Part shown: in pieces, positions 1 to 64,000 of the stretch | Layout of the letters: each line of letters starts with the position of its first letter | Position numbering within the stretch: position 1 is the first letter of the stretch | NCBI GenBank assembly: GCA_902785105.1 | Contig: CACZXF010000043.1 | Coordinates: forward strand, 20,580 to 84,579 | Direction: 5' to 3' | Source: an uncultured Eubacteriales bacterium | GTDB lineage: Bacteria > Bacillota > Clostridia > Christensenellales > Aristaeellaceae | Length of the DNA stretch: 64,000 bases | Translations under genes and position numbers: made by a program | Notes under the pieces: generated by a model | What the model was told of the DNA's origin: nothing | Database searches by the model: none | The model's input: only the letters and a program-made list of their open reading frames with translations

Positions 1-2
1 GC

Positions 3-1544
3 CCCCATATCAGGGACAAGCTGACCACGACCCAGATCATGCGCATCGTGACGCTGTCACTGCTGCCCGCCACCGTGGTGGGCGTGGTGGTCCACGGCGT
101 CCACGCGCTGCTGATCGTGCTGCTGTCCGTGGGCACGGCGGTGCTCTCCGAATTCGCCTTTGACAAGCTGTGCCACAAGCCGGACACCTGGAAGGACTTC
201 TCCGCCGTGGTCACCGGCCTGATGCTGGCCCTGTGCCTCTCGCCCAGCGCGCCGCTGCATCTGCCGGTCATCGGCGCCATGTTCGCAATTTTAATCGTGA
301 AGTGCTGCTTCGGCGGCCTGGGCAAGAACTTCCTGAACCCGGCGCTGGCGGCCCGCTGCTTCCTGCTGATCTCCTTCGGCACAGGCATGACCCAGTACGC
401 CCTGGACGGCGTCACCGGCGCGACCCCCGTGGCCGAGCTCCTGCAGGGCAAGGCGGTGAACATCACCTCCATGTTCCTGGGCACGGCCCCCGGCGTCATC
501 GGCTCGTCCGTGCTGGCGCTGCTGGTGGGCGGTCTGGCGCTGTGGGTCATGGAGCTGATCCACGGCGAGATCTGCTTCTCGATACTGATCTCCTTCACGC
601 TGTTCATCGGCCTCTTCGGCGGTCAGGGCTTTGACCCCAAATTCCTGGCGGCCCACCTGTGCGGCGGCGGCGTGGTGATGGCGGCCTTCTTCATGGCCAC
701 CGACTACACCACCTCCCCGGTCAGCAAGTTCGGCCAGATGATCTACGGCGTCACCATCGGCGTGCTGGGCGGCATCTTCCGCCTGTTCAGCGGCTCGGCG
801 GACTCCTTCAGCTACTGCGTCATCTCCGCCAACCTGCTCACCCCCCTCATCGACACCTTCGTGGTGCCCGCGCCCAAGGCCTTCAAGCGCAAAGGCCACT
901 ACGCCCGCGTCACCATCCCGGCGATGGCCTCCCGCATCCCGCGGCCCGTCATCGTGCTGACGGCCATCACCGTCATCGCGGGCCTGGCGCTGTCCGGCGT
1001 CTACTCCATGACCAAGGATACCATCGAGGCCGCCCACGCCCTGGCAAACGCCGCCTCCTTCAAGGCGGTCGTGCCCGAGGCGGAGAGCTTCGAGGCCAGC
1101 GATGCTTTGGCTGAGACCGTGGCGAGCCTGGACGGCGTGGTCTACGGCTCCGACTATGGCCGTGCCTACATCAACGAGGCCTACACGGCGCTGGACGCCG
1201 ACGGCAACGTGGTGGGCTACGTGGTCCGCGCCACCTCCTCCGACGGCTTCGACGGCGATGTCTCCATGGCGGTGGGCATCAATCCCGAGGGCGCGGTGAA
1301 CGGCATCGCCTTCACCGAGCTGAACGAGACCCCCGGCATGGGCATGCGCGTGGACGAGCCCGAATTCAAGGGTCAGTTTGAGGGCAAGGCCGTCAGCAAG
1401 TTCACACTGAACAAGGCCGGCGGCTCCACGGCGGACGACCAGATCGACACCGTCTCCGGCGCGTCCACCACCTCCGGCGCGGTGGTCAACGCCGTGAACG
1501 CGGCCCTGGACTTCTACGCAAACAACATGAAGGGAGGCGCATGA
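3..1544 (+). CDS. rnfD: Rnf complex subunit D fused in frame to subunit G; 5' end lies outside the window
   Basis: The frame is open from nt 3 (PHIRDKLTTTQIM), paralleling the N-terminus of the second RnfD at 22459 (PHVHSPQTTRALM). The body is polytopic with a DGVTGATP flavinylation-type motif. After about aa 300 there is a new TM helix and an FMN_bind-like domain with DTVSGASTTSGAV. rnfE-rnfA-rnfB follow. Confidence 0.85.
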   Translation, partial: PHIRDKLTTTQIMRIVTLSLLPATVVGVVVHGVHALLIVLLSVGTAVLSEFAFDKLCHKPDTWKDFSAVVTGLMLALCLSPSAPLHLPVIGAMFAILIVKCCFGGLGKNFLNPALAARCFLLISFGTGMTQYALDGVTGATPVAELLQGKAVNITSMFLGTAPGVIGSSVLALLVGGLALWVMELIHGEICFSILISFTLFIGLFGGQGFDPKFLAAHLCGGGVVMAAFFMATDYTTSPVSKFGQMIYGVTIGVLGGIFRLFSGSADSFSYCVISANLLTPLIDTFVVPAPKAFKRKGHYARVTIPAMASRIPRPVIVLTAITVIAGLALSGVYSMTKDTIEAAHALANAASFKAVVPEAESFEASDALAETVASLDGVVYGSDYGRAYINEAYTALDADGNVVGYVVRATSSDGFDGDVSMAVGINPEGAVNGIAFTELNETPGMGMRVDEPEFKGQFEGKAVSKFTLNKAGGSTADDQIDTVSGASTTSGAVVNAVNAALDFYANNMKGGA

Positions 1545-1545
1545 G

Positions 1546-2235
1546 GTGAATAAATACGTTGAAAGGCTGTACAACGGCCTCGTCAAGGAAAATCCCACGC
1601 TGATACTGATGCTGGGCATGTGCCCCACCCTGGCCGTGTCCACAAGGGCCATGAACGGCATCGGCATGGGCCTGTCCACCACGGCGGTGCTCATCCTCTC
1701 CAACGTGGTGATCTCCCTGCTTCGCAAGGTCATCCCGGACGACGTGCGCCTGCCCGCCTACATCGTCATCGTGGCCTCGCTGGTCACGGTGACGGAGCTG
1801 CTCATCGAGGCGTATCTGCCCTCGCTGTACGCGGCGCTGGGCATCTACATCCCGCTGATCGTCGTCAACTGCATCATCCTGGGCCGCGCCGAGGCCTACG
1901 CCAACAAGCACGACCCGGTGCTGTCCTTCTTCGATGGCCTGGGCATGGGCCTGGGCTTCACCATCGCCCTGACCCTGGCCGGCATGATCCGCGAGTTCCT
2001 GGGCAACGGCACCTTCTTTGGGATGCAGGCGCTGCCCAAGGGCATCGACCCCATCGGCATCTTCGTGCAGCCTCCGGGAGCCTTCCTGGTCATCGCGCTG
2101 ATCATCGCCATCCAAAATGCCATCGGCATTAAGACCCGCCAGCGCAGCCTCGTCGAGGACGGCTGCGACGGCATCTGCGCCAACTGCTCCGCCCGGTGCG
2201 GCAAGGGCCAGCCTGAGGAGGTGAGCGCCAAGTGA
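1546..2235 (+). CDS. rnfE: Rnf complex subunit E
   Basis: GTG start 8 nt after GAAGGGAGG. Polytopic, with LGMCPTLAVS and GIYIPLIVVNCIILGRAE motifs typical of RnfE/NqrD. Sits between rnfD/G and rnfA. Confidence 0.85.
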   Translation: MNKYVERLYNGLVKENPTLILMLGMCPTLAVSTRAMNGIGMGLSTTAVLILSNVVISLLRKVIPDDVRLPAYIVIVASLVTVTELLIEAYLPSLYAALGIYIPLIVVNCIILGRAEAYANKHDPVLSFFDGLGMGLGFTIALTLAGMIREFLGNGTFFGMQALPKGIDPIGIFVQPPGAFLVIALIIAIQNAIGIKTRQRSLVEDGCDGICANCSARCGKGQPEEVSAK

Positions 2236-2813
2236 GTACCAATCTGATTTTGATCGTGGTCACCGCCGCGCTGATCAACAACGTGGTGCTGAGCCAGTTC
2301 CTGGGCATCTGCTCCTTCCTGGGCGTGTCCAAGCAGATGAAGGCCTCCTTCTCGCTGGGCATGGCGGTCATATTCGTCATCACCATCGCCAGCGCCGTGG
2401 CCAGCCTGCTGTATGACTTTGTATTGAAGCCCCTGGGCCTTGACTACATGAAGACCATCATCTTCATATTGGTCATCGCCGCGCTGGTGCAGATCGTGGA
2501 GATGTTCCTGAAAAAGACCTCCCCCGCCATCTACACCGCCCTGGGCATCTACCTGCCCCTCATCACCACCAACTGCGCGGTGCTGGGCGTGGCGCTGACC
2601 AACGTGCAGAACGGCTATAACTTCATCGAATCCGTGCTGTGCGGCTTCGGCACGGCGGTGGGCTACACCCTCGCCATCGTGCTGCTGGCCTCCATCCGCA
2701 GCCGCATCCACGAGGAGGACATCCCCGCCCCCCTGCGCGGCGCGCCCATCGTGCTGATCTCCGCGGCCCTCATGTCCATCGCGTTCATGGGCTTCTCGGG
2801 CCTGTCGTTCTAA
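2232..2813 (+). CDS. rnfA: Rnf complex subunit A
   Basis: Start overlaps the rnfE stop. Six-TM protein with GIYLPLITTNCAVLG, typical of RnfA/NqrE. Confidence 0.85.
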   Translation: MSTNLILIVVTAALINNVVLSQFLGICSFLGVSKQMKASFSLGMAVIFVITIASAVASLLYDFVLKPLGLDYMKTIIFILVIAALVQIVEMFLKKTSPAIYTALGIYLPLITTNCAVLGVALTNVQNGYNFIESVLCGFGTAVGYTLAIVLLASIRSRIHEEDIPAPLRGAPIVLISAALMSIAFMGFSGLSF

Positions 2814-2825
2814 GGGGGTGGCCGT

Positions 2826-3647
2826 ATGCAGATCATTGTCATCACCACGGTGGTCATCGCCATCGTCGGCCTCATCGTCGGCGCGGGGCTGGTGTTCACC
2901 GGCAAGAAGTTCTATGTGGAAGTGGATGAGCGGGAGGCCGCCGTGCGCGAATGCCTCCCCGGCAACAACTGCGGCGCCTGCGGCTATGCCGGCTGCGACG
3001 CCATGGCCGGCGCCATCGCCAAAGGCGAAGCGCCCGTGAACGGCTGCCCCGTGGGCGGCGCGCCCGTGGCCGAAAAGATCGGCGCGATCATGGGCGCTTC
3101 CGCCGACGCCGTGGAGCGCAACGTGGCCTTCGTTCGCTGCAAGGGCACCTGCGACGTCACCCACAATCAGGGCAACTACGTGGGCATCAAGGACTGCCGC
3201 GCCGCCGTCATGGCCGGCATCAACGTCACCGACTGCTCCTACGGCTGCCTCGGCTTCGGCTCCTGCCAGGCCGTGTGTCCCCAGCACGCCATAAGAGTGG
3301 TCAACGGCGTGGCCGTGGTCAGCCGCAAGCTCTGCGTTGGCTGCGGGCTGTGCGTCAAGACCTGCCCCCGGGGCCTCATCGAGCTGGTGCCGGAGAGCAA
3401 GCACGTCGCCGTCCAGTGCTCCAACCATGACCGGGGCCCCATGGTCAAGAAGGTCTGCTCCGCCGGCTGCATCGGCTGTATGCTCTGCGTGAAGCAGTGC
3501 GAGCATCAGGCCATCACCGTCACGAACAACCTCGCCCACGTCAATTACGCCAACTGCGCCCAGTGCGATAAGTGCGTATCCAAGTGCCCCGCCAAGGTCA
3601 TCACCCCCTCCCTCAATTTCGGGAAGGAGCAGGACGTTCCGGCGTAA
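2826..3647 (+). CDS. rnfB: Rnf complex subunit B (polyferredoxin-type)
   Basis: N-terminal TM helix, a CGACGYAGC cluster motif, then several CxxCxxCxxxCP 4Fe-4S motifs. Last gene of the rnf operon. Confidence 0.85.
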   Translation: MQIIVITTVVIAIVGLIVGAGLVFTGKKFYVEVDEREAAVRECLPGNNCGACGYAGCDAMAGAIAKGEAPVNGCPVGGAPVAEKIGAIMGASADAVERNVAFVRCKGTCDVTHNQGNYVGIKDCRAAVMAGINVTDCSYGCLGFGSCQAVCPQHAIRVVNGVAVVSRKLCVGCGLCVKTCPRGLIELVPESKHVAVQCSNHDRGPMVKKVCSAGCIGCMLCVKQCEHQAITVTNNLAHVNYANCAQCDKCVSKCPAKVITPSLNFGKEQDVPA

Positions 3648-3661
3648 GCACCCCTAATACT

Positions 3662-3703
3662 GCCTCATCCGCCAGGGCATAACCCTGACGGATGAGGCCT
3701 TTG
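3662..3703 (+). terminator. Stem-loop terminator after rnfB
   Basis: GCCTCATCCGCCAGGG-cataa-CCCTGACGGATGAGGC followed by CTTTG. Confidence 0.6.
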
Positions 3704-3744
3704 CGCAATAAGAACAAGTTAACATCCTGTTGCCAATCTTGATG

Positions 3745-3773
3745 TTGACGGTTTCGTCGGGATGGAGTAAAAT
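3745..3773 (+). promoter_or_regulatory. Sigma-A type promoter for the toxin-antitoxin pair
   Basis: TTGACG, 17-nt spacer, TAAAAT, about 35 nt upstream of the antitoxin start. Confidence 0.5.
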
Positions 3774-3810
3774 AATAATAGGATTGATTTATGGAACAGG
3801 AGGGATGCAC

Positions 3811-4050
3811 ATGGCTTATTCACTGGAAAGCGTGATCTCCGCAATTCCCACGATGGAACAATCTGAATTCGACCAACTGGCCCAGGCGGTTTTCCAGCGC
3901 ATCAATGACCCAATGGCCCCTCTGACAGAAGCTCAATGGGCTGAAAAGCTGGATCGATCCATCGCACAGGCTGACCGGGGCGAACATTACGACGCGAGAG
4001 CTGCCGTCGAGCGCATACGCGCAAAATACCACCGCGAAAGAGTTGGATAG
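3811..4050 (+). CDS. Putative antitoxin (family not recognised)
   Basis: 79-aa ORF with ATG 7 nt after AGGAGGG. Its stop lies 2 nt before the RelE/ParE-like ORF. I trimmed the track start at 3730. Confidence 0.5.
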   Translation: MAYSLESVISAIPTMEQSEFDQLAQAVFQRINDPMAPLTEAQWAEKLDRSIAQADRGEHYDARAAVERIRAKYHRERVG

Positions 4051-4052
4051 TT

Positions 4053-4370
4053 GTGGAAACCTATTCCATAGAAGTAACCCCGAACGCGGATGCAGATGTG
4101 GAGCGCTGTTATCGCTATCTCGTTGAAGTTCTCCACTCTTGGGAGGCCGCAGATGCCTTTCTTGATGACTATTATGAATCGCTGGATAAGCTCAGTCTTG
4201 TAGCCGGAAAGCTGAAAATGGGCGAACACCCGCTGATGAAATCGAGGGCATTAAGGCGATTAAATTTTCATCGGCATCATTATTTCTTGCTCTACAGAAT
4301 GGAGGGACTGACCGCCGTCATTATCGCGGTCGCCCACTTTCGGCAGGACATCAGCAATGTACTGAAATAA
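4053..4370 (+). CDS. RelE/ParE-family type II toxin (putative)
   Basis: 105 aa with a GTG start directly after the upstream small ORF. Size and the pattern YRMEGLTAVIIAVAHFRQD fit ParE/RelE-fold toxins. Confidence 0.6.
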   Translation: METYSIEVTPNADADVERCYRYLVEVLHSWEAADAFLDDYYESLDKLSLVAGKLKMGEHPLMKSRALRRLNFHRHHYFLLYRMEGLTAVIIAVAHFRQDISNVLK

Positions 4371-4395
4371 CGAGCAGGGCTGCAAGGTGGTTCAA

Positions 4396-4641
4396 ATGAT
4401 GGCCAATCGACCGACAGCCGTTTCGGTGAAGCCCACAGAGGACTATCATCTGTTGGTGACCTTTGACAACCGGGAGCAGCGGCTGTTCGATGTCTCGCCC
4501 TACATCCGGGGCAATTGGTTCGGTCAGCTTCGGGACAAGGCGCTGTTTGACAAGGTCCGCATCGGCGGTCTATCCGTGGAATGGCCCGACGGACAGGACA
4601 TCTGCCCGGACCGGCTGTATTATGATAGTATACCCATTTAA
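4396..4641 (+). CDS. DUF2442-like small protein
   Basis: About 81 aa; VKPTEDYHLLVTFDNREQRLFDVSPY ... VEWPDGQDICPD resembles DUF2442. Confidence 0.55.
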   Translation: MMANRPTAVSVKPTEDYHLLVTFDNREQRLFDVSPYIRGNWFGQLRDKALFDKVRIGGLSVEWPDGQDICPDRLYYDSIPI

Positions 4642-4662
4642 GACAAGGGAAGAGGAATCACT

Positions 4663-5943
4663 ATGGAAACCAAGCACATTCTCCGGTTTATCGGAACAGG
4701 CGCGGTGGTGATCGCGGCGGTGGTGTTGCTGGGCGGCTTCGGCGGCAACAAGCTGATGTACCACCTGCAGAACCGGGGCGACCTGGGGCCGCTTTCCCGC
4801 GAGGACATCGAGTATCTGAATGTCGATGCTCCCGCGGCCACCAGCAGGGACGGCACCATCAACGCTCAGGACTGGTCCACCGTCTACCCCGAGATCGCCG
4901 TCAGCATGGGTGACAACAGCAAAAACAGCTATGTCACCGACTATCTGGAGCAGGACCCCTATCTGGTCAACATCTACGAGGGCTACGGCTTCGCCAAGGA
5001 CTACGGCAGCGCCCGGGGCCACGAATACACCTTAGCGGACGTCCACAAGACCCAGCGTCCCCACCCCAAGGCCAACTGCCTGACCTGCAAGACCCCGAAC
5101 TTTGCCAAACTGGTGAACGATGAGGGCGTAGGCGTCTACAGCCGCCCCTTTGAAGAGGTGGAGGCGCTGATGGAGGAGAACATCTCCTGCTACACCTGCC
5201 ACGGCAACGAGGCGGGCAACGCGGGCAAGCTGGTGGTCACCCACTCCTACGTCAACAAGGCGCTGGGCGACAACGTGAACACCATCGACCCCGCCACCCT
5301 CTCCTGCGGCCAGTGCCACATCGAGTATTACTTCACCCGCGAAGACTCCGAGACCATGATGCCCTACCACAGCGTGCAGGAGATGGCCCCAGAGGCGATA
5401 CTGGCCTATTACGACGCCATCGACTTCTACGACTGGGAGCAGGAGGCCACCGGCACGAAGATGCTCAAGGCCCAGCATCCCGAAATGGAGACCTTCCTCC
5501 AGGGCAAGCACGCCGCGCTGCTGAACTGCGCCGACTGCCACATGCCCATGGAGATGTCCGACGAGGGCACCGTCTACCACAGCCACACGCTGGTTAGCCC
5601 GTTGGACAGCCCCGCGTTGCTTGAGACCTGCGCCACCTGCCACGGCGACACCGACATGACCAAGCTGGTTCGCGGCATACAGGAGCGGGTCACCAAGCGC
5701 GAGACGGAAGTTGGCAACAAGCTCTCCGACTTCAAGGACGCCCTGGCCGACGCCGTCGCCACCGGCGCGAAGTCCGAGGCCGAGCTGGACGACCTCCGCA
5801 AGCTCCACCGGGAGGCTCAGTGGTATTTCGACTTCTGCTATGTCGAGAACTCCGAGGGCGCCCACAACTCCGAGCTGTCCATGCGCTGCCTCGATACCTC
5901 CGAGGAGAAGATCAACGAGGCCATGGCCCTGCTCACCACCTGA
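4663..5943 (+). CDS. nrfA: Ammonia-forming cytochrome c nitrite reductase NrfA-type pentahaem protein, N-terminally membrane anchored
   Basis: One CLTCK (CxxCK) site plus four CxxCH sites (CYTCH, CGQCH, CADCH, CATCH). N-terminal hydrophobic helix. Followed by system II cytochrome c maturation genes. Confidence 0.8.
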   Translation: METKHILRFIGTGAVVIAAVVLLGGFGGNKLMYHLQNRGDLGPLSREDIEYLNVDAPAATSRDGTINAQDWSTVYPEIAVSMGDNSKNSYVTDYLEQDPYLVNIYEGYGFAKDYGSARGHEYTLADVHKTQRPHPKANCLTCKTPNFAKLVNDEGVGVYSRPFEEVEALMEENISCYTCHGNEAGNAGKLVVTHSYVNKALGDNVNTIDPATLSCGQCHIEYYFTREDSETMMPYHSVQEMAPEAILAYYDAIDFYDWEQEATGTKMLKAQHPEMETFLQGKHAALLNCADCHMPMEMSDEGTVYHSHTLVSPLDSPALLETCATCHGDTDMTKLVRGIQERVTKRETEVGNKLSDFKDALADAVATGAKSEAELDDLRKLHREAQWYFDFCYVENSEGAHNSELSMRCLDTSEEKINEAMALLTT

Positions 5944-6015
5944 CCCCCGCAACCCACGGCATTGGGAGGGACACAAGCCATCCCTACCCAATGCCGTTTT
6001 GTTTGAATGGGGAGA

Positions 6016-6126
6016 ACTCCCTCAGTCAGCTTCGCTGACAGCTCCCTCTAAGAGGGAGCCATAAGGCGACCTTCCAAAAGGCTCCCTCTCTGAGGGAGCT
6101 ATCACGCGAAGCGTGACTGAGGGAGT
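6016..6126. repeat. Nested-palindrome element, family A (GAGGGAG type), copy A1
   Basis: Outer inverted repeat ACTCCCTCAGTCA/TGACTGAGGGAGT encloses sub-hairpins GTCAGCttcGCTGAC and GCTCCCTCTaaGAGGGAGC. Lies in the nrfA-ccsB spacer. Confidence 0.9.
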
Positions 6127-6149
6127 CCATCCCCCAACAAGGAACCACC

Positions 6150-7427
6150 ATGACGACATTCAAAAAGCTTTGGCGCTTCCTCTCCTCGATGAAGTTTGCC
6201 ATCATACTTCTGGTGATCCTGGCGGTGGCCTGTTCCCTGGCGAGCCTGGTGACCCAGGGTCAGGACTACGCTTGGTACGCCCAGCGCTATTCCGAGCGCA
6301 CGGCGGCGCTGATCCTGGCCCTGGGACTGGACGACGCCTTCCACAGCGTCTGGTTCATCGCCATCACCGCCTTCCTGTGCATCAATTTATTATTATGCAA
6401 CGTCCTGCGCCTGCCGGGCCTCATCAGGCGCACAAAGAGCGAGTCCGACCCCGCAAAGGTCCTCGACGCCGCCGGGGACATATCCGTCGAGAACGTCCGG
6501 GACCCCGAATCGGTATTCAAGCGCCTGGGCATGAAGCCCATCAAGGTGGAGGGCCGCGAAGCCTATTTTGCCGCGAAGCACCGCGCCGGCCTCTGGGGCG
6601 CGTGGGTCTGCCATCTGGGCATATTGCTGTTGATACTGGGCTTCGGACTGGGCCAGGCGACGCAGAAGCAATACGCGGTCTACGGCGTTCCGGGCACATC
6701 GAAACCCATCGGCGACACGGAATACGCGCTGACCATCGACGACTTCCGGGTGGGCCTGCGCGAGGACGACACCGTGGAGCAGTACACCGCCGACATCACC
6801 GTCCGCGACCTCTCCGAGAAGGGCATCGGCAGCAGCGAATCTGCCTCAATCAGCGTCAACCACCCCGCCACCCTCTACGGCATGAAGTTCTACCAGAACT
6901 CCACCGGCTGGGCGGCCACAGTCCACATCACCAAGGACGGCAAACCCCTCCAGGAGGAGGTCCTCTGCGCCGGGGAATACCTGCTGGTGAAGGACAAGCC
7001 CGAGCTGGCCATCTATCTGTCCGCCTTCTATCCGGACTATGTGATGACCCCCGGCGTCGGCCCCTCCACGGCCAGCGGCGCGCTGAACAACCCGGCCTAT
7101 CTGTATCAGGTCTACTATCAGGAGCAGGTGCTGGGCATGAACATACTGATGCCCGAGGAGGAGCTGACCATCGACGAGTACACCGTCACCTTCTCCGACC
7201 CGCAGAATTACACCCTCATCCAGATCAAGCGTGACCGCTTCACCCCGCTGGCCCTGGCCGGAGGCCTCATCACGCTGCTTGGCCTGATCCTGGCGCTGTA
7301 CCTCCAGCCCGCCCGCGTCTGGGCCATACGCACGGAAAATGGCTGGACCATCCGCGGCCAGTGCCGCAAGGGCGGCGCGCTGTTCCGGGAGCGGTTCATG
7401 AAGGCAATACAAACGGAAGAGGTATAA
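6150..7427 (+). CDS. resB: Cytochrome c biogenesis protein ResB/CcsB (system II)
   Basis: N-terminus MTTFKKLWRFLSSMKFAIILL, TM helices flanking a large extracytoplasmic loop, and a C-terminal TM. Located next to ccsA. Confidence 0.8.
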   Translation: MTTFKKLWRFLSSMKFAIILLVILAVACSLASLVTQGQDYAWYAQRYSERTAALILALGLDDAFHSVWFIAITAFLCINLLLCNVLRLPGLIRRTKSESDPAKVLDAAGDISVENVRDPESVFKRLGMKPIKVEGREAYFAAKHRAGLWGAWVCHLGILLLILGFGLGQATQKQYAVYGVPGTSKPIGDTEYALTIDDFRVGLREDDTVEQYTADITVRDLSEKGIGSSESASISVNHPATLYGMKFYQNSTGWAATVHITKDGKPLQEEVLCAGEYLLVKDKPELAIYLSAFYPDYVMTPGVGPSTASGALNNPAYLYQVYYQEQVLGMNILMPEEELTIDEYTVTFSDPQNYTLIQIKRDRFTPLALAGGLITLLGLILALYLQPARVWAIRTENGWTIRGQCRKGGALFRERFMKAIQTEEV

Positions 7428-7440
7428 ACAGGGAAAGACG

Positions 7441-7552
7441 ACTCCCTCAGTCAGCTTCGCTGACAGCTCCCTCTAAGAGGGAGCCTGAAAAGCGCCCCTC
7501 CAAAAGGCTCCCTCCCAGAGGGAGCTGGCACGCGAAGCGTGACTGAGGGAGT
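7441..7552. repeat. Family A element, copy A2
   Basis: Near-identical to A1. Lies in the ccsB-ccsA spacer. Confidence 0.9.
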
Positions 7553-7590
7553 CCGTACCCCCGGCATTGCACCATTGGAGGAAAATCCAC

Positions 7591-8406
7591 ATGCTACAGG
7601 TTGAGAACACGCTGTTCACCATCGTGATGCTGCTGTACTTCGCCGCGATGATCTGCTATTTCCTGTTCATCGCCGTGAAGAAGGATGGGATGGCAAAGAC
7701 CGCGATCATCCTTCAATCGGCGGGCCTGGTGCTGCACACGGCGGCGCTGGTCTGCCGGGGCATCGGCGCGGGGCGGCTGCCGCTGACGAACCAATATGAA
7801 TTTGCCACGGCCTTCGCCTGGGGCCTGTCGCTGGTGAGCCTGATCTTCGTGATAAGGTTCAAGTTTCCGGTGCTGGGGGCCTTCGCCGCGCCGGTGACGT
7901 TCCTGGTCATCGGCTATGCGGCCATGCAGAGCAAGGAGGTCAAGGAGCTGATGCCCGCCCTGCGGAGCAACTGGCTGGGCTTCCACGTCTCCACGGCCAT
8001 CATCGCCTACGGGGCCTTTGGCGTGTCCTTCGTGCTGGGCATCATCTTCCTGCTGCGCGACCGGATGCGGGCCAGCGGCTTCCTGGACAGCCACATCCCG
8101 GACAAGGAAAAGCTGGACATCATCAGCTATCGCAGCGTCTCCCTGGGCCTGCTGTTCCTGTCCTTCACCATCATCACCGGGGCCATCTGGGCCGAGCGGG
8201 CCTGGGGCAGCTACTGGTCCTGGGACCCCAAGGAGACCTGGTCGCTGGTCACCTGGATCATCTACGCCGCCTACCTCCACCTCCGCATCCGCCGGGGCTG
8301 GCAGGGCAAAGCCGCGGCCATATTCGCCGTGGCGGGCTTCATCTGCGTCATGTTCACCTACATCGGCGTGAACACGTTCCTGCCGGGCGTACACAGCTAC
8401 GCATAA
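7591..8406 (+). CDS. ccsA: Cytochrome c biogenesis protein CcsA/ResC (haem handling)
   Basis: ATG 9 nt after GGAGG. Polytopic, with the tryptophan-rich WGSYWSWDPKETWSL (WWD) motif. Confidence 0.85.
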   Translation: MLQVENTLFTIVMLLYFAAMICYFLFIAVKKDGMAKTAIILQSAGLVLHTAALVCRGIGAGRLPLTNQYEFATAFAWGLSLVSLIFVIRFKFPVLGAFAAPVTFLVIGYAAMQSKEVKELMPALRSNWLGFHVSTAIIAYGAFGVSFVLGIIFLLRDRMRASGFLDSHIPDKEKLDIISYRSVSLGLLFLSFTIITGAIWAERAWGSYWSWDPKETWSLVTWIIYAAYLHLRIRRGWQGKAAAIFAVAGFICVMFTYIGVNTFLPGVHSYA

Positions 8407-8492
8407 TGTCAATCATCGCCGGGATATATTCCCCGCGAATGACATAGAATCACACATTCCGACCCTACAAACCATTGAAGGAGGTCTTTCCC

Positions 8493-9449
8493 ATGTATGA
8501 TGTAACTGCCCTCGGCGAGCTTCTGATCGACTTTGCGCCGAAATCGGTGGACGCGGCGGGCTATCCGACGCTGGCGGCGAATCCGGGCGGCGCGCCGGGC
8601 AACTTCCTGGCGGCGCTGAACAAGTACGGCTGCTCCGTGGCGATGATCGGCAAGGTGGGCGAGGACATGTTCGGCAAGCTGCTCATCGGCACGCTGAAGG
8701 AGGCCGGCATCGAGACCCGCGGCGTGGTGGTCGATCCCACCCAGTTCACCACCCTGGCCTTCGTCTCCCTGGACGCCAGCGGCAACCGCGATTTCAGCTT
8801 CTGCCGCAAGCCCGGCGCGGACACCTGCCTGACCATCGCCGAGGTGGACGAGACCATGATCACCGACGCCCGCGTGTTCCACTTCGGCACCCTCTCCCTC
8901 ACCCGCGACCCCGTGCGCTATGCCACCCAGCAGGCCGTGGCGCTGGCCAAGTCCCACGGCGTGCTCGTCAGCCTGGACCCCAACCTCCGCAAGCCCCTCT
9001 GGCCCAACGAGGAGCAGGCCAAGGCCGCCATCGAATGGAGCCTCCGGCAGGCGGACATCGTCAAGATCAGCGATGAGGAGATCGAGTTCCTCTGGGGCAT
9101 GACCCCCGAGGCCGGGGCCAGAAAGCTGCTCAACGAGTACGGCGTTTCCCTGGTCTACGCCACCCTGGGCCCCAAGGGCTGCTACGCCTCCACAAAGAAC
9201 GCCCACGTCACCGTCAGCTCCCCCAGCGGCATCAACGTGGTGGACACCACCGGCGCCGGCGATATCTTCGGCGGCAGCGCCATGAGCCGCTTCCTCCGCT
9301 ATAACAAAAAGCCCATCGACCTCACCGAAGACGAGCTCCGCGAAATCGTCACCTTCGCCTGCACCGCCGCCTCCCTCTCCACCCAAAAGCACGGCGGCAT
9401 CTCCTCCGTCCCCGACGAGGCCGATGTCCTCGCCAAGATCGCGGAATAA
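8493..9449 (+). CDS. PfkB-family sugar kinase, fructokinase-like
   Basis: ATG 8 nt after GAAGGAGG. N-terminal GELLIDF and C-terminal DTTGAGDIFGG ribokinase/PfkB signatures. Confidence 0.8.
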   Translation: MYDVTALGELLIDFAPKSVDAAGYPTLAANPGGAPGNFLAALNKYGCSVAMIGKVGEDMFGKLLIGTLKEAGIETRGVVVDPTQFTTLAFVSLDASGNRDFSFCRKPGADTCLTIAEVDETMITDARVFHFGTLSLTRDPVRYATQQAVALAKSHGVLVSLDPNLRKPLWPNEEQAKAAIEWSLRQADIVKISDEEIEFLWGMTPEAGARKLLNEYGVSLVYATLGPKGCYASTKNAHVTVSSPSGINVVDTTGAGDIFGGSAMSRFLRYNKKPIDLTEDELREIVTFACTAASLSTQKHGGISSVPDEADVLAKIAE

Positions 9450-9461
9450 TCCCATACACAA

Positions 9462-9497
9462 ATCCCCCTGCCTTTCAACCCCGGCAGGGGGATTTGT
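9462..9497 (+). terminator. Terminator after the kinase gene
   Basis: ATCCCCCTGCC-loop-GGCAGGGGGAT followed by TTGT. Confidence 0.6.
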
Positions 9498-9508
9498 CGT
9501 AGAAGGGG

Positions 9509-9631
9509 GACGAACCTCTCAGTCACCTTCGGTGACAGCTCCCCTTAAAAGGGGAGCCAGGACTGCCGCCGTTCCTCCTTGGCTCCCCTTTCAGGGGAGC
9601 TGGCACGCGAAGCGTGACTGAGAGGTTCGTC
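9509..9631. repeat. Family A variant element, copy A3
   Basis: GACGAACCTCTCAGTCAC ... GTGACTGAGAGGTTCGTC with inner hairpins GTCACCttcGGTGAC and GCTCCCCTTaaaAGGGGAGC. Confidence 0.85.
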
Positions 9632-9673
9632 CCCTTCCCCGGATGCTGACACATCACCAAAAAGAACGAATAG

Positions 9674-9715
9674 AAAAACCACCCCCGGCAAATCCGACTG
9701 TCGGGAGTGGTTTTT
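9674..9715 (-). terminator. Bidirectional terminator downstream of fusA
   Basis: AAAAACCACCCCCG ... CGGGAGTGGTTTTT, with A and T runs on both sides. Confidence 0.65.
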
Positions 9716-9726
9716 ATTATCAATGC

Positions 9727-11796
<2,070 letters not shown>

Positions 11797-11877
11797 AGTT
11801 GGTTGCCTACTTTCTTTAAGTCTGCGCTTGTTGAAGCGTTGCGTTTGGTTCTGTGAATTGCCAGTCAAGGCGGAAAT

Positions 11878-11995
11878 CCACCTCATCCGGCGCTTCGCGC
11901 CACCTTCCCCTCAAGGGGAAGGCTTTTGGTTACCGGCAACCTAAGCCCCTGCCTTCCCCTTGAGGGGAAGGTGCCCGTGAGGGCGGATGAGGTGG
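11878..11995. repeat. Nested-palindrome element, family B (GGGGAAGG type), copy B1
   Basis: CCACCTCATCCG ... CGGATGAGGTGG encloses two CCTTCCCCTcaaGGGGAAGG hairpins. Lies inside the rpsG-fusA spacer. Confidence 0.9.
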
Positions 11996-12101
11996 CCTGC
12001 CGCTGACCTTTGGCATTTTATTTTAACACTGTCCCTTTACATACTTCAGCACGCAAACCTGAAAGTTGCGTGCTGAAGAAGAAGGTGTGATGTTTTTGTT
12101 T

Positions 12102-12572
12102 TTACCACCTGTAATGGGCGAAAGCCTTGTTGGCCTCGGCCATCTTGTGCATATCCTCGCGGCGCTTCACGGCGTTGCCGGTGTTGTTGGCAGCGTCCAT
12201 GATCTCGCCGGCCAGGCGGTCCGCCATGGAGCGCTCGCCGCGCTTGCGGGCGAACATGACCAGCCAGCGGAGGGCCAGGGTCTGACGGCGCTCGGGACGG
12301 ATCTCGATAGGCACCTGATAGGTGGAACCGCCGACACGACGGGCCTTGACCTCCATCGCGGGCATGATGTTCGCGATGGCCTGGTTGAAGACCTCCATGG
12401 CCTCCTTGCCGGTCTTGGCGGCGACGGTTTCAAAAGCATCGTAGCAGACGGCCTGCGCGACGCCGCGCTTGCCATCATACATCACCTGGTTGATCAGCTT
12501 GGTGATGACAGTCGTTCCATATACAGGATCCGGAAGCACTTCGCGCTTCGGGATAAATCCACGTCTGGGCAT
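12102..12572 (-). CDS. rpsG: 30S ribosomal protein S7
   Basis: [19 protein letters not shown] ... AFAHYRW; 156 aa. Confidence 0.95.
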
Positions 12573-12756
12573 TTCAATTCCCTCCAAATCAAATTGAACG
12601 GTTTAAAAGTGAACGAGAAACAGGCAAAAGCTCATGCGGCTGTTGGCGCAACCGCCCTCGCCCGGTTCAAACATTCATCCCGCATATTCCCACGTTCCAA
12701 ATGGACATGCGTTCAAAACATTCAAGCCGTTTTCGCCAACGGAAAAAAACTTTTCC

Positions 12757-13131
12757 TTACTTCTTCGGACGCTTCGCGCCGTAGAGGGAGCGGCCCTGCA
12801 TACGCTTGGCAACGCCAGCAGCGTCCAGAGCGCCACGGATGATGTGGTAACGCACGCCAGGGAGATCGCGCACCTTGCCGCCGCGGATGAGCACAACGGA
12901 GTGCTCCTGCAGGTTGTGGCCGATGCCGGGGATGTAGCACGTACCCTCGATGTTGTTGGTCAGACGGACACGCGCAATTTTACGCAAAGCGGAATTCGGC
13001 TTCTTGGGGGTCTGCGTCTTGACGGACATGCAGACGCCGCGCTTCTGCGGACAGGACTGCAGAATCGGGGAATTCGACTTGCTGGTTACCTTTTCTCTAC
13101 CCTTGTGGATCAACTGATTGATCGTCGGCAT
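12757..13131 (-). CDS. rpsL: 30S ribosomal protein S12
   Basis: MPTINQLI ... [15 protein letters not shown]; 124 aa. Confidence 0.95.
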
Positions 13132-13321
13132 TGAAGAAAAGCACCTCCTGAACTATTCTGAGTGGTTTTAAGCCTCTATATACACTTCCGCAACCCTGGA
13201 AGGCGTAAAGAGTCATGTCGCCCCGTCCCTCACCTTCGGCGAGTGACGGGTTTCGCCCGGCAATCCTCCGGATTGCTCGGACTCAGTCCGGCTTCGCCGG
13301 ACGCTTAAAGGTGGGTATATC

Positions 13322-13564
13322 TTACTTTTTTATACCTGCTGAGGCAGTCTTTACCTCGATGCCGCAGACCTCGCCCAGGGCCTTCATGCTCTCGGCCTCC
13401 ACCATGCGCACGCCCATCTTATTGCAGGCGTCCCGCACCTGGCGGAGAATGAACAGATCGGCATCCTGCGCGACGTAGGCCTCGGCGATCTCGCCGGCCA
13501 ATATCGCTCGCACGAGCCTGCGCGTCCCGACGACCTTGTCGGCATTCTTCAGCTTCTCCAGCAT
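13322..13564 (-). CDS. L7Ae/L30e-family ribosome-associated protein (YbxF-like)
   Basis: 80 aa, lying upstream of rpsL as in the Firmicutes ybxF-rpsL-rpsG-fusA arrangement. RBS GAAAGGAG. Confidence 0.75.
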   Translation of the reverse strand: MLEKLKNADKVVGTRRLVRAILAGEIAEAYVAQDADLFILRQVRDACNKMGVRMVEAESMKALGEVCGIEVKTASAGIKK

Positions 13565-13735
13565 ACGCGCACACTCCTTTCAGATAAACCCAGACTGATA
13601 AATCATACCATTCCACCCCCAACTTGTCAAGCAAAACAGGTTGATTGATTGAATTTTAACCTGTATGCCCGGATGAATTGATAATTGACAATTCACTTTG
13701 TTAAAATCCCTGTCATCATGAACTTTTTACCCTTT

Positions 13736-13764
13736 TTGACATCTCAATATCAAAGGTGTATACT
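13736..13764 (+). promoter_or_regulatory. Sigma-A type promoter
   Basis: TTGACA, 17 nt, TATACT, about 35 nt upstream of the 13800 start. Confidence 0.55.
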
Positions 13765-13799
13765 ATAATAGCATTATCCATGAAAAGAGGATGGTAAAT

Positions 13800-15551
13800 A
13801 TGAAATCGAATGCGTTCAGGCGCTTGCTTTGCGGGGCGTTGGCCGCCGTGATGCTTATTCCCGCCGCGATGGCGGAGGGACTCAACTCCGACGATGTGAG
13901 CGGTGTCAATCCCTTCACCGGTGAATACGTGGCCCCCTCCGCGGCCCCGATGCTGGGTCAGGCCGCTGACACCACCGGCACAAATCCCTTCGGCGGCTCG
14001 GATCTTACCGGCAATAACACCCCGGTGACCGCGGACGACCTGTTCGGCGGCAACACCAGCTATGCCGTCGATCCCAACAGCGAACTTGCCGCCGTGGCCA
14101 ACGATCCCTTCGCCACCGGCACCGCCTCCGCAGTGACCAACGATCCCTTCGGCACGGGCTCGGCCGCTCCGGTGACCAACGATCCCTTTGGCACAGGCTC
14201 GGCCGCTCCGGTGACCAACGACCCCTTCGGAACCGGCACGGCAGCGGCCACGACCACCGATCCCATAGACACGGGAGCCGCGACAGCCACCGATCCCTTT
14301 GGCACGGGCACAGCCGCGGCCAGCGACCCCTTTGGCACCGGCGCGGCGGCCACCGCCGCTCCCGCCGCGGCCACTGACAGCACGGCCAACGCCGGCAATC
14401 CCTTCGGCGACGTAGTCGTTCCCCAGGCCACGACCGCGCCTACGCAGATGCCCACGGTGAAGGGCTACAATCCCTTTGCCAGCAGCGGCGACACCTCGAA
14501 CATGACGGCGACGCAGCCGGGCACGGTGATGTACGTCAGCAACAGCATCGCCCGTCTGCGGGCCAAGCCCTCGGACGAGGCCAAGGTCATCACCGCAGTG
14601 TATTTCGGTACGCAGCTCAACGTCACCGCCACCCAGGACGAGTGGGCCCAGGTGACCAACCCCGCCAACAACCGGACGCTCTACTGCCTGCTGGAGGGCC
14701 TGAGCAGCACCGACCCCAACACCATGTCCAAGCTGATGTATGCCCAACTCCCCACCACGCCCATATCGAAGTCCCCCACCAAACGGGCGATTCGTATGCG
14801 CAACGTGAAGAAGGGCGACACCGTCACCATGACCGCCATCACCGACGACGGCATGTGGGCCCGGGTCACCGTGGACGGCACCAACTACGGCTTCGTCCCC
14901 ACCATCGACCTGGACGACGCCCCCGCCGCCGAGGGCACCCCGGTCTGGTGCGGCACCGCCTACACCGGCGTGATGGTCAACCCGGACCGCTGGACCAAGA
15001 TCGGCAACCTGTCCTTCGGCCAGCCCTGCTATCTGGTGAGCTATATCAACAACAACACCATCGCCAAGATACGCTCCGCCAAGGGCTATGTGGCCTATTG
15101 CGACGCCAGCGCGCTGATCACCGCCGACCCGGCCACACAGTCCACGCCGGTCTACGTCCAGATCACCGGCAAGGTGCTGGGCAAGGGTCCCGGCGAGGAG
15201 GCCGAGAACTTCTACAACGTCAAGAAGAACTCCCAGCTCATGCTGCTGGGCCTCGACAGCAGCGGCACCTGGGCGCTGGTGCGCCGCGGCAAGCAGAAGC
15301 TGTACATCCCCGCGCTGTTTATCGGGGCCACCCGGCTGGGCAACGAAAAGCGCAATCTGGTCGTCATACAGGATACGTCGCTCTACAGCAACAGCCTCCC
15401 TGGCTCCCCGTCCCTGGGCACGCTGCCCCTGGGCACCCGCGTGCAGCTCGTGGGCGGCACCAATACCCACGCCCAAGTCGCCACCATGTCCGACGGCTTC
15501 TCCGAGCCCGTCACCGGCTATGTGTCCTTTGAGTATCTGAGGGCGGAATGA
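13800..15551 (+). CDS. Secreted protein with DPFGTG tandem repeats and bacterial SH3-like domains
   Basis: Signal peptide MKSNAFRRLLCGALAAVMLIPAAMA. Repeats of the form VTNDPFGTGSAAP. Several modules of the type 'ARLRAKPSDEAKVI...W..V', consistent with SH3_3. Confidence 0.7.
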   Translation: MKSNAFRRLLCGALAAVMLIPAAMAEGLNSDDVSGVNPFTGEYVAPSAAPMLGQAADTTGTNPFGGSDLTGNNTPVTADDLFGGNTSYAVDPNSELAAVANDPFATGTASAVTNDPFGTGSAAPVTNDPFGTGSAAPVTNDPFGTGTAAATTTDPIDTGAATATDPFGTGTAAASDPFGTGAAATAAPAAATDSTANAGNPFGDVVVPQATTAPTQMPTVKGYNPFASSGDTSNMTATQPGTVMYVSNSIARLRAKPSDEAKVITAVYFGTQLNVTATQDEWAQVTNPANNRTLYCLLEGLSSTDPNTMSKLMYAQLPTTPISKSPTKRAIRMRNVKKGDTVTMTAITDDGMWARVTVDGTNYGFVPTIDLDDAPAAEGTPVWCGTAYTGVMVNPDRWTKIGNLSFGQPCYLVSYINNNTIAKIRSAKGYVAYCDASALITADPATQSTPVYVQITGKVLGKGPGEEAENFYNVKKNSQLMLLGLDSSGTWALVRRGKQKLYIPALFIGATRLGNEKRNLVVIQDTSLYSNSLPGSPSLGTLPLGTRVQLVGGTNTHAQVATMSDGFSEPVTGYVSFEYLRAE

Positions 15552-15607
15552 TGATACAGGCAGAACCGGCTCCCCGCGGGCCGGTTTTGTCGCGCTGTTT
15601 GCTATTG

Positions 15608-15787
15608 GTATAAATTGGAATTTGGCGGGGTGAGCGGGTAGGCCACCTCATCCGCTCCTTCGGGGCACCTTCCCCTCAAAGGGGAAGGCTTTTGGGCCCG
15701 CCGTTCCCAGCCCCTGCCTTCCCCTTGAGGAGCATCGAGCGCCCGGAAAACAGTCCAGTGGACTGTTTTCAGTGAGACCTGTTTATC
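15608..15787. repeat. Family B element with nested S module, copy B2 (inverted orientation)
   Basis: Terminal motif GTATAAATTGGAATTTGGCGGGG, core CCACCTCATCCGC..., and S palindrome GAAAACAGTCCAgTGGACTGTTTTC. Confidence 0.85.
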
Positions 15788-15818
15788 TATACTTACAACC
15801 ACACAAGAGGTGTTCCCC

Positions 15819-16661
15819 ATGAGATCAACGGGCTGGGTCGCCCTTCTGGTCATCGCGCTTATAGTTATCTACATGACTGCGCCGAATTTCCGCCGAAGCC
15901 GCGTGAAGCGCTGGCGGCACGAGGTCTTTGCCCATCGCGGACTCCATGACATCGACTCGGGCATCGTCGAAAACACCCTCCCGGCCTTCGACGCCGCCTG
16001 CCGGAACGGCTACGGCATGGAGCTGGACATACAGTTCACGAAGGATTTGCAGGTGGTGGTTTTCCACGACGACACCTTAAAGCGCCTCACCGGCGACCCC
16101 CGTCGGGTGGACGAATGTACCCTGCAAGAGCTTAAAGCCATGCCCCTCCACGGCATCGACACCGCCCGTATTCCCACCTTCAGGGAAATGCTGGAGCTGG
16201 TCAATGGCCGCACGCCGCTGCTGATCGAGCTAAAATCCGGCAAGAACAATGTAAAGCTCTGCGAGGCGATGCTGGAGCAGTTGAAGGACTATCGCGGGGA
16301 GTACATCGTTGAATCCTTCAACCCCCTGATCGTCGCCTGGTTCCGCTACCACGCCCCCCAGCTCGTGCGCGGGCAACTGGTCTGCCCCATGAAGGGCTAC
16401 TATCCTGCCGCCAACCAGACCGGCGCGTTCCTGATGGCCGGCCTGCTGCTGAACTTCATCGCCCGCCCGGATTTCGTGGCCTACGACGCCAACGCCAAGC
16501 GCTTCTTCTCCCCCCACTTCCAGCGCTTCATATTCCACACCCCCATGGCCGCTTGGACCGTCCGCTCCGAATCCCTCCAGTCCCTCATCGAAAAGCGCGG
16601 CGAGATCAGCATCTTTGAAAAGATTCGGGTGAAAAAAGGCCAGACATTCAATGAGAATTGA
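15819..16661 (+). CDS. Glycerophosphodiester phosphodiesterase family protein, membrane anchored
   Basis: N-terminal TM helix. HRGLHD ... ENTLPAF ... GMELDIQFTKDLQVVVFHDDTL are GDPD signatures. Confidence 0.75.
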   Translation: MRSTGWVALLVIALIVIYMTAPNFRRSRVKRWRHEVFAHRGLHDIDSGIVENTLPAFDAACRNGYGMELDIQFTKDLQVVVFHDDTLKRLTGDPRRVDECTLQELKAMPLHGIDTARIPTFREMLELVNGRTPLLIELKSGKNNVKLCEAMLEQLKDYRGEYIVESFNPLIVAWFRYHAPQLVRGQLVCPMKGYYPAANQTGAFLMAGLLLNFIARPDFVAYDANAKRFFSPHFQRFIFHTPMAAWTVRSESLQSLIEKRGEISIFEKIRVKKGQTFNEN

Positions 16662-16696
16662 GCTGCCATCACTTCTCTTTCAATTTAGAATTCCAT

Positions 16697-16731
16697 GCCG
16701 CACAGGATTTATTTTCCTGCGCGGCTTTTTC
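16697..16731 (+). terminator. Rho-independent terminator
   Basis: GCCGCACAGGA-loop-TCCTGCGCGGC followed by TTTTT. Confidence 0.7.
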
Positions 16732-16850
16732 CTTATAGCGAGTTTTCTGCACTATATTCTTTTCACCTTGTCCCCAAATTCTTTGTAATGCTATTTCCTG
16801 AACGCTGGATTACCCAGAATATCTTGACGCGGTCTTGTGAATTTTTTCTG

Positions 16851-16879
16851 TTGCTTAAAGGACAAAAAAGTTATATAAT
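16851..16879 (+). promoter_or_regulatory. Sigma-A type promoter of the nine-gene flavinylation/Rnf-like operon
   Basis: TTGCTT, 17 nt, TATAAT; about 30 nt upstream of the 16911 start. Confidence 0.55.
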
Positions 16880-16910
16880 AGAACTGATGATGATTAAAGG
16901 GGTTAAAAGG

Positions 16911-17321
16911 ATGAGGCGAAGGGGCGTCATGATCGCGCTGCTGCTGGCGCTTTGCCTGCTGGGCGGATGCCGGGGAAGTGCGCCGAAGGGCGACACGCAA
17001 GTGCTGCTGGACGGCAGGCCCTGGGACGGCGCGAAGCCCGGCGAAGGCGGCGACCTGCGGGTCTACGTGACGCTGGATGGCGCGGAGCTCATCGACCTGC
17101 CCTTTGACGAGCCTCACACCGTCGAGATCATACAACCCGACGGCGCGAAGAATACCGTCTCCCTCACCGGCGAGGCCGTCACCATGGCAAGTGCCAACTG
17201 CGAGAATCAGGACTGCGTCCACATGGGCGAGGTCACCCGTGACAACCTGGAGCTTCGCGTGATGGGCGGCTTCATCATCTGCCTGCCCCACAAGGTTTCG
17301 GTGGAGGTGCGGGGCAGTTAA
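16911..17321 (+). CDS. NusG-domain-II-like lipoprotein (paralogue 1)
   Basis: Lipobox LLGGC. C-terminal CENQDCVHMGEVTRDN ... IICLPHKV matches the 24558 paralogue. The track start at 16695 is rejected. Confidence 0.7.
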   Translation: MRRRGVMIALLLALCLLGGCRGSAPKGDTQVLLDGRPWDGAKPGEGGDLRVYVTLDGAELIDLPFDEPHTVEIIQPDGAKNTVSLTGEAVTMASANCENQDCVHMGEVTRDNLELRVMGGFIICLPHKVSVEVRGS

Positions 17322-17352
17322 ATATTTACTTCCTGTATATGGAGGCAATCGT

Positions 17353-18054
17353 TTGAATTCAACTGCGCAAAGGGTCGGCCGGTTTGGCCTGCTGGCGGCG
17401 CTGTCGCTGGTGCTGGGCTACTTTGACCGGGCGATACCCATTTCCATGATATTGAGCGGCGCGGTGCCCGGCATCAAGCTGGGGCTGGCGAACACGGTGC
17501 TGCTGTACGGCGTGTACATGCTGGACTGGCGGGGCTGCGTGGCGCTGATGCTGACCAAGGTCTTTCTGTCCGGCTTCATGTTCGGCTCACTGAGCGCCAT
17601 CATCTACAGTCTGGCCGGCGGCATACTGAGCCTCGCGGTGATGCTCCTGATCCGTAAAAAACCCGCTGCCGGGGCCCTGGGCATCGCCGGGCTGGCTGCA
17701 TTGAGCGATGGATTATTGTTATGGCGCAACCCCACGCCGAAGGGGCAGATGCTCTGGTGCGTGATATTGATCGGGCTGGCCTGCGCGGCTGCGATAGCGG
17801 TGTTTATATTCATCCGCAAAAATCCCGCCTTCGGGGTCATGGGGACCTCCCTGGCCGGGGCCGTGGCCCACAACGTCGGCCAGATCCTCGCCGCCGCGGG
17901 AATGCTCCACACCCCTCAATTGCTCTGGACCTACCTCCCCGTGCTGATCGGCATCGGCGCGGCCGTGGGCTGCCTGACAGGCTTCGTGGCCCAGCGGGTG
18001 TTCAAGGCGCTGAAGATACCGGCGGGGATGGCTCAACCGGAAAAACAGGACTGA
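17353..18054 (+). CDS. Gx-transporter / Hpre_diP_synt_I-type polytopic membrane protein
   Basis: TTG start 7 nt after GGAGG. About 6 TM helices and Gly-rich. This family (PF07456-like) is usually adjacent to NusG_II-type genes. Confidence 0.6.
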   Translation: MNSTAQRVGRFGLLAALSLVLGYFDRAIPISMILSGAVPGIKLGLANTVLLYGVYMLDWRGCVALMLTKVFLSGFMFGSLSAIIYSLAGGILSLAVMLLIRKKPAAGALGIAGLAALSDGLLLWRNPTPKGQMLWCVILIGLACAAAIAVFIFIRKNPAFGVMGTSLAGAVAHNVGQILAAAGMLHTPQLLWTYLPVLIGIGAAVGCLTGFVAQRVFKALKIPAGMAQPEKQD

Positions 18055-18069
18055 TTTAAGGAGATATTG

Positions 18070-19062
18070 ATGAAAAACACGCGCTTCCTGGCGATATTGA
18101 CCGCGCTGCTGATGCTGCTTTCGACCCTTCCGGGCTGTGCCGCGCCGGAGAAGGAGAAGAAGTCCTCTGTGGGCTTCTATCTGGACACGGTGATCACGCT
18201 GACGGCCTATGTGGACGATCAGGCGGTGCTGGAGGACGCGCTGAAGGAGTGCGGGCGCTATGAGCGCATGCTCTCCCGCACCATCGAGGGCAGCGACGTC
18301 TGGAACATCAACCACGCGAACGGTCAGCCGGTGGAGGTCTCCGACGACACCCTGGCCATACTGGACGTGGCCCGGCAGGTCAGTGAGCGCTCCGAAGGGA
18401 CCTTTGACGTGACCATCGCCCCGGTCTCCACCATGTGGGACTTCACCTCCGGCGCGGCGGTAGTGCCCGACGCCAAGGACATCGAAGCGGCGGCCGAGCG
18501 GGTGGATTATTCCCAGGTCACCATAGACGGCAACTCTGTAACCCTCCCCGCGGGCATGATGATCGACCTGGGCGGCATCGCCAAGGGCTACATCGCCGAC
18601 GCGGTGAAGGGGTATCTTATGGAGCGGGGCGTGGAGAGCGCCATACTCTCCTTCGGGGGCAACATCGTCGCCATCGGCTTGAAGCCCGACGGTTCCCCCT
18701 GGAAGGTGGGCATACAGGATATCGACGAGCCCACGGGCAACTACATGCTCGTGGCACTGAACCGGGGCGGCTCCACCGTCACCAGCGGCATCTACGAGCG
18801 CGGCTTCGAGGCCGACGGTGTGTACTACCACCACATTCTCGACGCCAAGACCGGCTGGCCGGTTCAAAATGAGCTGGCCTCCGTCACCATATTCTCCGAA
18901 AGCTCCATGTGGGGCGACGCCCTGGCCACCGCCGCCTTCGCCCTCGGCACCGAGGCGGGCACGGCGCTCATCGAGTCGCTGCCCGACATCGAGGCGGTTT
19001 TCATCGCGAGGGACAGGAGCGTCAGCTATACCTCCGGAGCGAAGGACTATATGGTCGAATGA
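18070..19062 (+). CDS. apbE: ApbE-type FAD:protein FMN transferase lipoprotein
   Basis: Lipobox LPGC. Contains DLGGIAKGYIAD, TSGIYERGF and HHILDAKTGWP, typical of ApbE/Ftp. Confidence 0.85.
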   Translation: MKNTRFLAILTALLMLLSTLPGCAAPEKEKKSSVGFYLDTVITLTAYVDDQAVLEDALKECGRYERMLSRTIEGSDVWNINHANGQPVEVSDDTLAILDVARQVSERSEGTFDVTIAPVSTMWDFTSGAAVVPDAKDIEAAAERVDYSQVTIDGNSVTLPAGMMIDLGGIAKGYIADAVKGYLMERGVESAILSFGGNIVAIGLKPDGSPWKVGIQDIDEPTGNYMLVALNRGGSTVTSGIYERGFEADGVYYHHILDAKTGWPVQNELASVTIFSESSMWGDALATAAFALGTEAGTALIESLPDIEAVFIARDRSVSYTSGAKDYMVE

Positions 19063-19107
19063 ACAGGGATATTCAATATCAACTATATAATAAAGGGGGA
19101 AGGGCAA

Positions 19108-21057
19108 GTGAGCAAGAAACTGCCCACATGGGTTGCGGTCCCGGCGGTGTGCGTAGCTTCGGCACTGCTGGCGACGGGTGTGAACGGCGCGACCCACGAC
19201 CAGATCGACCGGCAGGCGGCGAAGCGTGAAAACGCGCCGCTGGCCGGGGTGATCGAGGCGGCTCAGTTTGAGCCGACAGAGCTGAAGGAGAGCCGCTACA
19301 GCGTGGAGAACGTCTACACGGCGCTGAACGACGCGGGCGAAAAGGTGGGCTACGTGGGCAAGACCACGGTGTCCGGCTACGGCGGGCCCATCGAGGTCAC
19401 CGCGGGCGTGGACAACGCGGGCGCGATCACCGGCGTGAACGTCGGCGGCGACACCTTCAACGAGACGCCCGGCCTGGGCGGGCTGACCCGCGAGCCGAGG
19501 TTCGCGAAGCAGTTCGTCGGCAAGGCGGCGGGCGTAGACCTCAACAGCGAGGAGAACACCGAGGGCGTGGACGGCATCGCCGGGGCCACCATCTCCTCCC
19601 GGGGCGTGCTGGGCGGCGTCAACAACATCGTCAGCTATGTCAGCGCCGCTGAGCTGGGCATCCTCCAGGAGAAGGAGGAGGTCTACATGGGGCCGACGGT
19701 CTCCGCCACGGAGAAGGGCTTCGCCGGGGACGTCACCGTCACCGCGGGGCTGGACGACGAGGGCGCCATCGTCTATCTGGACATCCAGACGCCCGACGAG
19801 ACCGAGGGCCTGGGCAAGCGCTGCTCCGAGCCTGAGTTCATCAATCAGTTCATCGGCAAGAAGGGACCCTTCGCCTACGGCGAGGACGGCGTCGAGGCCA
19901 TCTCCGGCGCGTCCTTCACCTCCACAGCCGTCATCAACGCGCTGAACACCATCGCCAATGGCGGTGGCACGGCCTCCGAGGGCCCGCTGTCCGCGACGGT
20001 GCAGGGCTTCGGCGGCGATGTGACCGTCAATGTCATGCTCAATCCCGATAACTCCATCGGCGCGCTGTCCATCGACACGCCCAATGAGACCGAGGGGCTG
20101 GGCAAGCGCACCTCCGAACCCGAGTTCACCGACCAGTTCATCGGCAAGCATGCCCCCTTCACCTATGGCGAGGACGGCATCGAGGCCGTGACCGGGGCCA
20201 CCGTGACCTCCACTGCCGTCATCAACGCGCTGAACGACCTCGTCCCCGCCGGTGAAGCCGCTCCCGCCTCCGCGGAAGCCGCCGCGCCCGCCGAGGAGGC
20301 CGCGCCCGCTGAGACTGAAGCGCCCGTGGAGGAAGCCGCGCCTGTTGAAGAGGCCGCGCCCGTCGCCGGGACGACTGTCGAGGACATGATGCGCGAGCGC
20401 CCGGTAGACTCCGCCCTGCAAAATGCCGCTGCTGCCGTGGCAGGGAACGTCGTCAAGGGCAGTCTGGACAGCATGATGCGCCAGCGCCCCGACGAGGCCG
20501 CGCTGGAAGCCGCTAAGGCCGAACCGGCGGCGGAAGAAGCGCCTGTCGAAGCGGTTGAGACTGACCCCAGCCGCCTAATGCGTCAGCGTCTCGCCGAGAG
20601 TGCCTTTATCAAGGCTGAACCGGCGGTTGAGGAAGAGACTGTCGTCGAGGCTGAACCGGTCGTTGAAGAAGATACCGAACCGGCGGCGGAAGAAGCGCCT
20701 GTAGCCGAAGCGGTTGAGACTGACCCCAGCCGCCTGATGCGTCAGCGTCCCGCCGAGAGTGCTTTTGTCAAGGCTGAACCGGCGGTCGAAGAAGAGACTG
20801 TCATTGAGGCTGAACCGACGGCGGAAGAAGAAGCCGTTGTCGAGGCTGAATCGGCGGCCGAGGAAGAAGCCGCTGCCGAGGCTGAACCGGAGGCCGAGGA
20901 AGTGCCCGTGGCCGAAGCGGCCCAGGGCGACGCCAGCCGTTTGATGCGGGAGCGTCCCGCGGCGCAGACTGCCATCGAAGCGGCGGAGGCCGAAGCGGAA
21001 GCGCCCAATATTGACAAGTATATGCGCCCCAGACCCGCGACTGTTGCGGGGGCGTAA
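19108..21057 (+). CDS. Membrane-anchored protein with three tandem FMN_bind (RnfG/NqrC-like) domains and a repetitive acidic C-terminal tail
   Basis: N-terminal anchor. Three domains each keep a flavinylation-type motif (IAGATISS, ISGASFTS, VTGATVTS). Domains 2 and 3 are close duplicates. The tail carries MR(Q/E)RP motifs. Confidence 0.8.
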   Translation: MSKKLPTWVAVPAVCVASALLATGVNGATHDQIDRQAAKRENAPLAGVIEAAQFEPTELKESRYSVENVYTALNDAGEKVGYVGKTTVSGYGGPIEVTAGVDNAGAITGVNVGGDTFNETPGLGGLTREPRFAKQFVGKAAGVDLNSEENTEGVDGIAGATISSRGVLGGVNNIVSYVSAAELGILQEKEEVYMGPTVSATEKGFAGDVTVTAGLDDEGAIVYLDIQTPDETEGLGKRCSEPEFINQFIGKKGPFAYGEDGVEAISGASFTSTAVINALNTIANGGGTASEGPLSATVQGFGGDVTVNVMLNPDNSIGALSIDTPNETEGLGKRTSEPEFTDQFIGKHAPFTYGEDGIEAVTGATVTSTAVINALNDLVPAGEAAPASAEAAAPAEEAAPAETEAPVEEAAPVEEAAPVAGTTVEDMMRERPVDSALQNAAAAVAGNVVKGSLDSMMRQRPDEAALEAAKAEPAAEEAPVEAVETDPSRLMRQRLAESAFIKAEPAVEEETVVEAEPVVEEDTEPAAEEAPVAEAVETDPSRLMRQRPAESAFVKAEPAVEEETVIEAEPTAEEEAVVEAESAAEEEAAAEAEPEAEEVPVAEAAQGDASRLMRERPAAQTAIEAAEAEAEAPNIDKYMRPRPATVAGA

Positions 21058-21102
21058 CCGTTGTAATAACCGATATATGATACAACACTGGAGGTGCTGA
21101 AA

Positions 21103-22452
21103 TTGTCGAGTAACAATACCTTTCGCGGGGGCGTGCATCCGCTGCACGGCGCTCACGAGGGAAAATCGCCGACGCGGGGCCAGGCGGTGATCGATTACAC
21201 CGCCGAAACCGTGACCATCATGATGGGCATGCACCTGGGCGCACCCAGCACCCCGACGGTGCAGGTGGGCGACCACGTGAAGCTGGGCCAGCAGATCGCG
21301 GACCCGGTGGGCTTCCTGGGCCTGCCGGTGCACGCCAGCGTGTCCGGCGAGGTCATCGCCGTGGGCCCGGTGCAGTCGGTGATGAATCCCGCGGCCATGG
21401 CCGTGACCATCAAAAATGACTTCAAGGACGAGTGGGTGGACACGCTGGAGCCCCTGGGCGACGTGGAGACCTGCGACCCGACTAAAATCGTGCCCGCCAT
21501 CAAGGCCGCCGGCGTCTGCGGCCAGGGCGGCGCGTCCTTCCCGACGCACGTCAAATTCGCGGTGAAGGAAGGGCAGTATTGCGATACCATCATCGTCAAC
21601 GGCGCGGAGTGCGAGACCCATCTGACCTGCGACCACCGGCTGATGCTGGAGCAGAGCAAGCGCATCGTGGACGGCCTCCGGGCGGCCATGCGGGCGCTGG
21701 ACGTGAAAAAGGGCGTCATCGCCATCGAGGACAACAAGCCCGACGCCATCGAAGCCATGCGCAAGGCGGCGGAGGGCCGGGACGGCGTGGAGATCATGCC
21801 GCTGATGACCAAATACCCCCAGGGCGGTGAGAAACAGCTCATCCAGGTGGTGACGGGCCGCGAGGTGCCCACCAAGAAGCTGCCGCTGGATGTACACGTC
21901 ATCGTGCTGAACGTTTCCACCGCCAAGTCCATCGCCGACGCGGTCATCGAGGGCAAGCCCCTCATCACCCGCATTACCACCGTCACCGGCCACGTGGTGC
22001 GTCCCTGCAACTTCCGGGTGCGCGTGGGCACCATGGTGGACGAGCTCATCGCCGAATGCGGGGGCTACAGCATCCCCGAGGACCAGGTGGGCAAGGTCGT
22101 CATGGGCGGCGCGATGACCGGCTTCCCCTGCCCGAACACCACGCATATCCCGATTGCCAAGGCCAACGGCGGCGTGGTGGTCTACAGCGAGGAGGAATCG
22201 AAGGACTACGACGAGGACCCCTGCATCCGCTGCGGCCGCTGCGTGGAGGCCTGCCCCATCGGGCTGAATCCCTACAAGCTCAAGTATTTCTGCGATGCCG
22301 GCGACATGAAGCGGGCAGGCGAGTGGTGCGTGATGGACTGCGTGGTCTGCGGAAGTTGCTCCTATATCTGCCCCGCCCACCGCAGGCTCACATCGTCGTT
22401 CAAGGCCATGAAGGACAAGATCGCCGCGGAGGCGAGGAAAGGAAAGGGGTAA
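21103..22452 (+). CDS. rnfC: Rnf complex subunit C-type protein
   Basis: TTG start 8 nt after TGGAGG (the track start GTG 21094 overlaps the SD). Contains FRGGVHP, GGASFPT, CIRCGRCVEACP and CVVCGSCSYICP. Confidence 0.85.
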   Translation: MSSNNTFRGGVHPLHGAHEGKSPTRGQAVIDYTAETVTIMMGMHLGAPSTPTVQVGDHVKLGQQIADPVGFLGLPVHASVSGEVIAVGPVQSVMNPAAMAVTIKNDFKDEWVDTLEPLGDVETCDPTKIVPAIKAAGVCGQGGASFPTHVKFAVKEGQYCDTIIVNGAECETHLTCDHRLMLEQSKRIVDGLRAAMRALDVKKGVIAIEDNKPDAIEAMRKAAEGRDGVEIMPLMTKYPQGGEKQLIQVVTGREVPTKKLPLDVHVIVLNVSTAKSIADAVIEGKPLITRITTVTGHVVRPCNFRVRVGTMVDELIAECGGYSIPEDQVGKVVMGGAMTGFPCPNTTHIPIAKANGGVVVYSEEESKDYDEDPCIRCGRCVEACPIGLNPYKLKYFCDAGDMKRAGEWCVMDCVVCGSCSYICPAHRRLTSSFKAMKDKIAAEARKGKG

Positions 22453-22458
22453 TCGGTC

Positions 22459-23391
22459 ATGAAGCTTCATCTTTCTCCGGCGCCCCACGTGCATAGTCCT
22501 CAAACCACGCGGGCGCTGATGCTCAACGTGCTGGTGGCGCTGATCCCCTGCGCCATCGCTGGCGTCTATCTCTTCGGCTTCAGCGCGATACTGCTGATGC
22601 TGGTGTCCGTCCTCTCCGCCGTGGCGGGGGAGGCGATCATACAGAAGATTTTGGGGCAGAAGTCCCGGATCAACGATATGTCCGCCGCCGTCACCGGCCT
22701 GATACTGGCGCTGAACCTGTCCCCCCGGACGCCCTGGTGGGTGGCGATGGCGGGCAGCCTGTTCGCCGTCATCGTCGTCAAGGGCCTGTTCGGCGGGCTG
22801 GGCGACAACTTCCTGAACCCGGCGCTGGCCGCCCGCGCCTTCCTGCTGGTGTGCTGGCCCCGCTATCTGACCACCTGGGCCGCGCCCCTGGCCGCCGACG
22901 CGGTGGCCGGCGCGACGCCCTTAGCCAATCCCGCGGGCTACACGCTGGGGCAGCTCTTCCTGGGCAACATCCCCGGCTCCATCGGTGAGGTCTGCAAGCC
23001 CGCCATACTGCTGGGCCTGGTGTACCTGCTGTTTACCAAGACCATCACCTGGCAGATCCCCGTGTACATGACCGCCTTCACCGGCGTGTTCTGCGCGCTG
23101 ATGGGCGGCGGGTTCGTGGAGTCCATGCTCTCCGGCGGCGTGCTGTTCGCGGCGGTGTTCATGGCGACGGATTACGTCACCTGCCCCATGTCCACGAAGG
23201 GACAGATCGTCTACGCGGCGGGCATCGGCCTCATCATCGCGCTGATCCGCAAGTTCGGCCTGTATCCCGAGGGCGTCACCTTCGCCATACTGCTGATGAA
23301 CGTCGCCACCCCCATCATCGACCGCTTCACCAAGCGCCGCGTCTACGGCTACGAGGACAACAAGAAGAAGGAGGCGAAGGCAAATGGATAA
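22459..23391 (+). CDS. rnfD: Rnf complex subunit D-type protein
   Basis: Starts MKLHLSPAPHVHSPQTT. Polytopic, with the DAVAGATPL flavinylation-type motif. Confidence 0.85.
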   Translation: MKLHLSPAPHVHSPQTTRALMLNVLVALIPCAIAGVYLFGFSAILLMLVSVLSAVAGEAIIQKILGQKSRINDMSAAVTGLILALNLSPRTPWWVAMAGSLFAVIVVKGLFGGLGDNFLNPALAARAFLLVCWPRYLTTWAAPLAADAVAGATPLANPAGYTLGQLFLGNIPGSIGEVCKPAILLGLVYLLFTKTITWQIPVYMTAFTGVFCALMGGGFVESMLSGGVLFAAVFMATDYVTCPMSTKGQIVYAAGIGLIIALIRKFGLYPEGVTFAILLMNVATPIIDRFTKRRVYGYEDNKKKEAKANG

Positions 23392-23983
23392 CAGGACCTC
23401 CAACGGCATCCTTGCCGGCAATCCGCTGTTCCGTTTGGGTCTGGGCGTTTGCCCGGCGCTGGCGGTGACCACCTGCGCCTCGGCGGCCCTGGGCATGGGC
23501 GTCGCCACGGCCTGCGTGCTGGTGTGCAGCAGCCTCGTTGCTTTCGTATTGGGCAAGGTCGTCTCCGAAAAGGGCACCGTGGCGACCTGGATCATGGTCA
23601 CGGCCTGCTTCGCCACGGTGGCGCAGTTCATATTGAAGGGCTGGTTCCCGGAACTGGCTTCTGAGCTGGGCATATTTGTGCCGCTGATCGCCGTCAGCTC
23701 CCTCCTGCTGAGCCGGGCGGATTTCGCGTCCAACAACAGCCTCGGCGCGGCCATGGGCGACGCCGTGGGCATGGGCATCGGCTATATCATCGCCATGACC
23801 CTCGTGGGCATCGTCCGCGAAATTCTGGGCCAGGGCACGCTGTTCGGCTCCGACCTGCTGCCCTTCACCCCCATGACCCTGGTGGCCCTCCCTGCCGGCG
23901 GCTTCATCGTGCTGGGCCTGCTGATGGGCTGCTGGAACGCCATCACGGCGAAAAAGAACGGGAAGGAGGAGACTCAGGCATGA
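23384..23983 (+). CDS. rnfE: Rnf complex subunit E-type protein
   Basis: Overlaps the rnfD end. LGVCPALAVT and GIFVPLIAVSSLLLSRA motifs. Confidence 0.8.
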   Translation: MDNRTSNGILAGNPLFRLGLGVCPALAVTTCASAALGMGVATACVLVCSSLVAFVLGKVVSEKGTVATWIMVTACFATVAQFILKGWFPELASELGIFVPLIAVSSLLLSRADFASNNSLGAAMGDAVGMGIGYIIAMTLVGIVREILGQGTLFGSDLLPFTPMTLVALPAGGFIVLGLLMGCWNAITAKKNGKEETQA

Positions 23984-24561
23984 CCGATATTTCCCGCATT
24001 CTGCTCTTCATGGTGGGCTGCATATTCACCCACAACGTGGTGTTCGATAGGATGCTGGGCGTCCACGACGCGGGCCAGCCCCGGCGCTTCGAGACCTCCG
24101 TCATCTACGGCGTGGCGGTCTGCATCGTCATGACCCTCTCCGCCGTGTGCTGCTGGGCCGTCCAGACCCTGCTGCTGGCCCCCATGCACATGGAATACTT
24201 GCAGATCATCGCCTTCTCCCTCGTGGTGGTGGCAGTGACTGCGCTGACCCAGCTCTGCGTGAGCAAGGTAAAACCCGAATGGATGGAGACCTTGGATAAC
24301 TGCCTCATGCCCATTGCCGCCAACTGCGCCGTGCTGGGCATCGCCATCGTCAACGCCGAGGCGGGGTATACCTTCGGCTACGCGCTGCTGAGCGGCCTCT
24401 GCGGCGGGCTGGGCTTCCTGCTGGCCATCGTGCTGCTGGCGGGCGTGTATGAAAAGCTGGAGTTCGCCAAGGTCCCCGAGCCCTTCAAGGGCATGCCCAT
24501 TGCCGTCATCTCCGCCGGTCTCATCGCCCTGGCCTTCATCGGCTTCAAGGGCATCGCATGA
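23980..24561 (+). CDS. rnfA: Rnf complex subunit A-type protein
   Basis: ATGA overlap with the preceding gene. Six TM helices; MPIAANCAVLGIA motif. Confidence 0.8.
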   Translation: MTDISRILLFMVGCIFTHNVVFDRMLGVHDAGQPRRFETSVIYGVAVCIVMTLSAVCCWAVQTLLLAPMHMEYLQIIAFSLVVVAVTALTQLCVSKVKPEWMETLDNCLMPIAANCAVLGIAIVNAEAGYTFGYALLSGLCGGLGFLLAIVLLAGVYEKLEFAKVPEPFKGMPIAVISAGLIALAFIGFKGIA

Positions 24562-24986
24562 GGCGGATATTCGCGGCGGCGCTGGCAGTCCTGCTGCTGA
24601 CCGCCGCCGCTGTGGCCGAACCCACCGCTGAACCGTCCGTGGAGCCGTCCGCATCGCCAAAGCCCGCCAAGGGCTATGTGCTGGTGCAGACCGCCACGCA
24701 GCTGGGCTGGCTCCCCCTCCCCGAGGAGGGCGAGCAGTCCGTCCCCATCAAGCAGATCCTCCCCGACGGGACCGAGGCGGAAAACATCGTCCATCTCACC
24801 CCCGAGGGCGTCTGGATGGAGGACTCCACCTGCGAAAACCACGATTGCGTCAATCAGGGCGAGGTCACGCTGGACAACAAGGCCGACAGGATACTCGGCA
24901 ACATGATCATCTGCCTCCCCAATCAGGTCATGCTGGCACTGTATACCCCGGAGGAAGTGCTGAAGCTGATGAAGGAGGAGCAATAG
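24558..24986 (+). CDS. NusG-domain-II-like secreted protein (paralogue 2)
   Basis: ATGA overlap with the rnfA stop. Has a signal peptide. CENHDCVNQGEVTLDN ... IICLPNQV parallels the 16911 protein. Confidence 0.7.
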   Translation: MRRIFAAALAVLLLTAAAVAEPTAEPSVEPSASPKPAKGYVLVQTATQLGWLPLPEEGEQSVPIKQILPDGTEAENIVHLTPEGVWMEDSTCENHDCVNQGEVTLDNKADRILGNMIICLPNQVMLALYTPEEVLKLMKEEQ

Positions 24987-25024
24987 CACAAAGGCGGGCA
25001 CTCGGATGAGTGCCCGCCTTTGTG
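24987..25024 (+). terminator. Strong stem-loop closing the nine-gene operon
   Basis: CACAAAGGCGGGCACTC-ggat-GAGTGCCCGCCTTTGTG immediately after the stop. There is no clear T tract. Confidence 0.55.
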
Positions 25025-25026
25025 GT

Positions 25027-25174
25027 GATATCAAAAGGGGAGTTCTACTCTCTCCTGTAGGGGCGGCGTTGCGCCGCCCGCCGGGTAGGACGATGTGCTT
25101 CGTACAAGGCGGGCGCCGAAACGGCGCCCCTACAAGGTTGCTTCGTATTCTCGCAAAATTCTCCAATTTGCTGG
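25027..25174. repeat. Nested-palindrome element, family C (CTGTAGGGGCGGCG type), copy C1
   Basis: CTGTAGGGGCGGCGTTGCGCCGCCCGCC ... GGCGGGCGCCGAAACGGCGCCCCTACA with degenerate termini. Confidence 0.85.
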
Positions 25175-25188
25175 GATGACACAACGCA

Positions 25189-26433
25189 TCATGTCTTATA
25201 TTTCTTCCACAGCGTATCCTTCGCGTAATTGCCGCGGGTGTTGGAGCGGGCGGCGCGGTTGGCGGGGGCCTCGAAGCTATAGCAGAACTGATAGCCGGCG
25301 TCGTAGGCGCCCTGCGCGGTATTGCTGACGGCCTTGAGCTTGCTGAGGACGGTGGGATAGTAGGTCTTGAGCTCGTATTGCAGGTAGTAGAGCTGGCCCT
25401 TCAGGCTCTTGTAATCGTAGCTGTGGCTGTCGCACCAGCTAATCAGGCGGGTCTTGCGGGAGGCGTGCCACTGGCAGATGCCGTAGCTGGTGCCGTTGTC
25501 GCCGACGCAGGTGGTCTTGTAGTCGGATTCGTGCTTGATGTTGGAGACCACACCGCAGGCCGCCGCGGCGTTAAGGCCCATCTCACGAGTGAGGAACTTG
25601 AAGATGATCTCCTCGTTGGTGCCGCTGGAGAATATGCTGGAGCCGCTGTTGTCGGCGGGCTTGATGTCGGCGGTGTCCACCTCCACGGCTCGGACCTCGG
25701 TGGTCAGCAGGTCGGCGTCCACATAGCCCACGTTGCCGCTCTTCTTGATCATCGCCCAGTTGCCCCGAGTGGCGACGAGGGTCACAATCACGTTGGCATC
25801 CAGCGTGAAGCGGGCGCTGGCGGTGTTGGGCTCGGCGTAGACCGGGCAGGTCTCCTTCGTCATGACGGTCTTGTTTTCATACTTGACCGGCGCGGTCTCG
25901 ACCTCGGGCTCAGGCGTGACGGCGGGCGCGGGATTGAAGATGGGGATTTCGGGCTGGGCGTCCTTCGTTTCGCTCAGGTCGTTGATGTCCATGTAGCCCA
26001 CGATGCCCTTGCGCTCCACCTTGGCCCAGTCGCCGCTGACGGACAGCACGTTCACCTGCACGCCCGCCGCCACCTTCGCACTGTCGGCGGCGGTGCTGGC
26101 GTTGCGGTAGACCCGTGTGGCTTTGGCGGTGTACATCACCTTCGCGGCGGTGTTCGACGCGGCGGGGGCCTGGACGGTCCGCTGCAAATCGTTGATGCGC
26201 ACGATGCCGGTCTTGCCGTTGTAGGAGATCAGCGCGGCCTTGCCGTTGTAGTCCTTCACCGTGACCACCGTGCCCATGGGCAGCGCCCCGATCTGGTCGT
26301 GGGGCTCGGCCTGCCGGTAGACCTTCATCGAACTGCTGGTGACCACAGCATCAAAGTCTGCCAGCGCCGGGACGCCCGCCAGCAGCGCCGCAAGCAGCGA
26401 AAGCACGAGTATTCGCTTCACATGTAATTTCAT
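25189..26433 (-). CDS. Secreted SH3-repeat protein with a C-terminal phage-tail-lysozyme-like domain
   Basis: Has a signal peptide. Three or four SH3-like modules (GIVGYMDINDL, GNVGYVDADLL). C-terminus NIKHESDY ... GICQWHASR resembles the tail-tip lysozyme family. Confidence 0.65.
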   Translation of the reverse strand: MKLHVKRILVLSLLAALLAGVPALADFDAVVTSSSMKVYRQAEPHDQIGALPMGTVVTVKDYNGKAALISYNGKTGIVRINDLQRTVQAPAASNTAAKVMYTAKATRVYRNASTAADSAKVAAGVQVNVLSVSGDWAKVERKGIVGYMDINDLSETKDAQPEIPIFNPAPAVTPEPEVETAPVKYENKTVMTKETCPVYAEPNTASARFTLDANVIVTLVATRGNWAMIKKSGNVGYVDADLLTTEVRAVEVDTADIKPADNSGSSIFSSGTNEEIIFKFLTREMGLNAAAACGVVSNIKHESDYKTTCVGDNGTSYGICQWHASRKTRLISWCDSHSYDYKSLKGQLYYLQYELKTYYPTVLSKLKAVSNTAQGAYDAGYQFCYSFEAPANRAARSNTRGNYAKDTLWKKYKT

Positions 26434-26701
26434 AATCCGTACCTCTCATGCCAAAAGCCATATAATCCGTAATACTTTTGAAATGATTATAGCATGAACT
26501 GAAATGAGTGTCAATGGATTATTCATTGAAAGCCGTGTAAATATGCAAAATTAACCCATTTACACTGCATATAATGATGAAATTGCGCATAAATAATTAC
26601 AAAAATATGACATCCAGGATTGTGACGAAATCCCGAAACCGTGCGCGGCGGGATTGAAATGGGGGGAAATTGATGGTATTCTGTAGGGGTAAAGGTTCTT
26701 T

Positions 26702-26916
26702 GATAAATGGGGTTTTATCGGGGTGACGTTCGAAAACCACCTCATCCGCCCTCACGGGCACTTGACAAGGGCCTGCCGGCCCCATCTCACTGAAAACAGT
26801 CCACTGGACTGTTTTCCGGGCGCTCGATGCTCCTAAAGCCTTCCCCTTGAGGGGAAGGTGCCCCGAAGGGGCGGATGAGGTGAACCCCCGTCTCCCCGAC
26901 AACTTCCACTTTATCC
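26702..26916. repeat. Family B element with S module, copy B3
   Basis: Left terminus GATAAATGGGGTTTTATCGGGG and right terminus CCCCGACAACTTCCACTTTATCC, with the core and S palindrome between them. Confidence 0.9.
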
Positions 26917-26949
26917 CTCACACTGAACCAGAAACGGAGGAGGATGCCG

Positions 26950-28404
26950 ATGATTCATATCAGGCGGCTGGCGGCGGTATTGGCGCTGTGCATGTGCCTG
27001 TGCCTGACAGCGCTGGCGGAGGAGCGCGCGCCGGAGGGGTTCAGCTTTTCTGGGGGCAGCGGGAAGGTGGAGATCACCTGCCCGGCCATCTGGGAGGATG
27101 GCGGCGCGACCTGGGCACGCATCGTATTTTCCAGCCCGAACTATCCGAAGGTGGTTTCGGAGGGCGTGGAGTACACGGCGGAGCACGACGGGGACACCTC
27201 GATCTTTACGCTGCCGGTGACTTTGGATGCCGACATGGCGATCGTCGCCACCACCACGGCCATGTCACAGCCCCACGACATCACCTACACCATCCACATC
27301 GGCGCGACGGCCGCGGCGGACACTATAGTGGAAGAAACTGCCACGGTAGAAGCGGTGGATAAAACGCCCATCGAGGGACTGACCTGGGAGCGCAGGATGC
27401 CCTTGAAATACGCCACGGATTTTTCGGTGGATTACTACGAGGGCGGCTACGCGCTGATCGACATCGTGGATGGCGACCGGGCGCTGGTGGTCCCCGAAGG
27501 GGCGAGTGTTCCGGAGAATCTGCCGGGAGACGTGCTGGTGCTGCAAAGGCCGCTGAAGAGCGTCTATCTGGCGGCGACCTCGGCCATGGCGCTGTTCGAC
27601 CGCATGGACGCGCTGGACATGCTGGGCTCCTGCTCGCTGGAGGCCGACGGCTGGAGCGTGGAAAACGCCAAGGCCGCCATGGAGGCGGGGGACATGCTGT
27701 TCGCGGGCAAGTATTCCGAGCCCGATTACGAGCTGCTTCTTCAGACCGGCTGCGACCTGGCCATCGAGTCCACCATGATCTTCCACACCCCCAAGGTGAA
27801 GGAGATGCTGGAGACGCTGGGCATACCGGTGCTCGTGGACCGCTCCAGCTATGAGGAGCATCCCCTGGGCCGCACGGAGTGGATCAAGCTCTATGCCGTG
27901 CTTGCCGGAAAAGAGGATGAAGCGGCGGAGTTCTTCGACGCGCGCGCCGCAATCATCGACGAATACGCCGGCTATCCCAACACCGAAAAGACCGTGGCCT
28001 TCTTCTACATCAGCTCCGACGGCTCCGTGGTGGTGCGCAATGTCACCGACTACGTGCCGAAGATGATCGAGATCGCCGGTGGCCGGTACGCGCTCAAGGA
28101 CATCGTGGACCCGGACAGCAGCCGCTCCTCCGTGTCCACCACCATGGAGCAATTCTATGACGCCGCCATGGACGCCGATTACCTGATCTACAACGCCTCC
28201 ATCGCCGCGCCGCTGAACAGCATGGACGACCTGTACGCGCTGTCTCCGCTGTTCAAGGACTTTAAGGCGGCGCAAAACGGCAATGTGTGGTGTACCGGCA
28301 AGGACCTCTATCAGGAGACCGACGACGTGGGCGAGTTGATTGTGGACATCCACAACATGCTCACCGGCGAGGGTGAGATGCGCTTTTTGACCCGGCTGGA
28401 TTGA
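26950..28404 (+). CDS. Fe-siderophore/cobalamin-type (BtuF/FhuD-like) substrate-binding protein with an extra N-terminal domain; no adjacent permease or ATPase
   Basis: Has a signal peptide. About 130 aa of extra domain (GGATWARIVFSS ... FTLPV). Then a class III SBP-like body (KSVYLAATSAMALFD ... EWIKLYAVLAGKEDEA). Confidence 0.65.
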   Translation: MIHIRRLAAVLALCMCLCLTALAEERAPEGFSFSGGSGKVEITCPAIWEDGGATWARIVFSSPNYPKVVSEGVEYTAEHDGDTSIFTLPVTLDADMAIVATTTAMSQPHDITYTIHIGATAAADTIVEETATVEAVDKTPIEGLTWERRMPLKYATDFSVDYYEGGYALIDIVDGDRALVVPEGASVPENLPGDVLVLQRPLKSVYLAATSAMALFDRMDALDMLGSCSLEADGWSVENAKAAMEAGDMLFAGKYSEPDYELLLQTGCDLAIESTMIFHTPKVKEMLETLGIPVLVDRSSYEEHPLGRTEWIKLYAVLAGKEDEAAEFFDARAAIIDEYAGYPNTEKTVAFFYISSDGSVVVRNVTDYVPKMIEIAGGRYALKDIVDPDSSRSSVSTTMEQFYDAAMDADYLIYNASIAAPLNSMDDLYALSPLFKDFKAAQNGNVWCTGKDLYQETDDVGELIVDIHNMLTGEGEMRFLTRLD

Positions 28405-28429
28405 CGAAACGGGCACAAGGTGCTATAAT
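28401..28429 (+). promoter_or_regulatory. Sigma-A promoter with extended -10
   Basis: TTGACG, 17 nt, TGcTATAAT, upstream of the aquaporin gene. Confidence 0.6.
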
Positions 28430-28480
28430 GAAGCGGTTTTCCGGGAAGGGAAAACGAGAATTACTGAGGAGGATTTTATC

Positions 28481-29170
28481 ATGAAGAAGTATATCGCTGA
28501 AGCCATCGGCACCGCGGTGCTGGTGATCCTGGGCTGCGGCACCGCCATGCTGGTGGGCTGCGACGCTTCCGGCGGCTGCGGCTACATCCTGACCGCGCTG
28601 GCCTTCGGCCTGTCCATCGTGTGCATGGCCTATTCCATCGGCAACATCTCCGGCTGCCACATCAACCCGGCGGTCTCCCTGGGCGTGATGATGTCCGGCG
28701 GGCTGAGCATGACGGATTTCATCGGCTACATCATCTCCCAGTGCGTGGGCGCACTGTGCGGCTCCGTGCTACTGGCGGCCATCTTCGGCCTGGGCGGCGT
28801 TGAGGACATGACTGGCGGCCTCGGCACCAACGGTCTTGCGGGCGTGAACGGCAATGCTTTCGCCGGCCTGCTGGTGGAGATCATCCTGACCTTCATCTTC
28901 GTCATCTGCATCCTGGGCGTGACCTCCAAGAAGGCCCGCCACGGCTCCTTCGGCGGCCTGGTCATCGGCCTGGCGCTGGTGGGCGTCCACATCCTGGGCA
29001 TCGGCCTGACGGGCACCTCCGTCAACCCCGCCCGCTCCATCGGCCCCGCCATCGTGGCCTGCTTCACCGGCAACTTCGCCCCCCTCGCCTGCGTGTGGGT
29101 GTTCATCGTCGGCCCCATGATCGGCGCGGCGCTGGCGGCCATCGTGTACAGCATTCTGGAGAGCAAGTAA
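28481..29170 (+). CDS. MIP-family channel (aquaporin/glycerol facilitator type)
   Basis: Two NPA boxes (HINPAVS, SVNPARS) and six TM helices. Confidence 0.9.
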   Translation: MKKYIAEAIGTAVLVILGCGTAMLVGCDASGGCGYILTALAFGLSIVCMAYSIGNISGCHINPAVSLGVMMSGGLSMTDFIGYIISQCVGALCGSVLLAAIFGLGGVEDMTGGLGTNGLAGVNGNAFAGLLVEIILTFIFVICILGVTSKKARHGSFGGLVIGLALVGVHILGIGLTGTSVNPARSIGPAIVACFTGNFAPLACVWVFIVGPMIGAALAAIVYSILESK

Positions 29171-29185
29171 ACAGCATACGACCCG

Positions 29186-29225
29186 GGATGACAACGCGGA
29201 ACACTCGCGTTGTCATCCTTTTTTG
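29186..29225 (+). terminator. Rho-independent terminator
   Basis: GGATGACAACGCG-gaacact-CGCGTTGTCATCC followed by TTTTTT. Confidence 0.8.
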
Positions 29226-29237
29226 ATGGGGACAGAG

Positions 29238-29435
29238 CGATAAACAGGGATTTATCGGGATGTCATTCGAAACCCACCTCATCCGCCCTCACGGGCACTT
29301 GACAAGGGCCTGCCGGCCCCATCTCACTGAAAACAGTCCACTGGACTGTTTTCCGGGCGCTCGATGCTCGGGAAGGTGCCCCGAAGGGGCGGATGAGGTG
29401 GATTCCCGCTCACCTCTGCAAATTCCAATTTGTCG
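29238..29435. repeat. Family B element with S module, copy B4 (complete, with both termini)
   Basis: CGATAAACAGGGATTTATCGGG ... core ... CTGCAAATTCCAATTTGTCG. Confidence 0.9.
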
Positions 29436-29523
29436 AATAAACCCAATGCTAACATTCCCCCTTCCCTTTTCCCCAAAAAGGTGTTATACTGTGTTTATCC
29501 CAATGTAAGCGAGGTGATGAGGC

Positions 29524-30024
29524 ATGGGAGTCCTGTGGAGTCTGCTGGCGGGGAACCTGCCGGCGCTGATACTGCTGCTGGTGGGCGTGGGCCTGTTGGT
29601 GTTTGAGATGTACATTCCGGGGTTCGGCGTTCCGGGGATGCTGGGCATCGCCACGCTGCTGCTGGGCTTTATCGTGCTCAGGCCCCCGTGGCAGCAGGGG
29701 CTGCTGCTGGCGGTGGTACTGGCGGCGGTGCTGTGCGTGGCGCTGGTGGTGTGCCTGTTCACGGCGTCCAGGGGGCGGCTGGAAAAATCGAAGCTGGCGT
29801 TGAAGGACGTGGCTCTCGACCCGGAGCAATTGAGCGACATGGGCAAATACCTTGGGAAGAAGGGCGTCACCCGCACGGCCCTGCGGCCCGCGGGCATCGC
29901 GGAGTTCGACGGGGTGAAGCTCAACGTGGTCTCCGACGGAGAGTTCATCGATCAGGATACGGAAATCGTCGTCCGGAACGTTGCGGGCAACCGCATAGTC
30001 GTCGCCCAATCGACCGATAATTGA
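29524..30024 (+). CDS. NfeD-family membrane protein
   Basis: Three N-terminal TM helices plus a C-terminal OB-like soluble domain. Lies directly upstream of floA. Confidence 0.7.
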   Translation: MGVLWSLLAGNLPALILLLVGVGLLVFEMYIPGFGVPGMLGIATLLLGFIVLRPPWQQGLLLAVVLAAVLCVALVVCLFTASRGRLEKSKLALKDVALDPEQLSDMGKYLGKKGVTRTALRPAGIAEFDGVKLNVVSDGEFIDQDTEIVVRNVAGNRIVVAQSTDN

Positions 30025-30041
30025 GATGGAGGTAACAGAGC

Positions 30042-31040
30042 ATGAATATGGAGCTGATCATTTCGGCCATCGTGCCGGTCATCATCGTGGTGCTGGTCAT
30101 CACGCTGTTTTCGCTGTTCCCGCTGGGGCTGTGGTTCTCGGCGCTGATGAGCGGCGTGCACATCAATATCTTCAATCTGGTGGGCATGAAGTTCCGCCGG
30201 GTCAGCCCCCGGCGCATCGTGCCGCCGATGATCAAGGCCCGCAAGGCCGGCATCAACGTCAGCATGAACGAGCTTGAGACGCTCTACATGGCCGGCGGCA
30301 ACGTGGACCGCGTGGTGGACGCGCTGATCGCCGCCCAGTCCGCGCAGATTCAATTGGACTTCAACCAGTCCAAGGCCATCGACCTGGCCGGCCGCAATGT
30401 GCTGGAGGCCGTGAAGATGTCCGTCAACCCGAAAGTCATCGAGACCCCGGTGGTCGCCGCCATCGCCAAGGACGGCATTGAGCTTCGCGCCAAGGCCCGC
30501 GTCACCGTCCGCGCCAACATCGCCCGGCTGGTCGGCGGCGCCGGTGAGGAGACCATCATCGCCCGCGTCGGCGAGGGCATCGTCACCACTGTCGGCTCCT
30601 CCGAGAGCCACAAGGCCGTGCTGGAAAACCCGGACCTCATCAGCCGCACCGTGCTGAACAAGGGTCTGGATGCCGGGACTGCCTTTGAGATTTTGTCCAT
30701 CGACATCGCCGACGTGGATGTGGGCCGCAACGTCGGCGCGCAGCTCCAGATGGACCAGGCCGAGGCCGACCGCCGTATCGCCCAGGCCAAGGCCGAGGAG
30801 CGCCGCGCCATGGCCGTCGCCCACGAGCAGGAGATGAAGGCCAGCGTCCAGGAGATGCGGGCCAAGGTCGTCGAGGCCGAGGCCGAGGTGCCCCGCGCCA
30901 TGGCCGCCGCCCTCCGCGAGGGCAAGCTGGGCGTCATGGATTACTACAACATGCAGAACGTCCAGTCCGACACCCGCATGAGAGAGGCCATCGCCGGTGA
31001 GAGCGCGCCTGCGCACAGCGGGGAGAAGGAGAAGAAGTAA
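30042..31040 (+). CDS. floA: Flotillin-like protein FloA (UPF0365/YqfA family)
   Basis: N-terminal TM helix; [16 protein letters not shown] ... [14 protein letters not shown] ... [14 protein letters not shown] is characteristic. Confidence 0.85.
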
Positions 31041-31044
31041 GCAA

Positions 31045-31296
31045 GATAAACAGGGATTTGTCGGGGTGACATTCAAGTCCACCTCATCCGCCCTCACGGG
31101 CACCTGACAAGGGCCTGCCGGCCCCATCTCACTGAAAACAGTCCACTGGACTGTTTTCCGGGCGCTCGATGCTCCTCAAGGGGAAGGCAAGGAGCTGGGA
31201 ACAATGGGACCCAAAAGCCTTCCCCTTGAGGGGAAGGTGGCGCAAAGCGCCGGATGAGGTGGATTACCCGCTGTCCCCGACAAATTCCGATTCATC
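31045..31296. repeat. Family B element with S module, copy B5
   Basis: GATAAACAGGGATTTGTCGGGG ... CCCCGACAAATTCCGATTCATC. Confidence 0.9.
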
Positions 31297-31356
31297 TCAG
31301 TTATATGTTTCAAACCCACATACATGGTTGAAATATAGCCAGGGGGGATTCGATCT

Positions 31357-31818
31357 ATGGAATTCCTGGTATTTTTGTTGATCGTCATCTTCGTGTTCGT
31401 CAGCGACGGCAAGAAGAAGGGGAAGAAGGGCGAAAAAGGGAAGAAGCCCAACGCCGCCACCCTCCGGAAACAGTTTGAGACGTTCCTGGAGGAGGACGTC
31501 GCGGTCCCTGAGCCTGTGGAAGAGATTGACGTGCCCGAACCGGAACCGGTTTTCGTCCAGGGCATCAGCCCGCTGGACGACGAGGGCTGCGTGGGCGGCT
31601 CCATGAAACACGAGCATACCGAGGGCGAGACCCACGAGGAGCACCGCCGCCATGTAGAGGCGCTCCACCAGCGGGAGCGGGAGGAGACCCTCGCCGCCGA
31701 GGCCGCGGTGGAGCTGGCGGAGATGAACCTGCAAAAGCTCCGCCACGCCGTGGTCATGGCCGAGATACTGGACAAGCCCGTCGCCCTGCGGCGCAGACGC
31801 TGTGGAAGGTTGGAATAA
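31357..31818 (+). CDS. Hypothetical membrane-anchored, Lys- and Glu-rich protein
   Basis: N-terminal TM helix, KKKGKKGEKGKK tract and acidic/His-rich remainder. No family recognised. Flanked by B5 and B6. Confidence 0.45.
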   Translation: MEFLVFLLIVIFVFVSDGKKKGKKGEKGKKPNAATLRKQFETFLEEDVAVPEPVEEIDVPEPEPVFVQGISPLDDEGCVGGSMKHEHTEGETHEEHRRHVEALHQREREETLAAEAAVELAEMNLQKLRHAVVMAEILDKPVALRRRRCGRLE

Positions 31819-31823
31819 TTTGT

Positions 31824-32011
31824 CGATAAACGGGGATTTGTCAGGACGTTTGTTCGAGGCCACCTCATCCGCCCTCACGGGCACCTTCCCCTCAAGGGGA
31901 AGGCAAGGGGGTAAGAACGGCAGTCCCAAAAGCCTTCCCCTTGAGGGGAAGGTGGCGCGAAGCGCCGGATGAGGTGGGTTCCCCGTTTCCCAAACAGATT
32001 CCAATTTGCCG
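31824..32011. repeat. Family B element, copy B6
   Basis: CGATAAACGGGGATTTGTCAGG ... CAGATTCCAATTTGCCG. Confidence 0.9.
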
Positions 32012-32037
32012 ATTTGTGTATTTACGGAGGATAACAT

Positions 32038-32604
32038 ATGCTGACACTGCAACGCGCCCATGAGCTGAACGATGCCGCCGTCACCGAGGACCATCTGCGG
32101 ATACACGCGCTGAACGTGGCCTACGCCATGGGCGCGATGGCCGAGCACTTCGGGGAGGATGTAGAGCACTGGCAGGCCGTGGGCATACTGCACGACTACG
32201 ATTACCAGCAGTACCCCAACGAGCATCTACAGCACACCGAACAGCCCCTGCTGGACGCCGGGGTGGAACCGGAGGACGTGCGGGCCATCATGAGCCACGG
32301 CTACGCCATACTGAACGACATCAAACCGGAGACCAACATGGAAAAGAGCCTGTTCACCGTGGACGAGCTTACCGGCATCATACAGGCCTGCGCCCGTATG
32401 CGCCTCAGGGGCATCACCGATTTGGAGGTCAAGAGCTTCATGAAGAAATTCAAGGACAAGAAGTTCGCCGCCAAGTGCGACCGGGCGCTGGTGCTCCAGG
32501 GCTGTGAAATGCTGGGCATGGACATCAAGGACGTCGCCGCCATCTGCATCGACGGCATGAGGGCCCACGCGGCGGAGATCGGCTTGCTGGGGACGGAGGC
32601 ATAA
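32038..32604 (+). CDS. HD-domain phosphohydrolase-like protein
   Basis: H...HD motif (GILHDYDY); 188 aa. Confidence 0.65.
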   Translation: MLTLQRAHELNDAAVTEDHLRIHALNVAYAMGAMAEHFGEDVEHWQAVGILHDYDYQQYPNEHLQHTEQPLLDAGVEPEDVRAIMSHGYAILNDIKPETNMEKSLFTVDELTGIIQACARMRLRGITDLEVKSFMKKFKDKKFAAKCDRALVLQGCEMLGMDIKDVAAICIDGMRAHAAEIGLLGTEA

Positions 32605-32607
32605 GGG

Positions 32608-32762
32608 CCCGACAAATTGAAGTATATCGAGGAAACAAATCAACCCTGTAGGGGCGCCGTTTCGGCGCCCGCACCTGTGAAACGGCACGTTCTATAGGGC
32701 GGGCGGCGCAACGCCGCCCCTACAGGAGAGTAGGTAACTCCCCGATAAATCCCTCTTTATCG
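32608..32762. repeat. Family C element, copy C2
   Basis: CCCGACAAATTGAAGTATATCG ... CTGTAGGGGCGCCGTTTCGGCGCCC ... GGGCGGCGCAACGCCGCCCCTACAGG ... CCCCGATAAATCCCTCTTTATCG. Confidence 0.9.
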
Positions 32763-32802
32763 CATCAAATTCAAAATGTCATCCAAGGAGGACACCATAT
32801 AT

Positions 32803-34185
32803 ATGTTGACCAAATCCACCGCCGAGAGCGTCCTGCGGGAGGCTCTGCGGACGGGCGGCGACTTTGCGGAGCTGTTCTGCGAGGACCGGCGGAGCGGCGG
32901 CATGAGCCTGGTGGACGGCCACGTGGAGACCGCTTCCACCGTGCGCCGCCACGGGGCGGGTATTCGCGTCTACAGCGGGCTGAACAGCGTCTATGTTCAC
33001 ACCAACGACACCTCTCCCTCGGGCCTCATCGCCTCCGCGCGAAAGGCGGCGGACGCCGTGCGGGGAAGCGCGACGCCCTTTGACATCCATCTGACCCGCG
33101 CTTTGCAAAAAAATATCCATTACATCCGCGAAATGCCCATGGACGTGGAGGGCGCGCGGAAGGCGAAGCTGCTTCGGGACTGCGATCTGGCCGCGAAGGC
33201 CGTCTCCCCGGAGATCAGCCAGGTCCGCGCCAGCCTGACCCACTGGAACAGCGATGTTCTCATCGCCAATTCCGAGGGCCTTTTCACCGGCGACACGCGG
33301 GTCTACAGCCGCGTCTACATCAACGCCGTGGCCTCGAAGGACGGCGACAGCCAGTCCGGCCGGGAGGCTCCCGGCGCGATGATGGGCTTTGAGGTGTTTT
33401 CGACAAAGGCCGACCCGGAGGAATCCGCACGGGTGGCAGCCCAACGGGCCGTGACCATGCTCCACGCCGACGCCTGCCCTGCGGGGCGGATGCCCGTGGT
33501 CATCGACGGCGGCTTCGGCGGGGTCATCTTCCATGAGGCCTGCGGCCACTCCCTGGAGGCGGCGGCGGTGGCCTTTGGCAATTCAGAATTTACCGGGAAG
33601 CTGGGCCAGGCCATCGCCGCGCCCTGCGTGACCGCCATCGACGACGGCACCATCGCCAATGAATGGGGTTCCCTCAACATTGACGACGAGGGCAACCCCA
33701 CCACCCGCCTCGTTTTGATAGAAAACGGCATATTGAAAAACTACATGGTGGACCGGCTCAACGGCCGGCGCATGGGCACGCCCTCCACCGGCAGCGGACG
33801 GCGGCAGGATTACACCTACGCGCCCACTTCCCGGATGCGCAACACCTACATCGCCGCCGGCAGCGACGACGAGGCGGAGATCATCGCCTCCTGCCCGGAC
33901 GGCCTCTATGCCAAGTCCATGGGCGGCGGCAGCGTGAATCCCGTCACCGGCGAATTCAACTTCGCGGTGGACGAGGGCTATCTCATCCGCAATGGTAAAA
34001 TTGATGTGCCCGTCCGCGGGGCCTCGCTCATCGGCAGAGGCTCGGAGATTCTGATGAAGATCGACCGCGTGGGGCGGAACATGCGCATGGCTCAGGGCAT
34101 GTGCGGCGCGTCCAGCGGCAGCGTGCCCGTCAACGTGGGCCAGCCGATGATCCGCGTCACCGACATTACCGTGGGAGGGCGATGA
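32803..34185 (+). CDS. tldD: TldD-family metalloprotease
   Basis: ATG after AAGGAGG. HEACGHSLE zinc motif. Paired with pmbA. Confidence 0.85.
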   Translation: MLTKSTAESVLREALRTGGDFAELFCEDRRSGGMSLVDGHVETASTVRRHGAGIRVYSGLNSVYVHTNDTSPSGLIASARKAADAVRGSATPFDIHLTRALQKNIHYIREMPMDVEGARKAKLLRDCDLAAKAVSPEISQVRASLTHWNSDVLIANSEGLFTGDTRVYSRVYINAVASKDGDSQSGREAPGAMMGFEVFSTKADPEESARVAAQRAVTMLHADACPAGRMPVVIDGGFGGVIFHEACGHSLEAAAVAFGNSEFTGKLGQAIAAPCVTAIDDGTIANEWGSLNIDDEGNPTTRLVLIENGILKNYMVDRLNGRRMGTPSTGSGRRQDYTYAPTSRMRNTYIAAGSDDEAEIIASCPDGLYAKSMGGGSVNPVTGEFNFAVDEGYLIRNGKIDVPVRGASLIGRGSEILMKIDRVGRNMRMAQGMCGASSGSVPVNVGQPMIRVTDITVGGR

Positions 34186-35537
34186 GCATGGACAGCAAGA
34201 CATTTATCAACGAATTGCTCCGCCGCGGCGCGGACCGGGGCGTGGCCTCCGAGGTCTGCTATGAGACGGGTTCCAGCTTCGAGGCCGAGGTCAAGAACGG
34301 CGAGCTGCTGCAATACAACGTGTCCGATTCTGCCGGGCTGGGCTTCCGCGTGCTGAAGGACGGCCACACCGGCACGGCCTCCACACAGATACTGGACGAC
34401 GAGGCGCTGACACAGCTCGTGGACGGCGCGCTGGAAAACGCCGCGCTGGTGGAATCGAAGGATGAGCAGTTCATGTTTCCCGGCAGTGAAAGCTACCCCG
34501 AACTGAACCTCTACAACCCCGAAATCGAGGCCATCCCCGCCGCCGACAAGATCGACATGGCGATGAAGCTGGAAAAGCTGGCCCTGTCCATCGACCCGCG
34601 GGTGAAGCAGGTGGAGGGCTGCTCGGTGTTCTCCTCCTCCGAGGAACGCCGCATGACCAACACGCTGGGGCTGGACGTTACCACAAAGGCCAGCCTGTTG
34701 GGCGGCTACGTCTCCGTGGTGGCCCGTGACGGCGAACAGGTCAACACCGGCACCAAGATATTCTTTACGATGAACCCCGCTGAGGTCGATCTGGAGGCCG
34801 TGGCGAAGGCGGCGGTCAGCGAGGCCGTGGGCGGCCTGGGCGGCGCGCCGGTGGAATCCGGGAAGTACCGCGTGCTGTTGCGACGGGACGTGGCCGGGGT
34901 GATGCTCAGCACCTTCGCGGGCATATTCTCCGCCGACAACGCCCAGCGCGGCCTGTCACGGCTCAAGGGGAAGGAAGGAGAGGCCATCGCCGCCGACTGC
35001 GTGACGATCATGGACGATCCCCTTCGCCCGGACAGCCCGTCCTCCGCGCCCTTCGACGGCGAAGGCGTGGCGACCTGGGCAAAGCCCATCGTCGAAAACG
35101 GCAGGCTGAACACACTGCTCCACAACCTCAAGACCGCGAAGAAGCAGGGCGTCACGACCACCGCCAACGCCTGCCGCAGCTCCTACGCCGCGCCGGTGGG
35201 CATCGCGCCGACCAACTTCTTCTTTGTCCCGTCGGAGCAGGACTTCGACGCGCTGCTGAGTGAGCTGGGCGACGGCCTGCTCATCACCGACCTCCAGGGG
35301 ATGCACGCCGGGGCCAACGCCATCACCGGCGACTTCTCGCTGGCCGCCAAGGGCTTCACCGTCGAGGGCGGGAAGATCGGCCGCGCCGTCAGCCAGATCA
35401 CCGTGGCGGGCAACTACTACCAGCTTTTGAAGGACATCGAGGCCGTGGGCGCCGACCTCGAGTTCCGCGTCCCCGGAACAAGCTGCTTCGGCAGTCCGTC
35501 GCTGTTGATCAAAGATCTGTCCGTCGCAGGCAAATGA
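34182..35537 (+). CDS. pmbA: PmbA/TldE-family protein
   Basis: ATGA overlap with the tldD stop. About 451 aa of the TldE type. The track start at 34101 is rejected. Confidence 0.8.
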   Translation: MSMDSKTFINELLRRGADRGVASEVCYETGSSFEAEVKNGELLQYNVSDSAGLGFRVLKDGHTGTASTQILDDEALTQLVDGALENAALVESKDEQFMFPGSESYPELNLYNPEIEAIPAADKIDMAMKLEKLALSIDPRVKQVEGCSVFSSSEERRMTNTLGLDVTTKASLLGGYVSVVARDGEQVNTGTKIFFTMNPAEVDLEAVAKAAVSEAVGGLGGAPVESGKYRVLLRRDVAGVMLSTFAGIFSADNAQRGLSRLKGKEGEAIAADCVTIMDDPLRPDSPSSAPFDGEGVATWAKPIVENGRLNTLLHNLKTAKKQGVTTTANACRSSYAAPVGIAPTNFFFVPSEQDFDALLSELGDGLLITDLQGMHAGANAITGDFSLAAKGFTVEGGKIGRAVSQITVAGNYYQLLKDIEAVGADLEFRVPGTSCFGSPSLLIKDLSVAGK

Positions 35538-35558
35538 GAATATACAGGAGGTTTGTCC

Positions 35559-36416
35559 ATGGTTTATGATGCAGCCATCATCGGCACCGGCCCCGCGGGG
35601 GTCTCGGCGGCGCTGAATTTGAAGATACACGAGAAGAACTTCATCTGGATCGGCAAGAAGACACTGAGCGACAAGATTTCCCGGGCCGAGCGCATCTCCA
35701 ACTATCCCGGCTTCATCAACGCCTCCGGCGCCGAGCTGAACGCGGCCTTCATGGCGCAGGTGGAGGCCATGGGCATCGAGATCACCGAGGCCATGGTGAA
35801 CCAGATCATGCCCATGGGCGACCACTACGCGCTGCTGGCCGGGCCGGATTTCTATGAGGCGAAGGCATTGATACTGACCACCGGCGTCAACCAGACCGGG
35901 GGCTTGAAGGGCGAGACGGATTTCCTGGGCCGGGGCGTCAGCTACTGCGCCACCTGCGATGGCGGGCTCTATCGCGGCAAGACCGTGGGCGTGGTCTGCA
36001 ACAATCCCCGCTTCGAGCATGAGGCCGCCTTCCTGGCCGGGCTGGCGGAGAAGGTCTATTTCTTCCCTTACTACAAGAATCCCACCTTTGCCGGCGAAAA
36101 TGTGGAGCAGCCCGCCGGGCGTCCCGTGGCCGTGGAGGGCGAGATGCGGGTGAACAAATTGAAGATGAACGACGGCTCCGAGCTTGCGGTGGACGGCCTT
36201 TTCTGCCTGCGGGACGCCATCTCGCTGAACACGCTGCTGCCCGGCCTCGCCGCGGAAAACGGCCATATCGTGGTGGACCGCGCCATGGCCACCAACCTGC
36301 CCGGCGTCTACGCCGCCGGCGACTGCACGGGCCGTCCCTATCAGTACACCAAGGCCGTGGGCGAGGGCAACGTCGCCGCCCACAGCGTGCTGGACTTCCT
36401 GGCGGGCAAAGCCTGA
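35559..36416 (+). CDS. Thioredoxin-reductase-like FAD-dependent oxidoreductase
   Basis: GTGPAG dinucleotide motif, CATCDG redox-active dithiol, and C-terminal GVYAAGDC. Confidence 0.75.
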   Translation: MVYDAAIIGTGPAGVSAALNLKIHEKNFIWIGKKTLSDKISRAERISNYPGFINASGAELNAAFMAQVEAMGIEITEAMVNQIMPMGDHYALLAGPDFYEAKALILTTGVNQTGGLKGETDFLGRGVSYCATCDGGLYRGKTVGVVCNNPRFEHEAAFLAGLAEKVYFFPYYKNPTFAGENVEQPAGRPVAVEGEMRVNKLKMNDGSELAVDGLFCLRDAISLNTLLPGLAAENGHIVVDRAMATNLPGVYAAGDCTGRPYQYTKAVGEGNVAAHSVLDFLAGKA

Positions 36417-36420
36417 GTCG

Positions 36421-37035
36421 ATGTGCTGTCGATACTGGTTTGAGGAATCGCCGGAGCTCCGCCCCTTCGTGGAGGCCATGAACCGCTCGCCGCTGATCGA
36501 GCGGTTTTCCGAGGGGGCGGAGATCGTCACCTCCGGGGAGGTGCGTCCGACCAACGTCGTGCCCGTCATCGCCTCCAACCGTCAGGGGCGGCGGGCGGTC
36601 TATCCCATGAAGTGGGGCTTCACCGGCAAAACGCTGCTCATCAACGCGAGGACGGAGAGCGCCGCCCAGAAGCCCACCTTCCGGGAATCCTGGCAGTCCC
36701 ACCGCTGCATCGTCCCGGCCAGCTCATACTTTGAATGGGTCCACCTGACCGATAAACAGGGACGACACAAGACCGGCCCCAAGTATCGCATACAACCCGC
36801 GGACGGCCAACTGTGGATGTGCGGCCTCTATCGCATTGAAAACGGTTTGCCGGTGTTCGTCATACTGACCCGCGACGCCGCCGAAGGGATACGCTTCATC
36901 CATGACCGTATGCCGCTGATGCTGCCGGAGCAATATGTCAGCGAATGGATACGCCCCGGAGCGAACCCCGAAGCACTGCTCAATGTCGCTCAAACGGAGA
37001 TGTCGTTTGCTTCGGAAGTACCGACACTCTGCTAA
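36421..37035 (+). CDS. SOS-response-associated peptidase (SRAP/YedK family)
   Basis: Starts MC (catalytic Cys2). Contains MCCRYW ... PVI ... NARTES ... YFEW. Confidence 0.8.
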   Translation: MCCRYWFEESPELRPFVEAMNRSPLIERFSEGAEIVTSGEVRPTNVVPVIASNRQGRRAVYPMKWGFTGKTLLINARTESAAQKPTFRESWQSHRCIVPASSYFEWVHLTDKQGRHKTGPKYRIQPADGQLWMCGLYRIENGLPVFVILTRDAAEGIRFIHDRMPLMLPEQYVSEWIRPGANPEALLNVAQTEMSFASEVPTLC

Positions 37036-37065
37036 AGGGGCTGTCTGAAAATTATAGCTGTAAGC

Positions 37066-37149
37066 CTGTAGGGGCGGCGTTTCGCCGCCCGCCCTGAGTA
37101 CGAATCTCTGCGTTGTACCGGGCGGGCGGCGCAACGCCGCCCCTACGGG
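37066..37149. repeat. Family C element, copy C3
   Basis: CTGTAGGGGCGGCGTTTCGCCGCCCGCC ... GGGCGGGCGGCGCAACGCCGCCCCTACGG. Confidence 0.9.
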
Positions 37150-37191
37150 TTGTATGGAATTGTAACCTTATGCGTTTTAAGCAATTGCTCT

Positions 37192-37419
37192 TCAGTATAT
37201 GGTCTTGAGCTTCGCGACCTCCACCCCGACCTCCCGGCAGAAAGCCTCCAGCGCGGCCTGATCGGGGGCCAGCTCGTATTCGTGGAATTTGCCGGTCTCC
37301 CGGTTGATGAAGCCCACGGTCATCTCGCCGGTGCAGATGCTTCGGCGCACGGCGGGCTCCTGCGTCGCCGGGTCGTAGGGGATGCGGCTTTGCTTCTTCC
37401 TGCGTTGAAACAGCGGCAT
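37192..37419 (-). CDS. Small conserved cytoplasmic protein of unknown function
   Basis: 75 aa with non-repetitive composition (SICTGEMTVGFINRETGKFHEY). Coding-like codon bias. Confidence 0.45.
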   Translation of the reverse strand: MPLFQRRKKQSRIPYDPATQEPAVRRSICTGEMTVGFINRETGKFHEYELAPDQAALEAFCREVGVEVAKLKTIY

Positions 37420-37455
37420 GGCGTATCCCTCCCTTAAAAGGTATATCGTTTCGTT

Positions 37456-37608
37456 GATAAACGGGGATTTATTGGGAAGTTACCTGCTCTCCTGTAGGGG
37501 CGGCGTTTCGCCGCCCGCTCGATATAAAGCTATGTCTCGTAGGGGGCGAGCGCCGAAACGGCGCCCCTACAGGGTTGGCTGGACGCCCCGATAAACTTCA
37601 ATTTATCG
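37456..37608. repeat. Family C element, copy C4
   Basis: About 96% identical by eye to C8 at 45770 and in the same orientation. Confidence 0.9.
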
Positions 37609-37623
37609 AGCAGGTAATGGTCA

Positions 37624-38721
37624 TCAGTTCAGCTTCAAATCCCCGTCCTTCACCCAGCCCAGCTTGCGCACCCCGGCGTGGATGATGAGGGAGAATACGG
37701 CAGGGAGAACGAAGGAGATCAGTATCAGGCCCAGCCAGTCCATGCCGGTGATGGCGGCCTTGGTGCCGGCGGCGATGTCATTGACCCAGCCGGTGTAGAC
37801 GCCGATCTGACCCACCAGGCCGCAGGTGCCCATGCCGGAGGAGACGGGCGCGCCGTTCATCCGCAGGCCGAATACGCAGGTGGCGATGGGGCCGGTGATG
37901 GCGGAGGCCAGCGTGGGGGCGATCCAGACCCGGGGATTCTTGACGATGTTGCCCATTTGCAGCATCGACGTGCCGATGCCCTGGCTGACCAGCCCGCCCC
38001 AGCGGTTTTCAGGGAAGGAGATCACCGCGAAGCCCACCATCTGGGCGCAGCACCCGGCCACCGCCGCGCCACCCGCCAGGCCCGTCAGGCCCAGCGCCGC
38101 GCAGATGGCCGCCGAGGAGATGGGCAGCGTCAGCGCCACGCCCACCAGCACCGAGACCACGATGCCCATCAGGAAGGGCTGCAATTCAGTGGCCCACTTG
38201 ATCAGGTCGCCCAGCCACATGGCCGCGCGGCCCAGCGGCGGCGCGATGAGCCATGAAAGGAAGATGCCCACGCAGATGGTCACCAGCGGGGTCACCAGTA
38301 TGTCCACTTTGGTTTCCTTGGAGATGGCCTTGCCGCACTCCGCCGCGATGATCGCCACGAAGAGCACCGCCAGCGGGCCGCCCGCGCCGCCCAGGGCGTT
38401 AGAGGCAAAGCCCACCGAGATCATCGAGAAAAGCACCAGCGGCGGGCACTTCAGCGCGTAGCCGATGGCCACCGCCATGGCCGGGCCGCTCATGGCCGAC
38501 GCGATGCCGCCCACCGTGTATTCCACCCCCGCCACCGTCGCCACCGGCGCGGTCAGGAAGGGGATGTGGAACTGCGTGCCGATGGTATTGATGATGGTGC
38601 CGATCAGCAGCGAGCAGAAAAGGCCCTGCGCCATCGCGCCCAGCGCGTCGATGCCGTAGCGCCGCAGGGAAATTTTGATGTCCTTCCGCTCCAAAAACGC
38701 CTTGAAGCCGCTCATATTCAT
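37624..38721 (-). CDS. PTS EIIC-like permease (EIIC_2 type)
   Basis: Polytopic, 365 aa. N-terminus FLERKDIKISLRRYGIDALGAMAQGLF is typical of the PF13303-like family. Confidence 0.65.
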   Translation of the reverse strand: MNMSGFKAFLERKDIKISLRRYGIDALGAMAQGLFCSLLIGTIINTIGTQFHIPFLTAPVATVAGVEYTVGGIASAMSGPAMAVAIGYALKCPPLVLFSMISVGFASNALGGAGGPLAVLFVAIIAAECGKAISKETKVDILVTPLVTICVGIFLSWLIAPPLGRAAMWLGDLIKWATELQPFLMGIVVSVLVGVALTLPISSAAICAALGLTGLAGGAAVAGCCAQMVGFAVISFPENRWGGLVSQGIGTSMLQMGNIVKNPRVWIAPTLASAITGPIATCVFGLRMNGAPVSSGMGTCGLVGQIGVYTGWVNDIAAGTKAAITGMDWLGLILISFVLPAVFSLIIHAGVRKLGWVKDGDLKLN

Positions 38722-38817
38722 CCCGCCTCATTCGTTCGTAGACCGTTCCCGGTCTCGCAAATATTGTAGCTTTATCGAACGGGAAAGTCAAGAAAAAACA
38801 GTGTTGCGCCGCGTTCA

Positions 38818-38848
38818 GGGCGGGCGGCGAAACGCCGCCCCTACAGGG
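38818..38848. repeat. Family C half-element, copy C5
   Basis: GGGCGGGCGGCGAAACGCCGCCCCTACAGG only. Confidence 0.8.
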
Positions 38849-38938
38849 TTTGGCGGTGTTACTTTGGTACTTTCCTATAAAAATTGCCTTGCGCGGCGTA
38901 AGTTTTTCGTCGCGCAAGGCTTTTTAGATTTTTGAAAA

Positions 38939-40618
38939 TCAGAGCTCGATGTCGTCCTTCATCAGGTCGGCAATGACCTTTTCGCGGACCTCGGAAACGT
39001 TGGTCTCGCGGATCTTCTGCCTAAGGGGCAGCACGCTCCGGGGGGAGACGGACAGCTCGTCGATGCCGATGGAGAGAAAGGTCTCGGTGAGCTCGAGGTC
39101 AGCGCCCAGCTCGCCGCAGATGCCGACCCAGACGCCGTTCTTGTGGGCGTTCTCGCAGACCATCTTGAGGAGGCGGAGCACCGCGGGATGATGGGGATTG
39201 AAGAAGCGGCCCAGATCGTTGTTCTGGCGGTCGCAGGCCAGGGTGTACTGGGTCAGGTCGTTGGTGCCGCAGGAGAAGAAGTCCACCAGCTTCGCCAGGC
39301 GGTCGCTCATCACGGCGGCGGCGGGGGTCTCGATCATGATGCCGATCTGCACGTCGTCAGCGAAGGGCTTGCCCTCGGCGGTCAGCTCCTTCTTGACCAT
39401 CTCGCACATCTTCTTGGCTTCCTTGACCTCCCACACGGAGGTGACCATGGGGAACATGATGCCCAGCTTGCCGTAGGCGGAGGCGCGATAGAGGGCGCGG
39501 AGCTGGGTCTTGAAGATCTCGGGCCGGTTCAGGCAGATGCGCAGGGCGCGGTTGCCGAGGGCCGGGTTCTCCTCCTTGGGCATTTCGAAGTAGTCGATCT
39601 GCTTGTCGGCGCCGATGTCCAGCGTGCGGATGACGACCTCCTTGCCGTCCATGTCGGAGAGGACCTTCTTATAAGCCTCGAACTGATAGTCCTCGGTGGG
39701 ATAGTCCGAGCAGTTCAGGTAGAGGAACTCGGAGCGGAACAGGCCGACGCCGCCGCCGTCGTTGGACAGCACGGTGGGCACGTCCTCGGGATTGCCGATG
39801 TTGCAGAACACCTTGATCTTCTGGCCGTCCAGGGTGACGTTCTCCTTGCCCTTGAGCTGCTCCAGGAGCTTGAGGCGCTTGAGCTGCTCCTCGCGCTTAG
39901 CCATCATCTTGGTGCGGGTGGCCTCGTCGGCCTCCACGATCACGGAGCCGGTGGAGCCGTCCACGATGACCTCGCGGCCCTCGTATTCGGGCTTGAGCTG
40001 GTCGCCCACGCCGATGATGGCGGGGATGCCCATGGTGCGGGCAAGTATGGCGGTGTGGCTGGAGCCGGAGCCGCCCTCGGTGACGAAGGCCAGTATCTTG
40101 GACTTGTCGAGCTGCACGGTCTCGGAGGGAGCCAGGTCGTCCGCGGCCAGAATCACGGGCACGGGGGAGTCAATGCCGCCCTGGGTGGTGCCGGTCAGTA
40201 TGCCGATAATGCGGCCGGAAACGTCCTTGACGTCCGCGGCGCGGGCCTGCATATAGGTGTCGTCCATCTGGGCGAACATATCCGCGAACTGGGCGGCGAC
40301 GTCGGTGACGGCGGCCTCGGCGTTCAGCTTGGTCTCCTTGATGAGCTCCTCGATGGCCTCCTCATAGTCCATATCCTCGGCCATCATCTGATGGGTCTCG
40401 AACAGGAAGGCGGCCTCCTCGCCGGCCTCCTTGAGAGCCTTGGCGGCCAGCTCGCCGAGCTGGCTGATGGCCGTGGCCTGGGCGGACTTGAAGCGGTCCC
40501 ACTCCGCCAGCGCGTCCTCAACGGTAATGCGGCGGATGGTGCTCTTCTGGCGCTGATAATAATACAGCGGCCCGAAGGCCACGCCGGTGGATACGCCTTT
40601 GCCCTGGATAGAAATCAT
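38939..40618 (-). CDS. ptsI: Phosphoenolpyruvate-protein phosphotransferase (PTS enzyme I)
   Basis: GSGSSHTAILAR phosphohistidine region and the C-terminal PEP-utilising domain motif GTNDLTQY. Confidence 0.9.
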   Translation of the reverse strand: MISIQGKGVSTGVAFGPLYYYQRQKSTIRRITVEDALAEWDRFKSAQATAISQLGELAAKALKEAGEEAAFLFETHQMMAEDMDYEEAIEELIKETKLNAEAAVTDVAAQFADMFAQMDDTYMQARAADVKDVSGRIIGILTGTTQGGIDSPVPVILAADDLAPSETVQLDKSKILAFVTEGGSGSSHTAILARTMGIPAIIGVGDQLKPEYEGREVIVDGSTGSVIVEADEATRTKMMAKREEQLKRLKLLEQLKGKENVTLDGQKIKVFCNIGNPEDVPTVLSNDGGGVGLFRSEFLYLNCSDYPTEDYQFEAYKKVLSDMDGKEVVIRTLDIGADKQIDYFEMPKEENPALGNRALRICLNRPEIFKTQLRALYRASAYGKLGIMFPMVTSVWEVKEAKKMCEMVKKELTAEGKPFADDVQIGIMIETPAAAVMSDRLAKLVDFFSCGTNDLTQYTLACDRQNNDLGRFFNPHHPAVLRLLKMVCENAHKNGVWVGICGELGADLELTETFLSIGIDELSVSPRSVLPLRQKIRETNVSEVREKVIADLMKDDIEL

Positions 40619-40714
40619 AGTCAATTGCTCCTTCCCAATAAAACAGTGTGGAGTGCGGCGCGACGGGGCACCGCACTCGGATATACATGGTTTGTAGAAT
40701 GTGTAGGGGAGATG

Positions 40715-40827
40715 GACTCCCTCCGACCCGCTTCGCGGGCCACCTCCCTCTGAGAGGGAGGCTTTTGGAGTGCGCCCTTTAGGCTCCCTCTCAGAGGGAG
40801 CTGTCAGCGAAGCTGACTGAGGGAGTC
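40715..40827. repeat. Family A element, copy A4 (inverted orientation, one arm degenerate)
   Basis: Ends GCTGTCAGCGAAGCTGACTGAGGGAGTC. Confidence 0.85.
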
Positions 40828-40857
40828 GTCTCCCATAAGCGAATAGCTGTTAGTTGC

Positions 40858-42744
40858 TTACTTCGCCCCAAACTCCACGCCTTCCATATCGTCGGAGTTG
40901 GTGAGCAGCACGGCCACGGTGTCGGAATAGCCGGCGGCCTTGATCTTGGCGCGGCTGAACTGGATCAGGGGCTGGCCGGCCTTGACCTTGTCGCCCTCAT
41001 GGACCAGGCAGTTGAAGCCGTCGCCGTTCATGGCCACGGTGTCCACGCCGACGTGGATCAGCAGCTCCATGCCGTTGGACTCGATGCCCACAGCGTGCTT
41101 GGACTCCGCCACAGAGGTAATCTCGCCGTCAAAGGGCGCGACCACGACCTCGCCGGTGGGCTGCACGCCGACGCCCGCGCCCAGCACGCCGCTGGCGAAG
41201 GTGTCATCGGGGATCTGGGTGTAGGGGATGACGTTGCCTTCCACGGGCTGCAGCACCTGGCCGGCGGCGCAGCGGATGACGGAGGTGGTGGGCACCTTCA
41301 CGGCAGGCGCGGCGGCGGGAGCGGCGGCAGCGGGCGCGGCCTGGGGCTCGTCTTCCTTCCAGACGATCCAGGTGAGCGCGAAGGCGATGCCGGCGGCGAT
41401 GGCCAGCTCGATCAGATACACGGGCACGTTGTTGACGGCGGGGATGCCGGGGATGCCGGTGACGCCGTAGGTGGTCGCGCCGAACTTCACCACGTTGCCC
41501 GCGGCGTCAGTGGCGTGCATCCAGGAGGCGAACAGGGAGCCCACCGCGCCGCCAATGGCGCCGCACACGAAGGGCTTCATGAAGCGGAAGTTGATACCGA
41601 AGATGGCCGGCTCGGTGATGCCCAGGGACGCGGACAGCGAGGAGGGCAGGGCCACGGACTTGGTCTTCTGGTTTCGGCACTTAAGCGCGACGGCCAAGCA
41701 GGCGCCGAACTGGGCGAAGTTGGCGGCGGAGGCGATGGGCATCCAGAAGTTGACGCCGGTGGAGGAGATCATGCCGGCCTCGATGACGTTGTACATGTGG
41801 TGCAGGCCCATGACGACGGTCAGCGGGTAGATGGCGCCCATGACGGCAGCGCCCACGCCGAAGCCGATGGTGATGAGCTTCTCAGCGCCCGCCAGCACGG
41901 CGTTCTCGAACACGGAGAAGATGGGGCCAATGATGGTGAAGGTGATGAAGGCGGTGACCAGCACGGTGCACAGGGGGGTGACGAACAGGTCGATCATCTC
42001 GGGCACGACCTTGTGCAGGTACTTCTCTATGGTACTCATCAAGAGTACCGCCAGTATCACCGGGATGACGTGACCTTGGTAGCCCACTTGTTGGACGTTA
42101 AAGAAGAATAAGTGCCATGTCGGTATCTCTCCGGCGGCGTAGTTGCCAACGGTCCAAGCGTTGATCAGGGCGGGGTGGACCATCATCAGGCCGATGACGG
42201 CGCCCAGGAAGATGTTGCCGCCGAACACGCGGGCGGCGGAGATGGCCACCAGCACGGGCAGCAGGGCGAAGGCGGTGTTGGCAACGAGGTCGAGGAAGCT
42301 GAACCAGTCGCTCTGGCCGAAGGCGGGCCAGAACTTCGGGATGGCTTCGACGATACCCATCATCAGGCCCGAGGCCACGATGGCGGGCAGGATCGGCACA
42401 AACACGTCGCCGGGGGTCTTCAGTATCTTCTTCCAAAGGGGCATCCGGCTGGCGGCCGCGGCCTTGACGTCGGCCTTCGACGCGGCGGACGCGCCGGTGA
42501 CGGCCAGGAACTCGTCGTAAACCTTGTTGACGGTGCCGGTGCCGATGATGAGCTGGAGCTGGCCGTTCGATTCGAACATGCCCTTCACGCCGTCCACGTT
42601 CTCCAGAGCCGCCTTGTTGACCTTGCTGTTATCCGCGATAACCAGCCTCAGTCGGGTCGCGCAGTGCGCGGCGCTGATGACGTTCGAGCCGCCGCCAATG
42701 TTGGAAGCGATCTCTTCAGCGCACTTGCGATAATCCAATGCCAT
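40858..42744 (-). CDS. PTS EIIBCA component, sucrose/beta-glucoside family
   Basis: EIIB HCATRLR cysteine site, a polytopic EIIC, and a C-terminal EIIA-Glc domain (HVGVDTV). Lies in a locus with GH32. Confidence 0.85.
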   Translation of the reverse strand: MALDYRKCAEEIASNIGGGSNVISAAHCATRLRLVIADNSKVNKAALENVDGVKGMFESNGQLQLIIGTGTVNKVYDEFLAVTGASAASKADVKAAAASRMPLWKKILKTPGDVFVPILPAIVASGLMMGIVEAIPKFWPAFGQSDWFSFLDLVANTAFALLPVLVAISAARVFGGNIFLGAVIGLMMVHPALINAWTVGNYAAGEIPTWHLFFFNVQQVGYQGHVIPVILAVLLMSTIEKYLHKVVPEMIDLFVTPLCTVLVTAFITFTIIGPIFSVFENAVLAGAEKLITIGFGVGAAVMGAIYPLTVVMGLHHMYNVIEAGMISSTGVNFWMPIASAANFAQFGACLAVALKCRNQKTKSVALPSSLSASLGITEPAIFGINFRFMKPFVCGAIGGAVGSLFASWMHATDAAGNVVKFGATTYGVTGIPGIPAVNNVPVYLIELAIAAGIAFALTWIVWKEDEPQAAPAAAAPAAAPAVKVPTTSVIRCAAGQVLQPVEGNVIPYTQIPDDTFASGVLGAGVGVQPTGEVVVAPFDGEITSVAESKHAVGIESNGMELLIHVGVDTVAMNGDGFNCLVHEGDKVKAGQPLIQFSRAKIKAAGYSDTVAVLLTNSDDMEGVEFGAK

Positions 42745-42944
42745 TGATCCTCTCTCCTTTTCTCTTTTCCCCCACGGAGGATCATTCCCCTCAACGATTA
42801 ATCAACCTCCGCAGTATAATAATTATTTTACACCATAACGGGCACAAAGTAAAGTTAAGGTTGAAAAATGTTTTATCTTCGTAACATTGACGTCATTTTG
42901 GTAAAATATGGAGGACTAAAGGGAGATGTTAAGCGGCTAAAAAA

Positions 42945-43026
42945 ACTGTAGGGGCGGCGTTTCGCCGCCCGCCGGGTAGTATGTTGTGTTTAGCACACGG
43001 GCGGGCGGCGCAACGCCGCCCCTACG
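42945..43026. repeat. Family C element, copy C6
   Basis: Core palindrome as in C3. Confidence 0.9.
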
Positions 43027-43074
43027 GGATGGGTACGTGACAGTATTGTTGTTCGTGGTAATGAATCAGCTATT

Positions 43075-43197
43075 CGGTAAACGGGGGAATATAGTGGAGA
43101 AAACCTGCTCTGCTGTAGGGGCGGCGTTTCGCCGCCCGCCGGGAAGTGCGTTGCGATATGTACTCGGGCGGACGGCGCAACGCCGCCCCCTACAGGG
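43075..43197. repeat. Family C element, copy C7 (tandem to C6)
   Basis: CGGTAAACGGGGGAAT... terminus plus the core. Confidence 0.9.
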
Positions 43198-43205
43198 TTT
43201 TCGCT

Positions 43206-44039
43206 TTATCCGATGAGTCCCAGCTTCTCAAAGGCCCAGGCCAGGCCGTCGGCCTCTACTGCGGGGCAGACGATGTCGCTGATTTCTTTAAGGGCCGGGC
43301 TGCCGTTGTCCATGCAGACGGAGGTGCCCACGGTCTCGATCATCTCAAGGTCGTTCATGCTGTCGCCGAAGCCGATGGTGTCGGCGATGTCGAAGCCAAA
43401 GGTCTCGGCCACGATGCGCACGCCCTTGCCCTTGTCAAAGGCCTTGTTGACGATCTCGCCGTTTAAGCAGTTGTGGGCGGCCACGTCCTGCACCACGAAA
43501 TTATAGCGGTCGGACAGCGCCTGCTTCGCGTCGTCCAGCTGGCTCATCTGGGTACACATAAAGACCACCTTATAGATGGGCCGGTCGTCATACTGACCCA
43601 TGGGGCGAATGTTGAGCTGCTCAGCCAGCGCCTTGCGCCAGCGGACCAGCTCGCTGTTGCCCTCGCCGGCCTGGGCCAGGAAGTCGCCCAGGTCCTCGTC
43701 GCCGAAGGTCGCGTCCACGGCCTCAATGGTGCGGAAAACGCCGTTGTCCTTCAATAATTTGAGCGCCGTCACCCGGTCCGCGTCGGGCATGGGGCAGTCG
43801 TACAGCACCCGGTCGCCGGCGAACACCCGCCCGCCGCCGCAGGCCACCGCGCCGTCAAAGCCCAGCGCCAGCACCGGGGCGAGCATGTCCGGGTTGCGGC
43901 CGGTGCAAAGAAACACCATGTGCCCCGCCGCCTGCGCCGCTCGGATGGCCTTCATGGCGCTCTCCGGGGGAATGTTGCTCCCCGCCGGGGTCAGCGTGCC
44001 GTCGATGTCGAGAAAGAGGAGCTTTTTATTTATGGACAT
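43206..44039 (-). CDS. Cof-type HAD-IIB hydrolase
   Basis: LFLDIDGTL motif I and GDSMNDLEM motif IV. ATG 8 nt after GGAGG. Confidence 0.8.
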   Translation of the reverse strand: MSINKKLLFLDIDGTLTPAGSNIPPESAMKAIRAAQAAGHMVFLCTGRNPDMLAPVLALGFDGAVACGGGRVFAGDRVLYDCPMPDADRVTALKLLKDNGVFRTIEAVDATFGDEDLGDFLAQAGEGNSELVRWRKALAEQLNIRPMGQYDDRPIYKVVFMCTQMSQLDDAKQALSDRYNFVVQDVAAHNCLNGEIVNKAFDKGKGVRIVAETFGFDIADTIGFGDSMNDLEMIETVGTSVCMDNGSPALKEISDIVCPAVEADGLAWAFEKLGLIG

Positions 44040-44065
44040 TGTAAATACCTCCAATGTTTTGTTGT

Positions 44066-44151
44066 GAATGGGGAATGGGAAATGGGGAATGGTGAATGAA
44101 TGGCAACAGCGGGTAACTTAATTCCCCATTCCCCATTCCCAATTCCCCATT
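44066..44151. repeat. Inverted GGGGAATGGG-type element, family D, copy D1
   Basis: TGAATGGGGAATGGGAAATGGGGAATGG ... CCCCATTCCCCATTCCCAATTCCCCATT. Overlaps the GH32 stop codon by 2 nt. Confidence 0.85.
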
Positions 44152-45613
44152 AAACAATAAAGTCGTCCGTCACTGCATCCTTCAGTTTCCACATGTGGAT
44201 GGCGGCGTCGCCGTCGAAGGAACAGCCGGTCTCCTCTGCGGTGGGGAAGGCGCGGGTGGTGAATACGGCGTCGCCGTCGTTGACGAAGATCTCCACGGAG
44301 CTGCGGTCGATGTAGACGCGCATGTGGTGGAAGCCCTTGGGCAGCGGGCGGGTGCGGGCTTCGCCCTGATCGGTGTTGAAGCGGCGGGCCATGCCGGAGC
44401 GGTCCACGGTCAGCTCCCGCCTTTCGTCGTCATAGCGGATGGAGAGGCCGCCGCTGCCGTCCTGTTTCGTGAACAGCTTCAGCTCCATGTCGCCTCCGCG
44501 GCTGATGAGCTCCAGCTCGGCCACCCTTGGCATCTTGCCGGGTTTGAAGGGGATCTCGCCGTCGCGGAGCTGTTTTAAGCCGCTCAGGGGCTGCTGGATG
44601 AGGCGGCGGTTGCGGATGGTCAGCTCCCTCGGGAGGGTCAGCGCGCCTTGCCAGTCCTCCTCGTCGGTGGGGTATTCGGCGTCGGGCAGGCCCATCCAGG
44701 CGACGATCACCGCGTGGTCGGGGTCGTCGATGTTGGTGGTGCAGGCGGCAGCGTAGCTGTCAAAGCCGAAGTCCAATACGTGGAAGCCGCCCTCCGGGGT
44801 GAAGGTCAGGTTCTCATAGTCCATCGTGCCAATAATGTAGCCGTTGTGGTGCTGTGTGCCGCCGCGGCCCGGCAATGTCAGGTGCTGGGGGCAGAATATC
44901 AGCACGTCCCGGCCGGAGATGTGCTCGATGGAGGGACATTCCCACATGTCCCCGAAGTCCTCGAAGCCGGGAACCTTGATCTCACCGGCGAAGCGCCAGC
45001 CGCTGTCCAGGGACTCGGATTCAAACATGATGACCCGGCCCTGTTTTTTGTCGTTCTGCGCGCCAAGCATGATGTAATATTTGCCGGTCTTTTCGTCGTA
45101 CTCCACCTTGGGGTCCCGCTGGTGCTCGGTGTAGCCGGGGGCGGGGCCGAACAGGGGCACGTCGTACTTCTTCACGCCGCCGTCGTCCATCAGCTCCGCC
45201 AGACAGGTGTAGGGCGTGCGGACCCAGTTTTCGTCCCGGTGGTTGCCGGTATAGAAGAGGTAGATGCCGTCATCCGCCACCAGCGCGGAGCCGGAATAGG
45301 CGCCCTTGTTGTCGTAGTATGTGTCGGGCTTCAGGCACACGCCCAGATTGCGCCAGGTGATCAGGTCGTCCGACGCCACGTGGTACCAGTACTTCAACCC
45401 GTGGACCGCGCCCCAGGGGCACCACTGATAGAACAGCCGCCAGCGCCCGTCGCGATGGCGCAGGAAGCCGTTGGGGTCGTTGAGCAGGCCCGTCACCGGC
45501 TGGATGTGGTAGCGCAGCCGGTAGTCCGAGGCCGAAATCCTCTCGTGCAGCGAACGTATCTCCTCCGGGTCCCTCAATACCCGGTAGCGTTCCTCCTTCG
45601 TCCATTTGCGCAA
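44150..45613 (-). CDS. GH32 sucrose-6-phosphate hydrolase
   Basis: TTG start after AAGGGGGG. NDPNG motif (LLNDPNGFL), RDPKV and ECP boxes. Confidence 0.85.
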   Translation of the reverse strand: MRKWTKEERYRVLRDPEEIRSLHERISASDYRLRYHIQPVTGLLNDPNGFLRHRDGRWRLFYQWCPWGAVHGLKYWYHVASDDLITWRNLGVCLKPDTYYDNKGAYSGSALVADDGIYLFYTGNHRDENWVRTPYTCLAELMDDGGVKKYDVPLFGPAPGYTEHQRDPKVEYDEKTGKYYIMLGAQNDKKQGRVIMFESESLDSGWRFAGEIKVPGFEDFGDMWECPSIEHISGRDVLIFCPQHLTLPGRGGTQHHNGYIIGTMDYENLTFTPEGGFHVLDFGFDSYAAACTTNIDDPDHAVIVAWMGLPDAEYPTDEEDWQGALTLPRELTIRNRRLIQQPLSGLKQLRDGEIPFKPGKMPRVAELELISRGGDMELKLFTKQDGSGGLSIRYDDERRELTVDRSGMARRFNTDQGEARTRPLPKGFHHMRVYIDRSSVEIFVNDGDAVFTTRAFPTAEETGCSFDGDAAIHMWKLKDAVTDDFIV

Positions 45614-45769
45614 AGGTATCCCCCCTTATGCTCGTTTATGTTAATTATATCATGTATTTTTAATCGGTCAATATAAAAAAGACCACGCGACAAAATAAAT
45701 CCTGTGCGGAATGAAATGGAAAGAGCAGCGCTGGCAGTTCGGTCCCATGTTGTAACTTTTCGGTCCTGT

Positions 45770-45923
45770 CGATAACCGGGGATTTGTCGGGAAGTTACCT
45801 GCTCTCCTGTAGGGGCGGCGTTTCGCCGCCCGCTCGATATAAAGCTATGTCTCGTAGGGGGCGGGCGCCGAAACGGCGCCCCTACAGGGTTGGCTGGACG
45901 CCCCGATAAACTTCAATTTGCCG
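45770..45923. repeat. Family C element, copy C8
   Basis: Near-identical to C4. Confidence 0.9.
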
Positions 45924-45981
45924 AGGACATTGAATAGTAACTAATTCCTTTCCTATTTTCAATTCTTCTCCAAATACCCTA

Positions 45982-46010
45982 TTGAAATTACTTTCACTAT
46001 ATGATAAAAT
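45982..46010 (+). promoter_or_regulatory. Sigma-A promoter for the riboswitch-led transcript
   Basis: TTGAAA, 17 nt, TAAAAT. Confidence 0.55.
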
Positions 46011-46039
46011 AGACCCGTCCTGAGAGGGACGAATGACAA

Positions 46040-46215
46040 CTGCACAAGACATGAGGTGCGCCGGGGAACCGGCGAGAATAGGGAAACAGGTGCGAAGCCT
46101 GTGCGAACTCGTCACTGTATGGGAGGAGCCGCCGCGAAGAAAGCCACTGGCGAAAGCCGGGAAGGCCGCGGGCGGGCGATGAGCCCCGAGCCAGGAGACC
46201 TGCCTCATGCCGGTA
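46040..46215 (+). promoter_or_regulatory. Cobalamin (B12) riboswitch
   Basis: P1 pairs CATGAGG with CCTCATG. Contains GGTGCGCCGGGGAA, GCGAGAATAGGGAA, the B12 box GCCACTGG and AGCCAGGAGACCTGCC. Lies 155 nt upstream of the 46371 start. Confidence 0.85.
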
Positions 46216-46370
46216 CGGACGACGTCCGAAGATCACGAGCAATTGATCGTACCGTCGGCAGGCATAATTTGTCTGCCCCGTTCTCTTGCGCGTGCGCGGG
46301 AGATTTTCTTTTGCGCCGGGATGAACTCCGTACTATGTGCCATCCGCACAACAACGAGGAGGAGAACATC

Positions 46371-47297
46371 ATGAAGAAACTGCTTGCCATCCTGGTCGCA
46401 CTGGTGCTGGCCCTGAGCTGCTTTGCCGCCCTGGCCGAGGAAGAGGACGAAGAGAACTATGAGACCGGCGACGCCACCCTGGACCTGGTCCGCAATGAGG
46501 ACGAGATCGGTGAGAAGGAACTGCTGGTCGTGTCCTTCGGCACCAGCTTCAACGACAGCCGCCGCCTGACCATTGGCGGCATCGAGGGCGCCATCGCCGA
46601 CGCCATCGCCGATTACAGCGTGCGCCGCGCCTTCACCGCCCAGATCATCATCGACCACGTCGAGCGCCGCGACAGCATCCACATCGACAACGTGACCGAG
46701 GCTCTGGACCGCGCCGTGGCCAACGGCGTCAAGACCCTGGTCGTGCAGCCCACCCACCTGATGCACGGCATCGAGTACGATGAGCTGAAGAGCACCCTGG
46801 CCGGCTATGCCGATAAGTTCGACAAGGTCGTCGTGGGCGAGCCCCTGCTGACCAGCGACGAGGACTTCGACCGCGTGGCTGACATCATGATCAACCTGCT
46901 GAAGGACTACGACGACGGCAAGACCGCCCTGGTCTACATGGGCCACGGCACCGAGCACGAGTCCAACGCTGTCTACGCCAAGATGCAGGGCATTCTGACC
47001 GAGAAGGGCGCCGCCAACTACTATGTCGGCACCGTCGAGGCCGCTCCCTCCCTGGATGACGTCATGGAAGCCATCAAGGATAAGGGCTACACCCGCGTCG
47101 TGCTGCGCGACATGATGGTCGTCTGCGGCGACCACGCCAACAATGACATGGCAGGCGACGAGGAGGATTCCTGGAAGTCCATCCTGACCGCCGCGGGCTA
47201 CGAGGTCGTGCCCGTGCTGGAGGGTCTGGGCCAGGTGCCCGAGATCCAGGCGATCTACGTCGAGCACGCGCAGGCCGCCGTGGAAGCTGCCAAGTAA
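46371..47297 (+). CDS. Secreted CbiK-like (class II chelatase fold) protein
   Basis: Signal peptide MKKLLAILVALVLALSCFAALA. LVVSFGTS ... LVVQPTHLMHGIEY ... VYMGHGTEH are CbiK-type motifs. The track start at 46056 is rejected because it runs through the riboswitch. Confidence 0.7.
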   Translation: MKKLLAILVALVLALSCFAALAEEEDEENYETGDATLDLVRNEDEIGEKELLVVSFGTSFNDSRRLTIGGIEGAIADAIADYSVRRAFTAQIIIDHVERRDSIHIDNVTEALDRAVANGVKTLVVQPTHLMHGIEYDELKSTLAGYADKFDKVVVGEPLLTSDEDFDRVADIMINLLKDYDDGKTALVYMGHGTEHESNAVYAKMQGILTEKGAANYYVGTVEAAPSLDDVMEAIKDKGYTRVVLRDMMVVCGDHANNDMAGDEEDSWKSILTAAGYEVVPVLEGLGQVPEIQAIYVEHAQAAVEAAK

Positions 47298-47314
47298 TTC
47301 CACAAGCCACAGTG

Positions 47315-47341
47315 AAACAGCCCGTTTGACGCGGGCTGTTT
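47315..47341 (+). terminator. Stem-loop after the CbiK-like gene
   Basis: AAACAGCCCG-tttgacg-CGGGCTGTTT followed by C/T-rich sequence. Confidence 0.5.
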
Positions 47342-47361
47342 CCTATATATCAATGTTTGTT

Positions 47362-47515
47362 CGATAAACCGGAAGTTTATCAGGGAATCAAACCAACCCT
47401 GTAGGGGCGCCGTTTCGGCGCCCGTCCCGGAGAGACAGCACATTTTATTGGGCGGGCGGCGAAACACCGCCCCTACAGAAGAGCGGGCAGCTCCCCACCA
47501 ACTCCCCGTTTATCG
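47362..47515. repeat. Family C element, copy C9
   Basis: CGATAAACCGGAAGTTTATCAG ... core ... CTCCCCGTTTATCG. Confidence 0.9.
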
Positions 47516-47547
47516 ACATAAGACCCACTATCAAGGAGGAATCCCCC

Positions 47548-48381
47548 ATGAAAAAGACCCTTGCTCTGCTCCTCGCCCTGATGCTGCTGTGCTTCTGTGC
47601 CCTGGCCGAAACCGTCCCGGACACCTCGCGGATTGCGGACGCCTCGGAGATGACCGCCGTGGACGACATCGTGCCCGAGGGCATGACCCCGGTGACCGCG
47701 GACATGCTGAACGACGGCGTGTATGACGGTGTGGCCGTGGAATCGTCCTCGTCGATGTTCAAGGTGGTGGACTGCGTGCTCACCGTCAAGGAGGGACAGA
47801 TGACCGCCCTTCTGAAGATGAAGAGCGACGCCTACATCTACATGTATCCCGACACCGCCGAGGCGGCCTCCCAGGCCCCCTTTGAGGACCTCCAGGGCCT
47901 CCAGGCGCTGGACGACGGCCAGGGCTTCATCCTGCCCGTGGATGCGCTGAACGCGGGCTACACCTGCGCGGCCTTCTCCAAGAAGAAGCAGGCATGGTAT
48001 CCCCGGACCCTGCTGTTCCGGGCAGACTCCCTGCCGCTCACGGCTTGGAAGACCCTGACCACCGCCGAGAGCCTGGGCCTTGAGGATGGCGACTACACCG
48101 CCGAGGTGACCCTTGCCGGCAGCACCGAGCTGGCCTCCCCCGCCACCCTCCACGTCACAGGCGGCGCGTGCACCGCGGACATCGTGTTCTCTTCTTCCAA
48201 AATCGACTATGTCATCGTGGACAGCCAGAAGTACGAGCCCACCGCCACCGAAGACGGCGCGGCCTTCACCGTGCCCGTGGCGGCCTTCAATGTCGGCCTC
48301 TCCATCATCGTCGATTCCACCGCCATCACCCCCGCCGTGGAGATTCCCTGCGCCATGACCTTCGCCGCGCCGGTGAAGTGA
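47548..48381 (+). CDS. Secreted two-domain protein of unknown function
   Basis: Has a signal peptide. The second domain (GGACTADIVFSS ... FTVPV) resembles the N-terminal domain of the SBP at 26950. Confidence 0.6.
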   Translation: MKKTLALLLALMLLCFCALAETVPDTSRIADASEMTAVDDIVPEGMTPVTADMLNDGVYDGVAVESSSSMFKVVDCVLTVKEGQMTALLKMKSDAYIYMYPDTAEAASQAPFEDLQGLQALDDGQGFILPVDALNAGYTCAAFSKKKQAWYPRTLLFRADSLPLTAWKTLTTAESLGLEDGDYTAEVTLAGSTELASPATLHVTGGACTADIVFSSSKIDYVIVDSQKYEPTATEDGAAFTVPVAAFNVGLSIIVDSTAITPAVEIPCAMTFAAPVK

Positions 48382-48408
48382 CGCTGTTCTTGACTGTTCA
48401 GTGTTATT

Positions 48409-48642
48409 GATAAACAGGGATTTGTCGGGATGTCATTCGAAACCCACCTCATCCGCCCTCACGGGCACCTTCCCCTCAAGGGGAAGGCAAGGGGTTAAGA
48501 ACGGTGGCCCCAAAAGCCTTCCCCTTGAGGGGAAGGTGCCCCAAGAACGGTGGCCCCAAAAGCCTTCCCCTTGAGGGGAAGGTGCCCCGAAGGGGCGGAT
48601 GAGGTGGCTTACCCGCTCTCCCCGACAAATTCCAATTTATCG
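48409..48642. repeat. Family B element, copy B7, with an internal duplication
   Basis: Carries both termini. AAGAACGGTGGCCCCAAAAGCCTTCCCCTTGAGGGGAAGGTGCCCC occurs twice. Confidence 0.9.
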
Positions 48643-48654
48643 CGCAGTTCTCCC

Positions 48655-48692
48655 AAAAATGCGGCACCCTGCCCGCTGTCGGACAGGGTGCC
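48655..48692 (-). terminator. Rho-independent terminator of the response-regulator pair
   Basis: On the minus strand: GGCACCCTG-loop-CAGGGTGCC then GCATTTTT. Confidence 0.7.
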
Positions 48693-48739
48693 TGTGAAGG
48701 ATGGATTGGTTTCACCGCGGCAATTGCCTTCGATGGAAA

Positions 48740-49132
48740 TTATGGGTTATTTGTGAAATCGCGGTCTCTGAGCAGCGCGTTGATGCGGGCCAGCAGAATC
48801 CGGGGAGAGAAGGGCTTGGTGACGTAGTCGTCCGCGCCAATCTCCAGGCCCATGACCTTGTCCGCCTCCTCATCCTTTACAGAGAGCATGATGATCGGGG
48901 ATTTGGCCGTGGGGCTGTGCAGGCGGAGCCTTTGACAGACCTCCTCGCCGGGCATGTCCGGCAGCACCAGATCGAGCAGTATCAGCGCCGGCTTCTGAGA
49001 ATAGGCCAGGGCCAGGGCGTCCAGCCCTGTGCGGGCCAGGAGCACCGAGAAGCCCGCCTCTTCGAGCACAAAGGTCAGCAGTTCAAGGATGGTCGGATCG
49101 TCGTCCACGCAGAGGATTACCGTATTCGCCAT
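48740..49132 (-). CDS. Stand-alone receiver-domain response regulator
   Basis: VDDD, LLDLVLPDMPG, MLS and KPF are canonical REC residues. 130 aa with no output domain. Confidence 0.8.
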   Translation of the reverse strand: MANTVILCVDDDPTILELLTFVLEEAGFSVLLARTGLDALALAYSQKPALILLDLVLPDMPGEEVCQRLRLHSPTAKSPIIMLSVKDEEADKVMGLEIGADDYVTKPFSPRILLARINALLRDRDFTNNP

Positions 49133-49169
49133 GCGATCACCTCCGTTTGTCCATCTTGCGGGTCGAGGT

Positions 49170-49826
49170 TCACGCGATTGCGGTCAGTCGGTAGCCTACG
49201 CCGCGAACGGTCTCGATCATCGAGGCGTCGCTGCCCAGCTTCATGCGAATGTGGCGGATGTGCACGTCCACCGTCCGGGTCTCCCCGTAAAATTCATAGC
49301 CCCATATCCGGTCCAGCAGATAGTCCCGCGTCAGCACACGGCCCGGACTCTCCGCCAGCAGCTTCAGAAGCTCATATTCCTTTAACGTCAGGGGCAGCTT
49401 TTCGTTGTTGCGGAAGGCTTCGTAGTTCTCCGAATCGATGGTCAGCGGGCCGACCACGATCAGTTCCTCCGCCGGGTAATCGTCGATGCGCCGGAACACC
49501 GCCTTCACGCGGGCCAGCAGCTCCCGCACCGAAAAGGGCTTTACGATGTAATCCACCACGCCCATGTCAAAGGCGTCCACGATGGCGTCCTCATTGTCGT
49601 TCTCGGTCAGTATGATCACGGGGGTCGAGCGGACCGCGCCCAGCAGGTCGAAGCCGCCCAAATCGGAGAGGTGAGGATCGAGCAGAACCAGAGAAGCATC
49701 GGTTTTCAGCGCATCCTTGCCAACCGTGGTCGTCTCCACTTCGTAACCAGATGCCTCCAGGTTAAAAGTGAGCAAATCGAGTATGTTCCTGTCTGTATCC
49801 ACACATAATATCTTCCTGTTCTGCAT
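49170..49826 (-). CDS. OmpR/PhoB-type response regulator
   Basis: REC domain (VDTD, LLDPHL, ILT, KPF) plus a winged-helix C-terminus (LTLKEYELLKLL ... VDVHIRHIRMKL ... VRGVGYRL). Confidence 0.8.
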   Translation of the reverse strand: MQNRKILCVDTDRNILDLLTFNLEASGYEVETTTVGKDALKTDASLVLLDPHLSDLGGFDLLGAVRSTPVIILTENDNEDAIVDAFDMGVVDYIVKPFSVRELLARVKAVFRRIDDYPAEELIVVGPLTIDSENYEAFRNNEKLPLTLKEYELLKLLAESPGRVLTRDYLLDRIWGYEFYGETRTVDVHIRHIRMKLGSDASMIETVRGVGYRLTAIA

Positions 49827-50004
49827 AATGATTACCTCCTTCTCTGCCGCATCTCCTTTCGATACAAATATTATGTTGGGTATACATTTACAATATTATA
49901 TTAACATACAGCCGTTTAAAAAACAATATGTTAAATGCAAATGTCAAAAAAATAACAACCCGTATTACTCATGTAACCATCGCCGTATCCGCCCGAAAAT
50001 CACG

Positions 50005-50032
50005 AAAAGCCCTGAAAATAAAGGGCTTTTGT
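50005..50032. terminator. Orphan bidirectional terminator-like hairpin in an AT-rich spacer
   Basis: AAAAGCCCT-gaaaataa-AGGGCTTTT. Confidence 0.5.
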
Positions 50033-50088
50033 GTTGCCATGGCAAATTTTAGACGGAATAATTCGCAAAAAACATAAAAAAGTTTTAT

Positions 50089-50131
50089 TTGACAACAGGT
50101 TCTCAATAGTCTAAATTTATATATTTAGACT
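50089..50131 (+). promoter_or_regulatory. Promoter with an overlapping perfect palindrome (candidate operator)
   Basis: TTGACA, 17 nt, TAAATT. AGTCTAAAT-ttatat-ATTTAGACT spans 50108-50131. Confidence 0.5.
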
Positions 50132-50168
50132 ACATCGTTATGATGGGATGTAACTGTTTGATGCTGTT

Positions 50169-50224
50169 CATAAACCGGGGGATTTATCTGAGAGGCGTAA
50201 CTCTGACAACTTCCAATTTATCGG
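50169..50224. repeat. Empty-shell copy of the element termini (no core)
   Basis: CATAAACCGGGGGATTTATCTGAG-aggcgtaact-CTGACAACTTCCAATTTATCGG. Confidence 0.75.
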
Positions 50225-50304
50225 TTCAGATCGAAAAGTTCCCTGTTCCCTTGCAAATCCCCGCCGATTGCGCTATAATCGCAGGCAGAGAAGGGGTGCG
50301 CGAT

Positions 50305-51204
50305 ATGAAGAAATGGCTGATATGGATACTGACGGCGGCGGTGGCGCTGAGCCTGGCGGCGGCGCTGGCCGAGGATTATCATGTGAACGAAAAAAACGGC
50401 GACAATTTCGCCGCGCTGCTGGTATACCTGGCGAGGGCTTACGAGCAGCCCTCCCTGGAGACGGCGCAGGCCGTAGAGAGCTGGCTTACGACCATACGGG
50501 AGACAGACGCCCGTGACGGCGAGGTGGCTGATGCCATCGTCGAACACTGGCAAGCGGTCTACATCGACCCGGATTATCCGCTCTATATGCACGACGGTGG
50601 CGAGCGGGCCGAAGCGCTGGAGGCGCTGGGCCTTCCGGACGAGTCCGCCCACGCGCTGGTGGTGCTGGGCTATGAGCTGAAAAACGGCGAGATGACCGCC
50701 GAACTGAAGGGCCGCTGCGACGCGGCGGCAGCGGCGGCGCGTTCCCTGCCGAATGCCATCCTCGTCTGCTCCGGCGGCGCCACCGGCGACAACAATCCGA
50801 AGGGGCATACCGAGGCGGGCATGATGCGGGACTATCTGGTGAACCGTTGCGGCATCGACGCTTCCCGCATATTCATCGACGAGCGCGCCATGACCACGAC
50901 CCAGAACGCCATCAACACCTTCGCCATGCTGATGGACCGGGGCATCCGCACCTATACCATCGTCACGTCCTCCTATCATCAGCGCTGGGGTCAGGCCGTC
51001 TACAACGCCATGGCCGCCGTCTGTCGCCAGCGCTATGGCTACGAGGCGCAGATCGTCGGCAACTACTGCTACGACACCGCCCCCTCCAGCGAGCACTACC
51101 GCCAGGATGACCGCATCGCCGCCACCCAGATCGCCGCCGTGCTGGAGCTACCCCGCGATTCCATCGATAAAATGCGGAGCGTATTTGACAGAAACAAGGG
51201 TTGA
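50305..51204 (+). CDS. Secreted YdcF/DUF218-family protein
   Basis: Has a signal peptide. LVVLGYEL ... ILVCSGGATG ... TEAGMMRDYL ... IFIDERAMTTTQNA ... TIVTSSYHQRW. The track start at 50140 is rejected. Confidence 0.7.
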   Translation: MKKWLIWILTAAVALSLAAALAEDYHVNEKNGDNFAALLVYLARAYEQPSLETAQAVESWLTTIRETDARDGEVADAIVEHWQAVYIDPDYPLYMHDGGERAEALEALGLPDESAHALVVLGYELKNGEMTAELKGRCDAAAAAARSLPNAILVCSGGATGDNNPKGHTEAGMMRDYLVNRCGIDASRIFIDERAMTTTQNAINTFAMLMDRGIRTYTIVTSSYHQRWGQAVYNAMAAVCRQRYGYEAQIVGNYCYDTAPSSEHYRQDDRIAATQIAAVLELPRDSIDKMRSVFDRNKG

Positions 51205-51211
51205 GATTCTT

Positions 51212-51565
51212 CGATAAACAGGGATTTGTGGGGTGCCCCCACGGGCAATTGCTACCGCGCATAGGCACCGGTCTTTGGGGGCCATAGATCCGAGCCCCCA
51301 AAGACCTACGTTGCGTTTCTTTTAATTCCACGTTCGAAGCGACGACTTTTTGCCCCATAGATCCGAGGGCAAAAAGTCTGCGTTGTAAGATTACTGCGCA
51401 GTTTTTGAGGTCGTGCTTTTTGGCCTCAAAAACGTTGCCTGCCGCTAACGCAATATAGGAACGTATCGAAGGTTCTGGGGGGCTCGGACCTATGGTCCCC
51501 CAGAACCGGTGCCTCTCCGCGGAGCTATGGGGTGCGGGCACAGCCCGCCAAATTCCAATTTGTAG
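51212..51565. repeat. Long composite element, family E (four hairpins inside the shared termini)
   Basis: CGATAAACAGGGATTTGTGGGG ... hairpins at 51271-51306, 51344-51378, 51401-51432 and 51471-51507 ... CGCCAAATTCCAATTTGTAG. Confidence 0.85.
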
Positions 51566-51665
51566 CGGGGCTGAATAGTTGCCACTATTGAAACCCGCCA
51601 CAGCATTATGGCGGGATGAAAAACAAAACTTTACAACAAAAATTCTCCCAAAGCCAAAAATCCCC

Positions 51666-51694
51666 TTGACATTTCCCCCGATGTTGTGTATAAT
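51666..51694 (+). promoter_or_regulatory. Consensus sigma-A promoter for tRNA-Pro
   Basis: TTGACA, 17 nt, TATAAT. Confidence 0.75.
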
Positions 51695-51723
51695 ATATCA
51701 CGTTGTCGAGGGAACGACATTGA

Positions 51724-51800
51724 CTGGGTGTAGCGCAGTTTGGTAGCGTGCTTGAATGGGGTTCAAGAGGCCGGAGGTTCGAATCCTCTCACCCAGACCA
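51724..51800 (+). tRNA. tRNA-Pro (anticodon GGG)
   Basis: Folded by hand. Acceptor CTGGGTG/CACCCAG, D stem GCGC/GCGT, anticodon stem CTTGA/TCAAG with loop AUGGGGU, T arm GGAGG-TTCGAAT-CCTCT, discriminator A, and an encoded CCA. Confidence 0.85.
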
Positions 51801-51804
51801 AAGC

Positions 51805-51848
51805 AAAGGCACTGAAAACCATCGTGTTTTCAGTGCCTTTCACTTTTT
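51805..51848 (+). terminator. Rho-independent terminator after tRNA-Pro
   Basis: AAAGGCACTGAAAAC-loop-GTTTTCAGTGCCTTT then CACTTTTT. Confidence 0.8.
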
Positions 51849-51881
51849 GGCACATCCGTTGCAATCGAGGAGAGGTTTACC

Positions 51882-52706
51882 ATGACGGAGAAGAAAAAAT
51901 CGAAAGCCCGTAGACTGCGGGAGGCGCGCAGGCGCAAGCAACGACGGCAGCGAATGATGATCGGCGTCGGCGCAGGCATCGCGGTCCTCATTATCATCAT
52001 TGCGTTCATTATGCTGAAGCCCAGCGCGCGGGATGAAGCCGCCGTGCCCGCGCCGACGGAGGTCTATATCGAGCCCACAGCCACGCCCATCCCCACGGCC
52101 ATTCCCACCCAGGCCCCGACGGACACGCCCGAACCCACGGCGGAACCCACCGTAGAGCCGGGGCTTACGCCGGACGTGGTGTCCTTCTACCAGCCGGAGG
52201 GCAAGCCCTATTCGCCGCGAATCCGCATGGAGGACGAGTTCTCCGCGAAGTGGAAGAAGGGCGAGGACATCGGCAGCTTTGAGGTCATCGCCTCCGACGA
52301 GGACCGGCTGGAGGGAGACTTCTTCGGGGACATCTTCGGCGCGTGCTGGAAGTCCTTCCCGGACGCGGACAAGTGCAAGATCGGCTTCACCCTGCGCTAC
52401 AGCCTCTCGGACGGCAGCGAGATACAATACACCATGCTCTCCCCCTCCCACATCGAACACACGGAGTACATCGAATGCTGGCTCTACGACGACTACCACC
52501 GGGAGCCGCACAAGTCCTACTCCCACATCAAGCGCATGACGGACGACACTCTCATCACCTCCATCAAGCTCACCTGTGGACGGAAGATCAAGGAGGTCCA
52601 GGAGATCTGGCTCACCGCCTTCATCTGCGCCTCCATGGACGAGTTCGATGCCGACCGCAACTACACCGGCCCCACTTCCTGCACGCTGCACATCACGCGG
52701 GCGTAG
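51882..52706 (+). CDS. Hypothetical membrane-anchored protein
   Basis: Arg/Lys-rich N-terminus, one TM helix, a Pro/Thr-rich linker, then a Cys-containing globular C-terminal domain. No family recognised. Confidence 0.55.
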   Translation: MTEKKKSKARRLREARRRKQRRQRMMIGVGAGIAVLIIIIAFIMLKPSARDEAAVPAPTEVYIEPTATPIPTAIPTQAPTDTPEPTAEPTVEPGLTPDVVSFYQPEGKPYSPRIRMEDEFSAKWKKGEDIGSFEVIASDEDRLEGDFFGDIFGACWKSFPDADKCKIGFTLRYSLSDGSEIQYTMLSPSHIEHTEYIECWLYDDYHREPHKSYSHIKRMTDDTLITSIKLTCGRKIKEVQEIWLTAFICASMDEFDADRNYTGPTSCTLHITRA

Positions 52707-52721
52707 GAGGGACGATACATT

Positions 52722-52923
52722 GGCAAATTGGAATTTGCTTTGGTTTTGAATGGGGAATTGGGAATGGGAAATGGGGAATGGATGTGGAAATCCTTCGGAT
52801 TTCTTTTTATTAAAGATCATCGTAATTCCGAGTGTTTTCCCCATAATCAAACAAATCCGTAGGATTTGTACCTTCATTCCCCATTCCCCATTCCCCATTC
52901 AAAGCGACAAATCCCCGTTTCTC
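52722..52923. repeat. Family D element, copy D2, with shared termini
   Basis: GGCAAATTGGAATTTGC ... GGGGAATTGGGAATGGGAAATGGGGAATGG ... CATTCCCCATTCCCCATTCCCCATTC ... GCGACAAATCCCCGTTTCTC. Confidence 0.85.
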
Positions 52924-52966
52924 TCCACAAACAAAGGAGCCGCGTATCAGCAGCTCCTTTGTTTTG

Positions 52967-54094
52967 TCACGGTCGGGTTATTCTTGAAAACCACAATGCG
53001 GGCGCCCGGTCCAGCAGGCGCAGGAGGGCTTCCACCAGGAAGTAATCGCCATAGACGATGTTGGTGTGGAAGCCCGCCGCGTCGTCATGATAGCTGGCGG
53101 TGCAGTGGGTGAGCAGGCCGCAGTGGTTCGGGGCGAGGTCACAGCAGCGGTCGATGAGGCCGTCCACCAGCGCCTCGGCGGCCTCGCGATAGCGGGAATC
53201 GCCGGTAATCTTATGTAGCTCCAGCAGGCCGCAGGCCCCACAGGCCCCGGCGATGTTGTCCAGCCGTTCGGGGGCCGGGGGCTGGGCGAAGTCGCAGTCC
53301 GTCAGCCCGTCCGGGCGAATGTGGGCGATGAAGAAGTCCGCCACGCGGCGGGCGGCGTCCAGATAGCGGGGGGCGCCGGTATTGGCATAAGCCAACGTGA
53401 AGCCGTAGAGGCCCCAGGCCTGGCCCCGACTCCAGGCGGAGCCCAGCGCATAACCCTGGCCGGCGTGCTCCCGAACCTTCGCGCCGGTCTCCGGGTCGAA
53501 TTCCACGATGTGGGCCACGGAGCCGTCGAGGCGCAGGAAGTGTTCGAGGGTGGTGTCTGCGTGGATTTTGGCGACCTTGGCAAAGCGCGGGTCGCCGGTC
53601 TCGGCGCTGGCCCAGAACAGCAGGGACAGGTTCATCATGCAGTCGATGATGGCGTAGCCCACCCGGTCCGGCTCATTCCAGGCGCGGATGAAGCCCGTCG
53701 GATTGAAGCGGCCCATCAGCAGACTGGCAGCGTGGAGGCAGTCGGTTCGGGCCTGTTTGTCCCCGGTCAGCCGGTAGTCCGCGCCTCGGGAGAGCAGGTA
53801 CATGAAGCCCACATCGTGATTGAGCAGGTTGAAGGTCCTCAGTTCTTCCGCCAAAAGATTCCCAACCCGGCGGGCCTCCGCCATGAAGGCCGCGTCGCCC
53901 GTCTCGCTGTACAATAGCCACAGCAGGCCCGGCCAGAAGCCGCCGGTCCACCAGCTGTTGCCGTCGAAGGGCGCGCCACGCCAGTGGTCGCCCTCGCCGC
54001 CGTAGGGGATGAGGGCCCCCTCCGCCGCCAGCGGAGCCGTGGCGCGGGCCTTCGCGATGATCTTCTCCAATATCTCAGAGATATTGTTTCGCAA
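52967..54094 (-). CDS. GH88-type unsaturated glucuronyl hydrolase
   Basis: TTG start 8 nt after GGAGGAGG. SWWTGGFWPGLLWLLY and later motifs are typical of GH88. No signal peptide. Confidence 0.75.
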   Translation of the reverse strand: MRNNISEILEKIIAKARATAPLAAEGALIPYGGEGDHWRGAPFDGNSWWTGGFWPGLLWLLYSETGDAAFMAEARRVGNLLAEELRTFNLLNHDVGFMYLLSRGADYRLTGDKQARTDCLHAASLLMGRFNPTGFIRAWNEPDRVGYAIIDCMMNLSLLFWASAETGDPRFAKVAKIHADTTLEHFLRLDGSVAHIVEFDPETGAKVREHAGQGYALGSAWSRGQAWGLYGFTLAYANTGAPRYLDAARRVADFFIAHIRPDGLTDCDFAQPPAPERLDNIAGACGACGLLELHKITGDSRYREAAEALVDGLIDRCCDLAPNHCGLLTHCTASYHDDAAGFHTNIVYGDYFLVEALLRLLDRAPALWFSRITRP

Positions 54095-55874
54095 ATTCGA
54101 GCACCTCCTCCGGGATGGTTTCCGGCGCGTCGCCGCCGGTACAGGCGCAGACGACGCAGACCAGCCGGGTCTTTCCGGGCTGGAGTTTCGCGTGGAGCGT
54201 GGGCAGCAGCGTCCGGGAGCACATCACATTGGTGTTGGACTCGGGCACGACGACCTCCCCGCGCTCATACCCCTCCATGGCGAATATGGCCGTGCTGCCC
54301 AGCGGGCCGCGGGCCAGGGCGTGATTTTCGTCCTCCTGCCGCTCCGTCTGTATGCCGTCGCAGGGCCGTGGGCCGGGGGCCTCGGCGGGCACGGCAAACG
54401 CGCCCTCCGCCGCCTCCAGCGCGGTGTCTGTGCTGATGTCATGTCGGCGCAAATGCCAGCGGCCGAAGGGGACGATCAGGGTGTCCACCCGCACGCCATT
54501 CAGGGGACGCCAGACGCACCGCGTCGCCTCCTCGGACAGCGCGTAGTCCTCGAAGCCGCTGCGCCCGTGCCACAGCTCGCCGGGGCGGCGCAGGGCCAGC
54601 ATACTGTCAAAGGCCCCCTTGCGCAGGGTGCCCGCCTCCTTCACCACGGAGAAGCCGAAAGCCGTGGAATAGGCGAACTTCTCATACTTCTCGTCCTCGT
54701 GGGTGTGCTCGTAGGCGTGGTTCCCGGCGGTGTAGGCGATCACCTGGTCGTCCACCCGCGTGACGAGCTGCCGCGCCTGCTGGTCGATGAGCACGGCGGG
54801 CGGCGCGTAAGGCGATTCCTCGGCGGTCCAGAAGGGATGGTCCTCCGGCAGCGCCAGCACGGCGAACACCTTCATGGCCCAGTAGGGGGAGCCGGGGGCG
54901 TTGTAGCCCTCGGTGAATATCAGATTGGGATAGCCGTAGCCGATGGTGAGTATGCCGTTCCGGTCGAATATGGGGCGGGACATCCACCAGCGCAGATTGC
55001 GAAGCAGCAGCCCCTTGATCTCGCCCCAGCCCAGGCCCTCCGCCGTCACCCCGCCCAGGGCACAGGCGCTCCAGAAGGCCCCCTGTGCGAAGCGGTAGGT
55101 CTGACTGCGGCCATAGGGCAGGGCGCGGCCCGCATCGTCGAACCAGGCGGCGAAGCGGGGCATGATCTCCTTCGTGCGTTCAATAAAACGGGCACAGCGC
55201 TCCGGGTCGCGGCCTGACATGTATTTGGCATAAACGAGGCTGTAATAGTGGAAAGCCCAGAGGGTGTAGTAGTCCCGCTGGGCGGGTTTGTCGTAATACC
55301 AGCCGTCGCCGCAGTAGTGGGTCTCCAGGCTGTCCAGGTCGCTTTTGAGCCGTCCTTCGTCGGCGGGCATGCCCACATTGAGAAAGCCGATGTTCACCAG
55401 CACCCGGAAGAACAGCCAGTTGTTCTGGGGCATTTCATACAGATTGATTTGATTGAGCCAGCGATAGAGATTGAGCCGCGCCGCGTCCGGCAGATCATAA
55501 TAGAACCTGCCGGGAATCATGCACAGCGCCATGCCCATCACGGCCATCTCCACCATGCGCTGGTCGAAGGGGCCGATGTCGCCCCAGTATTCCTCATGGG
55601 CCGGGTCGGTGCCGTGGAGGATGCCCTCCCGCCAGATTTCCCAGAGCCTTTCCACGCCGGGACAGCCGCCCGCCAGCATGGGCACCAGCGCCCACAGCAC
55701 CCGGGAGAAGCCCTCCATGCCGGCGATGGCCCCGTCGTAGGCCGCGCCGGTGTCGCCCAGGTGGAGCCGCGCCTTTCCCGGCGACAGGCAGGGCAGCAGC
55801 GGCTCGATCAGATCCAGCGCCAGCCGCTGAACGTCCGCCCTGGTTTTCAGAGGATTTTCTGCATATTTATTCAT
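54075..55874 (-). CDS. DUF2264-family protein
   Basis: 599 aa. The N-terminus NPLKTRADVQRLALDLIEPL ... GFSRVLWALVPML resembles DUF2264. The end overlaps the GH88 start by 20 nt. Confidence 0.65.
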   Translation of the reverse strand: MNKYAENPLKTRADVQRLALDLIEPLLPCLSPGKARLHLGDTGAAYDGAIAGMEGFSRVLWALVPMLAGGCPGVERLWEIWREGILHGTDPAHEEYWGDIGPFDQRMVEMAVMGMALCMIPGRFYYDLPDAARLNLYRWLNQINLYEMPQNNWLFFRVLVNIGFLNVGMPADEGRLKSDLDSLETHYCGDGWYYDKPAQRDYYTLWAFHYYSLVYAKYMSGRDPERCARFIERTKEIMPRFAAWFDDAGRALPYGRSQTYRFAQGAFWSACALGGVTAEGLGWGEIKGLLLRNLRWWMSRPIFDRNGILTIGYGYPNLIFTEGYNAPGSPYWAMKVFAVLALPEDHPFWTAEESPYAPPAVLIDQQARQLVTRVDDQVIAYTAGNHAYEHTHEDEKYEKFAYSTAFGFSVVKEAGTLRKGAFDSMLALRRPGELWHGRSGFEDYALSEEATRCVWRPLNGVRVDTLIVPFGRWHLRRHDISTDTALEAAEGAFAVPAEAPGPRPCDGIQTERQEDENHALARGPLGSTAIFAMEGYERGEVVVPESNTNVMCSRTLLPTLHAKLQPGKTRLVCVVCACTGGDAPETIPEEVLEFAKQYL

Positions 55875-57553
55875 GAATTGTTCCTCTCAATGCGAAATAC
55901 GATGTCATGCTCCATGTCCGCGGGCGCGGTAAACGTCAGCCGCCACAGACTGCCGGGAAAGTTTCTCGCCATGCGCGGGTCTTCGATGGGGATTTCCTCG
56001 ATTTGCGTTTCCATGGGGATATTCGGGATGATGATCACCTCGTCCCGGTGGCGAAGCATGAACACCTCGGTCAGCGTTTGCGGCGTCTGTGTGACGACAG
56101 TGTCCCGCAGGGTGACGCCCTGATGATCGCAGCGCAATTCCCTTTGGCAGGTCGTCACCCCCGCTTCATCGGGATAGGCCAGGGCGATGTCCATTTTTAT
56201 GCCGTCCGGGGTGATTTCGACCGCCCGCGCTTTGCGTTCCCAGCCGTTGACCTGCTCGTATTCCCCAATTTGCGGCACGCTGTGATACCGTGAGCGGATG
56301 TTCCAGAGGGTATAGCGGGCCTCGGAGAAGGTCTTGCCGGTGTAGGTCATGTTTCCGGCGTCCACGATTTGAGGTTCCCCGTCGATGCAGACCATGAAGC
56401 CGCCGCAGTCGTTGTGGTTGTGGCTCCCCTCGTTAACGCCGCCCTTGCAGGCGAGGGTCACGCCGCCACGCCTTACTACCCTCACTTCAAGGTTCGGGAG
56501 CCATACATCCTCCGGGGCGGTGCTCTCCCCCACCGCCGCCCTTGGCCGCGACAGCGCGTTCAGCAGCCGCCAGAGCTGTGGCGTGTCCTCCACCAGCTTC
56601 GTCGGGTCGCCGCGAAAGCGGGCGCCGAAGGCGGCAAGCGCCGGGTCGTTCAGCTTTTCCCCGGCACATTGCAGCCGTTCGCCGGGAATTTCCGGCTTCG
56701 CATCGCAGTCGGCGAAGTTGACGAACCATTCCCCGCCCAGCCACATCCGCAGGGGGAAGCGCAGTATATTTTTCAGCTTTTCATTTTCCCAGAGGGACAT
56801 TTTGCCATCGGTGACTCGCTCCAACAGCTCCATGCAGTCCAGCAGCGCCCCGCCGGCCATGGACCAGTAGCCGGGGCCCTCGTCACAGCCGCCGTCGTCC
56901 GGCAGACCATCCACATAGCGGTCCAGCATGGCACAGCCGCGCGACAGCATGGCTTTTAACCGGTCATTATCCTCTATCCAGATACAGGCCGACAGCATCA
57001 CATTGGACACGATCCACGGCGTCCAGTTGCACAGATCCTTCCTTATGATGCCCATCCACCAGAAGTCATCCCGGTTTTCAAAGGGGATGAAGACCCGTGC
57101 TTCAATTTCATCATTTACGCGGCGGCGGACGACCTCCGGGAGGCCGGGCAAAAGCGCGCAGATCAGTGATAATATCATGGCCGTCTGTGCCGCGAATAAA
57201 TCCACATAGGGCCGTCCCTCGGGCAGCGGCTTCGGCGGGGTCGGCTCCACCCCGGCGTGCTCCGCGCCGTTGTGGGCGCTGATGACCCAGGTGCTTTCCT
57301 CGCAGACCAGCCACAGGCCGTCGAGCACCGCGTCGGGATCGCCGTCAAAATAGAGCGCGTCCAGCAGCGCCGCGATCAGCTTGCGTCGGCGCAGGAAATA
57401 GGGTTTTTCCCACGCGGCGCGGTCCCCGCGGCGGGTGAAGGCCATGTATTGGGAGGCCTTTAACAGCGGGTATTCCACAGGGCGGTATGTCTCGCAGAAG
57501 CGGCGGAGGGAGAGCTTGTCCTCATTGGAAAGAACGGGCTTTTCCACCCTCAT
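55871..57553 (-). CDS. Heparinase II/III-family protein (no signal peptide)
   Basis: 560 aa with an alpha/alpha-toroid-like N-terminal half and a beta-rich C-terminal half (GSHNHNDCGGFMV). ATGA overlap with the next gene. Confidence 0.7.
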   Translation of the reverse strand: MRVEKPVLSNEDKLSLRRFCETYRPVEYPLLKASQYMAFTRRGDRAAWEKPYFLRRRKLIAALLDALYFDGDPDAVLDGLWLVCEESTWVISAHNGAEHAGVEPTPPKPLPEGRPYVDLFAAQTAMILSLICALLPGLPEVVRRRVNDEIEARVFIPFENRDDFWWMGIIRKDLCNWTPWIVSNVMLSACIWIEDNDRLKAMLSRGCAMLDRYVDGLPDDGGCDEGPGYWSMAGGALLDCMELLERVTDGKMSLWENEKLKNILRFPLRMWLGGEWFVNFADCDAKPEIPGERLQCAGEKLNDPALAAFGARFRGDPTKLVEDTPQLWRLLNALSRPRAAVGESTAPEDVWLPNLEVRVVRRGGVTLACKGGVNEGSHNHNDCGGFMVCIDGEPQIVDAGNMTYTGKTFSEARYTLWNIRSRYHSVPQIGEYEQVNGWERKARAVEITPDGIKMDIALAYPDEAGVTTCQRELRCDHQGVTLRDTVVTQTPQTLTEVFMLRHRDEVIIIPNIPMETQIEEIPIEDPRMARNFPGSLWRLTFTAPADMEHDIVFRIERNNS

Positions 57554-57644
57554 CGCGCGCAGGGAACAGCCCCTGATGTATTCTGAAAACGTCGATATTC
57601 AGTCCTTTCAATGGACGGGGATATTTAAGCATACAGAACGTGTA

Positions 57645-57675
57645 GAGCGGGCGGCGAAACGCCGCCCCTACAGGG
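57645..57675. repeat. Family C half-element, copy C10
   Basis: GAGCGGGCGGCGAAACGCCGCCCCTACAGGG. Confidence 0.8.
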
Positions 57676-57704
57676 ATAGTGCTGACCTTTTGCGTCTTTT
57701 CCTT

Positions 57705-58547
57705 TTATCCCTTCAGTCCCGTCGTCGCGATGCCCTGAATGAAGTATTTTTGCAGCGACAGGAACACCACGGACACGGGCAGCAGGCTGCACACGGACAC
57801 GGCCATGATGAGGTGATAGTCGCTGGAATTTTCCTGGATGAACCGGCGGAGACCCACCTGGACGGTCTTGTTGACGTCCTTGGTGAGGTAGATCATGGGG
57901 CCCATGTAGTCGTTCCAGGTGCCCACGAAGGTGAAGATGACCAGCGTGGCGATGGCGGCCTTGCTCAGGGGCAGCATGATCCGCGCCCATATGCCGTATT
58001 CCGACAGGCCATCGATGCGGGCGGCCTCGCACAGCTCGGAGGGGATGCCCTGATAGAACTGCCGCATCAGGAACACGCCGAAGGCGGAGAAGGATTGCAG
58101 CACGATGATGGCCCAGAGGGTGTCATACAGCCCCATTGAGCGCATCAGTATGAACTGGGGCAGCATATAGGTCTGCCAGGGCACGGCGATGGTGGCCACA
58201 TAGCAGATGAACAGCACGTCCCGCCCCTTGAAGCGCAGCTTGGCGAAGGCGTAGGCGGCGAAGGAGGAGGTCAGCGTCTGTATGAAGGTGACCATGATGG
58301 CGATGACCGCCGTGTTCTTGAAGTAGGTCAGCAGCGGCACCTTCTGCCATATCAGCCGGTAGTTCTCCCAGTGGAAAACCTCGGGAATCCAGTGGATGGG
58401 ATAGCTGAACACCTCCCGGTCCAGCTTCAGCGACGCCGAAAGCATCCACACGAAGGGGATCAGCGTCACCACGGCCAGGGCGATGAGCACGATATACAGC
58501 AGCGTCCGCCCGACGACACCCGCGATGGGATTGGTCTCTTTGATCAT
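57705..58547 (-). CDS. Carbohydrate ABC transporter permease (MalG-like)
   Basis: Six TM helices with an EAA-type loop (ELCEAARIDGLSEYGIWARIMLPL). Confidence 0.85.
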   Translation of the reverse strand: MIKETNPIAGVVGRTLLYIVLIALAVVTLIPFVWMLSASLKLDREVFSYPIHWIPEVFHWENYRLIWQKVPLLTYFKNTAVIAIMVTFIQTLTSSFAAYAFAKLRFKGRDVLFICYVATIAVPWQTYMLPQFILMRSMGLYDTLWAIIVLQSFSAFGVFLMRQFYQGIPSELCEAARIDGLSEYGIWARIMLPLSKAAIATLVIFTFVGTWNDYMGPMIYLTKDVNKTVQVGLRRFIQENSSDYHLIMAVSVCSLLPVSVVFLSLQKYFIQGIATTGLKG

Positions 58548-58563
58548 GTTCCCGCGCCTCCCC

Positions 58564-59508
58564 TCAGTTGTTGGCGTACTTGTCTTCCAGGCTGAACTGT
58601 ATCAGCGTGAAGATCAGCACGATCACCAGCAACACCATGGCAATGGCGCTGGCGATGCCATAGTTGAAGTTGGCGAAGGCCTCGTCATAGATGTAGGTGA
58701 CCAGCATCTTGGTGGAGCGCCCGGGACCGCCCTCGGTCATGATGGCGACCACATCGTAGATTTTGAAGCAGGAGATGATCATCATCGTGGAGGCGAAGAA
58801 GGTGGTGGGGCGGAGCTGGGGCAGGGTCACGTTGGTGAATTGCTGCCATTTGTTCGCGCCGTCCATGGTTGCCGCCTCGTAGAGGTCCTTGGGAACCCCC
58901 TGGAGCGCGGCCAGATAGATGACCATGTAATAGCCCATGTTGCGCCAGACGCTGACCAGTATGATGGACCATATCGCCATGCCGCTGTCCGCCGTCCAGC
59001 TCTTATTGTAGTTGATGCCCAGCACCATCAGGAACTGGTTGATGGGGCCGTCCTTCATCATCATGAAGCGCCAGCAGACGCAGATGGCGACCATCGAGGC
59101 CACATAGGGGAAGAAGAATATGGTTCTGAAGCCCACAGCCCCCTTGACGGCCTTGTTCAAAGCGAGAGCCAGCGCCATGGCGCAGATGAGCGTCAGCGGC
59201 ACCGTCACCAGCGTATAGAACACGGTGTTCTTGAGGGCGATGCCCAGGTCCACCTTCGTGAACAGATAGCCCAGCCCCTTCTCCGCCACCTTCGAGGTCT
59301 TGAAGATGTCGGCGTAGTTCTGGAGCCCTACCCACTGCATGGTGTCCAGCGAGCCGCCCTTCCACTTCACAAAGGACAGGAATATGGAAAACAGCACGGG
59401 CAGCAGCGTGAATATGGCAAAGCCGATGAAATTCGGCGCGAGGAAGGAATAGGCGATCAGCGTGTTCCTCCGCTCGTACTTGGACATCCTTCTCCGCGGT
59501 TTCTTCAT
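58564..59508 (-). CDS. Carbohydrate ABC transporter permease (MalF-like)
   Basis: Polytopic, with an EAA-type loop (DLYEAATMDGANKWQQFTNVTLPQL). Confidence 0.85.
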   Translation of the reverse strand: MKKPRRRMSKYERRNTLIAYSFLAPNFIGFAIFTLLPVLFSIFLSFVKWKGGSLDTMQWVGLQNYADIFKTSKVAEKGLGYLFTKVDLGIALKNTVFYTLVTVPLTLICAMALALALNKAVKGAVGFRTIFFFPYVASMVAICVCWRFMMMKDGPINQFLMVLGINYNKSWTADSGMAIWSIILVSVWRNMGYYMVIYLAALQGVPKDLYEAATMDGANKWQQFTNVTLPQLRPTTFFASTMMIISCFKIYDVVAIMTEGGPGRSTKMLVTYIYDEAFANFNYGIASAIAMVLLVIVLIFTLIQFSLEDKYANN

Positions 59509-59550
59509 GGAAGGGCTCCTTTCTGGGGTGGCAGTTGATTATGCAAAGTT

Positions 59551-59710
59551 TTGGCGGGAAACCACCTCATCCGCCCTCACGGGCACCTTTCCCTCAAGGG
59601 AAAGGCGAGAGTTGGAAGCGACGGGTTCCAAAAGCCTTCCCCTTGAGGGGAAGGTGCCCCGAAGGGGCGGATGAGGTGGATTTCCGCCAACCTCGATTAA
59701 TTCCAATTTC
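59551..59710. repeat. Family B element, copy B8
   Basis: Core CCACCTCATCCGCC ... GGCGGATGAGGTGG. Lies between the SBP gene and the permease genes. Confidence 0.9.
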
Positions 59711-59785
59711 CCATTCTCTCATCAGACTAAAGGCGGGGAAGGCGAGTGCTTCGCCTTCCCCGCCGGTGGAATCGGTGATGTCAGA

Positions 59786-61027
59786 TCAGCCCAGCACGTC
59801 GGCCACGCGCTCGTTCATCTCGGCGATGCCGTCCTCGATGGAATACTCGCGGGTCATGATGAGGCTGTGCTCCTCATTGAGGATGGTGGAGATTTCGGAG
59901 GAATGCTCGGAGGCGGGCATTTCGATGCCCACGTACACGGGCACCAGCGCGGCCTTGCTGGCCTCGTCGGACGGGAAGCCCTCGGCGCTGGCCATGGCCT
60001 CGGCGACGGCCTCGGAGACCCAGGCGGGACGGGTGCCGGTGGAGGCGGTGGCGATGGAGCCTTCCTCGCCCGCCAGCCAGGAGATATATTCCCAAGCCAG
60101 ATCCTTGTTGGCGGAGTTGGCGTTGATCATCGCGCCGGTCAGGTTGCCGAAGGAGGAACCCGCGGCCACGCCTTCCTTGTGCGGCACGGAGACGATGCCC
60201 CAGTTGAAGTTGCAGGTGCCATCGTTGTTGTAGCCGATGAGGGTGGAGACGTACCAGTAGCCCATGGGCATCATGGCCACGTTGCCGTTGGCGAAGGCGG
60301 CGGAGTAGTGCAGACCGGCGGCCTTCAATTCATCATAGGCCATGCAGGCGCCCGCGTCCTCCAGCTTCTGGTACAGCTCATAGAAGTAGGCCAGATCGCT
60401 GTAGTCGCCGTCGATCAGGGTGTTCACGCCGTCACACACGTCCCAGTTCACCACGGCGGACAGCCAGGTGTGGTAGTGGGTGCCGTAGTTGCCGTCGCCG
60501 GTCAGCTTGATGGCCAGGTCGGCATACTGCTCCCAGGTCATGTCGTTGGTGGGATACTCCACGCCTGCGGCATCAAACAGGTCCTTGTTGTAGAACAGCA
60601 CCCAGAAGTCGGAGCGGAAGGGCAGGGCGTACTGCTCGCCGTCCACCGCGTAGTTGCTCTCAATGCCGGCGAAGCCGCTCATATCGTAGTTGGAAGCCTC
60701 GATGTAGCTGTTCAGCGGGGCCTCGTAGCCGGCCTCCTGCCAGTTCAGCAGGTCGGTGATCTCCTTCACCATGAAGATGTCGCTGGTGTCGCCGCCGGCC
60801 AGCATCGTGGTGGTCTTGATGGCGTAGTCCTGGGAGGCCACGTCCACGTATTCGATGGTCACGCCGGGGTGGGAGGCCTCAAAGGCGGCCTTCTGGGCGG
60901 CCAGGTAGGGCGTCGTGCCGGCGTCCCAGGCCACGATGGTCAGCGTCTGGCCTTCCTCGGCCACCGCGAAGCTCATTGTGCACAGCAGCAGCATCGCCGC
61001 CAGAATCAGGGCAAGGGCTTTCTTCAT
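59786..61027 (-). CDS. Carbohydrate ABC transporter substrate-binding protein
   Basis: ATG after AAGAAGGAGG gives MKKALALILAAMLLLCTMSFAVA. Family 1 SBP length. The track extension to 61132 is rejected because a promoter lies inside it. Confidence 0.8.
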   Translation of the reverse strand: MKKALALILAAMLLLCTMSFAVAEEGQTLTIVAWDAGTTPYLAAQKAAFEASHPGVTIEYVDVASQDYAIKTTTMLAGGDTSDIFMVKEITDLLNWQEAGYEAPLNSYIEASNYDMSGFAGIESNYAVDGEQYALPFRSDFWVLFYNKDLFDAAGVEYPTNDMTWEQYADLAIKLTGDGNYGTHYHTWLSAVVNWDVCDGVNTLIDGDYSDLAYFYELYQKLEDAGACMAYDELKAAGLHYSAAFANGNVAMMPMGYWYVSTLIGYNNDGTCNFNWGIVSVPHKEGVAAGSSFGNLTGAMINANSANKDLAWEYISWLAGEEGSIATASTGTRPAWVSEAVAEAMASAEGFPSDEASKAALVPVYVGIEMPASEHSSEISTILNEEHSLIMTREYSIEDGIAEMNERVADVLG

Positions 61028-61075
61028 CAGGGATTCCTCCTTCTTGAATCGGCGGGAATGACCCGCGTAGTCTCC

Positions 61076-61091
61076 TGTGAAAGTATTTTCA
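61076..61091. promoter_or_regulatory. Candidate LacI-family operator
   Basis: GTGAAAGTATTTTCAC, a 16-bp near-palindrome just downstream of the minus-strand promoter. Confidence 0.4.
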
Positions 61092-61103
61092 CGGTACGCC
61101 ACC

Positions 61104-61132
61104 ATTATAGCGTTATAAGGTGGATTTGTCAA
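61104..61132 (-). promoter_or_regulatory. Consensus sigma-A promoter of the ABC/heparinase-like operon
   Basis: On the minus strand: TTGACA, 17 nt, TATAAT. Confidence 0.65.
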
Positions 61133-61193
61133 TAGTTTCCGTAAAATATTTCAGTATATTTCGCAATTTATGAAAATTTTGATGTAATTTTCA

Positions 61194-61222
61194 TTGTAAT
61201 TTTCAATCAGGTGTGGTATACT
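61194..61222 (+). promoter_or_regulatory. Promoter for the LacI-family gene
   Basis: TTGTAA, 17 nt, TGgTATACT (extended -10). Element C11 would lie in the 5' UTR. Confidence 0.5.
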
Positions 61223-61237
61223 GGTGGGGAATTGGCA

Positions 61238-61389
61238 GGCAAATTGGAAGTTGTCGAGCAGTCAAACCAACCATGTAGAGGCGCCGTTTCGGCGCCTGCC
61301 CCCAACGAAACGCATCGTACTACCCGGCGGGCGGCGCAACGCCGCCCCTACAGGAAAGCGGGCAACTCCCCGACAAATCCCCGTTTATC
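61238..61389. repeat. Family C element, copy C11
   Basis: GGCAAATTGGAAGTTGTCGAG ... core ... CCCCGACAAATCCCCGTTTATC. Confidence 0.9.
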
Positions 61390-61426
61390 TGCATACTCAA
61401 ACTAACTCATCCGGGAGGCGCGAGCG

Positions 61427-62473
61427 ATGGAGCAGAAGACCGTAACGATCAACGACGTGGCGAAGGCGGCGGAGGTCTCCGTGGCTACGGTTTCGCGGGT
61501 GCTTTCCGGGGGCGGGGCCAGCGCGGCGGCCCGTGAGCGGGTGGAGGAAGCGGCGCAGCGTCTGGGCTACCGCAAGACCACTACAGAAAAGAAGGGCGAG
61601 ACGTCGCCGACACGGGCGCTGGCGCTGGTGCTGTCGGACATGACGAACCCCTATTATTCCCAGCTCTGCGCCGGTGCGGAACAGGCGGCGCGGCAGGCGG
61701 GCTGGCCGCTGATGGTCTATCAGGCGGAGCTGGGCCGCCGGGGGGAAGACACCATCGCCGACGACGTGCTGGAGCTGGGCGTCTCCGGGGCGGTGCTGGT
61801 GGGAACGCCCGTGGAGGCCGGCACGGCGGAGGACATCCGTCGGCGGCTGAACCGCATTGCCCAGAGAATGCCCATCGTCACCATCGGCCCCCGGGTGGAG
61901 GGGGTGAGCTGCGTCAACATCACCTCCGACCTGTCCGTCAGCGTGCGCAAGTCCGTCGCCCATCTGGCGGCGCTGGGGCATAAGCGCATCGCGTTCATCG
62001 GCGGCTCCGGGGGCCTGCGCTCCCCCAGCGCCCGGCGTCGGGCCTGGTTTGAGGAGATGGAGCGGCTGGGTCTGCCCACCGACATGCGGCTCTCCCCCGA
62101 ATCCGCCCACACGCCCCAGGGCGGCGAGCTGTGCGTGAACCGGCTGTTCAGCGAGGCGAAGGAGGGAGAGCGCCCCACCGCCATCATCGCCATCAACGAC
62201 CTGGTTGCCCTGGGCGCGCTCAGGCAGCTCCAGCGCATGGGCCTCAAAGTGCCCGAAGACGTGGCCCTCATCGGCTGCGACAACCAGTTCTTCACCCCCT
62301 ATCTCAACCCGCCGCTGACCACCGTGGACCTCCACCCCTTTGACCACGGCGCTTCCGCCATTGACGAGCTCATCGCCAGCCTCAACGGCTCCCGCGCCGC
62401 CTATTCCCAGATCCGTGAATGCAGCCTCATCGTCCGCGAAAGCTGCGGCGCGCTTCTGGGAGTGAGGGGGTGA
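61427..62473 (+). CDS. LacI-family transcriptional regulator
   Basis: N-terminal HTH (TINDVAKAAEVSVATVSRVL) plus a periplasmic-binding-fold sensor domain. Confidence 0.9.
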   Translation: MEQKTVTINDVAKAAEVSVATVSRVLSGGGASAAARERVEEAAQRLGYRKTTTEKKGETSPTRALALVLSDMTNPYYSQLCAGAEQAARQAGWPLMVYQAELGRRGEDTIADDVLELGVSGAVLVGTPVEAGTAEDIRRRLNRIAQRMPIVTIGPRVEGVSCVNITSDLSVSVRKSVAHLAALGHKRIAFIGGSGGLRSPSARRRAWFEEMERLGLPTDMRLSPESAHTPQGGELCVNRLFSEAKEGERPTAIIAINDLVALGALRQLQRMGLKVPEDVALIGCDNQFFTPYLNPPLTTVDLHPFDHGASAIDELIASLNGSRAAYSQIRECSLIVRESCGALLGVRG

Positions 62474-62623
62474 CAAGTTGGAAGTTGTCGAGGAGTCTAA
62501 CCAGCCCTGTAGGGGCGCCGTTTCGGCGCCCGCTTTGTACGAAGCACACCATCCTACCCGGCGGGCGGCGCAACGCCGCCCCTACAGGAGAGTGTGCATC
62601 TCCCCTACAAAATCCCTGTTATG
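62472..62623. repeat. Family C element, copy C12
   Basis: Same orientation as C11. Its left terminus overlaps the regulator's stop codon. Confidence 0.9.
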
Positions 62624-62773
62624 ATTTGTCCCCTCCTACTAGTGCCGCGTGGTTTTACAGTTAACAATCATTGGATATAATGGAAGGGATATTTGTAGCC
62701 GTTCAGCCGGATGAAGCAAATTGACAAGCAGACCTGTCAGCGTGGCTGAATGGACCTGAAAGAGGGATACGAC

Positions 62774-64000
<1,227 letters not shown>

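Follow-up and report, generated by a model that had tools for sequence, protein, structure and literature searches.

An Rnf-linked NrfA module of rumen bacteria as a candidate route for quinone-independent nitrite ammonification

The nrfA, ccsB and ccsA genes of an uncultured Eubacteriales bacterium, found in the 64,000-nucleotide stretch of DNA analysed here (the window), are recognised by comparison of related loci as the distal end of an eight-gene module that is conserved and horizontally mobile. Comparative genomics suggests, with a probability of about 0.6, that electrons pass from Rnf through the covalent flavin of RnfG to a membrane-anchored NrfA, which would sustain nitrite ammonification independently of quinones. 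A preliminary description had reported nrfA, ccsB and ccsA devoid of quinol-side partners; the observation is confirmed, and its interpretation is partly supported. Features are listed in window coordinates.

-1424..-24 (contig C43): rnfC, 466 aa, directly before rnfD~rnfG (contig ORF listing)
1..1544, + strand: rnfD~rnfG in-frame fusion, 523 aa, starting 27 nt upstream of the window (Pfam, PDB)
1546..2235, + strand: rnfE (71-91% identity to the same-position gene in 70+ related loci)
2232..2813, + strand: rnfA (78-94% identity to the same-position gene in related loci)
2826..3647, + strand: rnfB, N-terminal helix and Fe-S domains (Pfam FeS and several Fer4 families)
3730..4641, + strand: inserted islet, made of an antitoxin-like ORF (3730-4050), a ParE toxin (4053-4370) and DUF2442 (4387-4641) (Pfam, GC)
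4663..5943, + strand: nrfA, membrane-anchored pentahaem cytochrome c nitrite reductase, 426 aa (ORF listing, Pfam, structure matches)
6009..6133, no strand assigned: ~125-nt palindromic multi-hairpin repeat in the nrfA-ccsB spacer (repeat search)
6150..7427, + strand: ccsB/resB, system II cytochrome c biogenesis (Pfam ResB, PF05140, 3.3e-51; single copy in the genome)
7567..8406, + strand: ccsA, WWD-motif haem-handling subunit (PF01578, Cytochrom_C_asm, 8.1e-56; single copy in the genome)
16695..24986, + strand: RnfB-less Rnf-like operon, rival local donor and ApbE source (Pfam)

NrfA and its maturation genes

The product of 4663-5943 is an NrfA-type nitrite reductase, predicted to convert nitrite to ammonium. 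It matches Pfam Cytochrom_C552 (PF02335) with E=1.9e-78 (264.8 bits vs a 24.1-bit cut-off), and the solved NrfA structures of Shewanella (3UBR, 1.7e-51) and E. coli (1GU6, 3.4e-48). Five haem sites (CLTCK, CYTCH, CGQCH, CADCH, CATCH), the catalytic residues Arg118, Tyr222 and His272, aligned to R106, Y216 and H264 of E. coli, and the Ca2+-site residues Glu221, Lys269 and Gln271, aligned to E215, K261 and Q263, are invariant in 11 homologues. Membership in a different multihaem family, considered in the preliminary description, is not supported by these matches and alignments. The protein misses the NCBIfam equivalog cut-offs of NF008339 (225 vs 595 bits) and TIGR03152 (186 vs 692 bits), and is therefore placed in a divergent NrfA clade. 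A hydrophobic anchor spans residues 8-28 at the N-terminus, and a juxtamembrane segment, MYHLxNRGxLGPLTRxDI, is conserved. NrfA enzymes also reduce NO, hydroxylamine and sulfite.

The identities and the coordinates first given for nrfA, ccsB and ccsA are borne out by Pfam/TIGRFAM and the ORF listing. CcsA matches TIGR03144 at 265 bits, over the 187.6-bit cut-off, and carries the WWD-type motif WGSYWSWDPKETW; comparison with homologues indicates that its true start is likely the ATG at 7591 (MLQVENT...). A tblastn search of the genome found the CcsB/CcsA pair as the only cytochrome c synthase, which must therefore attach all five haems, the CxxCK haem included. The linkage had been explained earlier by the need for a dedicated CxxCK lyase, a rationale which does not hold for a synthase serving all five sites. 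The ccsB gene comes after nrfA in 78 of 80 related loci, and CcsBA travels with the nrfA module because the hosts are devoid of other c-type cytochromes. The thiol-reducing branch of system II was searched for as PF02683 (CcdA/DsbD), and gave no match in the genome.

The ~125-nt hairpin repeat is found again at 7434-7561 and 9506-9634, and is represented genome-wide by 78 blastn HSPs over 27 contigs. The nrfA-ccsB and ccsB-ccsA spacers are each occupied by one element, and the module genes are all intact.

Organization and spread of the eight-gene module

The Rnf complex is complete, all six subunits being encoded in one operon (rnfC, rnfD~G, rnfE, rnfA, rnfB). The fused RnfD-RnfG product matches Pfam NQR2_RnfD_RnfE (9e-82) and FMN_bind (7.9e-18), and chains 7ZC6_D (1.7e-67) and 7ZC6_G (1e-19) in PDB. 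Flavinylation motifs are DGVTGATP in the RnfD part and TVSGAST in the RnfG part, both aligned to the 7ZC6 sites, and an ApbE for flavinylation is encoded at 18067-19062. RnfD and RnfG parts look canonical relative to 7ZC6 and 9ERI, and feature no obvious docking insert. By tblastn rnfB is present in one copy in the genome; one RnfB per genome was counted in all six module genomes tested.

In 75 of 80 NrfA-related loci, rnfB and nrfA share a strand. These 75 loci reside in rumen Clostridia, Erysipelotrichia and Spirochaetes, and feature, where enough upstream sequence is available, the order rnfC-rnfD~G-rnfE-rnfA-rnfB-nrfA-ccsB-ccsA. The distance from the rnfB stop to the nrfA start does not exceed 90 nt in 66 loci (mode 12 nt, median ~12 nt); the two genes overlap in 3, and in L070 a TAA>AAA change generates an in-frame RnfB-NrfA fusion. 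Short gaps, overlaps and the fusion argue for a single rnf-nrfA transcript in the relatives. Conservation around nrfA is limited to the eight module genes, as any given flanking gene is shared by 6 loci at most. Some units are enlarged: in L013 (with tatA/tatC), L057 and L064, exported reductases of the FMN_bind+FAD_binding_2 type separate rnfB from nrfA, and L058 encodes a single 973-aa FMN_bind-FAD_binding_2-NrfA protein. Three other loci (L078-L080) feature nrfA-ccsBA with no rnf upstream; in two of these genomes the only RnfB, encoded elsewhere, is 44% identical. Neither rnf nor nrfH is found near two distant NrfA cassettes of Clostridia (39-43% identity).

In the window the rnfB-nrfA junction is split by a toxin-antitoxin/DUF2442 islet (ParE_toxin 3.8e-07; DUF2442 5.5e-14), which comparison of the junctions identifies as an insertion. 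Its GC content is 0.52-0.55 vs ~0.62 in the flanks, it is missing at 66 of the 75 rnfB-nrfA junctions of related loci, and parts of it are found also in L001 and L002, the two closest relatives. The rnf operon had been taken as an unrelated neighbour in the preliminary description, and the donor to NrfA was called unexplained for this reason. That view is contradicted by the position of nrfA directly after rnfB in 75 related loci, the toxin-antitoxin pair being an insertion at the junction. A promoter-like site was detected by promoter scan inside the islet (3745-3773), and a hairpin follows rnfB; together, islet and hairpin may have uncoupled nrfA transcription from rnf in the window.

The correlation of NrfA pairwise distances with RnfC, RnfDG and RnfB distances (r=0.63-0.66) is as strong as that of Rnf subunits among themselves. 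EF-G identity between the organism of the window and module hosts is 49% for two Spirochaete, and 60-65% for Erysipelotrichaceae and Lachnospiraceae hosts. The same comparisons give values above EF-G throughout for module proteins (RnfA 84-89%, RnfB 67-75%, NrfA 68-74%). In the concatenated tree the Spirochaete modules are nested inside the Bacillota modules, and across 298 genomes of the same class with an Rnf, RnfD identity does not exceed 51%, vs 57-84% in module bearers. On this comparative evidence, the module is taken to have moved across phyla as one unit.

Electron supply to NrfA

Absence searches covered the assembled part of a 3.44-Mb, 91.9% complete genome, the unassembled ~8% and monohaem cytochromes falling outside them; as all module hosts are MAGs, absences are provisional. 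The genome holds no multihaem ORF besides NrfA: none of the others reaches four haem motifs in the 91.9% complete sequence, and those with two or three CxxCH correspond to DnaJ-like zinc fingers. The NrfH/NapC family (PF03264) is not matched in any of 16 module genomes, the genome of the window included, nor is NrfD (PF03916) in the latter; at the 80 related loci, a second multihaem ORF is missing within 10 kb on either side of nrfA. The lack of NrfH and NrfBCD-type partners, first noted at the locus, thus holds also genome-wide in PF03264, PF03916 and haem-motif ORF searches, and no nrfH or NrfD homologue was found elsewhere by these means.

Quinone biosynthesis gave the same picture. MenA was not found in the genome of the window, and no UbiA-family prenyltransferase exceeded the Pfam cut-off in 16/16 module genomes, while the control matched 14/14. 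The demethylmenaquinone route of flavin-based extracellular electron transfer was also considered, and no UbiA-family protein (DmkA) was found. With NrfH, NrfD and a UbiA-type prenyltransferase all missing, the genome is therefore considered to have no quinone route, and the earlier suggestion of a non-quinol donor is sustained by the 16 genomes. As the block is common to many quinone-less rumen bacteria, Rnf is most likely the feeder of NrfA, rather than a quinol-oxidising partner.

In the proposed path, electrons would enter from reduced ferredoxin (by RnfB and the RnfA/E centre), from NADH (by RnfC and RnfD) or from both, and would reach the FMN that is covalently attached to the RnfG domain on the outer face. 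There the path would branch to the haems of NrfA, kept beside Rnf by its own N-terminal helix and the conserved juxtamembrane segment, and NrfA would reduce external nitrite to ammonium with six electrons. Were ferredoxin the entry point, Rnf would still translocate ions, and the path might be a quinone-free respiration, which is speculative.

The module Rnf is the only canonical Rnf of its hosts, and presumably retains a housekeeping ferredoxin:NAD+ role, so that rnf-nrfA adjacency could reflect co-regulation. Accordingly, the linkage might be only regulatory, or a by-product of transfer, and NrfA be served by diffusible or unrecognised donors (free reduced flavins, sulfide, a monohaem or membrane protein). 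Cassettes with no adjacent rnf (L078-L080, G161, G300), the canonical look of Rnf, and Desulfovibrio DhcA, encoded beside rnf with no clear Rnf role (10.1101/005694), are in line with such an arrangement. It is nevertheless unlikely, because the 12-nt junction, the overlaps and the in-frame fusion are maintained across ~70 species, the eight genes diverged together and were jointly transferred between phyla, and nrfA has no other conserved neighbour. Moreover, electrons must cross the membrane by some route, and the 16 genomes in which NrfH and UbiA were searched for encode no other candidate.

A local donor might be the RnfB-less operon located 8 kb downstream, which includes NusG_II, a Gx-type membrane protein, ApbE, an exported triple FMN_bind protein, RnfC/D/E/A-like genes (33-39% identity to the first rnf set), and a further NusG_II. 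NADH would feed the Rnf-like core, and the triple FMN_bind protein would pass electrons to NrfA. The acidic tail of this protein carries six [LM]MRxRP motifs, and the rare MRxRP motif marks also the C-terminal tails of two NrfA homologues (L020 and P0113), a hint of a shared docking partner; no such tail is found on the NrfA of the window. No counterpart of the operon, nor a second RnfC-like gene, was found in 5/5 other module-bearing genomes, and RnfC-like and ApbE-like genes outside the module were found at one (L019) of the 80 loci only. The operon is therefore not the general NrfA donor, and its being the donor in the genome of the window is distinctly improbable. Exported flavoproteins encoded nearby had been proposed earlier as the electron source: the idea fails as a general one, and survives in that the operon may be an extra route in this genome.

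NrfA might serve chiefly to detoxify nitrite, NO, hydroxylamine or sulfite, or to dump electrons on them, with no energy conservation, NADH-side entry bypassing the ion-coupled step of Rnf. Such a role fits the broad substrate range of the enzyme, the toxic and episodic nature of nitrite in the rumen and the fermentative hosts, but is very improbable as a rival, since the module retains all six Rnf subunits, RnfB included, and a detoxifier, being a matter of physiology, would still need Rnf or another conduit and is compatible with Rnf as the donor.

Relation to known systems

The module shares with NrfHA (Wolinella, Desulfovibrio) and NrfABCD (E. coli) the same catalytic subunit, with five haems including CxxCK, the R/Y/H site and the Ca2+ site, and a synthase gene linked to nrfA, as nrfI or nrfEFG in those systems. 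In contrast to both, NrfH, NrfB, NrfC, NrfD and quinone biosynthesis are missing, NrfA is anchored by its own helix, and haem attachment relies on a general system II pair, rather than a CxxCK-dedicated isoenzyme. Membrane-anchored NrfA occurs with no NrfH also in Natranaerofaba carboxydovora, a Gram-positive quinone-less host, where the donor was not identified; there nrfA lies in the nap locus, not behind rnf, and Rnf was not proposed as donor by the authors (PMC8359318).

Multihaem cytochromes encoded with rnf are known. The rnf operon of Methanosarcina acetivorans (mmcA-rnfCDGEAB) encodes MmcA, a multihaem c-type cytochrome that belongs to the NrfA/OTR/HAO superfamily. MmcA is required by the Rnf complex, from which it takes electrons on the outer membrane face; MmcA-type Rnf was stated to be absent from Bacteria (10.1101/2023.04.20.537704). 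An analogous role of NrfA is suggested by gene context. MmcA is an archaeal heptahaem carrier to methanophenazine or extracellular acceptors, and its gene is the first of the operon, whereas the bacterial module encodes a terminal reductase, places nrfA after rnfB, and has its own CcsBA. The module cytochrome was considered also as an MmcA/OTR-type methanophenazine reductant, and this was rejected, the protein being an NrfA and the hosts bacteria with no membrane carriers. A multihaem cytochrome c and a bacterial rnf are cotranscribed in the dhcA-rnfCDGEABF operon of Desulfovibrio alaskensis G20, where the decahaem DhcA has no established function and is dispensable in most conditions tested (10.1101/005694). 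Unlike module hosts, D. alaskensis has quinones and many other cytochromes.

Branching of RNF electrons at the extracytosolic flavin to outside acceptors, the idea applied here, has been proposed by Meheust et al. (2021, eLife, PMC8238504), who described clusters whose RnfG is multi-flavinylated or multihaem, the multihaem domain being present on some Christensenellales RnfGs. The RnfG of the module differs from those clusters, having a single FMN_bind domain fused to RnfD, and the cytochrome being a separate, defined enzyme. NrfA and nitrite ammonification are not mentioned in that paper, and PF02335, K03385 and nrfA were not found in the supplements searched. No description of the Rnf-NrfA module was found in the literature searched.

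Rnf and NrfA might be physically joined in a supercomplex that pumps ions and acts as a ferredoxin (or NADH):nitrite oxidoreductase, with this Rnf lineage as a socket into which extracytoplasmic reductases in general (NrfA, FMN/FAD reductases, fusions) would plug, a proposal to which we give slightly less than even odds. If true, Rnf and NrfA would make a complete respiratory chain with neither quinones nor membrane b/c-type carriers, and the chain and its own haem-attachment system would constitute an eight-gene cassette exchanged across phyla by fermentative rumen bacteria.

Organization and spread of the module

The genes rnfC, rnfD~G, rnfE, rnfA, rnfB, nrfA, ccsB and ccsA follow each other on a single strand in nearly all of the related loci with sufficient upstream DNA, as seen in BLAST searches with the upstream genes of the window. 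The eight genes almost certainly make up one conserved, mobile module. The 80 related loci were taken from species-representative genomes, all rumen or gut MAGs labelled as Clostridia, Oscillospiraceae, Lachnospiraceae, Erysipelotrichaceae or Spirochaetes; relatives of the window NrfA are found in 264 stretches of this genome collection.

Features of the window and of the DNA just upstream (negative coordinates)
-1424 to -24: rnfC, just upstream on the same contig
1-1544: rnfD~G, RnfD and RnfG fused
3730-4641: islet of lower GC between rnfB and nrfA (antitoxin-like ORF, ParE toxin, DUF2442)
4663-5943: nrfA, 426 aa, Pfam Cytochrom_C552 (1.9e-78)
6150-7427: ccsB, ResB family (3.3e-51)
7567-8406: ccsA, TIGR03144 above cut-off, WWD motif
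6009-6133, 7434-7561, 9506-9634: palindromic multi-hairpin repeat of ~125 nt
16.7-25.0 kb: second Rnf-like/flavin operon (NusG_II, Gx-type membrane protein, ApbE, triple FMN_bind protein, RnfC/D/E/A-like proteins, second NusG_II)
18067-19062: ApbE
20200-21057: MRxRP-motif tail region of the triple FMN_bind protein

RnfD and RnfG form one polypeptide in every copy of the module. Directly 3' of nrfA, ccsB is found in 78 of the 80 loci, together with ccsA where the contig is long enough; ccsA resides elsewhere in the genome in L035 and L071, and three loci (L078-L080) carry the cassette with no rnf upstream. Between the rnfB stop and the nrfA start lie at most 90 nt, most often 12 nt, in 66 of the 75 loci that carry both genes, and the two genes overlap in 3/75. 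Inserts of 0.2-3.5 kb mark the junction in eight of the 75 loci, and the window belongs to this class. A promoter-like site lies within its islet at 3745-3773, the rnfB stop is followed by a hairpin, and 21 nt separate the DUF2442 stop from the ATG of nrfA, which the islet may drive on its own. Parts of the islet are found in the closest relatives, antitoxin and ParE in L001, DUF2442 in L002. The ~125-nt repeat fills the nrfA-ccsB and ccsB-ccsA spacers, which are nearly empty in relatives, and also the spacer past the sugar kinase gene; in the window's own genome, blastn detects it as 78 HSPs spread over 27 contigs.

Gene clustering across 81 regions limits conservation to the eight module genes, no flanking gene recurring as an extra partner in more than 6 of the 81 loci. 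In the 46 loci with all eight proteins, the correlation of NrfA pairwise distances with RnfC, RnfDG and RnfB distances is r=0.63-0.66, and the Rnf subunits are no better correlated among themselves (0.44-0.75). Window EF-G is 49% identical to that of two Spirochaete hosts, 60% to that of a Solobacterium host, and 63-65% to that of two Lachnospiraceae hosts. Module identities in the same genomes are nearly uniform: RnfA 84-89%, RnfE 77-80%, RnfB 67-75%, NrfA 68-74%, RnfC 64-66%. In a concatenated tree, Spirochaete modules fall inside those of Bacillota, and Erysipelotrichaceae among Lachnospiraceae. Of 399 genomes sampled evenly across the class of the window, 298 encode an RnfD, none more than 51% identical to that of the window, same family and order included, and only two others encode an NrfA of any sort; RnfD proteins of module bearers in other families and another phylum are 57-84% identical to the window's. 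By these comparisons the module is one which has moved horizontally as a unit, and mere vertical inheritance of the rnf adjacency is ruled out by EF-G identities below those of the module, by class RnfD proteins at 51% or less, and by the nesting of Spirochaete modules.

NrfA and its maturation genes

Pfam and TIGRFAM matches bear out the identities and positions that the preliminary description had assigned to nrfA, ccsB and ccsA; the true ccsA start, as judged against homologues, is probably the ATG at 7591. Among solved proteins, window NrfA matches those of Shewanella (3UBR, 1.7e-51) and E. coli (1GU6, 3.4e-48). It has a hydrophobic anchor at the N-terminus, and CLTCK plus four CxxCH as haem motifs. 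An active-site alignment, as suggested in the preliminary description, finds the catalytic residues Arg118, Tyr222 and His272 and the Ca2+-site residues Glu221, Lys269 and Gln271 in place; they and the haem motifs are invariant in 11 homologues. The protein does not reach the NCBIfam equivalog cut-offs, and is therefore assigned to a divergent NrfA clade.

The window's genome encodes a single CcsB and a single CcsA. These are viewed as part of the module because NrfA is the only c-type cytochrome of the hosts; for the same reason, they must process both CxxCH and CxxCK, whereas Wolinella uses a dedicated NrfI for CxxCK. A CcdA/DsbD-type thiol-reductant transporter (PF02683) gave no match in the genome, despite the system II cytochrome c synthase. 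HemB is encoded on another contig (C30).

Electron donors considered for NrfA

Quinol-side partners were searched across the window's genome (3.44 Mb, 131 contigs, 91.9% complete), in which the window spans 20580-84579 of contig C43. A six-frame scan found no other ORF with at least 4 haem motifs, those with two or three CxxCH being zinc-finger proteins, such as DnaJ; no second multihaem ORF lies within 10 kb of nrfA in any of the 80 loci. The preliminary description had seen no NrfH- or NrfBCD-like gene beside nrfA, and its proposed genome check for CxxCH-rich proteins and menaquinone genes extends this to the whole genome: NrfA is the only multihaem ORF, and NrfH/NapC, NrfD, MenA and UbiA-family proteins were not found. 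NrfH, NrfB or NrfCD encoded elsewhere is thus discarded as partner, and the menaquinone route is ruled out by the lack of MenA and of any UbiA-family protein. Matches above cut-off to the NrfH/NapC family and to UbiA-family prenyltransferases are missing from 16/16 module genomes; the UbiA search matched 14/14 reference genomes.

The genomes themselves show which genes the module contains, how they are ordered and spaced, that they were transferred together, and that quinol-side partners are missing; from this we infer, at a probability of roughly 0.6, that Rnf is the electron donor to NrfA. The non-quinol donor of the preliminary description is upheld by the 16 genomes, its dismissal of rnf as a mere neighbour is not, rnf being the most likely donor. 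The RnfD and RnfG parts of the window match the solved Rnf structures 7ZC6 and 9ERI at 1.7e-67 and about 1e-20. In these structures RnfG and RnfD each carry a covalent FMN at the outer face, and the flavinylation motifs TGATP and SGAS are both intact in the window. The electron path there runs from RnfB through the RnfA/E Fe-S centre to RnfG-FMN, RnfD-FMN, riboflavin and RnfC. NrfA, tethered by its own helix beside the complex, could take its electrons from RnfG-FMN. Ferredoxin and NADH alike offer a large drop to nitrite/ammonium; with ferredoxin as donor the ion-coupled segment of Rnf would be kept and nitrite reduction might, speculatively, conserve energy.

In L070 (9095-11212) RnfB and NrfA are fused in frame: relative to the sister locus L068, a single substitution within its 12-nt junction has turned TAA into AAA. 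NrfA there continues directly from the cytosolic C-terminus of RnfB, a workable topology because the NrfA helix crosses outward. In several loci the position between rnfB and nrfA is taken by other extracytoplasmic reductases, and flavoprotein reductases reside in or beside the module in 6/80. L013 (6498-9964) inserts tatA, tatC and a Tat-signal FMN_bind+FAD_binding_2 protein; L057 (7137-9868) and L064 (3278-5814) a 2xFMN_bind+FAD_binding_2 reductase and an exported NusG_II protein. Directly past rnfB in L058 (8201-11119), a single ORF of 973 aa places an N-terminal helix, an FMN_bind domain and a fumarate-reductase-like FAD_binding_2 domain ahead of a complete NrfA. L017 (9983-12433), in a Solobacterium MAG, encodes a tandem NrfA-NrfA fusion whose 817 aa include the Cytochrom_C552 domain twice, along with eight CxxCH and two CxxCK motifs. 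Long NrfA ORFs of L006, L024, L002 and others are merely open upstream frames. Nearly all rnf-linked NrfAs carry behind the anchor a juxtamembrane segment, MYHLxNRGxLGPLTRxDI, whose conservation would fit a putative docking role; L079 and L080, where RnfB is encoded elsewhere and is only 44% identical, have a long low-complexity linker in its place.

The rnf-nrfA adjacency could also reflect co-regulation alone. The module's Rnf is the only canonical Rnf of the hosts, and the single RnfB of 6/6 tested genomes is the one adjoining nrfA. No special docking insert is evident in RnfG or RnfD relative to 7ZC6 and 9ERI. The D-G fusion does not mark the NrfA link specifically: similar fusions, at 41-45% identity, are encoded by six class-sample genomes lacking NrfA, and the fusion is therefore older or independent. 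Two distant cassettes of low-GC Clostridia, L081 (G161:C24, 6254-9315) and L082 (G300:C11, 9023-12402), encode a lipoprotein NrfA (39-43% identity), then ccsB and ccsA, and have no rnf or nrfH close by, in genomes which encode RnfD; NrfA cassettes without NrfH therefore extend beyond the Rnf-linked clade. In D. alaskensis, DhcA is cotranscribed with rnf and was dispensable in most conditions tested (10.1101/005694).

The exported flavoproteins of the second operon, suggested as a possible donor in the preliminary description, are ruled out as general donor, since five other module genomes have no counterpart of the operon and no second RnfC-like gene. Its RnfC/D/E/A-like proteins are 33-39% identical to the first set. 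Six of the 10 [LM]MRxRP matches over six-frame ORFs of the genome lie in the acidic Ala/Glu/Pro tail at the end of the triple FMN_bind protein. True C-terminal tails, with seven such motifs each and no Pfam domain, extend NrfA of L020 (motif region at 11240-11866) and the homologue P0113 (motif region at residues ~435-654). The fuller motif, (T/I)D(P)xx[LM]MRxRP, is rare and repeated, and may be a docking peptide shared by extracytoplasmic redox proteins.

Known systems and rumen context

Dissimilatory nitrite reduction to ammonium is quinol-dependent in textbooks, via NrfH or NrfBCD. The module is a variant of two established types of system, cytochrome-bearing Rnf and NrfA. In function, Rnf-MmcA of Methanosarcina comes closest: MmcA, a multihaem cytochrome from the superfamily of NrfA, is encoded in, and required by, Rnf, and this system is stated by its authors to be absent from Bacteria (10.1101/2023.04.20.537704). 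RNF complexes with multi-flavinylated or haem-bearing RnfG have been proposed to branch to outside acceptors by Meheust et al. 2021, with no mention of NrfA (PMC8238504). Natranaerofaba has an NrfH-less anchored NrfA, donor unknown, in a nap locus (PMC8359318). Rumen papers naming both rnf and nrf genes treat them separately, and no description of an rnf-nrfA operon was found in the openly accessible literature searched.

The module's hosts are uncultured bacteria that abound in the rumen. Nitrate feeding serves to lower ruminant methane, and its use is limited by nitrite toxicity; organisms and genes which remove nitrite and consume ferredoxin or NADH, diverting reductant from H2, are therefore of practical interest. 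Being self-contained, the module lends itself to transfer experiments in a laboratory anaerobe that has Rnf and lacks cytochromes. If fed by Rnf, NrfA would add to the complex a third outlet, beyond ferredoxin and NAD, explain the NrfH-less NrfAs of Gram-positive bacteria, and provide strictly fermentative, quinone-free Firmicutes and Spirochaetes with a respiratory electron sink.

Follow-up and report, generated by a model that had tools for sequence, protein, structure and literature searches.

The repeats analyzed here belong with the REP-type palindromes, REPINs and BIMEs. The main survey of GTAG-headed REPs lists no Firmicutes among the hosts. REP dimers placed inside longer palindromes are known from Anabaena variabilis and Halothiobacillus neapolitanus (PMC3733652). 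The REPIN-associated groups 2 and 3 of RAYT come from Proteobacteria, while in Clostridia only the more IS-like group 1 has been reported (PMC5581495).

We analyzed a stretch of 64,000 nucleotides (the window) from an uncultured rumen Eubacteriales bacterium (Clostridia, Aristaeellaceae), in which nested palindromes fill most intergenic spacers. We do not regard them as a new class, but as a dense and unusually layered form of selfish intergenic repeats that belong to a known class.

Census and gene context of the palindromic elements

Self-BLAST and motif mapping yielded 28 palindromic elements (Table 1). They add up to 4,245 bp, 6.6% of the window, and account for 46% of the intergenic bases. 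Both the count and the family tally agree with the preliminary description: four copies of A, eight of B, twelve of C (ten inverted dimers and two single arms, at 38819 and 57646), two of D, one of E, and one core-less shell. The motifs were found at 11 (shell-left), 8 (shell-right), 20 (C arm), 4 (B half, at ≤3 mismatches) and 3 (A half) sites, and none of them in dinucleotide-preserving shuffles. The elements fold into long nested hairpins with z from -5 to -14 relative to shuffles. The gene map of this analysis has 34 spacers with a length of 60 bp or more; 27 of them carry an element, and no coding region is broken. Motif counts, folding and gene map thus bear out a modular, intergenic system of nested palindromes, and the spurious recurring peptides reported earlier are located at element positions.

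Several elements lie within evident operons, as had been proposed, including A1 and A2 in nrfA-A1-resB-A2-ccsA, B1 in rpsG-B1-fusA, and B5 together with the single arm at 57646 in an ABC-transporter cluster. The two copies said to touch stop codons do so, by 8 nt at the GH32 gene (D1, 44150) and by 3 nt at the LacI-family gene (C10, 62471-62473). The longest version of one open reading frame, 50140-51204, contains the empty shell, and its true start is probably downstream of that shell. A terminator-like hairpin at 24987-25024 is separate from C1. In line with the earlier statement that the window holds no transposase, none of its ~57 predicted proteins matched a transposase or integrase Pfam family, and searches of the window and of ~750 kb of related loci gave no RAYT, IS200 or other transposase.

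Table 1. Palindromic elements of the window, with folding z-scores where reported
Element	Positions	Strand	Structure and location	z
A1	6010..6133	.	inverted dimer of double-hairpin A unit, nrfA/resB gap	-11.6
A2	7437..7556	.	A dimer, resB/ccsA gap	-11.1
A3	9505..9634	.	divergent A dimer, ACCTCTCAGTCACC subtype	-14.4
B1	11858..12012	-	B dimer, core 11877-11996, eroded outer inverted repeat, rpsG-fusA spacer of str operon	
B2	15608..15792	-	minus-orientation shell with half B core and module F	
C1	25022..25180	-	GTAG-REP inverted dimer, core 25055-25135, degenerate shell	
BE1	26701..26916	+	shell, leader X, left B arm, module F, right B arm, loop segment Y	
BE2	29238..29435	+	B/F core in shell	
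BE3	31044..31297	+	B/F core in shell, downstream of floA	
B3	31824..32011	+	shell, X, complete B dimer, Y	-10.5
C2	32608..32764	-	C dimer in minus-orientation shell	
C3	37066..37148	.	C dimer without S shell	
C4	37455..37608	+	shell, Y, C dimer, reverse-complement X	
C half copy	38819..38846	-	single GTAG-REP arm	
A4	40712..40833	.	A dimer, different first hairpin (GACCCGC-TTCG-GCGGGCC)	-7.0
C5	42946..43027	-	C dimer without shell, then seven-T run on transcribed (minus) strand	
C6	43078..43205	+	C dimer, degenerate shell	
D1	44057..44157	.	inverted (GGGGAAT)n array pair without shell, at GH32 gene stop	-5.0
C7	45770..45923	+	C dimer in shell, near-twin of C4 in interior only, upstream of cobalamin riboswitch	
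C8	47361..47516	-	C dimer in minus-orientation shell	
B4	48408..48642	+	B dimer in shell, internal tandem duplication	
Empty shell	50168..50223	+	core-less, CATAAACCGGGGGATTTATCTGAGAG-GCGTAA-CTCTGACAACTTCCAATTTATCG	
E	51212..51565	+	~310-nt compound palindrome in shell	-10.2
D2	52727..52924	-	minus-orientation shell, (GGGGAAT)n inverted arrays flanking central hairpin	
C half copy	57646..57673	-	single GTAG-REP arm, within minus-strand transporter/glycosidase cluster	
B5	59540..59712	+	B dimer, eroded shell, between two ABC-transporter genes	-12.0
C9	61237..61390	-	C dimer in minus-orientation shell	
C10	62471..62623	-	C dimer in minus-orientation shell, overlapping LacI-family gene TGA stop	

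Module families and their distribution

Family C is a canonical GTAG-headed REP arranged in REPIN-like inverted dimers. In its 23-nt unit, GTAG is followed by an 8-bp stem with a 3-nt loop, and a CT immediately precedes the GTAG; this format matches that reported for the group-3 REPtron REP of S. maltophilia, where cleavage takes place at a CT (PMC8266576). In the ten dimers GTAG points outward across spacers of ~25 nt, the type that predominates in GTAG families (PMC3733652). The stems covary strongly: 95.8% of cells are paired, and 37 both-side changes were counted vs 7.9 in shuffles (0/500 reached the observed number). Families A and B have no GTAG head; each is an inverted dimer of a ~45-nt double-hairpin unit. 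The first hairpin of B is hypervariable yet nearly always palindromic, its 32 variants being 87.6% paired vs 38.7% in shuffles. D and its relatives consist of heptamer arrays in inverted orientation, while F and E are further palindromes: module F (GAAAACAGTCCACTGGACTGTTTTC) is present within four B copies, and E contains three hairpins that have the common loop CATAG(A/G)TCCGA but differ in their stems.

Modules B and C are widespread in rumen and gut Clostridia, whereas the shell is lineage-restricted. More than 85 stretches contain the C pattern; most of them come from MAGs of rumen and gut Clostridia, where B hairpins accompany it and the shell has no match. The shell pattern itself matched only 10 times in JGI metagenomes. 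Unique DNA follows only one of the shell matches (L110), a chance one within a gene of a 45%-GC genome. The preliminary description knew of no earlier account of this family, and none emerged here: Rfam returned no family match, the element sequences are absent from the literature searched, and the GTAG-REP survey is without Firmicutes.

Compensatory changes that maintain stems also speak for a different origin of the likeness, namely that the elements are first of all signals under selection at each site (mRNA stabilizers, attenuators or terminators between the genes of operons, or nucleoid-protein sites) that resemble one another through function and not through mobility. E. coli REPs stabilize upstream mRNA, several elements abut stop codons, the seven-T run follows C5 on the transcribed strand, and 10 of the 12 asymmetric elements between co-directional genes point in the direction of transcription (p = 0.039). 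However, a terminator scan placed ordinary terminators beside the elements (e.g. 29185-29225) and none within them, with no excess over shuffles. In close relatives the orthologous spacers lack the elements or contain unrelated modules, and the only Rfam hits were sub-threshold ones to generic miRNA-type hairpins. G-T and A-C mismatches (10 vs 6) show no strand preference. Such a functional origin appears very unlikely.

The shell hairpin and the probable exchange of its interiors

The ends shared by families B, C, D and E had been described as imperfect 22-bp terminal inverted repeats. Shared termini do exist around many copies; however, D1 has no shell, and C3 and C5 lack this type of shell. 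The flanks of C3 are instead similar to a second type (GGGCTGTCT..AAAA / ATGCGTTTT). Shells are eroded in C1, C6, B1 and B5, and a half shell (GGGGGATTTGTCG) lies immediately upstream of A3 at ~9486-9503; the same A subtype adjoins a shell-left in L105 as well. The supposed repeats are the two arms of one separate AT-rich hairpin of ~56 bp, S, which also occurs empty, both in the window (50168-50223) and in L112 (170-232). Each shell terminus is itself a small hairpin, and no target-site duplication was found at the shell ends. GC-rich modules occupy the apical part of S, at the stem/loop junction, where they are preceded by a ~14-nt leader (X) and lie next to Y, a loop segment that belongs to the shell itself; the reverse complement of Y forms the center of D1. 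X-plus-core is always located directly 3' of ...TTTRTCGGG on one strand, and B and C each keep to one strand of the shell, opposite to one another (17/17).

The reading preferred in the preliminary description was a mobile, MITE-like shell with captured cores. S-bounded composites would then be MITE- or PATE-like non-autonomous transposons, in which a transposase moves shell and cargo as one. Fifteen elements are indeed bounded by the shell termini and have at least six kinds of interior, and the likeness of C4 and C7 begins and ends at the shell ends. Hairpin termini without target-site duplication resemble the ends of IS200/IS605-derived PATEs, the enrichment of T at position -1 of the left end (9/15, p = 0.004) might reflect target preference, and founder composites would easily account for the coupling between core type and shell orientation. 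On the other hand, the lack of target-site duplication excludes a DDE-type MITE, a JGI metagenome scan gave no autonomous element with the shell ends, and in many Clostridia the B and C modules are present without this shell.

Whole-unit copying also predicts uniform divergence, whereas in recent pairs the interiors are far closer than the termini. BE1 and BE2 differ at 0/96 interior positions vs 7/35 in the shell (p = 6e-5), and C4 and C7 at 1/110 vs 6/44 in the termini (p = 0.002), so that the interiors are much younger than the enclosing shells. At the site of BE2, where flanks are identical and the shell is the same, the window has a B/F core and strain L117 (98.6% identity) has a C core, although this allele is represented by one 1.2-kb metagenome contig and could be a repeat-induced chimeric assembly. 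The spacer of C4 has the S-C-S arrangement in the window vs heptamer arrays in L113 and L114. The rpsG-fusA spacer measures 123, 182, 222, 350 or 408 bp among lineages with identical S7 protein, and three of these five alleles recur in independent assemblies. In L096, the spacer equivalent to that of BE3 has 63 bp and no element. The expected polymorphism between relatives is therefore present, both in spacer length and as different interiors at orthologous sites. Together, the younger interiors and the swap in L117 suggest that the shell is not the carrier; it is apparently the modules that insert into hairpins already in place or displace one another there. With the empty shells and the missing target-site duplications added, a mobile shell is not favored, and we consider it unlikely.

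Interiors might also be renewed by host processes without a dedicated enzyme, i.e. by replication slippage, fold-back (template-switch) synthesis and gene conversion that make and reshuffle palindromes, with the shells as short homology. The 46-bp internal tandem duplication of B4 is missing from two other assemblies (L130 and L131), the interiors of BE1, BE2 and BE3 differ by clean deletions, and the identical tracts of C4/C7 and BE1/BE2 resemble conversion tracts that end within the shell. The segment exchanged in L117 reaches a few bases into the shell inner stem, and fold-back synthesis would directly give the nearly perfect B palindromes of varied length. However, conversion cannot seed new spacers. 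Orthologous spacers nevertheless vary between a bare hairpin with a 5-bp stem and 285 bp of REPs, and B and C units are spread across many genera. Moreover, diverged homology arms of 17-22 bp are short for RecA-dependent exchange, and an invariant unpaired GTAG beside a covarying stem suggests recognition by a protein. Host processes are thus an improbable sole source of these elements.

The alternative already raised in the preliminary description, REP/BIME-like modules that target one another, fits better than the mobile shell. The locus is probably a BIME-like mosaic of several independent families of REP-type palindromic modules, in which S is an older resident landing pad and the interiors spread and exchange. 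In this mosaic, modules would move as folded single-stranded DNA, mobilized in trans by an HUH/Y1 enzyme (RAYT/TnpA-REP or IS200/IS605 type) whose gene would lie in another part of the genome; the enzyme is hypothetical, given the transposase searches above. The Proteobacterial origin of the REPIN-associated RAYT groups 2 and 3 and the missing GTAG head of A and B also speak against this reading, whereas the nested REP dimers of A. variabilis and H. neapolitanus are a precedent for it. Hairpin loops left single-stranded at the replication fork may be the preferred sites of entry, which would yield nesting, and shell-shell recombination and slippage may reshuffle interiors as well. After insertion, the elements would probably be transcribed along with neighboring genes as stable hairpins, and any effect on mRNA would be secondary. 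In other genomes only 1 of 23 C dimers is nested in an outer inverted repeat, and thus apex targeting is not a general property of the C module. The strict strand coupling of B and C to the shell is not predicted by simple targeting of a symmetric stem; it could stem from two founder composites or from gene conversion.

Distribution of palindromic elements in the window

Self-BLAST and motif mapping located 28 elements in the window, assigned to the palindromic module families A to D, a single compound element (E) and one empty copy of a separate AT-rich hairpin, the shell (S). Altogether they span 4,245 bp and cover 6.6% of the window, or 46% of the bases between its genes. There is one element per 2.3 kb, and of the 34 spacers measuring 60 bp or more, 27 are occupied. 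No coding frame is interrupted, and stop codons are overlapped by D1 (8 nt) and C10 (3 nt), which are copies of families D and C. All elements fold as long nested hairpins with z-scores of -5 to -14, and each of the quoted motifs occurs at many sites in the window versus none in dinucleotide-preserving shuffles. To the right of the window, the next 7 kb (contig L132) show a similar density, with three more C arms at two or three elements.

The window has a GC content of 62%, and exact-protein look-ups matched its proteins on NCBI, ENA and Logan contigs from rumen metagenomes. Its gene content includes two Rnf clusters, nrfA-resB-ccsA, the str operon, floA, PTS and ABC transporters, and cbiK, which is preceded by a cobalamin riboswitch (111 bits); C7 lies immediately 5' of this riboswitch, in a divergent spacer. 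A ParE-family toxin gene and, after it, a DUF2442 gene separate the first Rnf cluster from nrfA; upstream of the toxin gene is a 405-bp spacer, which is among the few large ones free of elements. Both Rnf-type clusters fall within one 25-kb stretch, and the second opens with the gene of a 649-aa protein with three FMN_bind domains, whose long acidic tail is encoded by tandem repeats of 159 bp and 36 bp. In-frame tandem repeats of 39 nt and 33 nt (coding ...TNDPFGTGSAAP...) were also noted within the gene of a 586-aa SH3-domain protein.

Features of the window and of compared contigs, with window positions unless a contig is named
Feature	Copies or length	Position	Remark
Family A	4 copies
Family B	8 copies
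Family C	12 copies		10 inverted dimers and 2 single arms
Family D	2 copies
Element E	1 copy	51212-51565
Empty shell	1 copy	50168-50223
B4		48514-48605
Shell locus compared with L117		29238-29435
Shell locus compared with L113 and L114		37455-37608
G-quadruplex motif arrays		44061-44100, 52750-52785; L096 12448-12480; L103-L111
Shell with (CATAATK)n inverted arrays		L132 12762-12902	right of the window
S-C-S element		L132 13830-14000	right of the window
Further C arm		L132 15700	right of the window
Tyrosine recombinase gene		L132 18195-19172
Composite of another organism	~265 bp	L104 1204-1470; L108 4794-5060; L111 1830-2115
rpsG-fusA allele	123 bp		five contigs; small hairpin CCGCC-GCAAAT-GGCGG only
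rpsG-fusA allele	182 bp		one contig; shell-like right arm
rpsG-fusA allele	222 bp		one contig
rpsG-fusA allele	350 bp		lineage of the window; B1
rpsG-fusA allele	408 bp		two contigs; cluster of different GTAG REPs
rpsG-fusA spacer with repeat-flanked cluster		L123 1760-2060
First Rnf-type cluster		1-3647
Element-free spacer		3648-4052
ParE-family toxin gene		4053-4370
DUF2442 gene		4387-4641
SH3-domain protein gene		13791-15551
Tandem repeats in SH3-domain gene		14094-14354
Second Rnf-type cluster		19108-24986
Acidic-tail tandem repeats		20519-20902
Terminator-like hairpin		24987-25024	after the last gene of the second Rnf cluster
Terminator-like hairpin		29185-29225	after a MIP-family gene; T run follows
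Small unannotated genes		31357-31818, 32038-32604	element-flanked
Cobalamin riboswitch		46037-46221
cbiK		46233-47297

Family C and the other palindromic modules

The C unit is 23 nt long and consists of an unpaired GTAG and one stem-loop with an 8-bp stem and a 3-nt loop, preceded by CT directly 5' of GTAG; the arm thus reads CT-GTAG-GGGCGGCG-TTK-CGCCGCCC-GCC. The 22 C arms of the window are all intergenic, and in the ten dimers GTAG lies outermost on facing arms that are separated by a variable spacer of ~25-27 nt. Two arm subtypes, GCGGCG/CGCCGC and GCGCCG/CGGCGC, are related by a compensatory swap, and GTAG is present in all 20 of the window arms found at three mismatches or fewer. Covariation was analyzed in 39 distinct variants from the window and 93 loci of other genomes, with GTAGGGG...CCC held fixed and the inner five pairs tested; this alignment was selected for GTAG and lends no independent support to the conservation of the tag. 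Within the stems, 95.8% of cells are paired and 37 cells changed on both sides, versus 7.9 in shuffles (a count reached in none of 500). Double changes fall in five of the eight pairs, and the true register scored 0.379 versus 0.04-0.11 for slid-register controls. A strand asymmetry between G-T and A-C mismatches in C stems was not significant (10 versus 6). Judged by its sequence, family C passes every test for a GTAG REP.

The known systems closest to the elements are GTAG REPs, REPINs and REPtrons (a REP with its cognate RAYT), together with BIME-type mosaics. This group includes the REPINs of Bertels and Rainey (2011). GTAG REPs have the same unit format and adjoining CT (Nunvar 2010, PMC2817692; PMC3733652; Corneloup 2021, PMC8266576); for instance, the group-3 REP of S. 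maltophilia combines GTAG with an 8-bp perfect palindrome and a 3-nt loop and is cleaved at CT (PMC8266576). The likeness to GTAG REPs and REPINs extends to sub-families distinguished by complementary changes in the stem, a strictly extragenic and dense distribution, and a predominance of inverted dimers 20-100 bp apart with GTAG outward. However, the host here is a Clostridia (Firmicutes) MAG, whereas the 2013 survey recorded GTAG REPs in Proteobacteria, Cyanobacteria, Chloroflexi and the PVC group only (Di Nocera 2013, PMC3733652). REP dimers embedded in longer palindromes were described in Anabaena variabilis and Halothiobacillus neapolitanus (PMC3733652), but both the density and the nesting with at least five other module families exceed the described cases.

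The C pattern was found in more than 85 stretches, mostly from MAGs of rumen and gut Clostridia, where B hairpins co-occur and the shell is absent. Single as well as tandem B half-units and C arms were noted in some other genomes. Only one of 23 C dimers in other genomes lies within outer inverted repeats (score of at least 12), which means that insertion at the apex is no universal trait of the C module.

Family B is an inverted dimer of a ~45-nt unit that comprises a tail (CCACCTCATCC), hairpin 1 and hairpin 2 (CCTTCCCC-TCAA-GGGGAAGG). Hairpin 1 is hypervariable, with 32 distinct versions of 12-23 nt, and shows an end-to-end pairing of 87.6% versus 38.7% in shuffles. The layout of family A is the same, with the tail ACTCCCTCAGTC, a short variable hairpin (loop TTCG or GAAG) and then GCTCCCTC-TAAG-GAGGGAGC. 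Module F (GAAAACAGTCCACTGGACTGTTTTC plus flanks) is located inside four B copies. In B4 we observed a 46-bp tandem duplication of hairpin 2 and spacer, which is missing from otherwise identical contigs of other samples (L130 and L131).

Family D is built of (GGGGAAT)n arrays arranged as an inverted pair. The G-rich halves of these and of (GGGAGTA)n arrays contain at least four runs of at least three G with short loops, the canonical G-quadruplex motif, which by its sequence would compete with the hairpin. In D1 and in a related species (contig L096) the heptamer arrays start right at the TAA stop of the preceding gene.

Element E is a compound palindrome of ~310 nt and was found at none of the other compared loci. 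It holds three hairpins, one of them reversed, with a common 11-nt loop, CATAG(A/G)TCCGA, on entirely different stems (GGTCTTTGGGGGC, GACTTTTTGCCC and GGTTCTGGGGGAC). Such a conserved loop on swapped stems suggests recognition of the loop by a protein or RNA.

The shell hairpin and the probable exchange of its contents

Copies are bounded by the termini proposed in the preliminary description, where these imperfect 22-bp sequences, which agree at 19 of 22 positions, were taken for the terminal inverted repeats of a non-autonomous mobile shell. Instead, the two termini pair together over ~23 bp and are the left and right arms (SL and SR) of one hairpin; each also folds on itself as CGAYAAA-N6-TTTRTCG. 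With a short loop the arms make up a free-standing hairpin of ~56 bp, which was found empty twice, in the window and on a metagenome contig (L112). Filled shells have a fixed order: SL, X-B core, Y-SR in the B type, and SL-Y, C core-reverse-complement X, SR in the C type. Here X is a leader of ~14 nt before the core, resembling ATGTCATTCGAAACC, and Y (TTRCCCGCTCT) is the loop segment of the shell itself, also present at the center of D1. Read from X, the unit always lies directly 3' of ...TTTRTCGGG, the 5' arm of the shell stem, on either strand. B is always on the Y-bearing strand and C always on the opposite one (17 of 17, contigs L109 and L117 included).

At least six kinds of interior were observed in the shell: B, B/F, C, D arrays, E, and (CATAATK)n arrays, the last just beyond the window. 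Across loci, S, X, Y, A, B, C, D, F and E reappear in varying combinations. D-type arrays frame B cores in the related species of L096, where a second type of shell (GGGCTGTCTCAAAACGCAT...) frames C cores; an eroded form of this second type surrounds C3 in the window. In another organism, an element of (GGGAGTA)n arrays lies within the loop of the right-arm hairpin of the shell, with AAATCC on each side. This organism (JGI metagenomes Ga0256405 and related) carries a high-copy ~265-bp composite, an S-type hairpin (loop CTTTG) whose right arm is interrupted by the inverted-array element and which is itself nested in a further outer inverted repeat (TACCATTCAG...CTGAATGGTA). The two AAATCC copies bordering this interruption could represent a duplication of 6 bp.

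The shell could in principle be the vehicle that carries its contents, as in a DDE-type MITE, or the place where they land. PATEs, which derive from IS200/IS605, have hairpins at both ends and leave no target-site duplication, and both traits are also seen here. No tnpA or tnpB was seen. The elements share with MITEs and PATEs (Delihas review, PMC3184786) a small size (56-350 bp here), the lack of coding sequence and terminal inverted similarity, but differ in that no parent IS was found and that the termini are older than the interior and occur as a plain cargo-free hairpin. Direct repeats flanking the shell did not exceed 2-4 nt in 14 of 15 copies, as in random 10-mers; at the left end, where a PATE would be expected to have a fixed short target, T is enriched at position -1 (9 of 15) with no clear tetranucleotide.

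Copying of whole composites is expected to give uniform divergence, from which the two most clear-cut recent pairs of copies deviate. BE1 and BE2, shell copies with a B/F core, differ at 0 of 96 interior positions versus 7 of 35 in the shell (p = 6e-5), and C4 and C7 at 1 of 110 interior versus 6 of 44 terminal positions (p = 0.002), which argues against descent as whole units. We therefore rejected the DDE-type MITE, with neither target-site duplication nor whole-unit descent. An apparent swap is seen in L117, albeit a single 1.2-kb contig, with 98.6% identity over the neighboring genes: flanking DNA and the outer shell termini on both sides match a window locus exactly, while the interior is Y-C core-reverse-complement X in L117 and X-B/F core-Y in the window. 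The shell pattern gave only 10 hits in JGI metagenomes, none of which is an autonomous element with shell termini; L110 was rejected as such an element, since it matches by chance within a gene of an organism with 45% GC. The missing target-site duplications, the young interiors, the apparent swap in L117, the few shell hits, and the occurrence elsewhere of C with B but without the shell and un-nested all point to the shell as a landing pad, i.e. an older, lineage-restricted hairpin within which widespread modules are placed and exchanged.

IS1397/ISKpn1 and IS110/IS1111-family elements insert into REP palindromes and provide a precedent for entry into the apex or body of an extragenic palindrome. 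These are full IS with transposase genes, whereas the incoming DNA here is a non-coding palindrome. Beyond a landing pad, we consider it rather doubtful that the S shell is a reusable docking site where a putative ssDNA enzyme inserts or swaps non-coding palindromes strand-specifically, 3' of ...TTTRTCGGG at the stem-loop junction. If so, non-coding DNA would be exchanged in cassette-like fashion to build up concentric palindromes, a system different from both classical REP/RAYT dissemination and MITE transposition.

Elements beyond the window and in relatives place the repeat system outside a single region, copies do have the proposed boundaries, and orthologous spacers vary between relatives; by its own criteria, the preliminary description of the repeats is thus not refuted. 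The rpsG-fusA spacer was compared on ten contigs with an identical S7 protein (rpsG DNA 94-97% identical). Its extra DNA always lies at one position, and more than one independent assembly was found for three of the five alleles. On two contigs (L123 and L125) a 285-bp cluster, composed of GTAG REPs with differing stem types (GGGACGCCA..., GGGCGATG... and GGGCGCCA...), is flanked on both sides by the 9-bp direct repeat ACGACGCAG. At another site S-C-S in the window corresponds to heptamer arrays with a retained shell arm in two relatives (L113 and L114). The spacer downstream of floA measures 63 bp in L096 versus a 254-bp element in the window, and C3 is common to the window and L115, with indels. 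In a 98.9% identical contig (L133) all differences fall in a coding tract, none bearing on elements.

Proposed mobilization, possible RNA-level role and relation to mosaic repeats

The preliminary description reported no transposase, and indeed no predicted protein of the window matches a transposase or integrase family. A regular expression for the HUH...Y motif, run over all ORFs of the window and related loci (~750 kb), returned one spurious hit only, and phmmer searches of 5,985 ORFs with the sequences of E. coli YafM and Salmonella IS200 TnpA gave no match. Thus, in contrast to described GTAG REPs, neither the window nor these ~750 kb yielded a cognate RAYT (the Y1 transposase class, also TnpA-REP, that mobilizes REPs) or any other Y1 gene, of which a REPtron has a single copy bordered by its REPs; RAYTs reported from Clostridia belong to the IS-like group 1 only (PMC5581495). 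Two small unannotated genes between elements were rejected as transposases after their sequences were read. A phage-type tyrosine recombinase, weakly Xer-like (45 bits versus a cut-off of 220), is encoded 7 kb past the right end of the window; it was rejected as mobilizer, as nothing ties it to the elements.

The units are hairpins under structural constraint whose unpaired tag is invariant; they are restricted to intergenic DNA, leave no duplications and are variable between close relatives. By analogy, the C format with CT directly before GTAG would be exactly that of a RAYT/TnpA-REP substrate, and HUH enzymes of this sort work on folded single strands without leaving a target duplication. 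On hairpin-rich single-stranded DNA the loops would be the accessible parts, which would explain why elements are nested where stem meets loop. With leader X in common, B and C may share one entry chemistry. Their strict coupling to opposite strands is not accounted for by this proposed mechanism, and conversion between shells as well as slippage clearly also contribute to the reshuffling.

A secondary role at the RNA level is possible. Among 12 co-directional cases, 10 have the element oriented with transcription (p = 0.039). Relatives can dispense with the elements. A function as terminators was rejected: the terminator scan gave no excess over shuffles, good terminators adjoin elements rather than lie within them, and C5 is the sole element with a T7 tail. 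BE2 and C1 begin a few bases downstream of the terminator-like hairpins after the MIP-family gene and the second Rnf cluster, respectively; the elements thus stand beside ordinary terminators and do not replace them. Rfam models above threshold in the window comprise the cobalamin riboswitch and one tRNA only. The elements had no match at the gathering score and nothing relevant at E <= 1, with sub-threshold similarity to miRNA-precursor hairpins only.

BIME, RIME and SMAG-type mosaics are tolerated inside operons and vary between strains, which also holds here. As in enterobacterial BIMEs and RIME/SMAG-type mosaics, a few palindromic units alternate in orientation, with conserved linkers, in intergenic DNA (PMC2817692, PMC3733652). 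However, BIMEs are serial, whereas these elements are concentric, palindrome inside palindrome around one center, and their outer layers (S, heptamer arrays and the second shell type) consist of AT-rich hairpins that bear no relation to the REPs inside. Literature searches with sequence strings and for REP, RAYT and palindromic repeats in Clostridia or Ruminococcaceae found no prior description. New features are the host phylum, the density, the double-hairpin format of A and B with its hypervariable palindrome, and a concentric architecture of several layers whose shell is reusable.

GTAG-type REPs are thereby extended to Firmicutes, i.e. rumen and gut Clostridia, and are widespread among uncultured rumen MAGs. 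The same shell with different cores in near-identical strains and the five-state spacer of the essential str operon offer a natural series for the spread and nesting of REPs. Since nearly half of the intergenic DNA here consists of elements, they are relevant to MAG quality, gene calling and strain typing in rumen data. They seed recurring spurious ORFs (e.g. the peptide RRNAAPTG) and fragment short-read metagenome assemblies of this organism; same-strain contigs start, end or diverge inside elements (L094 1-76, L095 end and L131 end).

Follow-up and report, generated by a model that had tools for sequence, protein, structure and literature searches.

The operon described here, from a 64-kb window (the whole stretch of DNA analysed, 64,000 nucleotides), is real and is conserved in uncultured gut and rumen Clostridia. 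It probably encodes a self-contained, quinone-independent electron exporter in which electrons pass one way, from NADH through RnfC and RnfD to an extracytosolic FMN chain. The first-pass annotation had suggested that its RnfB-less Rnf core may conduct electrons outward and not act as a ferredoxin:NAD+ oxidoreductase. This view is supported: RnfB is absent from all of the orthologous operons, cysteine ligands have been lost from RnfA and RnfE, and the conservation of these subunits relative to RnfC is inverted.

Organization and conservation of the operon

Nine co-oriented, tightly packed open reading frames (g1-g9) span 16911-24986 of the + strand, and all of those annotated on the first pass are present in their places. 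A Pfam profile search backs the domain assignment made for each of the nine genes, and the lipoboxes and membrane anchors are as originally described.

16851..16879, +, putative promoter-like site TTGCTT-17-TATAAT, read in the sequence, ~30 nt 5' of the g1 start codon
16911..17321, +, g1, EetA-family (NusG_II/DUF1312) lipoprotein, 136 aa, lipobox LLGGC (PF07009, 1.2e-14)
17353..18054, +, g2, EetB-family polytopic membrane protein (Hpre_diP_synt_I/"Gx"; PF07456, 3.4e-30)
18067..19062, +, g3, lipoprotein ApbE, FAD:protein FMN transferase, lipobox LPGC (PF02424, 2.2e-84, full-length)
19108..20253, +, g4, N-terminal 382 aa: TM anchor, RnfG-like FMN_bind domain and two "wire" FMN_bind domains (Pfam, TIGR01947)
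20254..21057, +, g4, aa 383-649, an acidic C-terminal tail predicted to be disordered (AF2 pLDDT < 50)
nt 20389, 20476, 20578, 20737, 20944 and 21022, +, starts of the g4 tail motif (from the sequence)
21094..22452, +, g5, RnfC, cytoplasmic NAD(H)/FMN and 2x[4Fe-4S] subunit (RnfC_N, Complex1_51K, SLBB and Fer4)
22459..23391, +, g6, RnfD (PF03116, NQR2_RnfD_RnfE, 1.4e-105)
23384..23983, +, g7, divergent RnfE (PF02508, Rnf-Nqr, 3.8e-45)
23980..24561, +, g8, divergent RnfA (Rnf-Nqr, Pfam)
24558..24986, +, g9, second EetA-family (NusG_II) protein, exported or anchored (PF07009, 4.3e-10)
24984..25027, +, terminal hairpin after g9, 17-bp main stem (folding against shuffles)

From g1 to g6 the genes are separated by gaps of 31, 12, 45, 36 and 6 nt; the g6/g7, g7/g8 and g8/g9 pairs then overlap by 8, 4 and 4 nt. 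Three ATGA-type overlaps had been annotated, and three overlaps exist, but only two are of the ATGA type, the RnfD/E overlap being ATGGATAA. The promoter proposed on the first pass is present in sequence and has a perfect -10 element, but its -35 element matches TTGACA at only 3/6 positions, which is why a consensus scan did not list it. The proposed hairpin folds strongly (-36.3 kcal/mol, z = -8.9, with 0/200 shuffles folding equally well), but inspection of 24984-25027 for a T tract found no clean one, so transcription termination at this site is presumptive.

The association of these genes had been put forward as something to be checked by comparative genomics, and the nine-gene order was indeed found in 8 lineages. 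Because it recurs with unrelated flanks (at loci L001, L005, L007, L009/L093, L013 and L097), the arrangement far exceeds chance. Across the 8 lineages the four Rnf ORFs are intact and their translational coupling is conserved. Further, dN/dS values of 0.07-0.30 for all nine genes (0.27 for g1 versus L097) denote purifying selection; the genes are thus functional, not in decay.

Loss of RnfB and erosion of the iron-sulfur ligands

RnfC and RnfD both score above the cut-offs of their family models. RnfC scores 462.6 bits with TIGR01945 (cut-off 246), and both CxxCxxCxxxCP motifs are visible in its translation. RnfD scores 291.5 bits with TIGR01946 (cut-off 207) and retains the threonine that carries covalent FMN (AGAT, T153, nt 22915-22917), a position occupied by Ser or Thr in 21/21 aligned RnfDs and by Thr in 20/21.

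The intramembrane Fe-S centre that takes electrons from RnfB is ligated by Cys25 and Cys113 of RnfA and Cys26 and Cys109 of RnfE, four residues reported to be invariant across Rnf/Nqr (PMC9588780; PMC12174285). Two of the four are gone here. In RnfE, C23 preserves the first, but the position of the second, aligned with Cys109 of 7ZC6_E, holds Ser106 (nt 23699-23701). In RnfA, the first is replaced by His29 (nt 24064-24066; aligned with Cys25 of 7ZC6_A), accompanied by a one-residue deletion, and the second is kept (C116). Across the RnfB-less clade the first RnfA position is variously H, G, C, V, T, S or E, whereas all other RnfAs keep CPF; the second RnfE ligand is missing in 3/7 members. All four ligands are intact in 19/19 RnfB-containing operons examined, and a search within 10 kb of the orthologous operons in the 8 lineages found no RnfB in any. 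Ligand loss and RnfB absence are both seen directly in this clade. Most of its members retain one or two of the cysteines, so a residual metal site may persist in RnfA/E.

The selection pattern follows the same division. Mean pairwise identities for RnfC/D/E/A are 84/71/55/56% in the RnfB-less clade, but 58/57/70/75% and 52/58/64/69% in two RnfB-containing groups. RnfA and RnfE are therefore the fastest-evolving subunits without RnfB and the slowest with it. No other protein encoded in the operon is as well conserved as RnfC.

A canonical rnf set with RnfB and a D-fused RnfG had also been noted in the window, and Pfam confirms it:

39..3647, +, canonical rnfD-G fusion, rnfE, rnfA and rnfB (Pfam)

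All four of its Fe-S ligand cysteines are intact, and its RnfE copy scores 5e-67 with PF02508, compared with 3.8e-45 for g7. Its rnfC presumably lies upstream, beyond the window edge; rnfC is present at L088 and L095, which are syntenic. The presence of this RnfB in the same genome raises the question of whether the operon encodes simply another ferredoxin:NAD+ Rnf, a paralogue to which RnfB is supplied in trans, with the extra FMN domains as a side branch. Meheust et al. have offered a "bifurcated" model for multi-flavinylated RnfGs in complete RNF clusters (PMC8238504), and sister operons of G-C-D-E-A-B order do contain RnfB, one of them (L053) with NusG_II-EetB-ApbE upstream. However, the ligands of the RnfB-reduced centre are lost or degenerate in this clade only, and the mean identity of RnfA/RnfE lies ~28 points below that of RnfC here but 12-17 points above it where RnfB is present. 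Further, both fall below their NCBIfam cut-offs (RnfE, TIGR01948, 150.7 bits against 213.4; RnfA, TIGR01943, 150.5 against 229.3). We consider a trans-acting RnfB very improbable.

The flavin module and the multi-FMN protein

Genes g1-g3 are the known EetA/EetB/ApbE flavin-export and flavinylation module. The proteins first called "NusG-II-like" do carry the NusG_II domain, but are better named as the EetA family of this module; Data Set S1 of PMC9973259 gives PF07009 the name EetA. EetB corresponds to PF07456, co-localises with apbE, eetA and Rnf, and is required experimentally for extracytosolic flavinylation in Listeria (PMC9973259), in agreement with the earlier guess that the Gx protein provides flavin outside. 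The g2 protein, with at least 5 hydrophobic segments in its translation and 70-85% identity between orthologous operons, is predicted to be an ECF-S-like subunit of an FAD exporter. The g3 protein likely begins at the ATG at 18070; it scores below the NCBIfam cut-off for the E. coli-type equivalog, as expected of a distant ApbE.

The g9 protein is strongly conserved (62-98% identity to its 120 best homologues), has three cysteines that are invariant among aligned homologues (C92, C97 and C119), and yields an AF2 model (pLDDT 82) that matches the DUF1312 structures 4OBI and 3LD7. Its occurrence follows the EetA-EetB-ApbE module plus reductase, not RnfCDEA, and in P0177 it is fused onto the C-terminal end of a g4 orthologue. 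It is probably a further member of the flavin-trafficking kit, a role that, like that of the g4 tail, we infer.

The three FMN_bind domains ascribed to g4 were recovered, each with a flavinylation site: over the whole gene (19108-21057), Pfam finds FMN_bind in 3 stretches (1.5e-42), and the motifs AGAT161, SGAS269 and TGAT365 place the sites at T161, S269 and T365, all conserved. Residues 13-179 score 149 bits with the rnfG model TIGR01947 (cut-off 102), the N-terminal part matches the RnfG subunits of the 7ZC6 and 9ERI structures, and AF2 pLDDT is ~70-93 over the N-terminal 382 aa. Domains 2 and 3 share 62% identity, and orthologues carry 2 to 4 FMN_bind domains. By these measures g4 is RnfG plus two additional FMN_bind domains; RnfGs with several flavinylation sites have been noted previously (PMC8238504).

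The g4 tail bears six copies of a conserved motif, (S)R(L)MRxR[P/L] (also written RLMRxRP), whose consensus was built from 78 copies in 17 orthologues. The motif is found in every RnfB-less operon, and a search elsewhere in the window and loci did not find it.

The EetA-EetB-ApbE cassette with g9 also occurs without RnfCDEA (at L090-92, at L095 and at L087, where g4 and g9 are fused and the tail of the former continues straight into the latter). Other membrane complexes, probably canonical Rnf, can therefore serve the UrdA-family reductase that adjoins the cassette in relatives, and g4 might also dock on canonical Rnf, a point against the half-Rnf model set out below. Such cassettes, together with the divergence of RnfA and RnfE, would suit a scheme in which EetA-EetB-ApbE-g4-g9 works with canonical Rnf, while RnfCDEA is an accessory duplicate that is degenerating or can be dispensed with. 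That scheme sits poorly with the 84% mean identity of RnfC, with dN/dS values of 0.07 for RnfC, 0.085 for RnfE and 0.20 for RnfA, and with four coupled, intact ORFs in 8 lineages. Further, the tail-bearing g4 accompanies RnfCDEA in every case but the single L087 fusion. We consider this scheme, too, very improbable.

Proposed mechanism and candidate acceptors

In the exporter that we favour, one module (g1, g2, g3 and probably g9) would export FAD and attach FMN covalently, at the outer membrane face, to RnfD and the three g4 FMN_bind domains. A second module, a "half-Rnf", would oxidise NADH at RnfC (FMN and two [4Fe-4S] clusters) and bring electrons across the membrane on the RnfD flavins. 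Outside, domain 1 of g4, which resembles RnfG, would take them up and pass them to the two further FMN domains and to extracytosolic acceptors. The ferredoxin branch, from RnfB to the RnfA/E iron-sulfur centre, would have been discarded, whereas RnfA/RnfE would be retained for their structural part in the complex and might also contribute to an ion channel. For a multi-FMN protein, E0' is -184 mV (PMC10339131), so transfer from NADH to the FMN chain would be downhill. The operon would correspond to the EET locus of Listeria, but work without quinone. No description of a half-Rnf plus EetA-EetB-ApbE operon was found in the literature searched; it is a variant on known themes, both that module and multi-flavinylated RnfG being already known.

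Purifying selection on RnfA/RnfE counts against the half-Rnf model, which leaves their role unexplained. In an energy-conserving variant, RnfD (or a remodelled RnfA/E) would still pump Na+/H+ while NADH passes its electrons to an acceptor of high potential outside the cytosol; the operon would then encode a true respiratory complex and not a vent for redox balance. RnfD is well conserved, RnfA/RnfE are kept by purifying selection, one published model puts the Na+ path in RnfD (PMC9588780), and NADH oxidation by fumarate, urocanate or nitrite offers ample free energy. Another published model, however, couples Na+ transport to the changing redox state of the RnfA/E cluster (PMC12174285), which is eroded here, and we regard this variant as unlikely.

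For the exporter that we favour, we infer both which way electrons flow and where they end up in this genome. Rnf can transfer electrons in either direction (PMC12174285) and sequence leaves direction unfixed, so electrons might instead run inward: reduced flavins, or a dehydrogenase working in reverse, would donate them outside the cytosol to the FMN chain, and RnfD would hand them on to RnfC for the reduction of NAD+. This seems quite unlikely: unless energy is supplied, FMN at ~-184 mV reduces NAD+ (-320 mV) poorly, the putative coupling site is degraded, and the enzymes associated in relatives are of reductase type (UrdA/Fcc3 family and NrfA).

The outward exporter would, in relatives, deliver electrons to a flavinylated urocanate/fumarate-reductase-like lipoprotein. 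A UrdA-family lipoprotein with 2 FMN_bind domains adjoins the cassette at L003, L013, L009/L093, L087, L090-92 and L095 (81-91% identity between loci), which supports the extended extracytoplasmic flavin chain first proposed. No such reductase gene was found within the 64-kb window, and this absence counts against the half-Rnf model; in this genome the acceptor does not adjoin the operon. The window does contain the following genes:

4663..5943, +, membrane-anchored pentahaem NrfA (Pfam; haem motifs)
6150..7427, +, ResB (Pfam)
7567..8406, +, CcsA (Pfam)

NrfA is the only multi-CxxCH ORF in the 64-kb window, which holds no NrfH; this NrfH-less NrfA, 11 kb upstream of the operon, is a candidate acceptor in this genome. 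At the equivalent position, relatives encode FMN_bind(x1-4)-NrfA fusions, whose FMN_bind domains are 59-62% identical to domains 2 and 3 of g4.

Organization of the operon

Features of the window
39-3647: canonical rnf set (rnfD-G fusion, rnfE, rnfA, rnfB)
3730-4370: antitoxin-like ORF and ParE toxin gene (PF05016)
4663-8406: genes for a TM-anchored pentahaem NrfA, ResB and CcsA
13791-15551 and 25189-26433 (-): operon neighbours, both exported SH3b-domain proteins
16851-16879: promoter-like site
16911-24986, + strand: nine-gene operon (g1-g9)
20254-21054: C-terminal tail of g4, the 649-aa multi-FMN_bind protein
46037-46221: cobalamin riboswitch

The first-pass annotation placed a nine-gene operon here, and the nine + strand open reading frames are present, all with coding-type composition (GC3 0.69-0.91). 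Its domain calls were upheld by an HMM check: the Pfam order is NusG_II, Hpre_diP_synt_I, ApbE, three FMN_bind stretches, RnfC, RnfD, two Rnf-Nqr proteins and NusG_II, with RnfC_N, Complex1_51K, SLBB and Fer4 domains in g5 (RnfC). The genes are separated by gaps of 31, 12, 45, 36 and 6 nt and then overlap by 8, 4 and 4 nt. Two of the three overlaps described as ATGA-type are of that kind; the third reads ATGGATAA. The proposed promoter, TTGCTT-17-TATAAT, can be read in the sequence, but its -35 element is weak and a consensus scan does not list it. Inside the operon, promoter-like and terminator-like matches are in modest excess over shuffled sequences (4 vs 1.8 ± 1.4 and 8 vs 4.8 ± 1.9, respectively). 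The predicted terminal hairpin corresponds to a very stable fold 3' of g9 (-36.3 kcal/mol, z = -8.9). Given the promoter-like site, the modest internal signals and this hairpin, the nine genes likely form one transcription unit. Rfam finds no riboswitch or other RNA element 5' of the operon; its matches in the window are one cobalamin riboswitch and one tRNA, both elsewhere.

A clade of rnfCDEA operons without RnfB

The separate canonical rnf set, also described earlier, was confirmed and holds the window's only RnfB; none is encoded in the nine-gene operon or within 10 kb at any of eight orthologous loci. A search with the accessory RnfA (g8) returned a small group of relatives (at least 44% identity) in which the first motif, CPF[LM]GV, is degenerate; every other RnfA among the best 120 keeps it. 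We refer to the loci that share the window's nine-gene order without RnfB as group A (L001/2/8, L005/6, L007, L009/L093, L013 and L097), with L003/4 as a variant that has neither g1 nor ApbE. Their flanks differ in each lineage. The neighbourhood survey that had been proposed for RnfB-less rnfCDEA sets beside multi-FMN_bind genes finds the arrangement recurring across group A loci. Group B operons have the order G-C-D-E-A-B, and their RnfC is the nearest to the accessory RnfC; group C has the usual C-D-G-E-A-B order of Oscillospiraceae and resembles the window's canonical copy. One group B locus, L053, is ordered NusG_II-EetB-ApbE-(2xFMN)G-C-D-E-A-B and looks like the ancestral state plus RnfB.

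Among 185,579 species representatives, group A occurs in at least about four, all rumen or gut MAGs of uncultured Clostridia; with RnfAs that diverge so fast, the count is a minimum. The best match to the accessory RnfA in the genome collection is 64% identical. A family size based on RnfA is unreliable, since the fast evolution of these RnfAs places them behind canonical sequences in the ranking. For searches g9 is the better marker, yet it is not specific to the RnfCDEA type.

State of the Rnf subunits

The curated NCBIfam cut-offs are passed by RnfC (TIGR01945, 462.6 bits vs 246), RnfD (TIGR01946, 291.5 bits vs 207) and the RnfG part of g4, but failed by the accessory RnfA (TIGR01943, 150.5 bits, below 229.3) and RnfE (TIGR01948, 150.7 bits, below 213.4), both of which pass PF02508. 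The RnfC translation contains GGASFPT and both CxxCxxCxxxCP motifs. RnfD is a stand-alone protein of 310 aa with PF03116 only. Its covalent-FMN site is AGAT (T153), a position held by Ser or Thr in 21/21 aligned RnfDs (Thr in 20).

The intramembrane Fe-S centre of Rnf is ligated by Cys25 and Cys113 of RnfA and Cys26 and Cys109 of RnfE; its electrons come from the mobile ferredoxin domain of RnfB, and the region is described as strictly conserved in Rnf/Nqr (PMC9588780; PMC12174285). Two of these four invariant cysteines are lost from the window's accessory complex: His29, accompanied by a one-residue deletion, stands opposite Cys25 in RnfA, and Ser106 opposite Cys109 in RnfE. His29 might be thought a substitute ligand, but the first-Cys position is H, G, C, V, T, S or E across the RnfAs of group A, which eliminates that candidate. 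The second RnfE cysteine is lost in three of seven group A lineages, and the second RnfA cysteine also in one. All four are kept in 13/13 aligned group B and C operons and in the window's canonical copy. Subunit conservation in the RnfB-less clade is likewise inverted relative to the RnfB-containing groups.

Mean pairwise amino acid identity of Rnf subunits within each group
Group A (no RnfB): RnfC 84%, RnfD 71%, RnfE 55%, RnfA 56%
Group B (with RnfB): RnfC 58%, RnfD 57%, RnfE 70%, RnfA 75%
Group C (with RnfB): RnfC 52%, RnfD 58%, RnfE 64%, RnfA 69%

We considered whether the operon is a decaying duplicate. Its nearest relative, L097, is 89-97% identical in amino acid sequence, except for g1 and the unalignable g4 tail. 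Against L097, dN/dS lies between 0.07 and 0.30 for each of the nine genes (RnfE 0.085, RnfA 0.20); this excludes decay, and the genes are maintained. Taken together, the ligand loss, the inverted conservation, the sub-threshold RnfA and RnfE and the retained flavin sites lead us to infer that the path from RnfB through RnfA/E is no longer an electron route in the group A clade, and that the RnfC-RnfD-RnfG route is under strong constraint.

The flavin chain and tail of g4

After its TM helix, g4 carries a full-length RnfG domain (residues 13-179; TIGR01947, 149 bits, cut-off 102), and it matches the RnfG chain 7ZC6_G at 5.7e-13. Multi-flavinylated extracytosolic proteins (Meheust 2021) are defined as exported or anchored, with more than one FMN_bind domain, a Dxx[S/T]GA[S/T]-like site in each and ApbE nearby. 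In g4 we find three FMN_bind stretches, an N-terminal TM anchor, an ApbE gene immediately upstream and flavinylation sites at 161 (AGAT161), 269 and 365, all three conserved. Domains 2 and 3 share 62% identity with one another and only about 39% with domain 1. The number of FMN_bind domains in orthologues is two, three or four.

The AF2 model is confident over residues 1-382 and disordered over residues 383-649. In this 267-aa tail (peptides GDASRLMRQRPAESAF), acidic residues number 66 and basic ones 20, and a short motif occurs six times. The consensus of 78 copies is G-D-A-S-R-L-M-R-x-R-P-A-F, with Arg at +2 in 100%, Arg or Lys at +4 in 99% and Pro at +5 in 98%. There are 3-11 copies per protein, 24-35 residues apart, and the last usually falls 8-13 residues before the C-terminus. 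Every group A orthologue carries the motif. Elsewhere in the window and, outside the multi-FMN g4 types, in the loci compared it does not occur, and group B RnfGs lack it.

Flavin export and flavinylation genes

The family PF07456 ("Gx") is that of Listeria EetB, an ECF-S-like subunit, and EetB is operationally defined as a PF07456 membrane protein adjoining apbE; PF07009 (NusG_II, formerly DUF1312) carries the label EetA in Data Set S1 (PMC9973259). The product of g2 scores 105.5 bits on PF07456 (cut-off 30) and lies directly upstream of the ApbE gene; g1, immediately 5' of g2, scores 54.8 bits on PF07009, and g9, of the same family, 40.1 bits. By these family memberships, g1-g2-g3 are assigned as EetA, EetB and ApbE, and g9 as a second EetA-family protein. 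The suggestion that the Gx protein supplies flavin to the outer face agrees with published genetics of its homologue: in Listeria, FAD export and PplA flavinylation by the ApbE-like FmnB need EetB (PMC9973259). The gene eetB lies beside apbE in 2,169 genomes, beside eetA in 3,328 genomes and beside Rnf genes in 572 Clostridia (PMC9973259). In Listeria, deletion of eetA causes no EET phenotype. ECF-T and ECF-A partners (FmnA, EcfA/A') were found neither in the operon nor among the Pfam-scanned ORFs of the window (to ~48 kb). ECF modules are usually shared and encoded elsewhere, and an FAD-export function is compatible with the missing local components.

The AF2 model of g9 (pLDDT 82) superposes on NusG domain II and on two DUF1312 entries from structural genomics, 4OBI and 3LD7, none of which comes with a function. 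Modelling of g9 and g4 confirmed the folds (DUF1312; three FMN_bind domains and a disordered tail) and gave no functional clue. The best 120 matches to g9 (P0241-P0360) are 62-98% identical, and an alignment of 51 of them has 41 invariant columns, three of them Cys; neither g1 nor the neighbouring RnfA comes near this level of conservation. This unusual conservation implies a specific, constrained interaction, in a family without known function. Since g9 occupies the position of RnfB, it could be imagined to replace that subunit. However, it is predicted to be exported or anchored outside, and it also occurs in RnfCDEA-less loci with EetA-EetB-ApbE and a reductase; we therefore reject this idea.

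Candidate acceptors

In three group A lineages (L003, L013 and L009/L093), the operon adjoins a gene for a lipoprotein of 815-950 aa with two flavinylatable FMN_bind domains and FAD_binding_2. From locus to locus the catalytic part shows 81-91% identity, and the nearest solved relatives of the protein are the urocanate reductase UrdA and flavocytochrome c3 fumarate reductases. No UrdA-like reductase is encoded in the window. The same reductase lies alongside EetA-EetB-ApbE-g9 cassettes that have no RnfCDEA (L090-92, L095/96). Its presence there suggests that g9 is a functional partner of the flavinylation cassette and the reductase rather than of RnfCDEA in particular. At L090-L092 (9663-10004), where the order is reductase / EetA-EetB-ApbE-DUF1622-g9, a small DUF1622 membrane protein replaces g4 and RnfCDEA in position. 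In at least one lineage, g9 and g4 are physically linked: L087 encodes (10001-12433; P0177) an in-frame fusion of a five-site multi-FMN protein, a five-motif tail and a g9-type NusG_II domain. This locus keeps EetB and the reductase and has no rnfCDEA, as if those genes had been deleted between g4 and g9.

In the window, the genes for NrfA, ResB and CcsA directly follow the canonical rnf operon; NrfH is encoded nowhere in the window. In the syntenic relatives L088, L089 and L095, NrfA at the same place is extended at its N-terminus by one to four FMN_bind domains, which are of the same subfamily as domains 2 and 3 of g4. By analogy with these fusions, NrfA is a candidate acceptor in the window's genome, and the arrangement suggests an Rnf-linked nitrite reduction fed by flavin and independent of quinol.

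Proposed function

In the scheme that we propose, FAD would be exported via EetB, with the EetA-like proteins assisting, and ApbE would place FMN on RnfD and g4. NADH would be oxidized at RnfC, and electrons would cross the membrane by way of the RnfC clusters and the RnfD flavins, reach the RnfG-like FMN of g4 and then pass along its extra FMN domains to extracytosolic reductases. A multi-FMN protein has been titrated at -184 mV. The scheme would amount to the NADH half of a reverse-mode Rnf, minus the ferredoxin half, and to a functional parallel of the EET locus of Listeria in which RnfCDEA takes over from Ndh2 and demethylmenaquinone. On the boldest reading, the complex would be a half-Rnf of natural origin, an NADH:extracytosolic-flavoprotein oxidoreductase (RnfC-RnfD-RnfG(xFMN)) that has shed RnfB and the RnfA/E centre, that replaces Ndh2 and quinone in the flavin-based electron export of quinone-poor Clostridia, and whose disordered tail recruits terminal reductases (the UrdA-like flavoprotein, possibly NrfA) or g9 through a new, repeated RLMRxRP docking motif. 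We offer this composite reading tentatively, giving it somewhat less than an even chance of being correct. RnfA and RnfE would stay in such a complex as structural partners, possibly with an ion-channel role.

Relation to known systems

Like Rnf (RnfCDGEAB; 7ZC6, 8AHX, 9ERI), the operon encodes a true RnfC and RnfD, an RnfG (g4 domain 1) and homologous six-TM RnfE and RnfA, retains the covalent-FMN sites on RnfD and RnfG, and has an ApbE gene alongside. Unlike Rnf, it has no RnfB, half of the RnfA/E centre cysteines are gone, RnfA and RnfE are sub-cut-off and the fastest-evolving subunits, its RnfG bears two extra FMN_bind domains and the motif tail, and the order is G-C-D-E-A.

With the Listeria monocytogenes EET locus (EetA, EetB, FmnA, FmnB/ApbE, PplA, Ndh2, DmkA/B) it shares the EetA, EetB and ApbE families, a membrane-tethered multi-FMN_bind protein and the same logic, from FAD export through flavinylation to electron export from NADH. 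Its membrane step, however, is RnfC/D/E/A rather than Ndh2 and demethylmenaquinone; it has no quinone genes and no ECF-T (FmnA), it has a second EetA paralogue, and its flavoprotein is TM-anchored with a repeat-motif tail, whereas that of Listeria is lipid-anchored.

The two-subunit NQR/RNF-like systems (Meheust et al. 2021; Huang et al. 2024) combine an RnfG-like subunit with a second one in which an NAD-binding domain is joined to an RnfD-like membrane domain. Both they and the operon are proposed to run one way, from NAD(P)H to extracytosolic FMN, and to have arisen from Rnf/Nqr when the second path across the membrane was lost. Those systems, mainly of Actinobacteria and CPR, lack RnfC, RnfA and RnfE, carry the PF00175 fusion and no longer have a flavinylation site on RnfD; the operon keeps all three subunits and the site, and its RnfD stands alone.

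A further comparison is with RNF clusters that have a multi-flavinylated RnfG (Meheust et al. 2021), including RnfG-like multi-FMN/multi-haem proteins of Christensenellales. There, too, RnfG is extended by FMN_bind domains and alternative extracytosolic acceptors are predicted, and the FMN_bind-NrfA fusions described here likewise lie beside rnf. Those clusters, however, are defined by RnfB (K03616) and read as bifurcating from a complete Rnf, whereas in the operon RnfB is missing and the RnfA/E centre is degraded. Na+-NQR (NqrA-F) is also an Rnf derivative that lost rnfB after operon duplication, with D/B, E/D, A/E and G/C homologues in common. In that enzyme NqrF replaced RnfB, the [2Fe-2S] centre was kept, NqrA is cofactor-free and quinone is reduced; the operon has no RnfB substitute, keeps the RnfC cofactors and has an eroded centre.

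Multi-flavinylated RnfGs and the idea of alternative acceptors are thus already known (PMC8238504), as are the two-subunit one-way systems and EetA, EetB and ApbE. In open-access papers and bioRxiv we found nothing on RnfB-less RnfCDEA, the ligand loss, the tail motif or flavinylated Rnf-NrfA coupling. Because the main survey called clusters RNF only with RnfB, this class has gone unseen by that classification. A natural half-Rnf and quinone-free electron export in gut and rumen Clostridia should interest specialists. Whether ion translocation in Rnf/Nqr is coupled at the RnfA/E cluster or at RnfD is debated, and a C/D/G complex without RnfB and the A/E centre makes the question testable. The operon also suggests a way in which strictly fermentative Clostridia of gut and rumen, lacking a quinone pool, could pass electrons from NADH out to extracytosolic flavin reductases, and would extend Listeria-type flavin-based electron export to another membrane engine. 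Finally, the tail motif and the conserved second EetA-like protein offer handles on the function of the widespread EetA/DUF1312 family.

Other observations

Of the SH3b-domain proteins that flank the operon, the upstream protein contains a long stretch of TNDPFGTG-type repeats and the downstream one a Phage_lysozyme2 domain; at L087, an SH3_3 gene follows the fusion gene. A role for such proteins as binders of the Arg/Pro tail motif is unsupported, since they are neighbours only in the window and at L087.

The antitoxin-like ORF and ParE gene lie between rnfB and nrfA, where relatives have nothing. At 0.54, the GC3 of the ParE gene is well short of the value in its neighbours (about 0.9), a difference that points to a recent insertion. 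The cobalamin riboswitch (111 bits) lies just 5' of a CbiK-type chelatase gene; the listed start of that ORF, 46056, falls inside the riboswitch, so the gene must in fact begin at a position 3' of 46056.
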